A stretch of DNA of 64,000 nt from Oopsacas minuta (taxonomy: Eukaryota; Animalia; Porifera). Shown piece by piece: positions 1 to 64,000 of this stretch. The position numbers and the translations under genes were made by a program. The notes below the pieces were generated by a model. It did not search any database and was not told the DNA's origin. It saw nothing but the letters and a program-made list of their open reading frames with translations. Positions within the stretch are counted from its first letter, which is position 1; each line of letters starts with the position of its first letter. The stretch is from assembly GCA_024704765.1 (NCBI GenBank), contig JAKMXF010000122.1:1-64000 (forward strand), read 5' to 3'.

Positions 1-3000
1 GATCTTAGCGATTATTCTGCTTTAATGTTCCTATATTATGGGCAAGAGATGGTGGAAATGCGGAATTTGTCTGTTGAGATTCACATATCTGATTCTGATG
101 CACATGGTAATTGTAAAAAACTTGCTTCTCGTCGAAATTATTTTTATCTCTGTAAAAAATATGGTCTTAATTCTCTTGCCTGTAAATTTGGCTTGACTCC
201 TGAACAATTCGGAGAAAATCTACGTGAATCATATCAGGTTCATGAACCTGATCAATTTCCTGTAGAACCTGAGGAGGCTTCTATTGAATACTTGAAGTTG
301 AACACCCCATTTAACACGATAGAAGCAATTCTGTCTGGTGCAAGACATATTGTCGCACTTCAAATCAGTCATGAACCTCAAATTAGAGCATATTTTCGGA
401 CATTATTTAGAAAAAGAGCAAGGGTCTTCACAATTCCTACAAACAAAGGAAAACTACATATAAATGATTGGCATTACTGTGCTCGCTATAAATATCTCAG
501 AGGTAAACCTGTGACCGATTTCAAAAATGATGAATTTCTCTTGTTGCTTCAAGCTGAGGAACAAGAGTTAATTCAATTATACATCACTCTTGATGAATCA
601 TTTTCATTGGATATCAATTTTAGTAATTATCAATTGGAACCAACAAGGAATATGCAAACATATTTCAATGAGATCAAGCATTTATATTTACGTGACGATT
701 ATAGTGCGGTTGTTACTAAATGGAATGAACAAAGAACTAAAGCCTTGTTCTTAGCTGTTCATAAATACTTATACCCAGTAATTACCCAGGAAATGAGATT
801 TTTGTTAAAGACAGAGGCCGAAAAACATGTAATTTGTCAGTCGATGGAAAAGTTGAGTCAATGGATAGATCAAGTACCATATTTATCATCATTAGATCGT
901 ACTTGTGGAGATTCTTCATTTCGCGATCTGATATTCAGCTCTGAACATCTCAATAGCACTCTAATTGCTTGTTCCATATTTCCTGAACATGATATCCCTG
1001 GATATCTGGTTGCATTGGACAAAGATGGGAATGTTGATAGTTATGCTAAACTCAATTTTCTAAAAAATAATTTACGAAAGGGTGATTCACATCAGCCAGA
1101 TTTTCAATTATTTAAAAAATTAATCATCACATATGAACCAAAAATAATTATTCTATCTGCCACTATTAGAAATATATATCACATTCGAGATGAGGTACAA
1201 GTTATTATCAACAATTTGAATGAAGGTTCGAATACTAGTCTTCATTCCCTTGTTGAAATTATGGATCCCAATCTAGCTAATGTCTCTTCCCAGTGCATGA
1301 ACCTTACTTCTGAATTTCCTGATTACCCTATACAATTACGCCATGCTATATCAATGGGTAGGAGAGCGCAAGATTCATTGACAGAGTTTGCATCTCTTGC
1401 TACAGTCCCTCAGAACTTACTATATTTACCTTTACATAATCTACAATCTAGAATTTCCCAGGAAGATTTATGCGATGCATTACAATTTCAGTTATGTAAG
1501 ACTGTTTCGAATGTTGGAGTAGATATCAATTCGTGTTTAAAATCTGAGCATAAATCTTGTCTTTTGAGCTTTGTCCCAGGACTTGGGCCAAGAAAGGCTT
1601 CTGCTTTATTAAAGAGACTCCAACAAGATGGTTCTATACTTGAGAATAGATCACAATTAATTACCATTTGCGAGATTGGCCCCACGGTATTTTTAAATTG
1701 TGCTGCCTTTATTAAAATAGATGTTAAAGATATTCGGGAAAAAGGTACTGATTCCTATATTGAAGATTTGGATGGCTCAAGAGTCCATCCAGAAACTTAT
1801 GATTGGGCGAAGAAAATGGCTGTGGATGCTTTGGAGTATGACGATACCACTGAGGATTTTGATTCTACAGAGGCAGTTCAACGAATTTTACAAAATTCTG
1901 AAAAGTTACGAGAACTAGATCTAGACGCATTCGCATCTCAGCTTGAGAAAGAGAACTTTGGTGATAAACGGGCAACTTTATATGACATACGAGATGAATT
2001 GGAAGGGGGATGTTTCAAAGATAGACGAAAACAATTTCAAGGACTCAATAAACAGGATGTTTTTGAAATCCTATTCGATAATCCTCTTGCTACTCACACT
2101 CAAAAGATATTCGTTAAGGGTAAACTAGTAACATGTAAAGTAGTTAATATTGAGAGACGGAAACCTACTCAAGAACAGTCTACTAAAATTAGTCCAGAAA
2201 GAAATGAGATAACTAGAAAATGGGCTTGTCCATTCTGTAAGAAGTCTGACTTTTCTGAATTTAGTCTTGTTTGGATACATTGTGATGAAGGATCTTGTCC
2301 TGGAGAAGCAATTGGGATACGGACTATACTAGAAAACGGTCTTTATGGCTTTATAAGTATCCATAATATTAGTTCTAGCACTGTTGTCAATGTAGAAAAT
2401 CATGTTCAAATTGGAATGACTATTACTTGTAGAATATTGAGTGTTAATTACCAAAAGTTTTCTCTAGAACTTTCTTGTAAATCTTCAGACCTTCAAGATG
2501 TTGAGAATAGATTTGTAAATCTCAAGGATAAGTTTTACGACTATAAAAAGGAGAAGGATGATACTGAGTGTGAGAAATCGTCATCCAAGAATGATTTGAA
2601 TCATTATATTAAGAGGATAATAGTTCATCCAAAATTTAAAAATTTATCTTATGAGGAATCCTTACCACTTTTAGAAAACCTGCTGGTAGGTGATTGTTTA
2701 ATTCGACCAAGTAGTAGAGGGTATAATCGTTTGACCTTATCTTTGAAAATTGATGACAATATTTATCAACATATTGACATAGTAGAGAAAGATAAAACTC
2801 ATACTTATTCTATTGGAAAATCTCTGTGGATAAATAATGAAGAATATGAAGATTTGGATGAAATCCTAGCAATGTATGTTAACAGAATATCAAACTTTCT
2901 CAAAGAATTGAGAACTCACAAGTGTTTCAGGCCTCCTTCAACCAACGAATTATCTACACTTGAAACACTATTAACTCAAGAAAAACGGATAAATCCATCC

Positions 3001-3450
3001 AGAATTCCATATTTTATTAGTCCTTCAGTGAATTTTCCAGGTAAATTTATCCTTGCATATACTCCAAAACTAAAAGCATTAACTGATTATATTTCTTTGA
3101 ACCCACAAGGTCTCAAGTTTAGAAATAAAATATTCGACTCACTGTCTCAAATGTTGAAATGGTTTAAAGATCACTATGTAATATCTTTGTGTAATAGGGA
3201 AGTATCTACTATAAGACCCTCTCAAAAAATCCCAACGTACCCTAAAAATAGTAGCATCGACGAAAGAACATTCTATTCAAGTAATTTATCAACACAAGAC
3301 AAACAATATACAGCTAAAGAATCTCTTGGACGTCCGAACCCTATCGCAAATTCTGAACATTATCAATCTGTTAGAACGAATTCCAACTACCAATTTCGAA
3401 CTCAAAAGCGACCATTTAAATACAAAAGTAGTATACATCCGTTTAAATAA
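1..3450 (+). CDS. SPT6: Transcription elongation factor / histone chaperone SPT6 (5'-partial; frame is open from base 1)
   Basis: 1141-aa ORF with SPT6 signature segments (GENLRESYQVHEPDQFP; LSFVPGLGPRKA HhH; LDGSRVHPETYDWAKKMAVDALEYDD; S1 domain with WACPFC...CPG insert; C-terminal tandem SH2 GDCLIRPSSRG...YEDLDEILAMYV). Bases 1-24 read DLSDYSAL in frame, so the gene starts upstream of the window. No introns in 3.4 kb. Confidence 0.97.
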   Translation, partial: DLSDYSALMFLYYGQEMVEMRNLSVEIHISDSDAHGNCKKLASRRNYFYLCKKYGLNSLACKFGLTPEQFGENLRESYQVHEPDQFPVEPEEASIEYLKLNTPFNTIEAILSGARHIVALQISHEPQIRAYFRTLFRKRARVFTIPTNKGKLHINDWHYCARYKYLRGKPVTDFKNDEFLLLLQAEEQELIQLYITLDESFSLDINFSNYQLEPTRNMQTYFNEIKHLYLRDDYSAVVTKWNEQRTKALFLAVHKYLYPVITQEMRFLLKTEAEKHVICQSMEKLSQWIDQVPYLSSLDRTCGDSSFRDLIFSSEHLNSTLIACSIFPEHDIPGYLVALDKDGNVDSYAKLNFLKNNLRKGDSHQPDFQLFKKLIITYEPKIIILSATIRNIYHIRDEVQVIINNLNEGSNTSLHSLVEIMDPNLANVSSQCMNLTSEFPDYPIQLRHAISMGRRAQDSLTEFASLATVPQNLLYLPLHNLQSRISQEDLCDALQFQLCKTVSNVGVDINSCLKSEHKSCLLSFVPGLGPRKASALLKRLQQDGSILENRSQLITICEIGPTVFLNCAAFIKIDVKDIREKGTDSYIEDLDGSRVHPETYDWAKKMAVDALEYDDTTEDFDSTEAVQRILQNSEKLRELDLDAFASQLEKENFGDKRATLYDIRDELEGGCFKDRRKQFQGLNKQDVFEILFDNPLATHTQKIFVKGKLVTCKVVNIERRKPTQEQSTKISPERNEITRKWACPFCKKSDFSEFSLVWIHCDEGSCPGEAIGIRTILENGLYGFISIHNISSSTVVNVENHVQIGMTITCRILSVNYQKFSLELSCKSSDLQDVENRFVNLKDKFYDYKKEKDDTECEKSSSKNDLNHYIKRIIVHPKFKNLSYEESLPLLENLLVGDCLIRPSSRGYNRLTLSLKIDDNIYQHIDIVEKDKTHTYSIGKSLWINNEEYEDLDEILAMYVNRISNFLKELRTHKCFRPPSTNELSTLETLLTQEKRINPSRIPYFISPSVNFPGKFILAYTPKLKALTDYISLNPQGLKFRNKIFDSLSQMLKWFKDHYVISLCNREVSTIRPSQKIPTYPKNSSIDERTFYSSNLSTQDKQYTAKESLGRPNPIANSEHYQSVRTNSNYQFRTQKRPFKYKSSIHPFK

Positions 3451-5051
3451 AATGTTTGAATTCATGTTTTATGTGGCATAATCTTGAGAGTCAATTATTG
3501 AATTCCCCCTATTACTTTAATAGGTTTCTTTTAATTGCAACTCAGGGAATTTGGTATACGACAGTTTCGAAGGTTACCTCAGCATCCCTATCCGCACCGT
3601 TGGTGTTGGCTAGAAGCCCACCTTTTCTAGTGTGAGTTCCTTACACACTTGAATTCTAGTAAGACATACCCCTTCGGCAAACAAAATTTGTACAGACTAC
3701 CCGAATTTAGTTTTTATTCCGAATGTGTGTTGTTTGGGATAAAAGATAAATTCAGGAAAAAAAAACAATAGCCTACTACATACAGGTTAATACACTGCTT
3801 TAGACCACGGATAAGATAAAGTAGAGTTTTTCATATAATGGAATTTACATCAATATCAATTATAATTGTACATCCTTTACACTCCCAATAATGATATTCC
3901 TGACTGCTGGCATAATTTTAGTTTGTCTTCATGAAGATAATGATCTTCCTATTCAAGTTATGATAAAAATGTGAATGAACAAGGGATATTACATAAAAAT
4001 ATAATATTATTAATTATAGGTAAGTTTAATCATCTTCTTTTGAATATCTTTGGGACAAGAGTTGCTAGAAACTATATTCTTGGCCTTGTTGTTGAACAAA
4101 CAGTTACTTGCAGTCATTTAATACAACGTAGCATATCTTTTCCGTTTGTACAACGATCAATACACTCAAAATCCCAATCCTCACATTCTTCAGCCTCAAT
4201 TCTAAGAATAGCCAGCTGAACTAAAACGGATTTAGCATTGGACCTGATAAGCAGTCTGAGGAGAGCTGGGGAAGATTCAACCCTAAGGAATACTTTTTAA
4301 CCAGTAAATATAGCATTTAGAATTTGATTAGATGGTCACTTTTAGTCCTTCTCGATCTAATAGCTGAATCAACACTAAGCTAGATTCAAAGCCTTCTATT
4401 TCAAGAGAATAAAATATTTTACAAGTTTTTTTTGCATTCTGGATTTTAGATGAAATTAATCCATATTCTTATTCAGAGTGATTATATCCACTTGTCTCAT
4501 TTTTGAAGAAAGGTGAGACTTCAGTGATAAGACCATGGTTATCATGTTATATCGTCTATGGGGTTTCTTTACTGTTCCGTTCTCAAGTTGGCCCAAGATA
4601 ATTTAAAGCATAGGTGATAATTCACTTGTATTACCATAATCTTATATAATTGCTTGTTTCAATGCTGAAATGCTACTTCTCTCTAAAAGATTAATTATCA
4701 CAATAAGTAATCATATTATCTTACAACATATAAAATAGGAGAATCTGGTGTCCTATGATGATAAGGTTTCACTTCAAGAGAAGTGCCAATAGTGAAATAT
4801 AGTGAACTGATATACTCGTTGTGTTGGTCAGATTGACAATATTCATTTGAGTAACTTTGGATTGCAAAATAACCTATTTAATTGGAAGAGCTATCGAGAT
4901 TTAGCGATCAAATCAGAGATGTCGTAATACATAATTTTGTTCTTCGTATAATTCTTTACTTAGCTTTAAGGCCTAAAGAAATACATTGCTCACAATTAAA
5001 ATTCTTTCTGATGAATATCAGGGCGTTCAATAAGTCTTGCGGGTCATGTTA

Positions 5052-5815
5052 TACGAAGGGCACTCGAAAAGTTTTGACGTTGAGCGACATATCAGATAGT
5101 AATAATAAAATTGACTATTACATTTTTCAAAATACTCTCCCTGACAATCCATACATTTTTTCATTCTGGTAAACCAATTATCAAAACATTTTTTCCACTC
5201 TTCTTTGGGTATGTCTCTGATCGCTTGGAAAAGTGCGCCCCTCAACTCCTCATTAGTCGAAAATCTCCTCCCACGTAATTGATCTTTGAGTCTAGGGAAC
5301 AACTAGAAGTCGCAAGGGGCTAAATCAGGACTGTAGGGTGGGTGAGGTAATGTTTTGAGTCCAGAATTTTCCAATAACTCACGAGTTCTGATTGTCGTAT
5401 GCGATGATGCATTATCATGATGAAGAAGAATCCTCTAATGTCTGTCTTCTCCCGCTGTGACTCAATTGCTGTGATGACTTTGGATAGGCACACTGTAGTG
5501 TACCAGTCGGCAGTAACAGTCTTTCTATCCTCGAGAGCAACAGCTTCGACAAACCCACTAGATCTGAAAAAAATCGCCCACATTTGTTTTCCAACAGATC
5601 TAGCCCTCCGCACTTTGGTTGGAGGTGGGGCATCTTCTTCAACACACTCCTTTGACATTTGCTTTGTTTCTGGATCATAATGGTATATCCGTGTCTCTTT
5701 ACCTGTAAGGATCTCAGAAACAGCTCTTGAACTTCCAGTAACAAACCTTTTGAGCATAATTTTGTAAAAGTCTATGAGGGATATTTCTTGCTGTAAGTTC
5801 AAAGAATGGGGGAGT
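5052..5815 (-). mobile_element. Decayed, 5'-truncated mariner (DD34D) transposon
   Basis: Minus-strand fragments IYHYDPETKQMSKE..., WAIFFRSSG...VTADWY, PHPPYSPDLAPCDF*LFPRLKDQLRGRRF...QGEYFEK. Mariner-type terminus TACGAAGGGCACTCGAAAAGTTTTG at 5052. Frameshift and stop present. Confidence 0.92.
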
Positions 5816-5827
5816 CAGTTTTTCATG

Positions 5828-6200
5828 ATCCGATCCGACCGGTCTGGTTTAAAACTCGACCACACCCGACCGCCCGACTAGTAACTTTGACTATACACTG
5901 CCTGGCCAAAAGTATTGGAACACCCTGCCACTTGTGACACAAGTGGCACACGGCGAGAATATGTTGAATATTCTGTGGATACAGCAGAAAGTAGAAATCT
6001 CTTTTGTTCAAGGTTGATGAATTAATATTTATTCAAAACTGTATGAAATTTTTAGTTATGGTCTAGTTTAATCGACTGCTAAGTTGAAGTTTTTGGTCAA
6101 TATGATTACAGTATCAAATTCAGATTTACCATATTCAGAAATTAAGACCGACCGGTACCCGACTCGACTCAACCGGTGCCGGTCAGACCCGACCGGTTCC
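5828..6200. mobile_element. Transposon-end debris: CCGAC/CCGG-rich subterminal repeats flanking a Tc1-like terminus
   Basis: CCGAC(C) repeats at ~5828-5880 and ~6146-6200. TA-CACTGCCTGGCCAAAAGTATTGGAACACC (Tc1-type TIR) at 5894. Confidence 0.5.
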
Positions 6201-6908
6201 ATCTCTGATATATATACCAGGACAGTGCTATCAAATTCTGCAAGATATGAGTTAAGTTTTTTTGAATTGAGCCTTTTCAGGGTAAGGAAATCCAAGGAAT
6301 CAGATTAGACTACTTAAAAAGTTCAAACAGTCATCTTCATCTAGTTTAGGCGCAATTATGCGATGATGTGTTCATTTATACTACTCTAGTGTTTTCATTT
6401 TTTGTTTAACAACGACAGTAATATCCTAATTGATTTTAGGATGTTTAATTTGTTCATTTACTCTACAATTAAGATAAAACCAAGTTCGACGATATATCAC
6501 ACACTTCAAAGGCCTTTCAATTGACAGGTTCCATCGCAATGTACTCCTCAGCCTATAGTATTGTTTTATTACATTTCGCTAATCCAAACAAATTAATTTA
6601 CAATTGTAACAGTGCTGTTCGGATTAGTGAGTGTATACAGTACTGACCTTCCTAAAGAATAACATCTTGTCACCCTGCTTGTAATTCATTGAGACGAGTT
6701 CACTGTACATTATGACTAAACCCAAATGAGTAACATTTATCCAGTTACAAGAAATTGTGTAATATACATGCTTACATACATAACTCTCATGCCATTTTCA
6801 TCGACTAGTATTCACTAGTAATAATGTAGAAAATGAGCATGAGCTATACTACAGGTATGTCTACGGACTATTTGTATTAATTCATACTTCTATATATATT
6901 TAGCAATA

Positions 6909-7748
6909 ATGGACACAAATAATCCTATTGAACCACAAGCTGTTGAGAATAATTTCGAGAGAGTGAGAAGTGAAATTGATTACATAAGGAAGATACAACC
7001 TCTACTGTGTGCTTTTAAGAGAGGAAAAGGAAATGATGAACTTGCCTATCCACCTTGTGTCACAGTTGACAAGATGACAGGATATATTTACATAGCAGAT
7101 TGTTTGAATGACTGTGTTAATGTATTTGACAGTAATTGTGAAGGAAAGATGTGCTGTCCAAGAAGATTAGTTATTTGTAGGAGTAAGGTTGTAATTTCTC
7201 ATGCCAACTGTATACTGAACTATAGCCTTGATGGTGAATATATTTCTAGAATTGGTAAACAGGGACAAGGAGAGTTAGAATTCAAATATCCTTTGGGTAT
7301 AGAAATCAACGAATCTAATGATGATATTTACATTTGTGATTCTAATAACAATCGAGTTCAAATACTCTCACAAGATTTCAAATACAAATCACAATTTGGT
7401 TCATTCGAATACCCTCGTGATGTTAAACTCTCTAAAGATTACATTTATGTGTTAGATGCATCTAATCCTTGTATCCATCTATTTAATCATAACCACATAC
7501 TCCAGAAGAGTGTAATTTCACTAGGATAAGGAAATCAAGTCGTTACTCCCCGATCATTCTTTATTGACAATCCTAACAACATTCTAATTGCTGATTATAA
7601 CTCTAATTCTATTTCTATCTTCAACCCAAAATTCCAATCAATTCACCATATTTCAGTTTCTAAGCATCCAACTTCAGTAACAGTAGACAATCATGATAGA
7701 GTTATAGTAGTGTGTGATCATACTGTAAACTGTCTACAGATATTTTGA
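6909..7748 (+). pseudogene. NHL-repeat beta-propeller gene copy A (premature stop, in-frame 33-bp deletion)
   Basis: The ORF stops at GGA-TAA (7527-7529) where paralogs have GGA-CAA. The frame continues GNQVVTPRSFFIDN...NCLQIF-TGA to 7748. It lacks 11 residues (TAKYIFKFGDS) present in paralogs. Confidence 0.9.
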
Positions 7749-7784
7749 TATAACACTCTGTCTATGTTTGTGTTTGTGACTTTG

Positions 7785-8419
7785 GGTGCGCTGCATTTGC
7801 TCGAAATAATGAGGTTGTCATGTTCGGCGAATTAATTCCGATGCATCATTTGTTTGATTAGTATTTTCCGATGTTGTCCTTGTTCGACTGGTAGAAAGCG
7901 CGGGATTTAGAAAATAGTACGGGATCATCATGGGATATTTACTAGGTTAGTTGGCAAAAGGTTGTATGAAGAGGGAATCGGGGATATTTATGCAAACTAT
8001 ATGGCGATGAATGTTTTGTTCTGATTGCTGTTTACTGTTCTGGGATAGCAGGTATTGTATTTATAGGATGGACAATGGAATCACAGTGATTTAACTGTTG
8101 TTACTTCTGGTAAAACTGACTGTAAGTGACTCTGTGTTTTATATTTGAGAAATTTGGACCAGGGACATTTTTGCTTTTAAGCTATTTTGAAGTGTCTTCT
8201 TTGTTTTATAGAAAATGTAGAAGATGACAATAATGTTGCAAAATACGGATATTAAAGGGTAGAAAAAGGTAGAAGGTTTGCAAAAATGGTAGTAGAAAGC
8301 GTGAGATTTAATAGTACGAATCGAACAAATGACAACATTGGAAATGATTAATTGAACATTTTACAACCTCATTATTTCGAACAAATGACAATATGCAGCC
8401 TCGAACAAATGAAAGCGCC
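7785..8419. mobile_element. Non-autonomous DNA element with imperfect TIRs and TCGAACAAATGA subterminal repeats (copy 1)
   Basis: Left GGTGCGCTGCATTTGCTCGAAATAATGAGGTTG is the inverse of right CAACCTCATTATTTCGAACAAATGA...TCGAACAAATGAAAGCGCC. Superfamily not determined. Confidence 0.5.
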
Positions 8420-9150
8420 AAATGAAATTCCAAACTTCATTTTTATCATTTGAATAATTTCTTTGCTTATTTATTCATTACTTCTTCCATTACTATTTGT
8501 TTATTATTGTAATTCTTCAATTCTACTTTTCTTTTCCTTATTTCATCTTCAAAATGTGTTTTTGATGGGTCTTTCCTCAAATTTTACAATTTTATGTATA
8601 CGACCACTGTTACTTAAGTATACAATTGTTCAGGTCCATCTGAGCATTCTGGCGTGTGGAATTTCATAATTACGAGCCTTTGGCTAGTTGCTCCGTGATA
8701 AACTCGCGCAATGCACCTCTATGTATCAATTATTCCCCAAAATGACGCCTCCTTTGAGTATTATACTATAGATATATTAGAACAATATAATAGTGAAAAG
8801 GGCGAGTTATTTCAACAAATGTCAATTGTCTAAGGCTAATTACAATGAAACAACTCTGAGAAAAATGAAAAGGGTGCTTCGAACTAAGGAAAAGAAAGAG
8901 AGTAATAGGGTAGAAATGTTGAGAAATATACCTAAGTCAGAGACTATCCCATATGATGTACATAGTGAGGACTGTATTTGGGATCAATAATCAGAAGATG
9001 TGGTATTTTATGATCATGGAAAATTACTCCTGTTGATTCTGATTGGCTGTAAAGAATCCATGTTTACATATGTAAGTGGAGTGATTTATGAAAATGAAGC
9101 TTTTGAAATAAGTTTACAAATTCGTAAGTTAGCTCCATCAAAGGCAGAAA

Positions 9151-9580
9151 AGAATTACTCCTGATGGAAATTGTCTCTTTAGTCACTATCCTACATGATT
9201 ACGGGTTCAGACCATTTACAATAGAGAAATTATAGAGTTGTTAATAACGAATATGAAAAATACATATCGAACCCAATGTATCAACTATTGCACCTCACAT
9301 TATGATTTGCTTCCTGAGGAGAATTGTAATACAATAGATTGTGACATATCGGTAGGTATGATGGATCGAGTAGGGTCGTAGGGAACTGACCTAGAACTGT
9401 TTCTAACAGCCCAACTCCTCAAAACCGACATTTTCCTATTAAACATATAGATCGTTGTTGGAACAAATTTTCAGGTTATGGATTCAACGACAGACACAAT
9501 GTGCATCCATAAACTGACAAGAGGTTGTACTACGTTTATATTGAGGCACTTTCAACCAGTTGCAAAAGTAAATACAATGG
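9151..9580 (+). pseudogene. Degenerate OTU-like cysteine protease domain (copy 1)
   Basis: Frameshifted translation RITPDGNCLF-S-LSYMITGSDH...GTDLELFLTAQLLKTDIF...HFQPV contains the OTU DGNC box, the 'EL..AQLL' helix and the C-terminal H(F)xP motif. Confidence 0.7.
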
Positions 9581-11203
9581 AGAGCGTGATAACTGATAGT
9601 TATGTTGAAGAAATCGATACAGAACAATGATATTCAAAGAATGAAAAGAAATAGTTAAGTATGGAGATTGATTAAAGTAGCGAATTACAGCAAAATAATG
9701 TTAGATCTTTTAGATATACGTATACTAGATTATATATACAAGATTAAGTGCTGGTAAAGTAATACTGGTAACTCTATCTCTATCAAACTACTAGAGTGAT
9801 TGTATGCAAGAAAAATACACTATTAACATATATAATATATAATATGACATAAACTTCCTGGGCTAGTATTGGTATAGTACAAATGGCATCTCTCTAACTT
9901 CACTGGTAACATAATTATAACGTGATAAAGTGTCCTCGATGTATTTCGCTGCCAACTTCACACTCATGGCGTTTCAGTGTATATTGATAAGAAAATGTTC
10001 ATGGCTTCGATGTTATTATAATTAAGTATATTTTCCTCTACAAATATCTGTTTATAGCGGTTTTTAACTGTTCGCTAAATCTTTATATGATAGTACCTCA
10101 ATCTTGTGTGACACTATTCGATCCATCCCAGACAACAACATGATTCGATTAGGTGATTTTAGTCAATGAGGTATTGATTAGACCACCCATATACTAGCGT
10201 CTCCCTCTTCATCATGGTAGTAACGTTTTTGCTGGACACAAGGGGTTATGAATTGTTTAATTATTTGCTGCCGGAGAACTTTGATTACCAGTAAGGCTTG
10301 TTCTTGTACAAGTACCATAGTTATTCAATAATAATCATGTAGTAAATGACCATGAGCTACACTACAGCTTAGTCTACTAAAGATAAGCCTGATCACTGAG
10401 TTAATTTTCACTGGACCAGGGATTAGAGGAAGTGGTTATATTTTTGATAGGAAAATCTATTATCGTGGATAATAGGCAGCTAGTATATTGTCACCGAAAA
10501 ATTGTATCATTGGTATGTAAGAATTCACAAAAGCCACTTTTGTGAATATTTTCAGATCGAAGTGACGGACGTAATCATGAATGTGCCCATAGATGTTCAT
10601 TTTTGAGATTGCGCAATAATCTTGAGAGATATCATATATTATAAGTGTATGGGATCCAAAGTACTCCAAATTCTACCAACTTGATTAGCAATCTAAATTT
10701 GAATAGGATTTCCAAAATTCTCATTCTATTTGCAAATTTTCTTCTTTTGATAACAAAGATGAAAAGTTTTTGAGACCATAAATACTAGTTATATACAATT
10801 ATGGCTAATATATAAAAGAATTTATTTAATGACGTAATTGATTTACAAAACTATGGTTGGTGGCGGAATACGGCACTTGTAGGGGAGTACAAATGAATTG
10901 GTGGAGGGACAAAATTGTCCCGAAATAATCTGTTTGGTTTATTTTCCGGGTGGCAGTGTACTAGATGATTACTATCGGTGAAATGCCTGATACGACAAGG
11001 ATGTCATAAGTCCTACCTATTTAATATACCTGCTCTATCTGAATTGAGCAACCAACCATTTTTGAGACATTATGCCACCTGTACACAAAATCTGAAATCT
11101 AACCTTCTATACACCACACATGTATACACATCTCCTGTTACTATTGTATTCTCCAATCTGCGCTAATTTAAGCTATTCTACCTCTTCTATCCATTTAGCA
11201 ACA

Positions 11204-12055
11204 ATGGCCACAGCTATTACTATAGAAACGGAGAGAGGGAAAACTGGAATTGATTACACAAGCAAGATACAACCTCTGGTGTGTTCTACTAAGAGAGGAG
11301 ATGGGAATGGTGAACTTAACTGTTCATTTTGTATTACAGTTGACAAGATGACTGGAAATATTTATTTAACGGATTGTCCCAAAAACTGTGTTAAAGTATT
11401 TGACAGTACTGCTAAGTATATTTTCGAATTTGGTGACAGTAATGGTGAAGGTAAGATGTCGTATCCAAGAAGTTTAGCTATTTGTAGGAGTAGGATTCTA
11501 ATTACTCATCACCACGGTATACTGAATTATAATCTTGATGGTGAATTTATTTCTAGAATTGGTATGCATGGAAACGGAGAGTTAGAATTCAACTGTCCTT
11601 GGGGTATAGCAATCAATGAATCTAGTGACGATATTTACATTTGTGATTATGTTAACGATCGAATTCAAATACTCTTAAAAGATTTCCAATTCAAATCACA
11701 AATTGGTTCATTCAACCACCCTTATGATGTTAAACTATCTCAAGAATTCATTTATGTGTTAAATAACTCTAATCCTTGTATCCATCTATTCAATCATAAC
11801 CACATACTCTTGAAGAGTGTAATTTCACGAGGACAAGGAAATCAGGTCATTAATCCATACTCATTCTATATTGACAATTCTAACTACATTCTAATTTCTG
11901 ATTATGGCTCTAATTCTATTTCTATCTTCAATCCTGTATTCCAATCATTTCACAATATTCCAGTATTCAAGAATCCAATAGCAATAACAGTAGACAATCA
12001 TGATAGAGTTATAGTAGTGAGTTGTCATACTGGTAACTGTTTACAGATATTTTGA
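11204..12055 (+). CDS. NHL-repeat beta-propeller protein copy B (283 aa, intact)
   Basis: Six NHL blades (x-P-x-G/D...I-Y-I-x-D..N.R/C-V/I-Q/K-I/V-F/L). The start is set at ATG 11204 (MATAITI), homologous to the other copies, rather than the ORF-track ATG at 11120. No RING/B-box/coiled-coil in the ORF. Confidence 0.9.
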   Translation: MATAITIETERGKTGIDYTSKIQPLVCSTKRGDGNGELNCSFCITVDKMTGNIYLTDCPKNCVKVFDSTAKYIFEFGDSNGEGKMSYPRSLAICRSRILITHHHGILNYNLDGEFISRIGMHGNGELEFNCPWGIAINESSDDIYICDYVNDRIQILLKDFQFKSQIGSFNHPYDVKLSQEFIYVLNNSNPCIHLFNHNHILLKSVISRGQGNQVINPYSFYIDNSNYILISDYGSNSISIFNPVFQSFHNIPVFKNPIAITVDNHDRVIVVSCHTGNCLQIF

Positions 12056-13159
12056 TATACAACTCTATCTATGTATTTGTGTTCTTATTTCTTTTCTCAT
12101 TTAAATTATTTCTTTGCTTATTTATTCATTACTTCTTCCAGTATTATTTCTTTATTATTGTAATTCTTCAATTATACTTTTCTTCATTCTTTATTTCATC
12201 TTCATGTGTTTTGGCGGGTCTTTCCTCTAAGTTTTAGAATATTGCGTATAAGACCACTGTTACCCAAATTTTCATTTATTTCAGGTTCACCTGAGCATTT
12301 TGGCGTGTGGAATTTCATTATCAGGAGCCTTTTGCCCGTTACTTCACGATGAACTCTGCTCATTTCGCCTCGAGGTATCCATTATTCTCCAAATTGACGC
12401 CCCTTTGAGTATTATAATATAGATATATTTCGAACAATGTATTTCACAAATATACGTATATGTCATCTGTATTATTGAAATATTTTATAGATCACCCCCT
12501 TTCTAGTCGTTGAGGGCAAGTATCCACGGATATTTTGAGATGTATAATTTGTTTACTTTTTATCATTATTCCAATAGTATGATAATTGGGTTCAGCATCT
12601 TCGATAGTTATATTGAATTCTATTTACTTCCTTGATAAAAACGATAAATATTTAGTTATGGAACAATTTCTAAACTGCATTCCGTAAATCCTTTCCTTGA
12701 TAACAGACAAAGAAACTAACAGACAGACAACATTTGGTATGTATTACTATAGATTATATAATTAATCTTGAATCGAAGTTTATGAGATCCAATATAATCT
12801 CGGTGCTTATAAACTCAAACATTGCAAGATATCAGAGTGATTATTTGAACTGGACATCACATTCAAAGAGCAAACTTGCGAAAGGAGCTGTGAATTGATT
12901 TGAAAACTTGATCTCAGAGGAATCTATCAAGAAATGGGGATTAGGGATATTATGAAAGTAAATTCCACCTCAGGGGCCATTTTTGAAAGAATTTGGAGAA
13001 CTGACTGAACTTAGATAAGTGGAGTAGTGCTAACATCGTCCAGATAGTGCAGTGGCGATATTAGACTTCGTTCTCATTTGGAGTGTGATAGAGATTGATA
13101 TAGTTATTGATAGAAATTTGAATATGTTTGATACTGGTGGCCAATTAAAAGATGTAGAA

Positions 13160-13320
13160 CTTAAGTCGAAAGCTGTTTACACAAATAGTCGTTCCCTGTG
13201 CAACAAAATGGATGAATTTGAGCAGATGATAGCGGCGGAGGAGATAGATTAGTATCAGTTACCGAGACCTGGTTAATACTAATTCCAAATTGAAGATAAC
13301 TGGATATGCGCAAAGACAAA
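13160..13320 (+). mobile_element. LINE (CR1/L2-like) AP-endonuclease N-terminal remnant
   Basis: KAVYTNSRSLCNKMDEFEQMIAAEEID*-ISVTETWL...ITGY resembles the conserved YxNxRSL.NK.DEL...D(I)I.(V/L)TETWL start of LINE endonucleases. Confidence 0.65.
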
Positions 13321-13956
13321 TATCTACAGATTTTCTGATATAAATCTTGTCTAATGTATGTACTTCTGAGTATCCATATTTATACTTTGGAGTTCATTAA
13401 TGCTAATTAGGTAATGAGTTATGATTCTGGTAAGCTTAGATAAATATATAATAATAATCCCACGAAGAGACACTTATGTATAGAGACATTTGTGTACAGA
13501 TTTTCTGGGGAAATGCTTATATATATGTCTAAGATTACAGCTCCCTTTAACTCGGCGAATTGCACACCAGTAGAATCTTTCATTTGTGATAATAAATGGA
13601 ATTCTTTTCTTGTACACATATGCTGTCAACATCGTCATCTCGACCCCTCAGAGGAAATTAAATTCTGTTCGAGCTAACCAATGTTCGACTTAACGGGCAT
13701 TCGAGATAGCGGATGTTGACTGTAGTATAATCATTTTCTTGGTTTTAGTGAAAAATATGATTATATTGCTAAGAGAAAGACTCAAGTTTTACTTGAACCC
13801 TAAGTCCAAATTCCAAAGATTCCAGATCTATTCAAGACATAAAATCAAATATATTTCATAGTCTCTATCCAGTGCTTTGATTGCTATCTAAGTATCTACG
13901 TAGGCAGATATATTTCTGCGTATTTTTCGCTTACATTTGGTTACTCGTCAGGTAAT

Positions 13957-16728
13957 CAGTGGCGTCGTGCTCTATGGCCCCCCACAAATTTCATAAGCCG
14001 CCTCCAGATAATTTATTTCTCCCTATCGACTAATGCTTTTCGCTTTTGGTCTTGATGCATACTACTGATAGTTACATCATGTACATAGGCCAACCCTTAA
14101 TTTTTTGTTTTATATATCAATTTAGAACATTATTTGATTCTTTTTTCCTAACTTTCGTATATTGTTATTATCTTTTGTTCGTCAATAAATTTGGATAAAT
14201 ATTTTCACCCTTTGTCACCATGTTCTCCTCCAATTATCCAATCAAGTGATTACTTCTACAGTTGCAGTAGCCACTAATAGTTCTATAGAATCTGAGACTT
14301 CGTTTGTGAATTACTCGTTGTTGAACGATGCTATGGGACAAGAATTTGTAATTCCAGTAGACAGATTACTTCGTGCTGAATACATCAAATATGGACCTAT
14401 ACGACTGAAACTACCAAATAACTCATACCCTCAGACATTATTTCATGGGAAAATGAGGGCTTTTCAGGCAAATTGGTATATTTCAAGACCCTGGTTAGAG
14501 TATAATCAGTATAATGATTCGGTTTTGTGCTTTCCCTGTCGTGTTTCGGTTCTGCAATAAATAAATATGATAGAACATTTGTGGAAGATGGATTTAGACA
14601 GTGGCCACATGCGTTAGAGAAAAATAGAGGATTCGATAAACATTCAAAAAGTGAAAATCATTCCATGTGCATGGAAAAATGGACTAGTTATTTACATGAA
14701 ACTCCGGTAGATGTTCTCATCAGCGAAAATATGAAGAAAGCATTATCTCTTGCGAATAAAGAAAGGCAATCAAGAAAAGATATTGTTTATCTCCTGATTG
14801 ATGTAGTTATTACATTAGCTCAATTGAACTTGCCTTTTCGTGGTCATAATGAAGGAGAAGTGTCTACGAATAAAGTTGTTTTCAAGGGAATTGTCGAATT
14901 TATTTCTCGTTATCACCCACCTTTAATGATTCATTTACAAAAGGGACAAGAAATCCAAAAGGTTATCCCAGTTATTTATCACCTACTTCTCAGAATGAAA
15001 TGATTCAGTATAGTGCCGAAATCTTGAGGGAAGATATTATTGAAAATATTCAAATAGCTCACTTTTTTTTCAATTTGTTTAGATACTACTCCAGATATAG
15101 CTAAGGAAAGATCAGTTATCTATTGTAGTAAGATATGTCAATATAAATGGTGAAATAATTGAATCTCTACTTGACTTGATTGATGTGGCGAATTGTACAG
15201 CTGTAGGGTTAGTGACAACTATTGTTGAAGTTTTCAGTAAGCACGGATAATTGATCGAATCATTACGTGGTCAAGGTTATGGTAGATGTACAACAATGGC
15301 TGGTAGATATAATGGAGTCCAAAATTTAATTAAAGTAAAGAACTCTAAAGCCTATTTTGTACATTGTTATGCGCATCGGTTAAACCTAGTTATTGTTGAT
15401 ACTTGTAAACGCAATGTGATCACTAGAAATTTCTTTGGAATAATGCAAAAGCTGTACGCATTTATTGAGGGTAGCACAAAGAGACATGGGTTATTTATAA
15501 ATATCCAGGAAATGCTATGCCAGTCAAGGTGAAGGGAAGAAAATAGGCACACTTAAATCACTAAGCGATACTAGATGGTCTTCCCGTGCAGAGGCATGCC
15601 AAGTTTTGCTTGAAAATATTAGTGTTCTTCTAAAAGTTCTAGATTCTATTATATACGATGGTAAATATGATTCTGGTATAGCGTCAGATGCTTTCTCTCT
15701 ATCAAAATGTATAGATTTCCAATTTTGTCTATGTTTAGTTACCTTTACAGATATCCTCAAATTGTGTAATATCATTTCAAAATATCTTCAAAATGAAGTT
15801 CTTAACATATCATCAGCAAGTCTACATATTGAATCTTTAATTAGTACATTACAAGGATATACAACTGAAGCATATTTTGATCAATTATTATATTTACAAG
15901 CTGAAAAAATTGCTGAGAATATTGGCGTCACATATAGTGAACCACGTCACAGGAAGGTACCTACAAGGTTGGATGATAGTGAACACCATGTACCAATAGT
16001 GTTAACTGGAAAAGATCGTATGAAAGCGCAATTCTTTAATGATGTGATAGAGTTGATTAAAGAAGCGCTTCAGAGTAGATTCTCACATGAAACCATGCCT
16101 CTTCTCAAATCTAATGAATGCTTAAATCCCCCTAAAGCTGAAAATATACAAATTTAAGAGTACTATCAAGTTATTATATTGGCGACTTCGATGCAGATTT
16201 AATAGAATATGAATACAAACTTCTTGCGAAATCAATTGAATTATCCAATATCGGGAAAATTGGAATTCATAAACTTTATCTTTATATGGTCAAAGAAGGG
16301 ATAGCGAAATTATATCCCAATTTGAACATTCTATATAGATTGATTCTTACACTACCAGTGACATCCTCCGCATGTGAACGTTCTTTTTCAACATTAAAGC
16401 TTATTATGACTCGATTACGTAGCACGATGTGCGAAGACAGGTTAAGTAATTTACTGTTATTGTCCGTTGAATCTAACAGAATGAAATCAATCCCTAAAAC
16501 ATTTGAGAAGATTCACGAGAGATTTTGGAATGCTCCCAGGAAATAGTGTATATCAGTACTGACCTTATGAACACTAATTTACAAATATAATAGTATTTAC
16601 CATAGATTACTTGAAATATAGTTTGAACCAAAGAGAGTACTAGTACTTTTATTATGATATTATAACTCTTTTGGGATGTATTATTGATTCTGTGCCTCCC
16701 CAGAAATTTTCCAAGCAGGACGTCACTG
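13957..16728 (+). mobile_element. hAT transposon (2772 bp), non-functional
   Basis: TIRs CAGTGGCGTCGTGCT / AGCAGGACGTCACTG (13/15). Perfect 8-bp TSD CAGGTAAT (13949-13956, 16729-16736). Internal fragmented transposase. Confidence 0.95.
14246..16546 (+). pseudogene. ZMYM1/DUF4371-type hAT transposase, multiply frameshifted
   Basis: Fragments: WYISRPWLEY...LCFPC (TTF-type Zn finger), LPFRGHNE, LRGQGYG...TMAG, YFVHCYAHRLNL, SLSDTRWSSR, LTLPVTSSACERSFSTLKLIMTRLRSTMCEDRLSNL (hATC dimerization). Confidence 0.92.
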
Positions 16729-17504
16729 CAGGTAATGGAGTAAATCTTGTCTTAGAATCCTTATTGGTTCAAGAATAAGTTGGTAGTAATCCTTACTCTA
16801 CTCAATTGATGTTGGTATAGAGTACTTTTAGATATTTTTCAACCCGTTAACTACTTTAATATTTAATTTATGAGAATAATTACAACTGAACAATCGAATA
16901 ATTAGCAAAATGTCGGACTTCCCGTTCGTTTAGTTCCATTTAGCCGCTGTTCTGCAATAATCTGGAAAGTATATTGACAACTCATAAATCTCAGAATATG
17001 TACAAGAGAATGCAGTAGTATCACATTACGTATAGCAGGAATTATATAACTTGATACGTGAGATACGTAATATAATGTCTGACTATTGTGGATAGAATTA
17101 CCTACCATGGATTACTTAAAGTGCATTTTGTAATTCACCCATAATTGTAACATGCAAAATTGACATCTTCTGAATTGCTGAAATTCTGTATAATCACTTC
17201 TCCTATATAGGTACAGTGGCGTAGCCAGCCTTGAGTGATTGCCAGGGCACAAGGTAAGATTGGATTTAGATCACACATACATTGTATGCCATAATACGAA
17301 TTGAAATGATATTAATGAATATATTATTGAGCGGATAGAAACACAACAAAACGGATTATTTATAAGTAGAACTAATTCGCTTCAAGCAGTTAAAAAGACA
17401 TTTTAAACAATATAGTCCGAGATTATGTCCCCCAACCTTTCTTTATTTAGGATTTTACATTTTTCTCTTCTTCTGCAATTCTGTTTCATCACTGATTAGC
17501 CTTG

Positions 17505-18000
17505 ATGATTAACATTTGCTTTCACCTGGATGCTGGAGTCATTCTTCAGAGGAGCCATATATACTAGTATTCAGATTACCCTCAAACTCTGAACTTAGAA
17601 AACATTGTCATCACTGAAATGAATATGCTTCAACCTGGTGGCTCACTCTTTGAATTGTTTAATATTTTCCCACCCAACAACTCTACTTAGTCTTTATGGA
17701 ACTATAGGCTTAGAGTGTGAGTTGCAAACATATTTGAAGACTTCTACTGCTAATTTCAATAACCAATAACCAAGAAAGGAATATTACATTACATATGGAT
17801 GAAATACATGTCCAATCAGAGTTTTCTTACACAGGTGGAAGAATACTAACTTGATCAAAATTCTGTCGCTAAAACAGCCCCCACCGATTAACAGCCAGAT
17901 CTTGGTGGCCATCTAGCCTTGAAAGACAGAATGTCAATTTAGCACTTCGAATATTTGACGACTCAACCGCTGTAGCTTTAACAGTCTATGCTTTGTTGCC
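17505..18000 (+). mobile_element. Internally deleted THAP/P-element-superfamily transposase remnant (copy 1)
   Basis: Homologous to 37016-37500. Carries decayed SPGCWS...PVFRLP (THAP), ITLHMDEIHV and LERQNVNLALRIFDDST motifs. Confidence 0.6.
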
Positions 18001-18105
18001 CTAGCATTTCTTATTTCTATATTTATACAATTTTTGTTGTAGTGTAAAATATGATTACCTTCCATCTACCATTTGGTACGACTATTGTCAAAAACAAATG
18101 TATTA

Positions 18106-18251
18106 CAGGACCGTAGGAGCCGGTGCGGCAGGTGCGACGCTCGCCCACCAATAATTCAGAATTTCTATTATTATAACGGTCAGATGTGATCAATGCCGCA
18201 CCAATACAATGTAACTTGCCGTACCAATATTTTTTGCTTCCTACGGCCCTG
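18106..18251. mobile_element. 146-bp MITE (hAT-like TIR), copy 1
   Basis: TIRs CAGGACCGTAGGAGC / GCTTCCTACGGCCCTG, flanked by TATTA on both sides. Matching copy at 37612-37757. Confidence 0.75.
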
Positions 18252-18855
18252 TATTAATCTCAACCTATCATATTCAATGTATGCACTTTAAGTGTAATCC
18301 ATGATCCAAATGAACAGTCAGGCCTTATATTACTTAGGCCACGCTTGATGTAATTTTGATTTTATAACTTCTGTCACTATTATTCGGTTCCAATACTTTT
18401 TTTTTGAAAGATTTACAACCTCCCAGAATTAACCAAATACGGTTGCAAAGGTATTTCCTTCCACGAATATTTCCAAGAAAGCTATATGTCAGTTGAGCTC
18501 CCAAAATATTACTTACGATGATAATACATTTCAGTTTCTTGAATTCGCGGAATACAGGCTATCAAGAAGTTTATTATGTATACTGTTAACGGCCAACACA
18601 AAATTTGCCCTAAAGCGAAGTAACAGTATGTGTATTTAAGAAGTCCGTGACAATACTAAGGTAAATTCTCGTAGTATAAGAACATGTCATATATAATGAT
18701 AGGAAATTGACCGCTGGTATCGATCTCGGTATTGAACTGACAAATTTTGGTTAGATTATCGATGGATGAATTTTGGGCGAACTGCCTCATATGACATGCA
18801 TGTATACACTTCTCCTGCTACTATAGTATCCCACAATCTGAGCTCATTTCAGTTA

Positions 18856-18879
18856 TACTAACTCTTTCTATCAATTTAG
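18856..18879 (+). promoter_or_regulatory. Branch point (TACTAAC) plus pyrimidine tract plus 3' splice acceptor just upstream of the NHL start codon
   Basis: TACTAAC-TCTTTCTATCAATTTAG|CAGCA-ATG. The same motif precedes copy C' (ATG 38366), and all six full copies have TTTAG exactly 5 nt before the ATG. Confidence 0.6.
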
Positions 18880-18884
18880 CAGCA

Positions 18885-19720
18885 ATGGCCACAGCTATTA
18901 CTATTGAAACAGAGAGAGTGAAAACTGGAATCGATTACACAAGCAAGATAAAACCTCTGGTATGTGCTACTAAGAGAGGAGAAGGAAATGATGAACTTTA
19001 CTGTCCACTTGGTGTTACAGTTGAAAAGATGACCGGAGATATTTTTATAACAGATTGTTACAATAACAGTGTTAAAGTATTTAACAGCACTGCTAGTATA
19101 TATTCAAATTTGGTGACAATAATTGTGAAGGAAAGATGTACCATCCAAGAAGCTTAGTTATTTGTAGGAGTAGGATTCTAATTACTCATAACCACGGTAT
19201 ATTGAATTATTCTCTTGATGGTGAATATATTTCTAGAATTGGTAAACAGGGAAAAGGAAAATTAGAATTCAACTGTCCTTGGGGTATAGCAATCAATGAA
19301 TCTAATGATGATATTTATATTTGTGATTATTCTAACAATCGAATTCAAATACTCTCAAAAGATTTCCAATTCAAATCACAATTTGGTTCATTCAAATACC
19401 CTCATGATGTTAAACTATCTAAAGAATACATTTATGTGTTAAATAACTCTAATCCTTGTATCCATCTATTCAATCATAACTACATACTCTTGAAGAGTGT
19501 AATTTCACTAGGACAAGGAAATCAGGTCATTAATCCCCTATCTTTTTTTATTGACAATTCTAACAACATTTTAATTGTTGACTATTCTTCTAATTCTATT
19601 TCTATCTTAAATCCTGAATTGCAATCAATTCACAATATTCCAACAGCAGTAACAGTAGACAATCCTGATAGAGTTATAGTAGTGTGTAATCATACTGTAA
19701 ACTGTCTACAGATATTTTGA
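18885..19720 (+). pseudogene. NHL-repeat gene copy C (1-nt frameshift near 19097, 15-bp in-frame deletion)
   Basis: Split over ORFs 18885-19157 and 19136-19720. GCTAGTAT here vs GCTAAGTAT in paralogs. The last blade reads IPTA vs IPFSEHPTA. Confidence 0.92.
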
Positions 19721-19876
19721 TATGACACTCTATCTATGTGTGTATTTCTATATTTCATTTTATTTATTTTGCTCTCTTTAATTGTTCCTTTTCACTAATT
19801 AGATTTAATATTTCCTTTTCTCCTTTGTATGTGTTATTTCCATTTTGATTTCATTGGTTAGTATTTTGCCTATAAG

Positions 19877-19940
19877 TAGGTAGGTAGGTAGGTAGGTAGG
19901 TAGGTAGGTAGGTAGGTAGGTAGGTAGGTAGGTAGGTAGG
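19877..19940 (+). repeat. (TAGG)16 microsatellite
   Basis: Perfect 64-bp tetranucleotide run. Confidence 0.98.
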
Positions 19941-19996
19941 TGTGTATATATATTTGTATGTCCACAATTGATTTAAGAGACTGGAGGACCCACAAG

Positions 19997-20576
19997 CAGG
20001 GACGGACTGGCTAAATAATTCGGCCAAGGAAAATCTTAAACCGGCCGACTTCACTAAAAATAGAAACTGAAAGTCTAATATATCTTGGTGATTTGTTTAG
20101 AATTGATTGAGGAACTGGTAAGAGCTAGAGACTAGTTATTTATCATGTGTGTAGAATTTGATAAAATTCTAAGATCTAAATGAGATGTCTTGCCCATGCA
20201 GATATGAGGGTATATGTCTTTATCAATTGGAATAGTCTTGCCCTATCAAATTTTACTCTAACATGTGCTAATTAGAATGCACAAAATGCCGAGGTTGCGA
20301 CCTCTACAGTAGCCCAGACAGCCAGATAAGGATTACGTAAATATAATTTGGAAAAATAGATTACCGAAATATATAGACAATCGGAAACAAGCAAAACAAT
20401 CTTTATAGTGAGCAGACCTTGAATTACTCCTATATTTATCGTAGTTTAACAGATGTTCTATGATGTTTTGGTAATTCTTCCACTGCACAGAAGGGTTTCT
20501 AAGGAGCTCACTGGCCCATCGACCATGGGACACCACAGGAAATCTCCCGTTTTCCTCGTAGGCCAGTCCGTCCCTG
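19997..20576. mobile_element. hAT-type MITE (580 bp)
   Basis: Perfect 15-bp TIR CAGGGACGGACTGGC / GCCAGTCCGTCCCTG. 8-bp TSD CCCACAAG / CCCATAGG (6/8). Confidence 0.85.
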
Positions 20577-20584
20577 CCCATAGG

Positions 20585-21139
20585 GCTGATTTTAGGATAC
20601 AGGGGTATTTTTAGCTTTCTCGGACAAAATTCACGCCTATGACAAATTATGACGTTATTGTCACATTTTGGATTTTCCAAAATCACATTATTAACCACTT
20701 CTCAGCCAATATACATGATAGAAGTTTAAAATTTGAATCACAGGTATCTCTCAATGTGCCAAATGTTATGTCATCATGATTCTGACCAATAGCTAACTCG
20801 TCATAGGATTATTTTGTCATCATGAGTGTACAAAATATCAAAATTTTCCTAATTGCAAATTTCAGAATTTCTTAACACAGGGGGAAGAAGTGCCGCGATT
20901 ACTAACCCAAAGTGACGAAGCATCTCCAGTTTCAACACAGAAGGTCTTTGAATATTATATGGATGAACTATTGATAATATAATCCAAAAGTTTACATATT
21001 TTGTGAATTCGAGGTACCTAGTGGCGAGTATATTTTGTCGCGTTGCTACCAATAATACTATAAATCTAGCTGTAAAATACTTAAACTAACCAGTAACAGT
21101 AAGCTTTCGCACAGCGTCCTAGCAAGCGAAGCGCGCTAG
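20585..21139 (+). mobile_element. Dispersed repeat family with a Helitron-like 3' end (copy)
   Basis: Ends CTAGCAAGCGAAGCGCGCTAG|T (GC hairpin, then CTAG, then T). Related sequence at ~39330-42025, ~51085-51542 and ~53921-54420 (minus). Confidence 0.55.
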
Positions 21140-22883
21140 TGAAACTAGATAATGCCATAATTGGCTTATTCCATAATCAGCTAATAACGAGTTTCTATAA
21201 TTCTGAGGTTTTTCTCAAAGTCTTAACTGAATTTCCTACGTGTATGACAAATTTCTCAAGTAATGGCCTTTCTCTGAAATGCTCGTTATTTTATAACCTA
21301 TCCTCAGTAAATCCATCAATCTATGAATGGATTGTGTTCTCAGAAAATCTTTAGACACTGCCATTTCATGTAATACTTCCTCTAATAGCAGCCTCGCATA
21401 ATCGCAGGGGAAATTCTTTGAATTTATACATCCTTATTGGTCTTCGGGTTAGCCGATCTCACATATAGAGCTATGATTATATCAATATTTCATAACCATA
21501 AAGTATCTCCATTGGACACTAACTCTTAGTCAATAATTACAAATTACTTAGTTCTTATTACTAGTCAAAATGATCTATTGAATATTTAAAGTATATAGCT
21601 ATACTGGTTGCGCTAACTCTTGTATATTAGGTTACTAAATTTATCATCGCAGAAACCACTTTGCCTATTAACAGTGTTTACTTTATGTTGGTTATTAAAT
21701 TGTATGCAATCAAATAAGAAAGCATGAACCGTTTAGAATGTACACAAGATACACATAAATTCCCCAAGTGACTGCCATTAGTAAACTCGATAAATGGCCG
21801 AGGAAATAAACAATTTTGGTGATCCAGGGTGTCATACTGGGGGCTACAGGAGCATGAAATTGTACTACAGGCTATCGGATAGAGTTCACAAAATATGAAA
21901 ATTAGTATAGGAGGTTCATAGGGGATAAATGTTCGAACCAGCCTTGAAGGAAATACTAACGAAAGTTGCATCCGTATTTCTACAATAGTCGCTCCCATTC
22001 AGTTATAATGGAGCACATAATTGAGGTTAGCATTTATGGGTGGTTTATAAACTCCCACAGGACATAATACACAATTCTGTAGTCAATAATTATCCCTTTT
22101 CAAGAAATTATGGAAATTTGGTCAAAACACTTTACAACACTATGTAAGCAACAAAGAAGCAACAATTCTTAATTAGAGTATACACATATATTTAGTCAAT
22201 ATTAATGAAATAATCGGAACAACATATGAAGACGTGATGACATATTGATTTATAAGTATATTTGCTGAATATTTATTCGAAATAAATACGAAAATTAGAA
22301 ATATTCAAAATATGGAAGTTTTCGATGAGTGAATTTAACTAAGAGTCGTATTTTGAATTTAAGCCTTGCATTCACTAGAGTCATAATACCCTGGTATTAC
22401 CGAGGTATTGAGTTCCAAGAGAGACGATAACCGGGTTTTAGAAGTTGAAGAATAATCAACAACCCTAATTGTGTTATATTACATACTTCGAAGGCCTTTC
22501 AATTGACAAGTTCCAAAGCAATGTACTTCTAGAGCCTGTAGTATTGTATTATTCCATTTCTCTAATCACAACGATATATTTTGCAATTTGGACTGTACTG
22601 TTCGGATTAGCGAGGCTATAATGCACTGACTTTCCCAAAGAATGACATCTGGTCACCCTACTAGCACCCCATGTAACAAGTTCACTGTGCATTATGACAA
22701 AACCCAAATGAGTAACTTTTAAAAAGTTACAAGAAATTGTGAAATAATCGTCCTTTACATTTAACTGTCATACCATTTTCAACAACTATTATCACTAGTA
22801 ATTTTGTCGTATATGACCATGAGCTACATGTATGTCTACTGACTATTTGTATTAATTCATACTCGTATACATATTTAGCGATA

Positions 22884-23756
22884 ATGGCCACATCTAATCC
22901 TATTGGACTAGAACCTGTTGAAGATAGTTTAAAGAGAGTGAGAACTGGAATTGATTACAAGAGCAAGATACAACCTCTAGTTAGGATTTGTAAGGGAGGG
23001 AATCGAATTGATGACCTTGAATGGCCACGTTGTGTTACAGTAGATAACAAAACTGGAGATATCTATATAGCGGATTGTTTTAATAACTGTGTTAAAGTTT
23101 TTGACAGTACTGCTAAGTATATGTTCAAATTTGGTGACAGTACAGGTGAAGGAAAGATGTCCTATCCAATAAGCTTAGCTATTTGTAGGAGTAGGATTCT
23201 AATTACTCATAACCACAGTATACTGAAATATACCCTTGATGGTGAATATATTTCTAGATTTGGTAAACAGGGACAAGGAGAGTTAGAATTCAAATATCCT
23301 TTGGGTATAGAAATCAATGAATCTAATGATGATATTTACATTTGTGATTCTAATAACAATCGAGTTCAAATACTCTCACAAGATTTCAAATACAAATCAC
23401 AATTTGGTTCATTCGAATACCCTAGTGATGTTAAACACTCTAAAGAATACATTTATGTGTTAGATGAATCAAATCCTTGTATCCATCTATTCAATCATAA
23501 CCACATACTCCAGAAGAGTGTAATTTCACTAGGACAAGGAAATCAGGTCATTAATCCATACTCATTCTATATTGACAATTCTAACAACATTCTCATTGCT
23601 GATTATTCTGCTAATTCTATTTCTATCTTCAACCCAGAATTCCAATCAATTCACCATATTCCATTCTCCGAGCATCCAACAGCAGTAACAGTAGACAATC
23701 ATGATAGAGTTATAGTAGTGTGTAATCATAATGTGAACTGTCTACAGATATTTTGA
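22884..23756 (+). CDS. NHL-repeat beta-propeller protein copy A' (290 aa, intact)
   Basis: Uninterrupted ORF with six NHL blades, ending NCLQIF. Positional paralog of copy A. Confidence 0.92.
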   Translation: MATSNPIGLEPVEDSLKRVRTGIDYKSKIQPLVRICKGGNRIDDLEWPRCVTVDNKTGDIYIADCFNNCVKVFDSTAKYMFKFGDSTGEGKMSYPISLAICRSRILITHNHSILKYTLDGEYISRFGKQGQGELEFKYPLGIEINESNDDIYICDSNNNRVQILSQDFKYKSQFGSFEYPSDVKHSKEYIYVLDESNPCIHLFNHNHILQKSVISLGQGNQVINPYSFYIDNSNNILIADYSANSISIFNPEFQSIHHIPFSEHPTAVTVDNHDRVIVVCNHNVNCLQIF

Positions 23757-23793
23757 TATACAAATCTATCTATGTTTATGTTTGTGATTTTGA

Positions 23794-24349
23794 GGACGCT
23801 GCATTTGTTCGAAATGAAATGATGAGGCTGTCATTTGTTCTACTGGTAGAAAGCGAAGGATAAAAAGATTGTACGGGATCCACACGGGATATTCACTTGG
23901 TTAATTTGCAAAAAGTTGTATGAAAAGGGAATCGGGGATTTGTATTCAAACTATGTGGTGATGAATCTTTTGTTCTAATTGTTGTTTACTGTTCTGGGCT
24001 AGCAGGTATGTACTTATAGGATGGACAATGGAATCACAGTGATTTAACTGTTGTTACTTCTGGCAAATCTGACTGTAAGTGGCTCTGTGTTATATATTTG
24101 GGGAATTTGTACCAGGGATCATCTAGATTTTGAGCTATTTTTGAAGTATCTCCTTTGTTATATCGAAAATTTAGAAGAAGATGGATCATGTTGTAAAATA
24201 TGGATAAATAATGGTAGAAAATGTAGAATGTTTGCAAAAATGGCGGTAGAAAGCGCGAGATTTAACAATACCAGTCGAACAAATGACAACATCGGAAATG
24301 ATTAATTGAACATTTGACAACCTTAATATCTCGAACAAATGAAAGCGCT
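23794..24349. mobile_element. Duplicate of the 7785-8419 element
   Basis: Same termini (GGACGCTGCATTTGTTCGAAAT / TCGAACAAATGAAAGCGC) at the homologous position. Confidence 0.5.
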
Positions 24350-24924
24350 AAGTGAATTTCCATATTTCATTTTTATCATTTGAATAATTTCTTAGCTTAT
24401 TTATTCATTACTTCTTCCATTACTATTTGTTTATTATTGTAATTCTTCAATTCTACTTTTCGTTTCCTTATTTCATCTTCATGTGATTTGATGGGTCGTT
24501 CCTAAAATTTTACAAATTTATGTATACGACCACTGTTACTTAAACATACAATTGTTCAGTCCACTTGAGCATTCTGGCGTGTGGAGTTTAATTATCACGA
24601 GCCTTCGGCTAGTTGCTCCTTGATAAACCCGGCGCATTGTACCTCGATGTATCCATTATTCTCCAATTGACGTCTCCTTTGAGTATTATACTATAGATAT
24701 ACTAAAATAATATAATTCACTATTATACGTATATAGCATATGTACGTATAATAGTGAAAAGGTCGAGTTATTTCAACAAATGTCAATTGTCTAAGGCTAA
24801 TTATAATGAAACAACTCTGAGAAAAATGCAAAGAATTCGTTTACATATGTAAGTGGAGTGATTTATGAAAATGAAGCTTTTGATAAAACTTTACAGATTC
24901 GTAAGTTAGCTCCATCAAAAGAAA

Positions 24925-25350
24925 AATGAATTCTCCTGATGGAAATTGTATCTTTAGTCACTATCCTACATGATTACGGGTTCAGACCATTACCATAAAG
25001 AAATTATAGAGTTGTTAATAACGAATATGAAAAATACATATCGAACCCAATGTATCAACTATTGCACCTCACATTATGATTTGCTTCCTGAGGAGAATTG
25101 TAATACAATAGATTATGATATATCGGTAGGTATGATGGATTGAGTAGGGTCGTGGGGAACTGACCTAGAACTGTTTCTAACAGCCCAACTCCTCAAAACC
25201 GACATTTTCCTATTAAACATATAGATCGTTGTTGGAACAAATTTTCAGGTTATGGATTCAACGACAGACACAATGTGCATCCATAAACTGACAAGAGGTT
25301 GTACTACGTTTATATTTGAGGCACTTTCAACCAGTTGCAAAAGTAAATAC
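24925..25350 (+). pseudogene. Degenerate OTU-like protease domain (copy 2)
   Basis: Near-identical duplicate of 9151-9580 (CCTGATGGAAATTGT = PDGNC; GGAACTGACCTAGAACTG = GTDLEL; CACTTTCAACCAGTT = HFQPV). Confidence 0.7.
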
Positions 25351-27398
25351 AATGGAGAGCGTGATAACTGATAGTTATGTTGAAGAAATCGATACAGAAC
25401 AATGATATTCAAAGAATGAAAAGAAATAGTTAAGTATGGAGATTGATTAAAGTAGCGAATTACAGCAAAATAATGTTAGATCTTTTAGATATACGTATAC
25501 TAGATTATATATACAAGATTAAGTGCTGGTAAAGTAATACTGGTAATTCTATCTCTATTAAACTACTAGAGTGATTATAGACAAGAAAAATACACTATTA
25601 TCATATATAATATATAATATGACATAAACTTCCTAGGCTAGTATTGGTATAGTCCAAATGGCATCTCTCTAACTTCACTGGTAACATAATTATAACGTGA
25701 TAAAGTGTCCTCGATGTATTTCGCTGCCAACTTAACACTCATGGCGTTCAGTGTAATATTGATAAGAAAATGTTCATGGATTCGAGGTTGTTATAATTAA
25801 GTGTATTTTCCTCTACAAATATCTGTTTATAGCGTTATTCTACCGTTCGCTAAATCTTTAGATGATAGTACCTCAATCTTGTGTGACATTATTCGATCCA
25901 TCCCAGACAACCACATGATTCGATTAGGTGATTTTAGTCTTTGAGATATTGATTGGACCTCCTATATACTAGCATCTCCCTCCCCATCATGTTAGTAGCG
26001 TTTTTGCTAGACACCTCTTAGAGGTAGCGACCATAGCGGTATATTCTTTGATTATCGACTAAACTTCTTCAAAAAGAAGTCCAAGATTAGTTTCCTATAT
26101 AATCAACCAGGGATGATCTTGTGAACAGTATTCTTGAAGTTTGGCTCCTAAATTTAGTCATAATATGTCTGTTGAATTATTATGAAGGATTTCAGGTCGC
26201 CATACGATATCATACTCGCTTGCGTTCCCAGAAAGAGGGTCATTGTATGAGAGCCGTTTCCCTATTTTAACAATTCATTATTTTGACATATTGAGTGAGA
26301 ATTTTCATAGACCTAATTCAATTTCCCATTCCATCTACATTGAAGCTCGGAATAAAGTTGCCAAACTTTCTTCTAGTTTGCGTCGAGATTGTGAGAAGCA
26401 TTTGACTAATAGCTTTAATGCTCTCAAATCCATGAAGCTCTTCTTCCAATATGCCAAAAAGGGATATTAGACATTTATTGGAGTTCAGAAATGAATTTGT
26501 CCTCATGCATCTGTGATAAACCTAACAGTTTCTGTATACTCATGGCCTTGCTGACGACTCCTTTTATTGACATTATATTTTTACAGTTATTTCATCTTCT
26601 TATTGTTCACACGCTGTAGTTCATTATCTGACCCATCCTGACACATTATGTATTTGATTAATCTATATTATTCAATCTCGGTGATCGTTTGTCCGTTGTC
26701 AAGGAAAGGATTTTTGGGTTGCAATTTTGAAACTCCAGCATAACTATGTATTTATCGTGTTTATCATGAAGTACAAAGAATTCAATGAAACTTCACGAAA
26801 TATATCCAATATGCGGATTCCGATTTTCCCACTTTTGGATTAATCATATGTAAATAAATTGTTATTTTTATGAATATAAAGTAAACAAATTTCAAAATTG
26901 AGGTAGATTCATACTTTCAACTACTATACTGAGGTAATCGAGTATACTGAGTCCGAATATGTTATTGTAAACAATATCAATTGTTGTTGTTTTTCTGTTG
27001 AATACCCCGAGGCGGAATGCCTGAGTTAATCGTGGAGCTACGAGCCAAAGGCTCGTTATTATAGAAAATACAATGTAAGTATTTAGTTTAACACAATCAT
27101 GAAACCAAGTTGTTTGTATATCCTTCAAACACGATCGAGACAGCTTCGATAGTCACTGGCAATATTGCATTACTTTGAGATGGTGTGATATCACGAGCAT
27201 TAAAGGCACTGAAGCTTGTATTGATGAATGCAGTTGCTATTAGTACACCTGAACACATATTGATTTATTCCTCGCACTTTATGGTATTCCAAAATTTCGG
27301 TATAATAACCACCTATTGTTTGCAAGTTATTCTGAAGTAATACCTCGTAGGCATACATTGTATATGAAATTATGGATACAACCTCGATCGGTCTCGAC

Positions 27399-27731
27399 CA
27401 GGGGCGTAAACTTGGGGTGTGCGGTGGGTGCCTAGCACCCTGGCGGCTGTGATGCCATGGTGCAAAAGTTGTCTGTCACCCTGGCATTTTCCAACTGAAC
27501 TAACTCCACAATCTCAATTTAGCAGGTAGCGATCGCAAAACGCCATCAAAATCTGAGAAACTAATGATCACTAACTCAGAACTAGAGTGAAACATACTTA
27601 TCAGATATTACAAACTAACACTGCAGCATCATGATCTCACAAAATGAAATATTTATTCAGAGGAATATATAACTAGGGAATGAACAAAGTGTCGTGGCAC
27701 CCTGTGTGTTTTGGTGAAGTTTACGCCGGTG
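27399..27731. mobile_element. hAT-type MITE (333 bp)
   Basis: TIRs CAGGGGCGTAAACTT / AAGTTTACGCCGGTG (12/15). 8-bp TSD GTCTCGAC / ATCTTGAC. Confidence 0.7.
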
Positions 27732-29593
27732 ATCTTGACCCAGAATCCTTAACCCATGACCCACTAACCTATCTGAAAACAGTGACCAATCTAGCCCATG
27801 TGCAACTCTGATCCACATACCAGATTGCTGCGTCCGAATATTCTCCTGCGTGAACCTTTCATTAGTGGATGAAAGTTTCACGAACAAACTGGAACAATTC
27901 CTTTAATATTTGTCTCACATCTGTTTAGGTCGTTTACATTCACATCTTAACCTCAACACCAATAATTTGTTTCGTTCATGGATTTGGAGGGTTCGATCGA
28001 TCATTCGATTAGTTATCTATAACTGCACACATCTTTAATAATCTAGGGCATAATTTTTTCAACTTAATACGTATCAGAATATGTACACAGAATACAGTAG
28101 TATCACATTACTGTATGTATATCAGTAATTATATAACTTTGATGTTATTCTGTTTTATATATTTCTGATACTATTATTCTATTTGCTCTACTAAAGATAT
28201 CTCTAAATATTTAATGTCTTAATTCCAGATAAAGGTGAGTACTTTCATTCATTATGTGTTACATCCTCGGAGAGGCGGCCATGCCATAAATAATCCCCTC
28301 CGATACCCTACAAGTCTGCAATTATATTTTACGAATCTTTGAACCCCAGTTTGGGCATTGCTGTTATCACTATGTAACATCTGGGAAATGTGAATTCAAT
28401 CGAATAATAGCATTTAATGCTCCTTTCCTTTGAGAATGAACAGACATATACACAAACTAACAATATTTTTGTTCATGTTTAAAATGTATAATAATATTTT
28501 CCTTAAGTATATGTCTATTCTAGTAACAATATTTAGTTTTATGCATAATATAAATAAATCCTTATAATTATCTGTGATCTAATGAGAGAGCACGCTCAGT
28601 TAATGCACTTATAAACTTGTCTATAGTGATGCTCCTATTAGTCTACCCCCGTTATATCGAGGCTAAAGTGACCGCGACAATACCTTCTATTGAAGCAATG
28701 AAATATATATCACAATTACTTTGGTGGCTGAGTTTCATAGTTATTCAATAGTAATCATGTAGCAAATGACCATGAGTTACACTACAGCTTGGTCTACTAA
28801 AGATAAAGCCTGATCATTGAGTCAATTTCATTGGATCAGGGATTAAGGGAAGTGGATATGTTTTTGATAGGAAAATCTATAATCGTCGATAATAGGCAAC
28901 TAGTACATTGTCACCCAAATAATGTATTATTGGTTGTAAGAATTCACCAAAGCCACATTTGTGAATATTTTCATATCAAAGTGACGGACGTTATCATGAA
29001 TGTGCCCATGGACGGTCATTTTTGAGATTGCGCAATAATCTTGAGAGATATCATATCAAGATATAATATAAGTGTATGGGATGTTAGGTGTATTCTATAG
29101 AATTGCTATCCTGATATGACAATAAATTCCACGATTATAGAGTTATAAGTGGATATTGGTAAAACATACAACATCCACGGGCTGTATGATAACTCAGAAA
29201 CTTGCTAAACTTATCATATAAAGATTCATAAATTTTGTACAGAGACTGTTTTAGATTATTTGATATTTCAACATTTTGAACATAGATACATAATAATTGT
29301 TCTATATAATCTCAAAGATGGAGCAATTATTTATATATTTGCCAACTACGTTAACAAATGACTTGACTTCGATCTGAAATTTTCAAAAATGTGGCGTTTG
29401 TTGATTCTTACAAATCAACAATACATTGATTATTGTGGAAATGTACTAGTTTCTTGATTTCCCATCAAATATATCCACTTCCTCTTATCCCTGGTCCAAA
29501 GAAGTTATGATGCCTAATCTTGAATAGACCACGACAACAGGTATGTCTACTGATTATTACTATGATTACTAAATCTATAAATATTTTGCAATA

Positions 29594-29868
29594 ATGGCCA
29601 TAGCTAATCCTAATGAACCAGAACCTTGTTGATTATCCAGAGAGTGTGAGAACTGTAATTGATTACACAAGGAGGATACAACCTCTGGTGATTGCTAGTA
29701 AGAGAGGAAATAGAAATGATGGACTTACCTATCCGGTTGTGTTGCAGTTGATGACATAACTGGAGATATCTATATAGCAGATTGTTTTGATAACTATGTT
29801 AAAGAATTTCACAGTACTACTAGATATATATTCAAATTTAGTGACAGTATAGGTGCAGGAAAGATTGT
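29594..29868 (+). pseudogene. 5' fragment of an A-type NHL gene
   Basis: ATGGCCATAGCTAATCCT...GATTACACAAGGAGGATACAACCTCTGG...TGACAGTATAGGTGCAGGAAAGAT aligns to copies A/A' through blade 1, with frameshifts, then breaks off. Confidence 0.85.
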
Positions 29869-30628
29869 ATTATTTCACTTGCGTTTCCAAGGTTCTTATA
29901 TCTAAATTTATTGTTGTTTTTATGAATACGTATAAGGAAACAAATTGTTTAAATTTTATGTATAAATTCAATTTCACGCTGCTCAAACAAGTATATTCCA
30001 ATTTGAATTATCATTATAGAAATCAATTAGAAGAACCACGTGGACATATACTATGGATAATTGGACAGCTTCAAAACCAGTTTCCACATAATTGGTTCTA
30101 CATGTATTGACTTTTAGAACTGAACAACCAACATACTACTTATACGAATTGTGATCTCGGATTATCGGATAATGTTACATTCTAACAGAAGTATGACAAT
30201 ACTCCGGAATCATTCTCCCCGGTTATAGAGTATCCCAGATAAAGAATAATGTCATAAAACAATCATGCATGAGATGTATGATATTAATAGGACCCAAAGT
30301 ACTCTAAATTCAACCAACTTATTTAGCAATCGAAATTTGAATGGATTCACCAAATTCTCATTCAGTTTCAAATTTTCTCCTTTTGATAACAAAAATGAAA
30401 AAGTTTTTGAGACCATAAATACTAGTTATATACAATTATGGCTAATTTATAAAATGAATTTATTTAATGACGTAATTGGTTCACAAAACCTATGGTTAGT
30501 GGCGGAATACGGCATTAATGTTATTGTGCATATGAATTGGTGGACGGACAAAATTGACCCGCAATAATCTGTTTGGTTTATTTTCCGGGTGGCTGTGTAC
30601 TAGATGATTACTATCGGTGAAATGCCTG

Positions 30629-31197
30629 GGGCCTTATTAACTAAAATTCTTAAGTCAAATTCTTAGAATTTTGCTTAACTTTAAGTCAAATTCTTAGAAT
30701 AATTCTAAGAATTCGAACAATTCTAAGAAAAATATTTTGTGAGGTAAAGAGGACACTTAACTTATAATTTATTCTACTTTCCTATGAAATGATAATCAAT
30801 ACGCATTTAATAATAAAGAAGATTGTTTATCGCTTAAGACAATATGTTTGATTATCATATCTACATGTTGTAATATCCGCTATTGTGTGGGGCAATTTAT
30901 CTCATTAATGATAAATGAAGTATACAAGTAGAAGGATATTATTTTCTACTATGAGCATATCTTCTCAAAAAGCGATTGAAGTCGAATGAATTGGCATAAA
31001 TTTTATTAATCAATAGCAAGAATCAATCAAGTAGAATTACCCAATTCTAAGAATTTTTCTTAGAATCCGTTAAGTATAGCCAAGTTAAGAATTCTTAACG
31101 AAAACTAAGAATATTTCATGAATTCTTAGAATTATTCTTAGAAATACACTTAGAATTAAGTTAAGAATAATTCTTAGAATTTTTGTTAATAAGGCCC
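30629..31197. mobile_element. PIF/Harbinger-type MITE (569 bp)
   Basis: TIR GGGCCTTATTAAC / GTTAATAAGGCCC with 3-bp TSD CTG. The empty site GAAATGCCTGATACG is present in the paralogous region at ~10980-10994. Many internal TTCTTAGAA/TTCTAAGAA repeats. Confidence 0.88.
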
Positions 31198-31414
31198 CTG
31201 ATAAGACAAGGATGTCATAAGTCCTACCTATTTAATATGCCTGCTCTATCTGAATTGGGCAACCAACCATTTTTGAGACATTATGCCACCTGTACACAAA
31301 ATCTGAAATCTAACCTTCTATACACCACACATGCATACACATCTCCTGTTACTATTGTATTCTCCAATCTGCGCTAATTTAAGCTATTCTACCTCTTCTA
31401 TCCATTTAGCAACA

Positions 31415-32266
31415 ATGGCCACAGCTATTACTATAGAAACGGAGAGAGGGAAAACTGGAATTGATTACACAAGCAAGATACAACCTCTGGTGTGTTCTAC
31501 TAAGAGAGGAAAAGGAAATGATAAACTTGACTGTCCATGTGGTGTTACAGTTGACAAGATGACTGGAAATATTTATATAGCAGATGGTTCCAATAACTGT
31601 GTTAAAGTATTTGACAGTAGTGCTCAGTATACTTTCAAATTTGGTGACAGTAATGGTGAAGGAAAGATGTCCTATCCAAGAAGTTTAGTTATTTGTAGGA
31701 GTAGGATTCTAATTACTCATAACCACGGTATACTGAATTATAGTCTTGATGGTGAATTTATTTCTATAATTGGTATGCATGGAAACGGAGAGTTAGAATT
31801 CAACTGTCCTTGGGGTATAACAATCAATGAATCAAATCATGATATTTACATTTGTGATTCTTTAAACAATAGAATTCAAATACTCTCACAAAATTTCCTA
31901 TTCGAATCACAATTTGGTTCACTCACATTCCCTATTGATGTTAAACTCTCCAAAGAATACATTTATGTGTTAGATATATCTAATCCTTGTATCCATATAT
32001 TCAATCATAACCACATACTCAAGAAGAGTGTAATTTCACAAGGACGAGGAAATCAAGTAATTTATCCCTACTCATTCGTTATTGACAATTCTAACAACAT
32101 TCTGATTGCTGATTATTCTTCTAATTCTGTTTCTATCTTCAATCCTGAATTCCAATCAATTCACCATATTCCAGTCTCTAAGCATCCTAAAGCAGTAACA
32201 GTAGACAATCATGATAGACTTATAGTAGTGTGTATTCATACAGTGAACTGTTTACAGATATTTTGA
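31415..32266 (+). CDS. NHL-repeat beta-propeller protein copy B' (283 aa, intact)
   Basis: Uninterrupted ORF from homologous ATG 31415 (MATAITI) to NCLQIF-TGA. Confidence 0.92.
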   Translation: MATAITIETERGKTGIDYTSKIQPLVCSTKRGKGNDKLDCPCGVTVDKMTGNIYIADGSNNCVKVFDSSAQYTFKFGDSNGEGKMSYPRSLVICRSRILITHNHGILNYSLDGEFISIIGMHGNGELEFNCPWGITINESNHDIYICDSLNNRIQILSQNFLFESQFGSLTFPIDVKLSKEYIYVLDISNPCIHIFNHNHILKKSVISQGRGNQVIYPYSFVIDNSNNILIADYSSNSVSIFNPEFQSIHHIPVSKHPKAVTVDNHDRLIVVCIHTVNCLQIF

Positions 32267-32358
32267 TATACAACTTTATCTATGTATTTGTATTTGTATA
32301 TTTATGTATTTGTATTTCCTAAGTAATACTATTGTGCATAGAATTACCTACCATGGAT

Positions 32359-35165
32359 CAGGGCCGTAGCCAGAGCGTAGTGTTAGGAGGGGCTAAGTAA
32401 ACTTTAGGGGGGGCTTGGATACTTAAGATTTTTATATTAATTTTTGGGGAGGCCAATGAACTAATGAACTACAATTCTATATTAATCTCATAAATTTATA
32501 TAATATCTAAAATAAACGGAGTCTTCTATCCTTCTTCCTTGAAAATTTCAAGAGGAACTTTTCAACATCCATTTTTTTCGTTATCTAGATTCAAACGCAA
32601 GAAACACTAAATTGGAACATCTGATTTCCGACATATTTCTCTGTGGCCTACTAACTCTAGTGAGAACTGAGAACGAAGACTCACACATAGAAGTGCTACA
32701 ACAAAACATTGCTACAGTAGCAAACAAATTATATGTGTTATTAAACGGCTGTCGATACTTGTACAATTCTTCGAGTATATTCGTTTTATCTTTCATGAAT
32801 TCCTTTACTACTGACAATTCTTCAATTGAGGGAAGCGAAATCCCAAGCTCTGATAAAGGGTACAACTTATCAATGTCAAATTCTTCGATCGAATCAACTG
32901 CTTGTAATAACATGTTATTCTCGAAAAATCTCCTCTCGAATTCACGGCTTGTTATATGAATTGTGTCTATGAATAATGATTCTAACGTATCATGTTCTTT
33001 TGTTGTAGATTCGGTAAGAATATAATCGTTATATAAACAGTTAGGTTTTTTGCGTCTAATTGGACGAGACATATCATCATCATGCAGTAGTATACTTTTG
33101 GCCTCGCTAACTATCCCACTAAATGCATCTGGATTTTGAAGCTTATTAATGTTTTAAATACAGAATTGATAATTTCCATGGCGTTTTTTAAGCCTGCATC
33201 ACGGGATTGTAAGATCTTATCTGCTGGTTCTATTGTAAGTAGGAGCTTTTTCATAAATATCAAACAAAAACGGAACTCTAACTTAATTAGTGTGGCCAAC
33301 AAACCAGCACTCTGTACAACTTGCTCTCCACTAAATTCTGTGGAGCATTGGACTGTTCTAAGCAATTCAATAATAGTTTGATAGTTAGAATAAATAGCCT
33401 CAGTGATTTTCAAATGTCCTGACCATCTTTGTTCTAAAAGACGACCAATACGAGTTCCTGTATAAATTGATATAACTTTGACATGATTCAGAAACAAGTG
33501 TAACATTCTACATTGGTCAAAAAATATCTTGAGTTCTGGAACTTCAGATATTAATTTCATAATTACCAAATGAAGTCGATGGTTGAAACAATGAACATAC
33601 GGAACCTTTCGATGTAATTCCTCTTGAATGAGGGTTTGAACACCCCCTTTTCTACCACTCATTACACTAGCGCCATCATAGCACTGTGAAAGTAATCGTT
33701 TAGAATCCAATCCATTATTTCTCAAGATCTCCATTGTTAAATTAGCCATGGTTTTGGCATCTGAAGAGAGAGTTGTTGCTACATTAACTAAAGATTCAAA
33801 AACTTTACCTTTCCTAACATAGCGAATTCCAATTGATACATGTTCTATATTGTTACGATCTCTAGTGCCATCTTCTAGTAAAGTAAACCACGGGACATCA
33901 GCATCTAAAATTTCAAAAATAATTTCTTCCCTAACTACTTCCGACATAATATCTATCACATCATTTTGAATATCTGGAGAAAGGTAATGAGCATTTTTAG
34001 GAATTTGTGTATAAATTTCAGCGAGTTTCGGGTCCTTTGTAAGTGTATATTCAAACAAGTTCCTGAATAATCCATGTTCCGTATTTTCATCAATATCATA
34101 ATTTCCACGCAGAGCTAATTCATTGACAGCTAAAAATTGAACAATTTCAGCAATGGACCGTATGTAATATCTATTTTTTTCAAAAACATTAGCACAAACT
34201 AATGTAGATATTTATAGTTGGGATGATTCGCGAAGCTCTTTTTCACGCCAATTCGCCATTGCAGTAAGATGAACACGAGAATCAGCTTGTTTACAAAGTC
34301 CTTTGCTTTTTTCTATTGCCGATTTCCAATTTTTAAATCCAATGTTTGTGAAGACATTTTCTTTAGTCCCGTGTGAGAGAAATTGACGGCAGGGATAGCA
34401 AAATACAGCATCAAGGGATAGTGAATATTCCAACCAGGGAAATCTAATAAACCAATCTTGTTGAAAACTACGGCCAATAGAATCCTTCAGATAAATCAAT
34501 CCTTTAATTTGTATAATGTTTCTCCTAGAGTAGATATATCTGGTATTTCTTTGTTGATCGGATTATATATTTCAATACTATTCAAGGGATCAGAAAGAGA
34601 GCTATCAAAGGAAATAAAATTATCCATAGTAATATAATCACTAACTAAATTGAATAGAAAATCAAAATTATTAACAATTTGACAGAACTAAAATTAAAAG
34701 AAGAAAGAACAGGAACAAAATTAAAAGAAGAAAGAACAGGAACAAAATTAATTGCATTATAAGAAAATATCAAAGGAGGATTCTTGATCATTAAACAAAA
34801 TCAAGAGACTACGTGTTTCTATGTATGGTGATTATAGCCATGAGGAATGATTTCACAATTCGCACATCAAATGTAATAAACTGGAAGGAATATATGTTGT
34901 GGTCATATAAAAACAGAAATTTAATTTCAATGGTCGCTGTAAGAGCATCCAATGAATTAAGTATATTAACTAGCAATAGGAATTAGATAACTAGAATGTA
35001 TAGTCAATTTGACATATTCACAAACATTTCCTTGATTTAACTAATATTCAAGATCTAAGATAGTAAAGATCAATATAGCTTAGCAAAATTTACGGGGTGG
35101 TTAAATTTGGTAGGGGGGGCTCAAATTTTTCCAGGGGGGGGCTCAGCCCCCTAGCTACGGCCCTG
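32359..35165 (-). mobile_element. hAT transposon (2807 bp), non-functional
   Basis: TIRs CAGGGCCGTAGCCAG / CTAGCTACGGCCCTG (14/15). Perfect 8-bp TSD CCATGGAT. The empty site CTACCATGGATTAC is at ~17101-17114. Confidence 0.96.
32581..34627 (-). pseudogene. ZMYM1/DUF4371-type hAT transposase with 2 frameshifts and 1 in-frame stop
   Basis: MDNFIS.../ GRSFQQDWFIRFPWLEYS...FCYPCRQF; stop at 34212; LALRG; FTLLEDGTRD; SQCYDGASVMSG; YVHCFNHRLHL; EQRWSGH; frameshift near 33125; CESSFSVL (hATC). Confidence 0.93.
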
Positions 35166-35274
35166 CCATGGATTGCTTAAAGTGCATTTTGTAATTCACC
35201 CATAATTGTAACATGTAAAATTGACATTTTCTGAATTGCTGAAATTTTGTATAATCACTTCTCCTATATAGGTA

Positions 35275-36900
35275 CAGTGGCGTAGCCAGCCTTGAGTGAT
35301 TGTCAGGGCACAAGGCAAGATTGGATTTAGACCACACATACAATGTATGCCATAATACGAATTGAAATGATATTAATGAATATACAGTGCAGGTCAAAAA
35401 GAATTATTCAGAATAAATTTACCCCAAATTCTTATCTCTATGACTGATTTAACAATAATGCTTTATTATAGTCAAGTAAATTGTCGCTAGTATTTAGTAG
35501 AACCTCCTCTTGCTTGAATTACGGCTTTACATCTTTGCGGCATACTCTCAATTGGAGTATGGAGCCTGTTAATGTCGATGCTATCTCAAGTGGTTAATAT
35601 GGCATTCCACAACTCTGAGTAGTTGGATGGGCTTTTCTCTTGAATTCTGAGGGAAATGTGATCCCAAAGATTCTCAATCGGATTTAGATCAGGTGACTGA
35701 GCAGACCAATTCATAACCTCTATTTTTTGCTCACCAAACAATTGCTTGGTACCCTTTGACCTATGGCATGGGGCGTTGTCTTGCTGAAAGGTCCATCCAG
35801 AATGTAGAGAATGCTAATCAACGCTTGGGATTAGTGCATTTTCCAATATATCAATGTAGGAATTTGTCTTGAGGTTCCCAGATACTTCCACCATAGTCCT
35901 ACGCCACTCCAGCAAAAGCATCCACAAACCATGATGCCACCTCCACCAAACTTGCAAGTTTTTTGAAGACACCTCTCTGAGATCTCCTCCCCTTTCATCC
36001 TCCTGATGTAGGCTCTCCCGTCATTAGTATACAGAAGGAACCTAGATTCGTCACTGAACACAACTCTTGCCCATTCTTCAGTATTCCAATTCTTGTGCGA
36101 TCTTGCGAAGGAAAGCCGGTCTCTTTTGTGCTTGGTAGTAAGGCGGGGCTTCTTTCGCGGTTTTCGTCCGAACAGTCCAGCCCCTCGTAACCTTCTCTGG
36201 ACTGTTGAAGTGGAAAGTTTTATCGAATATTCTGATAACACTTCAGCTTTGATCTGAGTAGCAGTCTTAAATCGATCCTTTTTGCATTTTCTGACCAATA
36301 AATTGTCTTGCCTTTTGGTTGTGACACGAGGCCTACACGGAATAGCGAAGTCTCTTACCGAGCCAGTTAGCCTGTGTTTCTTAAGGATCTCGGCTACACT
36401 TTTTTGGCTACACCCAACCATTTTAGCTACCTCCCTCTAAGTTTGGCCACTTTCTGAAAGTAGTATCAGGTTGGGTTGATTTTCAATGGAATTCTGGGTT
36501 TCGAAGGCATTGAAAACTCGATGAATACGAACAAATTGGAAAAAAGAATACAAAATAAAATCGGTAAGTTGTGCAAATATAATGAGTGGATTAGCTGTGT
36601 TGGTGTGTTACTTGTCAAAATACATATGGCTGAGTATGGTTTTGCAAGAATTCAACTATCTGGTCAGCGTATACAATTTGACATTTACTATACTGTATAC
36701 ATTCATTTTGAGCAATTCTTTTTGACCGGCACTGTATTATTGAGCGGATCGAAACACAACAAAACGGTTTATTAATAAGTAGAACGCATTTGCTTCAAGT
36801 AGTTAAAAATACACTTTATAAATATTGCCCAGGCACGAAAAAAAGTTGCCGGGTCATGACGGTCAGTTACCGGGCAGGCTCGTGTGTGGCTACGTCACTC
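35275..36900. mobile_element. Small hAT-type MITE (~275 bp) split by the Tc1 insertion
   Basis: Left CAGTGGCGTAGCCA at 35275, right TGGCTACGTCACTC ending at 36900. The unit-1 copy (from 17214) keeps only the left end. Confidence 0.6.
35385..36734 (-). mobile_element. Tc1-family transposon (1350 bp) with inactivated transposase (35487-36510)
   Basis: TIRs CAGTGCAGGTCAAAAAGAATT / AATTCTTTTTGACCGGCACTG with TA TSD. The empty site GAATATATTATTGAGCGG is at ~17320. Motifs VFSDES, FQQDNAPCH, SPDLNPIENLW, ARGGSTKY are interrupted by stops and frameshifts. Confidence 0.96.
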
Positions 36901-37015
36901 TATGTATATATATATATATATAATTTGCCCGAGATTATGTCCCCAGCCTTTCTTTGTTTAAGATTTTACATTTTTCTCTTATTCTGCAATTCTGTTTCAT
37001 CACTGATTAGCCTTG

Positions 37016-37500
37016 ATGCTTAACACTTGCTCTTCACCTGGATGCTGGAGTTATTCTTCAGGGGAGCCATATACACCAGTATTCAGATTACCCTCAGACT
37101 GTGAACTTAGAGAATAATGGTCATCACTGAAATGGATATGCCTCAACCTGATGGCTCACTCTTTGAATTGTTTAATATTTTCCCACCCAACAATTTGACT
37201 TAGTCTTTATGGAACTTTAGGCTTAGAGTGTGAGTTGCAAACATATTTGAAGACTTCTACTGCTAATTTCAATAACCAAGAAAGGAATATTACATTACAT
37301 ATGGATGAAATACATGTCAAATCAGAGTTATCTTACACAGGTGGAAGAATACTAACTTGATCAAAATTCTGTCGCTAAAACAGCCCCCACCGATTAACAG
37401 CCAGATCTTGGTGGCCATCTAGCCTTGAAAGACAGAATGTCAATTTAGCACTTCGAATATTTGACGACTCAACCGCTGTAGCTTTAACAGTCTATGCTTT
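37016..37500 (+). mobile_element. Internally deleted THAP/P-element-superfamily transposase remnant (copy 2)
   Basis: MLNTCSSPGCWSYSSGEPYTPVFRLPSDCELRE*W (THAP start); GLECELQTYLK...ITLHMDEIHVKSELSYTGGRI (first catalytic D region); SLERQNVNLALRIFDDSTAVAL. Confidence 0.7.
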
Positions 37501-37611
37501 GTTGCCCTAGCATTTCTTATTTCTATATTTATACAATTTTTGTTGTAGTGTAAAATATGATTACCTTCCATCTACCATTTGGTACGACTATTGTCAAAAA
37601 CAAATGTATTA

Positions 37612-37757
37612 CAGGACCGTAGGAGCCGGTGCGGCAGGTGCGACGCTCGCCCACCAATAATTCAGAATTTCTATTATTATAACGGTCAGATGTGATCAAT
37701 GCCGCACCAATACAATGTAACTTGCCGTACCAATATTTTTTGCTTCCTACGGCCCTG
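37612..37757. mobile_element. 146-bp MITE, copy 2
   Basis: Identical by eye to 18106-18251. Confidence 0.75.
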
Positions 37758-38365
37758 TATTAATCTCAACCTATCATATTCAATGTATGCACTTTAAGTG
37801 TAATCCATGATCCAAATGAACAATCAGGCCTTATATTACTTAGGCCACGCTTGATGTAATTTTGATTTTATAACTTCTGTCACTATTATTCGGTTCCAAT
37901 ACTTTTTTTTTGAAAGATTTACAACCTCCCAGAATTAACCAAATACGGTTGCAAAGGTATTTCCTTCCACGAATATTTCCAAGAAAGCTATATGTCAGTT
38001 AAACTCCAAAAATATTACCTACGACGATAATACATTTCAGTTTCTTGAATTTGCCGAATACAGGCTATCAAGAAGTTTATTATGTATACTTTTAACGGCC
38101 AACACAAAATTAATCCTAAAGCGAAGTAATAGTAGGTTTATTTAAGAAGTCCTTAACAATATTGAGGTAAATTCTCATAATATAACAAATTGACAGCTGG
38201 TATCGATCTCAGTATTGATCTGACACAATTCGGTTAGATTATCGATGGATGAATTTCGGCGAACAGCCCTTATGACATACAAGCATACACATCTCCTGTT
38301 ACTATAGTATTCGATAATCTGAGCTCATTTCAGATATACTAACTCTTTCTATCAATTTAGCAACA

Positions 38366-39215
38366 ATGGCCACAGCTATTACTATTGAAACGGAGAGAGT
38401 GAAAACTGAAATTGATTACACAAGCAAGATAAAACTCTGGTGTGTTCTAGTAAGAGAGGTAAAGGAAATGATAAACTTTACGGTCCACTTTGTGTTACAG
38501 TTGATGAGATGACTGGAAATATTTATATAGCAGATTATTACAATAACTGTGTTAAAGTATTTGACAGTATTGCTAAGTACATTTTCAAATTCGGCGACAG
38601 TAATGGTGAAGGAAAGATGTCCTATCCAAGAAGTTTAGTTATTTGTAGGAGTAGGGTCTTAATTGCTCATGCCAACTGTATACTGAACTATAACCTTGAT
38701 GGTGAATTTATTTCTAGAATTGGTGAATATGGAAATGGAGAATTAGAATTCAACTATCCTAAGGGTATAGCAATCAATGAATCTAATGATGATATTTACA
38801 TTTGTGATTATTCTAACAATTGAGTTCAAATACTCTCAAAAGATTTCCAATTCAAATCACAATTTGGTTCATTCACATTCCCTATTGATGTTAAACTATC
38901 TAAAGAATACATTTATGTGTTAAATGAATCTAATCCTTGTATCCATCTATTCAATCATAACCACATACTCTTGAAGAGTGGAATTTCACTAGGACAAGGA
39001 AATCAAGTCATGTATCCCAATCATTCTTTATTGACCATTCTAACAACATTCTAATTGCTGAATATTCTTCTATTTCTATCTCTATCATCAATCCTGAATT
39101 CCAATCGATTCACAATATTGCAGTCTCTTATCATCCAAAAGCAGTAACTGTAGATAATCATGATAGAGTTATTGTAGTGTGTGAGCACACTGTAAACTGT
39201 CTACAGATATTTTGA
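38366..39215 (+). pseudogene. NHL-repeat gene copy C' (two 1-nt frameshifts and a CGA>TGA stop)
   Basis: ATG at 38366; frameshift near 38435 (AAAACTCTG vs AAAACCTCTG); TGA at 38821; frameshift near 39019; homologous stop at 39213-39215. Confidence 0.92.
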
Positions 39216-39671
39216 TATACAATTATATCTATGTGTGTATTTCTATATATCATTTTCTTTACTTTCCCTTTATAACTCTACGTATTCATATATTTCCTTA
39301 CATCTATGCTATTAAAACTTTTTGGCTTTTCGAAATATCACATTATTCACCACTGTTTAGCCAATATACATGGTAGAAGTTTAAAATTTGAATCACATGT
39401 ATCCTCAATCTGACAAATCCTGACGTTATGATTTGGTCAAATGCAAACTCATTATGAGATTATTACGTCATCTTGACTGTACAAAAATCTAAATTCTCCA
39501 AATTTCGATATTTTTAGAATTTCATCGTATTCGAGGCACGAAGTGACTAGATTACTGACTTAAATCCAGTAAGACCTCTAGTATTACCACGGAAGGCCAT
39601 TAAGTGAAATTTGGATGCGTCCTGGATAATATTTAGTATATATTTCCACAAAAAAATTCAGAACTGTTGTG

Positions 39672-41896
39672 ACGAGTGTTATCTTAGCAGCCGATTCAAA
39701 TCCCCACTAAAGTACCTTTTGCTCAAAAAGTATGGGTTCTATTTTGAAAAGAACCATACCAGTGTCAAGAAGAAAGTTGGTACATTTCATATCATCACTC
39801 ATAATCGCCAAATTTTGCATGATGAGTAAGCAATTTTGCATTACATTTTGGTCGAGGTTTTTTATTAATATCTCCTGAAATAATTGTGATAATAACTTCT
39901 CATTTTAATCATATTTACATCTCACTTGGTACATTGTGTATATCCAATTTGAAATTAAAATAATTATTTTTGAAAAAGTTATGAACGCCCGAACTTTACA
40001 TAGGAATTACATAGACGACCAGTTTTTGCTTGATGATTTGTATGCTTTGTAGCTATGTATTGATTACTTGAATATTCTTAGTATAAATTAACTTATGACC
40101 AGTTATGTCAGTTTAGATTTTTGAACTTAGTATTAAATTAAGAATGTAATATCAATCAACAAAGCATTTGTAACACTGTAATTGATTTATTTCGTTTCTC
40201 ACAACCTTAATACTTTTGATATTCTTCAACTTCATTTTATTTCAAATTCATTTCTTCCACAAATTTTCTTCATACAACAGTCCTACTAAATTTCATTTCA
40301 ATTCAATCATGTGAGTATCTTTCTTAATTAATTTTGTAATGTTACACAGTCAACTCCCGGTATATCGAACATGGATAATTAGAAATCCTCGCTATATCGA
40401 AGTCTGAGATTATACAAATATAGTCACAAATCGTTAAAGAAACATAAATGTCATCGGTTATTGAAATCCGCGTATATAGAAGTGATTATTGCGGTTCCTT
40501 GTTACCGATATAAGGGGAGTTGACTGTAGTTATATGCAAATGTGTCAGAATTTATTATTAAAAGCAACCTAATCATTGGTTTCAATTTATGGCAGCGAAA
40601 ATTATATATTTACCAACAAGATTATTAGTGAAACAATAATTATTTTGTATAAATGAATCTTGAATATTTTGTGAGATCTCATCTAAAAATATGTAAATTG
40701 ATTGCGACAAAAATCACAAATGTAAGTATATACGTATATGTATCGACAGTTGGATTATATGGAACAATTTTATAACCTTTTCTCTAACCAAGATACGTTT
40801 AGAAGCTGGATCATATTACACAGGATTTGGAAACTAACACAACACCAATATGTAAAGTTCTGGAAGATATATTCATAGTAAAGTAAACAATGAACATGAA
40901 ATCTATATTCTTATCCTTGCAATTATCTTAATCAATCTAGGAATTATACCTACAAATCTCTCTTACAAACATTTACTTTACAATTTGTACAAATTTGAAT
41001 CAGAAAGAAGTTACTATCTATTTTTGGAGCATTCATTTGGAGACCCATGTCCTGGAGTTAACTCTCGATTCTCTTACCATTCTGACATTAATAATTACAA
41101 ATCGAAGTGTTGATCATCTCTTCAAATCTTATCTGGTCAAGACATTTGTTACTCTTAAATAGCTGTAAAGATTTTTCATAAATAGTACCACCTGTTTTAG
41201 GTTTAGCCTATTCTAATAAACAAGGGAAATTCGATCAGTATTTCTCATTAGTTCATCAATCAGTTCAATACAGAAAAGATAGACAGACAAACTATAATAT
41301 CTGGTTAATTAGTATCTTGTAATACTTTCGATTTGTTTACTCTTTTCTATTCAAAAAGTTATGTTTTGTATAATGTATGATAACTGTCATTACAATGGTG
41401 TTGTGTTATTTATTATATTTCAAATATCTTTTGATTATTATCTAGAAACCATAATAGAATTGATAGAATTGAAAATGATACTAAATCCTTATCAAAATTT
41501 ACGTACACTGTAATGTCATACATACTTCATTATTGATAGTACAAAATGGTCGTCTATGTAATTCCTATGTAAAGTTCGGGCGTTCATAACTTTTTCAAAA
41601 ATAATTATTTTAATTTCAAATTGGATATACACAATGTACCAAGTGAGATGTAAATATGATTAAAATGAGAAGTTATTATCACAATTATTTCAGGAGATAT
41701 TAATAAAAAACCTCGACCAAAATGTAATGCAAAATTGCTTACTCATCATGCAAAATTTGGCGATTATGAGTGATGATATGAAATGCACCAACTTTCTTCT
41801 TGACACTGCTATGGTTCTTTTCAAAATAGAACCCATACTTTTTGAGAAAAAGGTATTTTAGTGGGGATTTGAACCGGCTGCTAAGTTAACACTCGT
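39672..41896. mobile_element. Mutator/foldback-like non-autonomous element with ~350-bp TIRs (2225 bp)
   Basis: 39672-40021 is a near-perfect inverted copy of 41547-41896. Exact 9-bp TSD ACTGTTGTG (39663-39671, 41897-41905). No transposase ORF inside. Confidence 0.9.
40347..40526. mobile_element. pogo/Tigger-like MITE nested in the Mutator-like element
   Basis: TIR CAGTCAACTCCCGGTATATCG / CGATATAAGGGGAGTTGACTG; TA on the right flank. Confidence 0.8.
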
Positions 41897-42257
41897 ACTG
41901 TTGTGTTAAGTATATCCTGTCGCGTAGCGACCAAAAGCATCAAGAAATGTAGCTTTTTAATCCCTAAGCTAACCAGAAGCTCTAAGCTGTCGTACTGCGA
42001 CCTAGCAAGCGCAGCTCGCTGATTTGAATTATTCTTGATTAGATTGCTATTTCTTAGAATTTTGTGCATTAGCCCTCTGTTATTATATACTCGTTTCTGC
42101 TCCACAAGCTATTCACCTGAGCATATGGGTGTCAGCTTTCATTACCACTATTTTATTATTTTCTCACAGCTATACCTATAGAAAGTACCATAAGAAATTC
42201 TAACAATCCGTGAGGTTATACTCTTTATTCGTAAGAGTTTACTTCTATGATTCAGTA

Positions 42258-42473
42258 CAGTCAACTCCCGTTATATTGAACATGTATTATTGGATATATC
42301 GAAGTAGCGGGTAAATGTAAATCAAAATTTGCAATTAGATTTCTAAACTGTCAAAGTAATTATTATTTAATCGGATATATCGAAGTAATTTAACGGTAAT
42401 TCGCTGTAACACCATGTTTATATAAATTCAGTCTTCGATATATCTGTGTGTCTGATACAACGGGAGTTGACTC
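42258..42473. mobile_element. pogo/Tigger-like MITE (same family as 40347)
   Basis: TA-CAGTCAACTCCCGTT ... AACGGGAGTTGACTC-TA. Confidence 0.8.
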
Positions 42474-42609
42474 TAGTATTTCCAAATCAAGCGTGTCAAT
42501 TGTTCATGTAACTGTCATTATCATCGAATAGGATTGTTTCGCTGCAGTGCCATATGAATTTGCGGATAGTAGGCGTATTCCAACTTCCCGCAGCGGAAAG
42601 TTTGAATTA

Positions 42610-43014
42610 CAGTGGATGCCGATTATAAGAACATCGTCGGGAGCTGGACATAATGTTTTTATATCCATGTTCTTATAACCGGTATGTAGTATATAGCGGA
42701 TGCTGGTTATGAGAACACTTCATTAATAAAACACATTTTGTTGTAGGTACCATATTATTGAGAACTGTTTTCATTTTCTACTGTATAATTTATACCGATT
42801 CTTCAAACATACGGTTAATAGGAACCAATATTGCTACATTTCTATGAGTGTTCTTATAACCGGCCAAATGTATTGGAGTATATGGCAACCATTTTCCAGT
42901 ATAATAAAGTTTGTATTTCCGGAATAAAATGTTCTTATATCCGTTAAAATTTCATGGAGTAGAATACCAAAGATTCCCTGAAAAAATCATGGTTCTTGTA
43001 ACCGGCATCTACTA
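42610..43014. mobile_element. Tandem pair of pogo-like MITEs with GTTCTTATAACCGG repeats
   Basis: TA-CAGTGGATGCCGATTATAAGAAC at the left, GTTCTTGTAACCGGCATCTACTA-TA at the right, with a second internal TIR pair near 42670-42720. Confidence 0.65.
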
Positions 43015-43289
43015 TATTGCATTGTAAAATGTATTTCCAACTTATTTCAACGATGATAATTATTGCATTACTCAGCATGCCTAACATTAATCCAAGGTAA
43101 ATAGCTATATAGAAGAAACATTCCAACTTACTTGCGCCAAGTAGGAATATCCTACTTGGCGCGAATAGTCAAACGCCGCACCTGTCGTATCGGGCCCTAT
43201 GGTTCTGTACGATGAATCAATTTCTAGCTTTTGATTATAAACAAAACACGATAAAATCATGTATAACATTAATTACGTAAAAATATGAA

Positions 43290-43650
43290 GAAGAGAGATA
43301 GACCGCGGGGGTCGATCTAGTAAATTCGTATTTAAAGATCATTTAAGAGGTCAATATGTGTATAACTAGATTCGGCTAGCCTTGCGACGTCGAACAAGGG
43401 TCACTCGATGAGGTTAGGAGAATATTGGGAATGGAATGTTGCCAAATTCTTGATTAATACCTGAATACAGTCGAGTAGCTAAAGAAACGACAAGAGCTAT
43501 TCGCTTTCAAAATCATAAGATTCATGAGAAATCTCACGACACTAATGATTTAGTATTCTACGAAAATACACTTTGTTGGTTCAGACGCAAAATCTTGTGA
43601 CACACGACGAGATCTTGAGAGTTGAGAGGCATGGAATTATGTCCGAAGAA
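43290..43650 (+). repeat. Dispersed repeat family (core GTCGAACAAGGG...TTGAGAATGGAATATTGC), unclassified
   Basis: Related segments at ~50130-50420, ~52390-52520 (inverted), ~52740-52960 and ~53540-53670. Confidence 0.6.
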
Positions 43651-44833
43651 ATTATGTCTACCTATCCCCTATCCCCATGTTGATAATTCGTTTGGTTAGA
43701 CTGCAGGCGCGATGCCAGAGAGGGGGGGGGGCAAGATTATACAAAGTTTGAGGGTGCTTAGTTTAATTGTCTCTCTCTCTCAAGTCAAATTTATTTTGTA
43801 GAATATCAAGGCTTATTTTCGTACAATAAACTATTGGTTGAAGGTCGGAGGAATTGATCATTTAAAATGCCGGATGGCCTCATTAATAGATAACTGTTAA
43901 ATTATTGGTTGTTGCCTCTAATATTCATAAAATATTTGCAATTCGAGTTACACATTTCTTGATATAATATATTAAAAATAAGTACATAAATAACTTAATA
44001 ATCCGATCTAGCACTGCGGAAGATGTAAATCATTACTGAAAAGCGAAGCGTAGCTCACTTCAAACATTGTGCCAACCTATATGATACCTGGACACCAGTA
44101 GAGGCGCCAAGGCAGTTTGGGGAACTCAAGCCTCTCAGTAATTTTGAGAAGGAGACCGAACTTGTTTCTACTTTTTTTTGTTAGATTTCGAAATATTCTG
44201 ATTAAAAGTACATGTTTTTGCTGAATTTTCTTTTTCTAGATGCCTAGTTTAGCTAATATTCGACTTTAATTCTGCGATTATATTGTTTCTCGCTCTGTTT
44301 ATAATATATTTGCTGCTAGTATATCCATTTTATGACAACTCTTTTGATTACATTTCGGCATAGCTCGATAAACCGAATTCATCCAAACAACTAAGTGATG
44401 TATTTTTCTTGCAGTTATAAGACAAGAGGTTGAGTAATTTAATTGATATGCCGAAAGAGCTTAGCCCCCGTGAATAAGCGTGTCACCAGCCACAGCCCCT
44501 CCTTTTGGCAAATCCTGGCGCCACCCACTGGACAAATTTAATATTATCCTCGCTCGCTCATGCAGATTAATAATACATGTAAACTGGACCTTGATAAGCT
44601 TGGTGCCTCCGCTTTTCCCTTCCTGTTAGATAAACCGGCGCCGCGCCTAGTTAGACTAAGTCAAGCATACGAAGTAAAATAATAGTAGTAATATACACAA
44701 GAGAGATACAAATATTGGGGATAGAACAAAAGATTCTAAATTATGTGTTAGTTCACATTTATGTTGCTTATGGTATGTACTATACTAACTTGCCACTCTT
44801 TAAGAATAATTGCGATAGCTTGGCTATAGTTTT

Positions 44834-47800
44834 TTATAACTTTGTTATTGAATTATATTCCGTGGGACTTGTGTCATCAGTTGGCTGAGTAACAGAAACA
44901 ATATCAGTAAAAGAAGTTGCTTCATCGGTCCAATCAATCTGTGAATGCATGGGGGCAGAATCTTGTCCCTGATGCTGTAACAGCGATTGTGGTGTAGCTT
45001 GATTAGTGTCTATAACGTTTTGATCTGTCCCATAGGTGATAATATCAGTAGAAAAGGAGCTTTGTGAGTTTTCAAGATCGTGTTGACATGTGGTTATGAA
45101 AGTTTGAGAACTGTTATATTTAATATCATACGACGAAATTGAATCAATTTTATCAACACGGTTTGTTGAGCCTTTCGTTGCTTCTTTTCCTAATTTCTCA
45201 GTCTCGTGTTTAGTGACACCAGCTTTCATTTTGAAATTCTTGAATTCCTCGGATGTTCTGAACAATCCTTTTGCATTATCACAAGCTTCGATATACTTGT
45301 ACCATACATTTGAACATTCCCCTACATTTTGGATACAGTCCATGTCCCCAATTACTAAAACCCAACCTCTTGCTCTCGTTAGGATAGTATTGAATTGTGT
45401 AACGTCATCTAACAGACCTAAATCAAGCTTGTCTTCCATTGACAATTCTCCCATATCATCAGACAGTGTCCTGACAGTATTGACAATAACGAGATCATAC
45501 TCTCTACCCTGCACCCCTTCTAGGTTCCTCACATTTATAGTACGATTACTTATACAGTTATTCTGAATGCACACGTCCTTGGTATGTCCCTTTGTCCTAC
45601 ATTTTCTACTTTCCTCCTTTACAGCTTCATAAATGAGTCTAACCTGAGCCTTGTGAGTGGAAAGAACACCTATGTTCTCTACCTTCAAACCTGCTTCTAC
45701 AAATTTCCTGAGTGCAAGGATTGTTAACTCTGCTTCTTCTTTATTGTAAAATGACGGAAATCCGTGGAGTCTCCGTTCGTCTCCACTCACATGTAAGAAG
45801 GAAAGAGCAGGGTAGTTAGTCGGTCCGGTTATGCAGGGAGGGTTAGCAATCAACGAATCATCATAGAATAGTTCAGATAAAAATTTTACAATCGTCTCTT
45901 GAGACCTGAAGTTTTCTCTCAATTCGATTTTACATATCCGTAAAGCACCAGTTTCATATGCTGGGAGTTGTTCAAATCTTTGTAATAGAGATTCATCCAA
46001 GCCGTATTGCTTTCCGTATTTTGATAATATCAAAGGTTTAGTTTGATACACATCTCCGGCTAAGACTATCTTAGTACTGTCGTTAGCTAGACACAAAGCG
46101 ATACAAGCTTCTGGTTCGATCACCTGGGCTGCTTCGTCCATAAAAATATGAGTAAAGAGAGCTTGAGATCTACCACGAGCTCGTGGAGGTAGGAGACTAG
46201 CTAATGCAACTAGAGTCGTAACTACAATTGTGCAAACTTCTAGTTCATAATACTTAATGCCTTTATAACTATCATACTCAATGTTAGCAAACGCTTTAAC
46301 TTCATCGTCATCCACCTGCAAGCTCCTGCTTTTTGAAAAATGTCTAAACATTATTTTCTTATTGCCCTGCTTGTTACGAAACATTGTTATTGTATCGAAG
46401 TGTTTCTGCAACAATTCAATGTAGAGGTTAGCTGAGCTGTTTGTTTTCGTGACTATTAGTATTTTAGCTCTGTGAAATAAACGAGATATCAGTTTTGCTG
46501 CAACAGAGAGAGTCCACGTCTTTCCACAGCCGAAAGGTCCGCAAATGATTGTAGGGAAACTCTGGTAATTGGAGTCTACAATGCTATATACAGCTTCTTT
46601 CTGCTGTAAGGATAGCTTTTCATTCTCCAACAGTTCTAATAGATGGTCTCTACCCCAGCTATAAGGTACCTCTAATTTCCTGTGTAGAGGGAAAAGAACA
46701 GACATTCTTACTAATTCGAGTGCTTCATGCATTTGTATGTAATCTTTTCGATCAGGTACGAACCTAACAAAAGCTTGTCCTCCGAACGGTTGACAAGCGT
46801 CTATCAATTCCGTGTGTATTAAAACAATTAAATACTCAGCACCCATATGACGTACTTCGTACTCATAAGCTAACTTAGTCCCATTTGGAATAAAGTATGC
46901 TAGCTTGGGGGGTCTGAAAGCCCGGTACCCCTCGAAAAGACGATGATTTAACTTCAGAGTTAGGTACCTAAAATCTTTAGGTGCATTATAAGTACGATCA
47001 CGACCATAGTCCCTCTCAACAGTAATTTGTTTTTCAACAGATCGGAAAGTTATAATCTGATCAGGAAGATCATATCTCATGAGTGATCGCTTGTGTTCGA
47101 ATTCTTCAAAGTATAACAGAGAATGGAATCTTTTAACAAAATATTCCTTGTTAATCTCATCCGGCATATTATCATAGTAGCCAGTGTTTAGGTTTTTTTC
47201 TACGAAGTTTGGTATTTGATACGATTTGTTTATATGTGTATTTACAAATTTAAAATTGTATTCCCAATTTACTTTCAACAATTCCTCAACCCTTGGTATT
47301 CGTATAGGTGGTTGTTTAGTGATTATTTCGAAATCCTCACAGATATTCTTGAATCCTTCTCCAAGTATCTTAACTTTAACTTCTCTGGCCAACAATAACT
47401 GGTCCTTTATTTGAAATATAATTCGCGCTTTATAGCTCCCTACTACTTCTGGTTTACAGAAGAGTGAAATTTCGAAATACGAATCTTGATTAAATGTTTG
47501 ACAAAGTAAGTAGTTAGTACGGTTAGGGACAAATTTATGTTTAATTTCCACTCTACCACTTCCTTTCGTAGAACACTTGAATATTTCGCCTAGCCAGAAA
47601 ATCTTTTTATTATCACACAGAACAATCGAATTCAGTTCATAATTTTGGGTAGCTTTAAGATAGAAAACCCATTTTATATTATTCGCTCGATTATATTCTT
47701 CAATAGTTACTGTTTGCGATCTGATACAGTTAATTTTGATATTTTTGAGGAAACGCCTGAGACAAGGCTCGATTCCATAATAACTGATTCCCTCATATAC

Positions 47801-48634
47801 CTCCCTGACATGTTCTGGTTCTCCGTCAAACTTGCTGGAAATAGAGCTACAGTATTCAGTGTAATTCCAGCTCTGAGAGGATATTTCACTCTCAGATGGA
47901 TATCGACATGCTCCTCCCTCTGAAATTTCACTACTACTATATTTTTTATAAGAGCTCATGTCTTCTTGTAGTCCGTCAGAATTATACCTTCTATCTTCAC
48001 ACTGAAAAGTCCGAGCAGTGAACGCATCCATCCAAACTGTGAGCTCCTCCTTTGAATGTGCATATTTACAACCTGTACCATACTGGCACCACCTCTTTCT
48101 AGCGAAATTTCGACAGAGTTCATAATCTTTTCCATATTGTAGACGTGGTCGAGTACGAATTGGACCCGTGTAACGAATACTTGACCCCACATCAGGGAGT
48201 ATCCACATGTGATATGCCCTTGTTTCGTGTTGTTTGCTCATTAGATGAGCATTCAAGTTGTCATTGTCTCTAAATTCCAACTGACAAATAACACAACCAA
48301 ATTTGGGTTTACTTGGACGCTTTCTAATCATTAACAGCCTATCGTCTTCAATCCACATCTCAAGCTCAAGCTGATTGTGTGCTCTTCTACAACCTCTGTA
48401 ACACATACCATTCTTGTATCTACACATGCTCAATTCGCTGTTAAAAGAACGCGGTCTGATAATATACCATTTACGGTGCGGAGTATAGTATCCGACGTGA
48501 ATTCCAACCCATTGACGTCCACAAGTTTTACACTTTCCATCTCTGTAACGGAATTTCTCTAGTGTGGGTGGGATTATGCTCAGTGTGTCCATAAAACAAT
48601 CTTCACATACATGGTGTGTCTCGAATGAATTCAT
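44834..48634 (-). CDS. HELZ: HELZ/HELZ2-family zinc-finger UPF1-like (SF1B) RNA helicase, 1266 aa, single ORF
   Basis: N-terminal Cys/His clusters (C3H1-like CRYKNGMCYRGCRRAH, C2H2 CVICQ...HLMSKQH, C3H1 CRNFARKRWCQYGTGCKYAH). Helicase motifs GPFGCGKT (HELZ-type motif I), DEAAQ, LAGDxxQ, ENFRS, QGREYD, NTILTRA. Orthology to HELZ vs HELZ2 is not resolved. Confidence 0.85.
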   Translation of the reverse strand: MNSFETHHVCEDCFMDTLSIIPPTLEKFRYRDGKCKTCGRQWVGIHVGYYTPHRKWYIIRPRSFNSELSMCRYKNGMCYRGCRRAHNQLELEMWIEDDRLLMIRKRPSKPKFGCVICQLEFRDNDNLNAHLMSKQHETRAYHMWILPDVGSSIRYTGPIRTRPRLQYGKDYELCRNFARKRWCQYGTGCKYAHSKEELTVWMDAFTARTFQCEDRRYNSDGLQEDMSSYKKYSSSEISEGGACRYPSESEISSQSWNYTEYCSSISSKFDGEPEHVREVYEGISYYGIEPCLRRFLKNIKINCIRSQTVTIEEYNRANNIKWVFYLKATQNYELNSIVLCDNKKIFWLGEIFKCSTKGSGRVEIKHKFVPNRTNYLLCQTFNQDSYFEISLFCKPEVVGSYKARIIFQIKDQLLLAREVKVKILGEGFKNICEDFEIITKQPPIRIPRVEELLKVNWEYNFKFVNTHINKSYQIPNFVEKNLNTGYYDNMPDEINKEYFVKRFHSLLYFEEFEHKRSLMRYDLPDQIITFRSVEKQITVERDYGRDRTYNAPKDFRYLTLKLNHRLFEGYRAFRPPKLAYFIPNGTKLAYEYEVRHMGAEYLIVLIHTELIDACQPFGGQAFVRFVPDRKDYIQMHEALELVRMSVLFPLHRKLEVPYSWGRDHLLELLENEKLSLQQKEAVYSIVDSNYQSFPTIICGPFGCGKTWTLSVAAKLISRLFHRAKILIVTKTNSSANLYIELLQKHFDTITMFRNKQGNKKIMFRHFSKSRSLQVDDDEVKAFANIEYDSYKGIKYYELEVCTIVVTTLVALASLLPPRARGRSQALFTHIFMDEAAQVIEPEACIALCLANDSTKIVLAGDVYQTKPLILSKYGKQYGLDESLLQRFEQLPAYETGALRICKIELRENFRSQETIVKFLSELFYDDSLIANPPCITGPTNYPALSFLHVSGDERRLHGFPSFYNKEEAELTILALRKFVEAGLKVENIGVLSTHKAQVRLIYEAVKEESRKCRTKGHTKDVCIQNNCISNRTINVRNLEGVQGREYDLVIVNTVRTLSDDMGELSMEDKLDLGLLDDVTQFNTILTRARGWVLVIGDMDCIQNVGECSNVWYKYIEACDNAKGLFRTSEEFKNFKMKAGVTKHETEKLGKEATKGSTNRVDKIDSISSYDIKYNSSQTFITTCQHDLENSQSSFSTDIITYGTDQNVIDTNQATPQSLLQHQGQDSAPMHSQIDWTDEATSFTDIVSVTQPTDDTSPTEYNSITKL

Positions 48635-51084
48635 TCTACTGTAATAATAACCATATTAATAAAAATTATTAAATCCATAGATGTTGTTTGAATGCACATT
48701 GTTATTGTGTATTCGAATTAAGCAATTCCGAGCAGGGCTAGGGTTAGTTAACCGAATTAAGGGCGAGATTATAACAGGGATCGAAACCTTCTAAATCGTG
48801 AGATTCGTCAAAATATCACTATTCTATCGTGACATGTGTATTAAATATTACTTTTCTGTGAAAAGACCTGCAACATTTATACACCCGAAATCGTGAGTTG
48901 AGAGCCCTGTTAAAATCTTCTCGATAATAGCAGTTGGCCAGTTAACCGCTGCAAGTATTCTTTCATACAATCAATGAAGTTTTGTAACTAATATTGAACA
49001 TATCAATATATACTATTAGGGGCATTTGGCTCGTCGCTTCGCGATGAACAGAGCGCATTGCGCCTCGAGGTATTTAACGGACAAATATACAGACAAACAA
49101 CAATTGAGATTTAATAATATTGATGTTGTTTACAATCCTCAGACGCAGCATACTCGTGATACCAGTATAGTCGTTGAAATTATGATTCTACCTCAATTTT
49201 GAAATTTTTTTACATTATATACATAAAAACAACAATAAATTTACATATGATTAAACCAAAAGTGTGAAAATTGGATTCAGCATGTTCGATATATTTAGTG
49301 CAGTTTTATTGAATTATTTTACTTCCTTGATAAACACGATAAATACATAGTTGTGTGACAATTTCAAAATTGCATACCGTAAATCCTTTCCTTGACAACG
49401 GATAAACAAACAGACAGACAACAATTGAGATTTAACACCTTCAGGCTCTTAGGTATATACCGTTTATACACTACGCAGTCAGAGTCGCTAATCGTAACCA
49501 CCACGGGACAAAAATGTTATTCATAATAACCACACTTTATATTAAGCGAAATTATTTAGTAGAAATAATAGAAAAACCCACTAGAATTAATTTAATGAAA
49601 TTTCCTCGGCACAGGCGGTGATATGAAATTTTATCCTATTCTAGTTTTGTATAATTTATGTATGTGCATCGTTTTTCCGATCGAGGATTATGAATAGTTC
49701 CAGATCGATGTATTGTCTCAGACCGATGGGCGGGTTCAGACTATTAGCTCGCTAATTGGACCCGCCCAGACCGCACTTGAAAGCGGACCGGACCTCTGCA
49801 TCTCTAGCAACTACACTATTAATAAATATTTTCGGATCAACTCAAGCAAATAACTAATGCCAGGCCAATATCTGGGTGTGTGGTTTTTGGAAATAGTTAT
49901 GAGGGTTCGAATCTGACCTTTATCGGGTGTTATCTCCATGTTCTTATTACATTACGTGCGCAAATTTTAATCTATGCACACTTAGAATGCACCGGTTACC
50001 TAACTCTAGATGGAGCCCTGATTTGGACATTTATCTACATCTTAAAATATCTTATACATTTACAATTCTATTTCTCACAAATCCAGACGATGAAATAATG
50101 TTTCTTCAAGAAATATGCTAAAAAATAGAAGAGGACGATATCATAAATCGTGTTTAAGATACTATCGAGGGTCGATATGTGTATAAATAGACTCAGCTAA
50201 CCCAGTCGCGTCGAACAAGGGGCCAGTTGATTGGTTTTGGACAAATTTTGAGAATGGAATATTGCAACATGTTGCAGCATTCCTAAGATATTTCTGCGTT
50301 GCCATGGACAAAAGGCGTTGAGGTGACTACTCAAAAGGACGAGGAATTTATAGATTTCACCATAATCTGGATAAATTTCGAGAAAGTATATTTTGGCCGT
50401 TAGCTGGAAATTAACAACTTCAAATGTGTCGCTTAAGTGGTAAAATATTATGGGCAATGAATATAGGAGTTGATATAATATCCAAAAAACGATCTACGTA
50501 TCTGTGATAAGAGTCACCCTCAGAAAGTATAAATTCTTAGTAGAGATGATGAATTAAACTCCCTACCGACTGTGCCGCTAGAAATGAATGTACGAATAGA
50601 GTATCAAAATATAATCTCATTGTGGTATGATGAGGTGTGATAGAGATTAATTATTAAATATGAGATAACCTCAAAGGAGATGAAGCTACTCAACAAATTT
50701 CAGGTTAATTGATTGGAAATTGAATGAGTAATTAAGTGTTAAGTTGTCTTCAACGCTCGCTAACTTCACACTAGTATTCCACTGATAATTTTAACTGATA
50801 ATGCCCTTTAACCGGAATTTGCGGGTGTATTCTATAATATGTATATTATAATATTTTTTATGAATGAAGTCAATGAACTAATACCTCACTAAATAATGAG
50901 ATAATGATAAAGACCCACCCGCCCCATACATGTTCAGGTGGATCTAATGTGGATTTTCTCATCAACAGTGGCCTAAACAATTCAGTGTTCCGAATTAATT
51001 GAAGAATCTGGAAGACCCCCAGGACTGATTTTTAGTGAGCAGGGGCATGCTGGCCTTGCTCGGATAATTTCGAGTCTTGAACGA

Positions 51085-51542
51085 AAATTCACACTATGAC
51101 GAAACTATGACGTTTTGTCAGCCTTTTGGATTTTCGAAAATTACATTATTAACAACTGCTCAGCCAATATACATGATAGAAGTATCGAAATTTGAATCAC
51201 AGGTACCCCTCAATGCGACAAATTTCCTAACTTCCAGATTTGGGCTAAATGCTATCTCAGAATGGGATTATTACGTCATCATGACTGTACAAAAATCAAA
51301 ATTTCCCGAATTTCGATTTTTTTGAGAATTTCATAATACTTGAAGCTATTAAATGAAATTTGGATGGAACGTGGATAATAAAAAATTCACACTTCCGCTA
51401 TTTCCTACACTTGAGTCACGAAGTGCTGAGTATATTTCGTCGCATAGCGACCAAAAGTACTAAGAAAATTAGCTGTTAATTACTAAAATTTACCTGAGGC
51501 ACTAAGCTATCGCGTAGCAACCTAGCAAGCGAAGCGCGGTAG
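51085..51542 (+). mobile_element. Helitron-like repeat copy
   Basis: Ends CCTAGCAAGCGAAGCGCGGTAG|T; body similar to 20640-21139. Confidence 0.55.
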
Positions 51543-51774
51543 TACATAATAACAACATAAAAGACAAACAGGAACTGTGAAATTCAGATTCAAAAATATC
51601 TTCAAGTTCTTAAACACGTACCAAATACAGAAACGGAATTATCTGTGCAAGGTTAATTAATTAATTATTGAAAGATACCGTACATATATAGGTGAATAGC
51701 TGTAAGTAACAAAGATGAAGGTACTGCTGAAGAAAGAATTTATATTAATATAATATCTATAGAATTATCATATA

Positions 51775-51776
<2 letters not shown>

Positions 51777-51812
<36 letters not shown>
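51777..51812 (+). repeat. (TA)18 microsatellite
   Basis: Perfect dinucleotide run. Confidence 0.97.
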
Positions 51813-51814
<2 letters not shown>

Positions 51815-53001
51815 AGTATATGTTAATATAATTGAAGGTTAAATACAATAACTAGAGCATATACTAAGTTATTGACGTATTTGTAACTGTATATTCATAA
51901 ATTCAATTATTATATTCCATGAATATAATTAGTAATATGAGCTAATAGTAGCTGTGTTTGGATAAAAACTTAAATGTCACGTGATTAACAGGCAAGAAAA
52001 TGAACCAGCAAGAAAATGAACCATAACACCTCATGGAAGTACGTATTATTAAATAATAACGGGTGTAAAGTGAGCAGCGAATTCCGGGAGTGAAAAAGGA
52101 CAACTTAATACTTAAATTCTGTCAATTCTTAATCAATTCATCTGAAATTTGGTCAGTATATTTGTTTAGAGTGGTACATTTCCCATATTCAATAATTAAT
52201 CCCTAAGACACATATTTTTGCAACAATGACGTTGTAAATATAATACAAAATCCCCATAGGAATTGAACACAACTTAACTCAGAATAATTCTGTCAATTCT
52301 CAATCAATATACCTGATCAGCATCTTTGTATAGAGTGGTGGTTTCCAATATTCAATAAATATTCCCTCTCACACTGTAATGTCTCATGAAATATGGCAAC
52401 ATTGCATTCTCTAAATTTGTCCTTGACCTATCGAGTCGACACTAGGCTAGCTGAATCTAGTTATGCACATACAGACCCTGTAATGATATTTAATAAGATT
52501 TATTGGATCAACCTCTCCGGTCGATCTCTTTTGATTATCTTTTACATAAGTAACATGACTACATGATGTAGCGTTTGTTTTGTTAATAATACGAAAGCCC
52601 TACATTGAATCATTTATCGTACTGGAGCTGGTACGACAGGTGCGGCGCTTGACACCCTGTCATCTACTGTAGATCTCGGTGACTACCCAATAATTATGCA
52701 AAGAGGTTGAATGTCTCAAACTATCACATGTAGAGGTTAGAGGAAATAAACGTTAAAATCGTATTTAAGATCAATTAGAGGGTCTGTATGTGCATAACTA
52801 GACTCAGCAAGCCGAGCGACGTCGATCAATAGGATATAGGACAAATTTGAGAATGGAATATTGCCACATTCCTGAGACATTCTCGTGTTGCTAGGGAAAA
52901 AATAATCCCGAATATATTCGAGTGACGACTCATATGACGTAAATCTTTCGCTGATCACAAATATGGACCCAAATTCGTTTCGATTCAAATTTTGGATGAG
53001 T

Positions 53002-53053
53002 TACCGTATTTCCCCGAATAAGCGCCCCGGCGCGTATTCAGGGAAATACGGTA
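53002..53053. mobile_element. 52-bp minimal MITE (two fused pogo/Tc-type TIRs)
   Basis: TACCGTATTTCCCCGAATAAGCGCC-CC-GGCGCGTATTCAGGGAAATACGGTA: near-perfect hairpin bounded by TA. Confidence 0.65.
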
Positions 53054-53920
53054 TATTCATGTCAGCCTTCAAAATGTGTCCAAAGTAGCACATTATACGG
53101 ATTGTACATCACATCCCTGATCTTCGAAGAACTAGGGTCACCTTCTAAATGCATTTCCTATATTCAATAATTAATCCTTATCACATCTACTCTTGCCACA
53201 ATGACAGTACAAAATTTGTAACACTAAATTTCCTTATTGTCAGGACTGTTAGCCCTGAAACCGTGACAAGTTGGGTAAAAACTCCAAATTTATTTCAAAT
53301 TTACAATAGGGTGTAACTTTGAAATAAATTTGGAGCTTTTGTGGCAAGAGTACGTGTAATTTCAGGTGAATTGATTGAGAATTGACAGAATTATTCGGAG
53401 TTAATTTGTGCTCCAAATTCCCTATGGGGACTTTGTATTACACATTTAGGGATTAATTATCGAAAATAGGAAATGCACCACTCTTGAGATAGGTCCTGAC
53501 CAAAATTCAGTTGAAATGATCAGAACGTAGATCCTTTTATAATTTAGGATCAGGATCTAGATCGTATAATGCTCTAAAACCAGACACGGCTTGCCTAGGG
53601 GGCGTCGAACAAGCGGTCACTCAAAATTTGAGAATGGAATGTTGCCACATTCCTGTGTTGCTAAGGTAAAAATCACCGTCTGTGCAGACTGAAATTCTAC
53701 CAAATTATTGAAATTATATTATATGCTAAATATACATTTTAGGAAGAGAGATACAAATGAATTTTACTCGCCTTGTTAGACATTTAAGATGTCAGAATAG
53801 AATACTACTTTTCTGTTTACTCCTATTTAACTAGTGGAAGCTAATCTATAGGAAAATTTTGAAATGTTCGAAAAATGTATGAAAATATGATTAATCATAT
53901 GATATATCAGTGTATATATA

Positions 53921-54420
53921 CTAGCGCGCATCGCTTGCTAGGTAGCTGCGCAAAGGAATGTACAAAGCACTCCATGCCTCAAAATCACAGAATAGTATTT
54001 AATTTTAAGATTCTATTAATCATAGTCCATCCAAATTACATTCAATGGCCTTCTGTGGTGATACTGGAGATGCTATGACTCTTTTGGTTAGTAATATTAA
54101 TAAATTCTCAAAATATAGAAATTTGTAGAATTCAGATTTTTTATACAGTCATGATGATGTAATTACCATATGATGAGTTAGCTTTTGGTCAAAATCATGG
54201 CGTCAGCACTTTTGTCACATTGAGAGGTACATGTGATAGAAATTTCGCCCATCTATCTTGTACATTGGCAGAGCAGTGGTTATTAATGTGATTTTTCGAA
54301 ACCCACCAAAGGTGACAATGACGTCATAATTTCGTCATGGGTGTAAATTTTGTCCAAGACTCAAACTTGCCCGAGCCAGGCCCAAAATACCCTTCTATGC
54401 CCAAAATCATCGCTGTCGGT
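53921..54420 (-). mobile_element. Helitron-like repeat copy (inverted)
   Basis: Reverse complement ends CCTAGCAAGCGATGCGCGCTAG|T; body similar to 20585-21139. Confidence 0.55.
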
Positions 54421-55417
54421 TCTCCAGTTTATTCAATCAATTCTGTACATACAACATACATACACACATACATACTCGTATACTATAATTGATTAATTGC
54501 GTTTTAACAGAATAGATATATTTAAAAAAGTGTATTGACCAATAGAATTGCAGTCTACAATGGTCAATACAAATAGATTCCTATGCTAGTCAAATTATAT
54601 ATACTCCACCACAACTCATTTTATGAATTTATGCCAATTTTACAACCCTACAATCTGATAAGGCTACAATACAGAGGTGTGAAAAGGTGTGTAAAGTAAT
54701 TTGATCCAACATAACTTCAATTTTACTTGGAATTTCCCATACATTTTTGGGTCATAATAAGTGTTCCCTCTGTTGTGGACGATTCGATATAACAAATGTT
54801 CGAGTTAACGGCATTCGAGGTAGCTGATGTTGACTGACGACATTACACAAAATGGCGAAATTAGATTTCAAAATATCATACCGTAGACCAGGTTGTCCAG
54901 AGACTATCTACTTAGAGCCAATTTCCAACACATTTGATTGGAATCGCGGGCCTCATCATAAAATTTGAGAGGAATTCGTAATTTTCTATTTTGAATCAAT
55001 ATAGTGATCAATATACTCACATAGGGTAGACTCCGCTAAAATAGGGTTACACCGGGGCCATGCTAATTTACCCGATTAAGCGGAATCAAGGTGTTTGCCA
55101 GATTAACCGGAGTTATTTAACACTATTTGTATGATAGTTCTGTTTCTGGCCGAGTGACTCGAATACTGTAATTGTGAACAATGCAAACGTGACCTATTTT
55201 AGAAGGGGTGAGTCCAGCCTTCATTGTTTGGGCCCTGACAAATAGGTCCACATCCAAAAAATGATTATTAAAATGATTTAACAATTAGGCCACTCAAGCC
55301 TGCAACTAGTCGCTGAATTGGATTCTTATCTAAGTACGGTGATATATAATATATAATAACTATAGGACCGCGAAAATAGGGTTGGAATTATAAATGGGAG
55401 TAAATTTCAACAGTATA

Positions 55418-55603
55418 CAGTGGAGTCTCCCAAAACGGATACTTCGAAAAACAGACAACACTTCTACAACGGACAAGCTCGTGGAACGAAATAAGTTGGT
55501 AATATATGCAAATAATACTTAATCAATCTCTGAGAAGCAGACATCTCACCTACAAAGGACATAATCTAATCCCCAATGTGTCCGTTATTGGGGAACTCCA
55601 CTG
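55418..55603. mobile_element. pogo/Tigger-like MITE (186 bp)
   Basis: TA-CAGTGGAGTCTCCCAAAACGGATAC ... GTGTCCGTTATTGGGGAACTCCACTG-TA. Confidence 0.82.
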
Positions 55604-56303
55604 TACCCATATATTTTCGCATTCAAATTGAGATTCAAGTTACAACATAATTGGGGGGGGGCTAATTTTGAAAATTCGAAATCTGGAAATTTTCAATGTT
55701 ATCATTACTCCACTATGATGATGTGACCGCATGGGTAAGATCTGCATTAGGCCTCAAAAAATAACACCCATTCAATTCGCAAATTGTGAATCGCAAATGC
55801 ATCTTATTATCACAGTTTCGTTGTTTTCCAAATTTATCTCGAATTGTCGCGTATAGAAATGTCGATATCCGCCCCATTCATAATCGAGTTTTACCGTTTA
55901 CGGCTGAAGTGTTACGTTCGTAATGAAAAGGGACGCTCAAATTTTACCACTTCATTTTAACCAATTCCTGCACCAATAACATGATTATAGCACCTTTTTG
56001 AGATTATATAATCTAACATTTTCCTGGGAGTATTTGATTATTAGTGTAAATAGATCCAGAAATTTAATTACTAAAGAGAAATGTCAGAATCGTACACTGT
56101 ACTAATAGTCAAACATTCATTGTATAATCACACAAGTTTTCAGAAATATAAAGATAAGAAGGACACCATAAAAACATTAGAGCAAACAGGTGTGTATCTT
56201 TCAGTTAATTAAATGCAATTGAGAAATTATTGAATAGTTCAAATACTCACTTAAATATTCAAAATATAAACCTTTCTGATCTACTGCTGGAATGGTTATA
56301 AGG

Positions 56304-56981
56304 CAGTGGTTTTCAACCTTTTTTCAATCCCGGACCCCCTAAACATGTTGCGGTAACTTGCGGAACCTAACCTCTGTATCTTCTTCACTCATACATTTTC
56401 CGCAAAGAAACCATTATAACAAATTATTTATTCATGCAATTACTTAATTAATTCTAATACTCTTTCCTCTCTGAAACTTGCGCCTGTGATATTTGCATCT
56501 CTTTCATTCTAGGCCTGATTGTCGATAAACACACTCGCATCTCTCACTCAACAAACCAAAGTCGTACTCTTTTTTAATTTTTTATCGTTGTCATAGCAGA
56601 GAATCCTAGTTCATTAATATATGTTGCCGAAAATAGTAGCATGGTTTTAGAGCGTTTTTTATCATGTTAGGGTATGCATTTTCAATGGTGATCCAAAATG
56701 AACTGAGAGATACATCTGATCAAAAATTCAACTGGTTTATATTTGACAATAAGATGTGATGTTGGAGGTAACCGTTAAGTTTATAATGAAGTAAATCTGA
56801 ATGATATATATCCATTATCTACAATTAACTAGTTATATCTTACAATTCAAGTAATATCAAAAAGTTAATTGAGAATACTTATATCTAGCAAAATGTTAAT
56901 AACAATTTCAAAAATGATTTAAATAATGCACATGCATCGATATATGAAAGAACACACCGGAACCCCGGTTGGGAACCACTG
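56304..56981 (-). mobile_element. Buster/Charlie-type hAT deletion derivative (678 bp)
   Basis: TIRs CAGTGGTTTTCAACC / GGTTGGGAACCACTG. TSD TTATAAGG / TTATAGGG (central TA). Minus-strand remnant LFSATYINELGFSAMTTIK..RVRL..EMRVCLSTIRPRM..QAQVS matches the Buster transposase C-terminus. Confidence 0.88.
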
Positions 56982-58905
56982 TTATAGGGTATAGATAGTC
57001 ATACAGACGATATACCCCAAACCATTACTCTCCAAATACTCGTCACCACTCCGATAGTACGGTTTAATGTAAAATGTAGGCAAGCATACTAATGATGATA
57101 GATTTGTTTCAATTGATGAATTCGCTACATAACATTGGGTGAATAATTAGAATAATATACAAAATAATCGGATTTGATAAGAGGCAAGAATGTATTTAAT
57201 TTAGGGATGTAATCCTGGACAAACCAGTATTTGTCTGGTCACTCGAGGTGTATGTAGTCAGAACTGGTACTTAAATTTAGTCGAAAACGGTGCATTACTT
57301 CTAGTTTCTGCGTAAGGTTCTTTTCGAGAGCCTACATGTAACAATTTATCCTAAAATGCTATATAATTTTAAAAGAGCATTTTTGATTAAATAGACAGAT
57401 AGGGTAGACCCTGGGTTATTCGAAACTCGATTATCCGACACCTCGGTTTTCCGAACAGCTGGAACAGATTTTTTTAGTGATTTGTTTGTGTGACAGGTAT
57501 AAAATTCAAAATCACAAGAATTTTTCTTAACTAATTCGAAGTGAAATTCTAAGATTATTTCTAAAATTCATTAAATCTTCTTAATTTTCAAATTCCATAT
57601 TTCTAAAGTGCCACGTTTTGTCCAAATTAATGTACATCAATCCCAAAATGAAAAATTCCCGAAATGTGTGATATTTTATGATTAGTAATATTTGATACTC
57701 CCTAATTTGTTTATGTCAAATTCAAATATTTTGTATAAAAATATGGAAAAGCAGAATTTGACCTAAAACTGAAGTAGGAAATGGCATAAATAATCTTGGT
57801 AAAAGCAGGAAAATTAACTAATTTCGAAAGATGTTGTGGGTATCCCACTATTGTTACAACATTTCTCTATGTACAATAATAATCTGCTTCTTTCAGACTT
57901 GTATTAATTGTTTCGAGACGCTGCAAATTATCAACAGATTTGGGTTGTAAAATTACAAACACGTCCTCACTACAAATGTATAGAAAATATAATATCACTA
58001 ATAAGTCATTTTCTCGACTAATCCAATCTAGTTAGATAAACCAAGAAAATATCGATTCAATCACATTCTTAGTGAATTATAAAGACACTTAGCAAGATGG
58101 AGGGGTAGGGAAACTTCCTGTCAATTCCCAGTGCCAAGATTCATCCACTAATGCTATGAAAGTCCACAACTAGTATCCAATTAGTGTCAACAAAGTTCTG
58201 AGTGTATTTGTACACATTATGTACTGAATAATGTGCTATTCCTTCGTACGAGACGCCTGCAATTTACCAACAATATATTGTTGATAATATAACAGCATTG
58301 GTAGATAATTTGACAACACGTGTTAGTAATATGGTAATATTCAGTATTATCTTACACAATCAATGACACTCTTTCTTGATCATTGTTGAATAGTTCATGT
58401 AATACAACAATTATGATCACAAGTACAAATCAACAAAAACATCAGTCAGAATTCTGTCAATCTCAAACAAAATTCCTATTGCTATTTTAGGTGATTTTCC
58501 TACATCAGTTTTCGGTCAAATTCCGTATTCCCATATTTTTATACAAAATATTTGAATTTGAAAGTTTAGTGTATCAAAGATGGACACATTTACGACCAAA
58601 ATTCTTATTAAGCACAAAAATTCACACATTCCGAGAAAACTTTGCCTTTGGGATTGATGTATATAGTTCTATAAATATGCAATACATTTATTTGGACAAA
58701 AGGTTCCACTTTTGAAATATACAAATAATCCTTATCCTAATGGACTCAAGTTTCAAGACCTGAGTTCGAGTGGCTACAGTTCTTATTTAAAGAAGTCTAT
58801 GGTTTGAGAACAATATTCGGATAACACGTCAAATTTACGAATCCAGAAGGAGCATGTCTTATCTGAGTTCTACCGTATTATATTCTCATTGAAAACTAAA
58901 TACAA

Positions 58906-60969
58906 TCATAAATATATAGCATACAAACTAGAACAAGTTAAAATTAAGATACAAGCAAATGAGTACAAAAGTACAATCCTGAACAAGCAGAGATATTTTA
59001 ATCCGAATTTCTTCTCTGCAAAATTTCCCAATATTTCAAATATATCCAATCTTTTAAATAATTTAATAACCTTTTCTCTAAAATTAGAAATTTTATCTTG
59101 CTTCTCAGATTGATTGGGTTGATCATTTGGAATTAATGCTATTGTGTCCTCATGGATGATTATATCATTGCCAGATGCTTTTTCTACATTATCAATGATT
59201 GTTACCTTCTCTTCCTTACATGTGTTGTCAGCTTCCAAGGGGACATCATCAATCTCGCCAGGATTATCTATCTGGTTAGATTTCGAATAACGCACACTCT
59301 CACTTAGGTTAGAATACTCTGTACGTACTCGATCAGAATCATCTTTACGTTTAAAGCATACCTCGTTATAAGGCAGTAAGTCTCTCCAATTGAAGACATA
59401 CCTGTGAATATCCTGTATGTCAACTTTAGGTGTTAGCAAACTCACAATAACGTTTGGGACAGCTGAGATAAACAGTAGGATTACAGCAAAATAGAGATAG
59501 TTTATATTTACGAATGCAGGCCGAGTGTCAACCTCACAGGATAGAGTATCAGGCACTCCGTATATAAGATCTAAACTCAACTTTATAACTCCAAATAAAG
59601 TGCCGATGAACGAGCCAACCATAGCTCCCCATTTGTTGCCGCGTTTCCACGCCAAACCTATAGTGAAGCTAACAGCAATAGGGGGTGAAAGGTATGCACT
59701 GATTATCTGAATATAAACGAATAATTGACCGTTTTGTGTTAGCTGAATTACAGGAAGCCAAGCTACACTTACAATAATAACAAACACGACCACAATCTGA
59801 CCGATTATTATCAGCTCTTTCGTGCTGGCTTTCGGTCTAATAAACTTCCAGACATCAATCGTGATGAGAGTAGAGCTGCTGTTGAATGTTGAGGCGAGAG
59901 AAGACATGAGGGCCGCGAGCACCACAGCTAACATCAGACCACGTAGGGGGCTAGGCAGCAGTCTAAGGATCAAAAGGATGTAAGCTTTATTAGAACAATC
60001 TTTACAAGCAACTTCATCAGTGAACAGAACCCTAGCTATCATACCGGGGAATACAATGAGCAATATGATTGATAGTTTTAGGAATCCGGCTAGTATTGTA
60101 CCACCCTGTGCATGCTGTTTGTCCCTAGCACTCAATACACGCTGTACCTCAACTTGATCAGTGCACCAATACCATATGCCAGAAATTGGCAGACCGAACA
60201 ACAAGCCAGCCCAGGGGAACTGAGGATCAGAAAGTGGGCGAAAAATGTGAAATGATTGACTGGCATCAAAACAGGTATTGAAACTACCATTGGGAAATGA
60301 ACCGTTGAAAGTAGTAGGGAACTTTTGGTAGAGAGCTGACACCCCACCGATCTTAACCAAGGAAATTACACTCAAGACAAGAGCCCCTGCTAGCATCAGC
60401 ATAGTTTGTGTAACTTCAGTGTAAATAACTGCAGTTAAACCGCCGAATATAGTATACGCACCAGTAATAACTAACAGAATGAGTGTGGATATATAGAAAT
60501 TGAGTTCTAGCGTATTCTCCAATACAATAGCTCCGCTATACAAGTCCACTGATATCTTAGTGAAACAGTACAAGAAGAGAGATAGTACTGAAAAATATAT
60601 CCTCAGTAATTTGCTGTCGAATCTCTTCTCAATATATTCTGGTAGAGTAAACACGTTTGCTTTGAGGTATACTGGAACAAAGTACCAGCCCAATAGCAGG
60701 AGTATCCACACAGCAGACCATTCATAGGAAATAACAGCTATACCCACTGCCGCACCCGAACCTGCTAACCCAATGAAATGAAACGAGCCTATATTGCTAG
60801 CGAATAGACTAGCACCTACTCCCCACCATGTCACGCTCTTACCTGCTAAGAAATAACCTTCTGTAGTTTTGCGACTGTGTTTTATGAAAGTTGATATTAT
60901 TGCGATGAGTATAATAATAAGGAAATACAATGCAACCATTGTATAATCTACAGCGTCTAGTACTGCCAT
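58906..60969 (-). CDS. SLC5 family sodium:solute symporter (SGLT/SMIT-like sugar or inositol cotransporter), 687 aa
   Basis: GYFLAGKSVTWWGVGASLFASNIGSFHFIGLAGSGAA, YEWSA, TLPEYIEKRF, SVDLYSGA, WYWCTDQVEVQRVLSAR, ALMSSLASTFNSSSTLITID. ~14 hydrophobic segments; intronless. Confidence 0.95.
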   Translation of the reverse strand: MAVLDAVDYTMVALYFLIIILIAIISTFIKHSRKTTEGYFLAGKSVTWWGVGASLFASNIGSFHFIGLAGSGAAVGIAVISYEWSAVWILLLLGWYFVPVYLKANVFTLPEYIEKRFDSKLLRIYFSVLSLFLYCFTKISVDLYSGAIVLENTLELNFYISTLILLVITGAYTIFGGLTAVIYTEVTQTMLMLAGALVLSVISLVKIGGVSALYQKFPTTFNGSFPNGSFNTCFDASQSFHIFRPLSDPQFPWAGLLFGLPISGIWYWCTDQVEVQRVLSARDKQHAQGGTILAGFLKLSIILLIVFPGMIARVLFTDEVACKDCSNKAYILLILRLLPSPLRGLMLAVVLAALMSSLASTFNSSSTLITIDVWKFIRPKASTKELIIIGQIVVVFVIIVSVAWLPVIQLTQNGQLFVYIQIISAYLSPPIAVSFTIGLAWKRGNKWGAMVGSFIGTLFGVIKLSLDLIYGVPDTLSCEVDTRPAFVNINYLYFAVILLFISAVPNVIVSLLTPKVDIQDIHRYVFNWRDLLPYNEVCFKRKDDSDRVRTEYSNLSESVRYSKSNQIDNPGEIDDVPLEADNTCKEEKVTIIDNVEKASGNDIIIHEDTIALIPNDQPNQSEKQDKISNFREKVIKLFKRLDIFEILGNFAEKKFGLKYLCLFRIVLLYSFACILILTCSSLYAIYL

Positions 60970-62398
60970 TTGAAATACCTAGAAAGGTCGTATCTATGAA
61001 ACAATCAAACAATTCCATATAAGTATGAATACAGTAGAAATCGGACTTAAGAGGTGTTGTTATATACGAGAAAAAAGCGCCGAACCCACGGGGTAGGGGA
61101 TTGGGGCTTGAGCTTCCCTCAATTGGTTACACTCTAATAGAGATAATAGGATGTGTGAGCCCTGGATCGTTCCAGTTGTTAGTGGATTATTGAAACCATA
61201 TTATTCTACTAAATATCCATTATAATAAAGAAAGATAAATTTTACAAACATTCAAAAATGTCGGTCCCTGGCCAAAATATTTATACTAAATGTAGAAACA
61301 AATCGTTAGCAAAAGAGTTTATAAACGCAGCTAGATAACCTAAGCACGTCATTCAGCGGGAAAAGCGCGTTAATTGACGTGCTTTGGGGGGAAACACTGC
61401 TTAAAAGTGCATTCCAAAGTCTCAGCTATATCTCAGGAACTAGCCAACTTATTCTGATTATTTTTTGATATTTTGTTTAATAATATATTTCGAATATTTC
61501 AAAATTGATCTTTGTAATCAAAGATCACTATTTTGCGTTCTATAATTTCTCAAATTTGGAGCATTTTTCCAACAACTCGGCAATTAGGCGAGCACATGAC
61601 GTCTTTTCGACCTGTAGAATGTGTGATTCATCACATCATGTTTATGAAACATAATGATAGCTTCAGTATATTTGCTAATATCATGAGCCATTAACTTAGA
61701 ATCAACTACAATGCACTTCGTAGTTATCCCTGATCCAGGAAATGATTGTCAGTTTTTCAGTCCTTATATTAATTAGTTCACAATTATATATATAAAATTT
61801 TGTATAAAATTCGAATTCGTATATGAATATTTCTATATACCACAGTTAAATTATTAAAAAAAATTGAAAAAATAAAATAAAAATATTCAAATTATCTTCC
61901 ATTTCAACAAAATTGTGTTTACGAATAATTATTAAAAATTGGAATATGTCAATCACATGAATAATTAGAAAATATCGAAATAAATGTTATAGGTCGATAC
62001 TAGAGGGTGTTCTTAATTATTTGGTAAAAATAAAGAGTGATAGAAAAGTTCTGGAACTGCCTTAATCTGGAAAATATTTCGGAATATGTTGGATATAATT
62101 GGTGGTGGGAGAAATGGCACAAAATGCCAAATTGTGTCTGATCAAAAATTGTATACCAAGGTTCAATTCTACAGGCCGCAATGAACCCTTGACACCCACT
62201 TTCAGCTCTTAATCATAAACGGTGTGGGTTGCAGAGCGGATACTGAGTTAAATAACTTCCCACTGCACAAAGATGAATACTCTTATACTAAAGAATAATC
62301 GGCACACAAGAAAATGTCCAAATGTATAAATAATAAATATGAGGAGAAAAGACACATCAAAGAGAACAAATAATTCTGCCTGGAAACGAAGAGTCTCA

Positions 62399-63298
62399 TT
62401 AAAATACTTGAATACAATGATGGACATTACGAGAGATAACAATTATTCTACAATGTGAGTCAACTGCGATTCCTTCAGGTAAATTAAAATGAGCCTTTCT
62501 CTCTTCGTTGTCAAATATTCTGTGTATCAAATCTCCTGTATTGGAATAAATGAGTACACAATCGGCCCCACGATCTGTCATTAAAATGTTAAATTCCCTG
62601 TCAAGAAAGAAATGCCAGGAATCAATCAACTGATTCCCTTCTCCACGAGTATAAAACTGTCGAATTAGTTGATGAGAGTAATCATAGAATCGAATATGAG
62701 GGTCATCCTTCACCAACACCACGATACTATGTAACGTCAGCTTAATGTCTGAGGGACAACTAACTTTTTCAATATACGAATGAAATGAAAGATTGAAATT
62801 TAAACATTGTATACGATTGTTCCAGTAATCACAAATGTATATAATATTCTGTTCTTTCGATACAGCAATTCCGGTTGGATAACGAAATTTCAATTCACCA
62901 TATCCCCTTCCTCCGACAAATCCCATTAGTCTCCCGTCAGTAGAGTATACAGTGACAGAATCAGTATTTGAATGTGTAATATAAATTCTATTAACACCAA
63001 TGCATATGCTAGATGGTCCATCCATCCCCTCATTGAACTGGAATAAGAATTGTAAATTTTCACTAAAGACTTGAACTCGACTCTTTTCCTTGTCACAAAC
63101 ATAAACATCATTTGTTTGGTAATCAATGGCAATAGATTCTGGATAATTAAACTCAGCAGGTTTTGAAGGGGAACTTTGTCTGAGCACACCAGCTACAATT
63201 TTCGGATTTCCTACACTTTTATAAGTTACACTTCTCATTTTAAATGATCGAGCATCATTAGCAATTATCTCTTGTATATGATCTCCAAATTCATACAT
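62399..63298 (-). CDS. Divergent NHL-repeat beta-propeller protein (~299 aa)
   Basis: Six blades (FNYPESIAID...VYVCD..KSRVQVF; FRYPTGIAV...IYICDYWNNRIQ; FNLPEGIAVD...HHCIQVF). The ORF track starts at GTG 63301; the first ATG is at 63298. Confidence 0.88.
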   Translation of the reverse strand: MYEFGDHIQEIIANDARSFKMRSVTYKSVGNPKIVAGVLRQSSPSKPAEFNYPESIAIDYQTNDVYVCDKEKSRVQVFSENLQFLFQFNEGMDGPSSICIGVNRIYITHSNTDSVTVYSTDGRLMGFVGGRGYGELKFRYPTGIAVSKEQNIIYICDYWNNRIQCLNFNLSFHSYIEKVSCPSDIKLTLHSIVVLVKDDPHIRFYDYSHQLIRQFYTRGEGNQLIDSWHFFLDREFNILMTDRGADCVLIYSNTGDLIHRIFDNEERKAHFNLPEGIAVDSHCRIIVISRNVHHCIQVF

Positions 63299-64000
63299 CA
63301 CTATTAGTAATCTTAAACTAAACTTGATTCATTGGACTATCTTTCATTATCAATTCTTAAATTCATCTACATACAAATATCTAAATTACATAAATAATTG
63401 CGATATAACAAATCAAGTACGAAATTTCATTTCAGGTGCGTTAGATACATTTTGAAGGGTCTGGATAGGCTAAATTCTCAAAATAAGTATTTATGGAATT
63501 TTAGTATTCTGAAACAATTACTTGAACATTATTCTGAGGTTTTAAATATTAACGAAATTTCTCTAAAAAGTGAGATATTGAAATACCACACATGAACCCT
63601 AATTTTATCCTAATGTTATGAAATAGATCAATGTAAAAAATTATTTGCTGGTGTCTACAGAGTCTGTTGAGCATACATTTTAATGTATGAATAGAATAAA
63701 CTTTCAAGAGAGGGAATCTATCTGATTGTCTTCTAAGTGATCTTAGCCTATAACAGATAACAGATATATAACTCAGAATTTGGATTCAAATGAGATGATT
63801 GAAGCGCTTGTTGCAAAAGAAAGAATAATACCATTAAAGAATTAAATGGATCTAGTATTTATTAAGAAATTGATTGCATTTATCATTTATCTTTGTTATG
63901 CCATCCTTTTTGTTCTCACTAGACTTCATTTTAGACAATTAACAATGCATCTTTCATTTTCGAATTAATATATGAAATAATATATATAAATTTTGTAAAA

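Follow-up and report, generated by a model that had tools for sequence, protein, structure and literature searches.

A tandem array of six alignable, intronless genes for NHL propellers, three intact and three broken, is found at positions 6909-39215 of the 64,000 nt of contig JAKMXF010000122.1 from the glass sponge Oopsacas minuta that were analyzed (hereafter, the window). These genes code for a propeller alone, vary mainly in the loops of its top face at sites where dN/dS exceeds 1, are mosaics of one another, and are subject to turnover by pseudogene formation. They probably belong to a lineage-specific family of O. minuta that evolves by birth and death in tandem arrays and supplies a germline-encoded repertoire of putative binding modules, to which the window contributes one clade without the coiled coil. 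The NHL sequences of the window are as follows.

6909..7748, plus strand: copy A, NHL propeller pseudogene; 33 nt are deleted in frame within 7078-7144, and a TAA stop lies at 7527-7529
11204..12055, plus strand: copy B, intact stand-alone NHL propeller gene (283 aa); conserved ATG at 11204, mechanical ORF from 11120
18886..19720, plus strand: copy C, pseudogene; a 1-nt deletion near 19095 shifts the frame, and 15 nt are missing near 19640-19662
22884..23756, plus strand: copy A', intact stand-alone NHL propeller gene (290 aa)
29646..29866, plus strand: relic, frameshifted N-terminal NHL fragment that aligns to A' residues 19-92
31415..32266, plus strand: copy B', intact stand-alone NHL propeller gene (283 aa); conserved ATG at 31415, mechanical ORF from 31331
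38366..39215, plus strand: copy C', pseudogene broken by a TGA at 38821-38823 and by two 1-nt deletions, one near 38434 and the other near 39019
62399-63301, minus strand: distant NHL ORF

The initial annotation described six full-length paralogs. All six copies do align end to end, from a conserved ATG to a conserved TGA that follows the residues CLQIF, but a full-length frame is kept only in B, A' and B'. No variant was reported at the premature stop codon of copy A in DNA contigs from sequencing runs. With half of its copies dead, the array at this location may be decaying. Copy A' served as the reference for the structure model and for sequence searches.

The only Pfam domain detected in the six copies was NHL (PF01436), at 46-75 bits each against a cut-off of 20, and the same search found no RING domain in them. 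RING and B-box patterns were absent from all six frames of the window, and none of the 21 genome-wide matches to the B-box family PF00643 lies on its contig, on which grounds a hidden upstream TRIM exon was rejected. The absence of TRIM N-terminal modules noted in the initial annotation is borne out by these searches and, for the coiled coil, by a deletion that can be mapped. Coiled-coil/NHL paralogues occur in the same genome (409 aa, e.g., P0021 and P0030) and in ENA assembly ERZ25766962. They share 62-64% identity with the window clade over the propeller, begin likewise with MATANP, are also intronless and arranged in tandem arrays, and vary at the same hypervariable positions, but still have a helical stretch of about 117 residues at the N-terminus, which is gone from the window clade. 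Residues 1-14 of A' align to residues 1-14 of this long form and residues 9-290 to its residues 126-409; the deletion was located in both protein and DNA, with about 350 nt missing from the latter. Judged from these alignments, the window clade is a coiled-coil/NHL gene that arose from the 409-aa form when about 117 codons were lost in frame. Short proteins (275-299 aa) of the ENA assembly were considered as members of the same clade and rejected, as their starts are internal methionines of the long form and they lack the junction of the window clade. One predicted protein (P0017) is fused to an integrase and looks like an annotation read-through. Matches from a search of representative proteins were for the most part giant multi-NHL proteins and told nothing about architecture. 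The intact proteins have a disordered N-terminus of about 20 residues and no signal peptide, and because of the latter they are presumably cytoplasmic. No effector is evident in the bare propeller, and these genes carry no death or effector domain.

An AlphaFold2 model of A' (pLDDT 90.4) has 24 strands arranged in six blades, and its best matches in the PDB are the NHL domains of Thin, TRIM71, LIN-41, TRIM2 and Brat (TM 0.82-0.86, 16-27% identity). In the Brat NHL domain, the beta-b/beta-c and beta-d/beta-a loops form the top face, which binds ligand (PMC4015489). The residues around the proline and after the aspartate of each blade had been placed on this face, and they match the Brat definition, the assignment being made from the DSSP topology of the predicted model and not from coordinates. 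The loop motifs given for the individual copies (AYPP/NCSF/YCPL/EWPR/DCPC/YGPL in blade 1, and so on) are the actual residues of those copies.

Sequence variability is concentrated on this same face. Mean column entropy is 0.99-1.17 bits in the top-face loops, 0.55 in the strands and 0.34-0.49 in the bottom loops, and 14 of the 15 columns of at least 2 bits belong to a top loop or are no more than two residues away from one. The variation is thus spread very unevenly over the fold, in agreement with the hypervariable top face that was first proposed.

Selection was examined by pairwise dN/dS (NG86, tree-free, with bootstrap confidence intervals) on 17 paralogues from outside the window. Some of the sequences counted as paralogues, where they lie on small contigs, could be alternative haplotypes. 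The 30 codons picked by the Pro/Asp rule of the initial annotation have an omega of 2.10 (CI 1.32-3.60), compared with 0.60 for the remaining codons, 0.36 for the bottom loops and 0.75 overall. Since dS is 0.18-0.21 in every site class, there is no mutational hot spot at these positions. In a codon model (implemented by us with fixed tree topologies rather than run in PAML or HyPhy), M2a was favored over M1a for the whole gene (LRT 200.7; the class at omega 5.5 comprises 7% of sites) and for each of three segments analyzed on separate trees (LRT 42.9, 62.8 and 59.8, all significant), the selected class having an omega of 3.9-7.9 across these analyses; recombination inflates LRTs of this kind, an effect that is mitigated, not removed, by the segment trees and the tree-free pairwise test. 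Seventeen sites were assigned to the selected class, of which 11 belong to top loops (p = 0.0015), while the bottom loops contain none; five others sit at the very start or end of strands, and the last (210) is located elsewhere. Eleven of the 17 are also among the 30 rule-defined positions (p = 4e-8). The rapid diversification predicted for the named positions is thus upheld by both approaches: about 17 residues on or adjoining the top-face loops are under diversifying selection, and purifying selection acts on the strands and the bottom face. Among 55 long-form relatives, too, the selected sites are hypervariable, at 1.58 bits against 0.56 (p = 3e-6). Inherited recognition repertoires usually show just this pattern, a conserved frame and a face that evolves faster than silent DNA.

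The composition of the variable sites bears on what such a face could bind. Tyr, Trp, Asn and Ser are common among them, with Tyr enriched 3.7-fold and Trp confined to these sites, a paratope-like composition, whereas Lys (1.15-fold) and Arg (1.5-fold) are barely enriched. The net charge of the top loops, as a crude residue count rather than an electrostatic surface, spans -9 to +5 and averages -2.9. One alternative is that these proteins are diversified, sequence-specific RNA binders like Brat and LIN-41, the top face reading viral, transposon or endogenous mRNAs and the proteins acting as decoys or regulators. The nearest solved structures are indeed RNA-binding TRIM-NHL domains, some with RNA on the top face (PMC4015489), the selected sites fall on that same face, and the aromatic residues frequent among them also contact RNA. 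However, RNA-binding NHL domains present an electropositive top surface (PMC4015489), and by residue count the top loops here do not seem basic, which would speak against a Brat-like mode of RNA binding. RNA, one of the ligands suggested by the initial annotation, is therefore not favored, and we regard this reading as improbable.

Turnover of the family was examined across the O. minuta genome (61.46 Mb, 365 contigs). The A' query gave 898 first-look candidates, and all 135 of those scored had E < 1e-50; a Pfam NHL search gave 1549 first-look candidates, and all 150 of those scored were above the cut-off. The best named relatives of A' are all O. minuta proteins, and in the protein index the window proteins are present only on the genome contig. 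The clade itself has 34 members, 20 intact and 14 broken, and the 20 have all kept their open frames, start codon and stop position. The sequencing runs listed for the organism included no RNA run. Depth peaks over coding sequences in four of these runs were considered as a sign of expression and rejected, as they reflect collapsed paralogue k-mers in DNA contigs; the runs are taken to be DNA because genes and intergenic sequence are covered alike.

These losses raise the alternative of a decaying, functionally relaxed family that was duplicated in tandem within a transposon-rich region, its loop variation being neutral drift. The proportion of pseudogenes, both in the window (3/6) and in the clade (14/34), the high overall omega and the transposon relics between the genes are all compatible with it. 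On the other hand, drift cannot yield an omega significantly above 1, as found at the rule-defined sites and in the M2a class, and is disfavored accordingly; nor does it fit with the low omega of the bottom loops, which are equally exposed, the 20 genes that remain intact, or the variability of the same sites in the separate long-form set. We consider relaxed decay a poor explanation of the data.

The DNA between the genes carries the following features.

9401..9699, no strand: intergenic tract, 100% identical to 25175-25474
14527..16157, plus strand: hAT/DUF4371-like transposase remnants between B and C, of which only the first ORF matches DUF4371
17879..18478, no strand: intergenic tract, 99-100% identical to 37385-37984
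32581..34058, minus strand: DUF4371/hAT-like transposase remnants between B' and C'
35393..36692, minus strand: Tc1-like transposon relic (ORF 35831-36421) in the second half of the array, with no counterpart in the first

The DUF4371 match (ORF 14527-15003) is weak and sub-threshold, and the other ORFs of that region have no match. The tract at 9401..9699 is the mark of a recent duplication or conversion between the array halves. That the identical tracts are plain transposon copies was rejected in part: repeat fragments within them occur elsewhere, but the composites are unique to the window, the next best genome match to the composite at 17879..18478 being 91%. The NHL genes as mobile-element cargo were also rejected; between non-partner copies, homology extends only some 90 nt upstream of the ATG and some 40 nt beyond the stop codon, with no terminal repeats at these ends.

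The array had at first been read as a tidy A-B-C / A'-B'-C' duplication, and this does not hold. Its halves are a mosaic, with patchy identity in both flanks and coding sequences, and a simple recent segmental duplication followed by fast in-place divergence of the coding sequences was rejected on this basis. Homology between B and B', for example, is lost directly after the stop codon. The nearest paralogue switches along each gene, trees of gene segments conflict with one another, and a PHI-like homoplasy test was significant (p = 0.0005; p = 0.048 with third positions only). The switching of nearest paralogues together with the homoplasy points to gene conversion. By the operational definition used, a diversified recognition repertoire would be expressed and bind diverse ligands; of its other traits, a large lineage-specific family in tandem arrays, positive selection concentrated on the binding surface of a conserved scaffold, recombination or gene conversion, and birth-and-death turnover were all observed.

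In the mechanism we propose, each intact gene would produce a six-bladed NHL beta-propeller alone, of 283-290 aa, the top-face loops of which (beta-d to beta-a and beta-b to beta-c) would diversify by selection while strands and bottom are conserved, with paralogues swapping segments by gene conversion or recombination. The variable top face may bind a diverse and shifting set of ligands, with proteins or other non-nucleic-acid molecules more likely than RNA, and the constant bottom or side may dock a common partner, or else the NHL proteins may compete with their coiled-coil/NHL paralogues. More tentatively, this hundreds-strong, intracellular, germline-encoded repertoire could police the syncytial cytoplasm against viruses, mobile elements and, after fusion, foreign conspecific cytoplasm, as an animal counterpart of the fungal WD40 het/NWD genes, the stand-alone members being free sensors or decoys for the coiled-coil forms. 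A separate alternative, drawn purely by analogy with the HNWD/het-d/het-e WD40 propellers of fungi, would be a cytoplasmic self/non-self (fusion incompatibility) system. O. minuta has been described as syncytial (PMC10280926), the NHL proteins lack a signal peptide, and selection at a few interaction-surface residues per repeat, together with exchange within the family, is also seen in the WD-repeats of Podospora (PMC1805685). But the NHL genes have no death or effector domain and number in the hundreds, where a few highly polymorphic loci would be expected, and a system of this kind seems rather unlikely.

The family is not mentioned in either of the two glass-sponge genome papers, and a diversified repertoire of NHL proteins was not described in any text that full-text literature searches turned up. 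Diversified recognition in animals is known to be built on LRR, Ig, fibrinogen-like and B30.2 scaffolds, along with a few more. If the recognition repertoire is real, the NHL propeller, in hundreds of copies, would be a new one in one of the earliest-branching animal lineages, and would open a route to innate recognition in a syncytial animal. The B, A' and B' proteins are small, single-domain and apparently stable, and should be easy to express for ligand screens; their fixed frame, with its 17 or so variable positions, may also be of interest for the engineering of binders.

Among known systems, the TRIM-NHL proteins (Brat, LIN-41/TRIM71, TRIM2/3, Thin/TRIM32, Mei-P26 and NHL-2) share the six-bladed NHL propeller (TM 0.82-0.86), but the window genes are without RING, B-box and coiled coil. 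TRIM-NHL genes number 3-5 per genome, compared with hundreds of NHL copies in O. minuta, the genes of which are intronless and encode a top face that is hypervariable and, by residue count, not basic. The teleost finTRIM and primate TRIM5 B30.2 families are likewise TRIM-derived and tandem-duplicated, with positive selection on the loops of a C-terminal recognition domain, but that domain is B30.2/SPRY, and RING, B-box and coiled coil are kept. The HNWD/NWD genes of Podospora anserina (het-d and het-e) also use an intracellular beta-propeller as a recognition scaffold, with diversifying selection at few interaction-surface positions of each blade and exchange within the family (PMC1805685). 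Their propellers consist of WD40 repeats in varying number and are joined to HET and NACHT effector domains, whereas those of O. minuta are NHL, stand-alone and fixed at six blades, and the diversity lies between whole paralogous genes.

Six homologous plus-strand units, each related to an NHL propeller, lie between an SPT6-like ORF (25-3450) and a helicase ORF (44834-48634, minus strand), and are designated A, B and C in the first half of the array and A', B' and C' in the second. Nucleotide alignment revealed one conserved ATG and one conserved TGA, the latter following the residues CLQIF, in all six copies. Every close relative with a species name found for the window's proteins comes from Oopsacas minuta, a glass sponge.

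Copies in the array, with the 45-nt pre-ATG stretch carrying TTTAG in brackets
6909-7748, plus strand: copy A, 33-nt in-frame deletion and a CAA to TAA stop at 7527-7529 (6864-6908)
11204-12055, plus strand: copy B, intact, 283 aa (11159-11203)
18886-19720, plus strand: copy C, 1-nt deletion and 15-nt deletion (18841-18885)
22884-23756, plus strand: copy A', intact, 290 aa (22839-22883)
29646-29866: relic NHL fragment
31415-32266, plus strand: copy B', intact, 283 aa (31370-31414)
38366-39215, plus strand: copy C', two 1-nt deletions and a TGA (38321-38365)

The search for sequencing runs yielded none from RNA. Four runs contain the locus and cover intergenic DNA as well as genes; they show no variant at the stop codon of copy A, and may derive from the sample used for the assembly. 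A pyrimidine run ending in TTTAG is found 5 nt upstream of the ATG in all six copies and in 20 of 20 intact members of the wider clade (see below), and many copies also have TACTAAC ahead of it. Together, these elements resemble a branch point and 3' splice acceptor, and could reflect an intron in the 5'UTR or a site of spliced-leader trans-splicing, a process reported for the glass sponge Aphrocallistes vastus (PMC10282587).

The SPT6-like ORF (plus strand) is an unbroken 1141-aa frame from the contig edge, with YqgF, HHH, S1 and tandem SH2 domains. It is intronless, as are the neighboring genes, consistent with reports of numerous single-exon genes in the related A. vastus (PMC10282587). Directly adjoining the array on the other side, the helicase gene is a single 1266-aa ORF with CCCH and C2H2 zinc fingers and UPF1-like AAA_11/AAA_12 helicase domains. 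A further NHL propeller ORF (62399-63301, minus strand, 300 aa) adjoins a sodium:solute symporter gene (58906-60969, minus strand), and at 32% identity to the array copies belongs to a different subfamily.

An AlphaFold2 model of A', built from an 82-sequence alignment (pLDDT 90.4), has 24 strands forming six four-stranded blades, with blade 6 closed by the N-terminal strand. Among PDB entries it is most similar to the NHL domains of Thin, TRIM71, LIN-41, TRIM2/3, Brat, Mei-P26 and NHL-2 (TM 0.72-0.86). In Brat, the RNA-binding top surface is by definition formed by the beta-b/beta-c and beta-d/beta-a loops (PMC4015489). In the A' model, strand a begins with the residues flanking each blade's Pro, and strand b is followed by those after each Asp, which puts both groups on the top face, where the initial annotation had placed the variable positions.

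The loop motifs listed in that annotation match the actual residues of the copies, and the hypervariability they were taken to indicate was confirmed. The 20 intact clade members, at least 70% identical, were gathered from the genome (61.46 Mb, 365 contigs; the window covers 64 kb at the start of contig C122), and entropy was about twofold higher in top loops than in strands or bottom loops. Pairwise dN/dS was calculated using only the 17 paralogues outside the window, so that the proposed rule was tested on data other than its source. The 30 codons defined by the rule (P-2, P-1 and P+1; D+1 to D+3) gave a dN/dS of 2.10 (bootstrap 95% CI 1.32-3.60), against 0.60 for the remaining 240 codons; by region, the values were 1.20 for all top loops, 0.36 for bottom loops and 0.70 for strands. 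A mutational hot spot does not explain the excess, because dS was 0.16-0.21 in every codon class.

A codon site model (our own implementation; GY94 with F3x4, fixed ML topology) favored M2a over M1a (LRT 200.7), with 7% of sites at an omega of 5.5. Because recombination inflates this test, three 90-codon segments were retested, each with its own tree, giving LRTs of 42.9, 62.8 and 59.8. A posterior >0.9 was reached at 17 sites: 11 are top-loop residues (hypergeometric p = 0.0015), five lie at the very start or end of strand a or b, and no bottom loop contains one; 11 of the 17 fall within the 30 rule-defined positions (p = 4e-8). In an independent set of 55 long-form relatives, which carry an N-terminal coiled coil, the same 17 sites are hypervariable (1.58 vs 0.56 bits, p = 3e-6).

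Pfam detected only NHL repeats and the related six-bladed propeller family DUF5128 in the copies. No RING or B-box cysteine pattern was found in any frame of the window, and none of the 21 genome-wide B-box family matches lies on its contig. The genome search with Pfam NHL gave 1549 first-look candidates, and 150 of 150 scored matches passed the cut-off. Relatives of 409 aa that begin with a helical region of about 125 residues are also encoded in this genome. Against one of these, A' matches residues 1-14 and then 126-409, and its DNA lacks about 350 nt between the two blocks, so the clade represents a coiled-coil/NHL gene after in-frame loss of the coiled coil. Other coiled-coil-less NHL clades (~57% identical, ~282 aa; contigs C336, C339, C48, C177, C317 and C148) have an N-terminus and junction, MATANTLERIFSVDYKSK, unlike that of the window copies, which implies either repeated losses of the coiled coil or an ancient one. 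Among the matches to A' listed in the genome search, about 100 of 136 lie in open frames of <350 codons, which, together with these other clades, makes the bare propeller a common form in the genome rather than one peculiar to the array. A second assembly, ENA ERZ25766962 (contig of 677,882 bases), probably from another glass sponge, contains hundreds of 409-412-aa coiled-coil/NHL genes (~62% identical to A') in tandem arrays and adjoining a MULE transposase.

Neither half of the array is a simple duplicate of the other. They share stretches of intergenic DNA, 300-600 bp long, at 99-100% identity; the first two pairs below, tested as composites, are unique to the window.

Near-identical intergenic tracts
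9401-9699 with 25175-25474
17879-18478 with 37385-37984
10986-11274 with 31197-31485

Such tracts adjoin others of 73-90% identity in both coding sequence and flanks, and B/B' homology ends just past the stop codon. The nearest paralogue shifts along each gene; in copy A, the best match of the 5' third is a gene on contig C58 (91-96%), and the middle is 98-99% identical to A'. Segment trees disagree, about 34% of pairs of informative sites are incompatible under the four-gamete test, and a PHI-like permutation test gave p = 0.0005 with all sites included and p = 0.048 when restricted to third positions. Mosaic identity, discordant trees and the permutation test indicate that segments have been shuffled among paralogues by gene conversion or unequal recombination, atop point substitution. 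Turnover is high, with 20 intact and 14 broken members in the clade and three of each in the window, and relics of Tc1, mariner and hAT-like elements lie between the genes. One Tc1-like relic (35393-36692), confined to the second half of the array, is present upstream of C' and absent at the matching place upstream of C, so its insertion postdates the separation of the halves.

The evolutionary part of the initial annotation, that these are minimal binding modules diversifying on the top face, is supported; the recognition or sensor role it proposed is a hypothesis. Tyr (3.7-fold), Asn, Ser, Thr and Cys are overrepresented at the selected sites, as is Trp, which occurs nowhere else; this composition is typical of protein-binding paratopes. 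In RNA-binding TRIM-NHL domains the top surface is electropositive (PMC4015489), and the net charge of the top loops here (mean -2.9, range -9 to +5) counts weakly against RNA recognition of the Brat kind as the function common to these proteins. A shared partner is suggested by the strong conservation of the bottom loops.

NHL genes go unmentioned in the O. minuta and A. vastus genome papers, and full-text literature searches found no report of a diversified NHL repertoire. The closest functional analogue is the WD40 het/NWD family of Podospora, in which positive selection acts on the interaction surface of the propeller and the genes exchange repeats (PMC1805685). Given the syncytial organization described for O. 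minuta (PMC10280926), it is conceivable, by analogy with Podospora, that the NHL genes constitute an intracellular non-self system.
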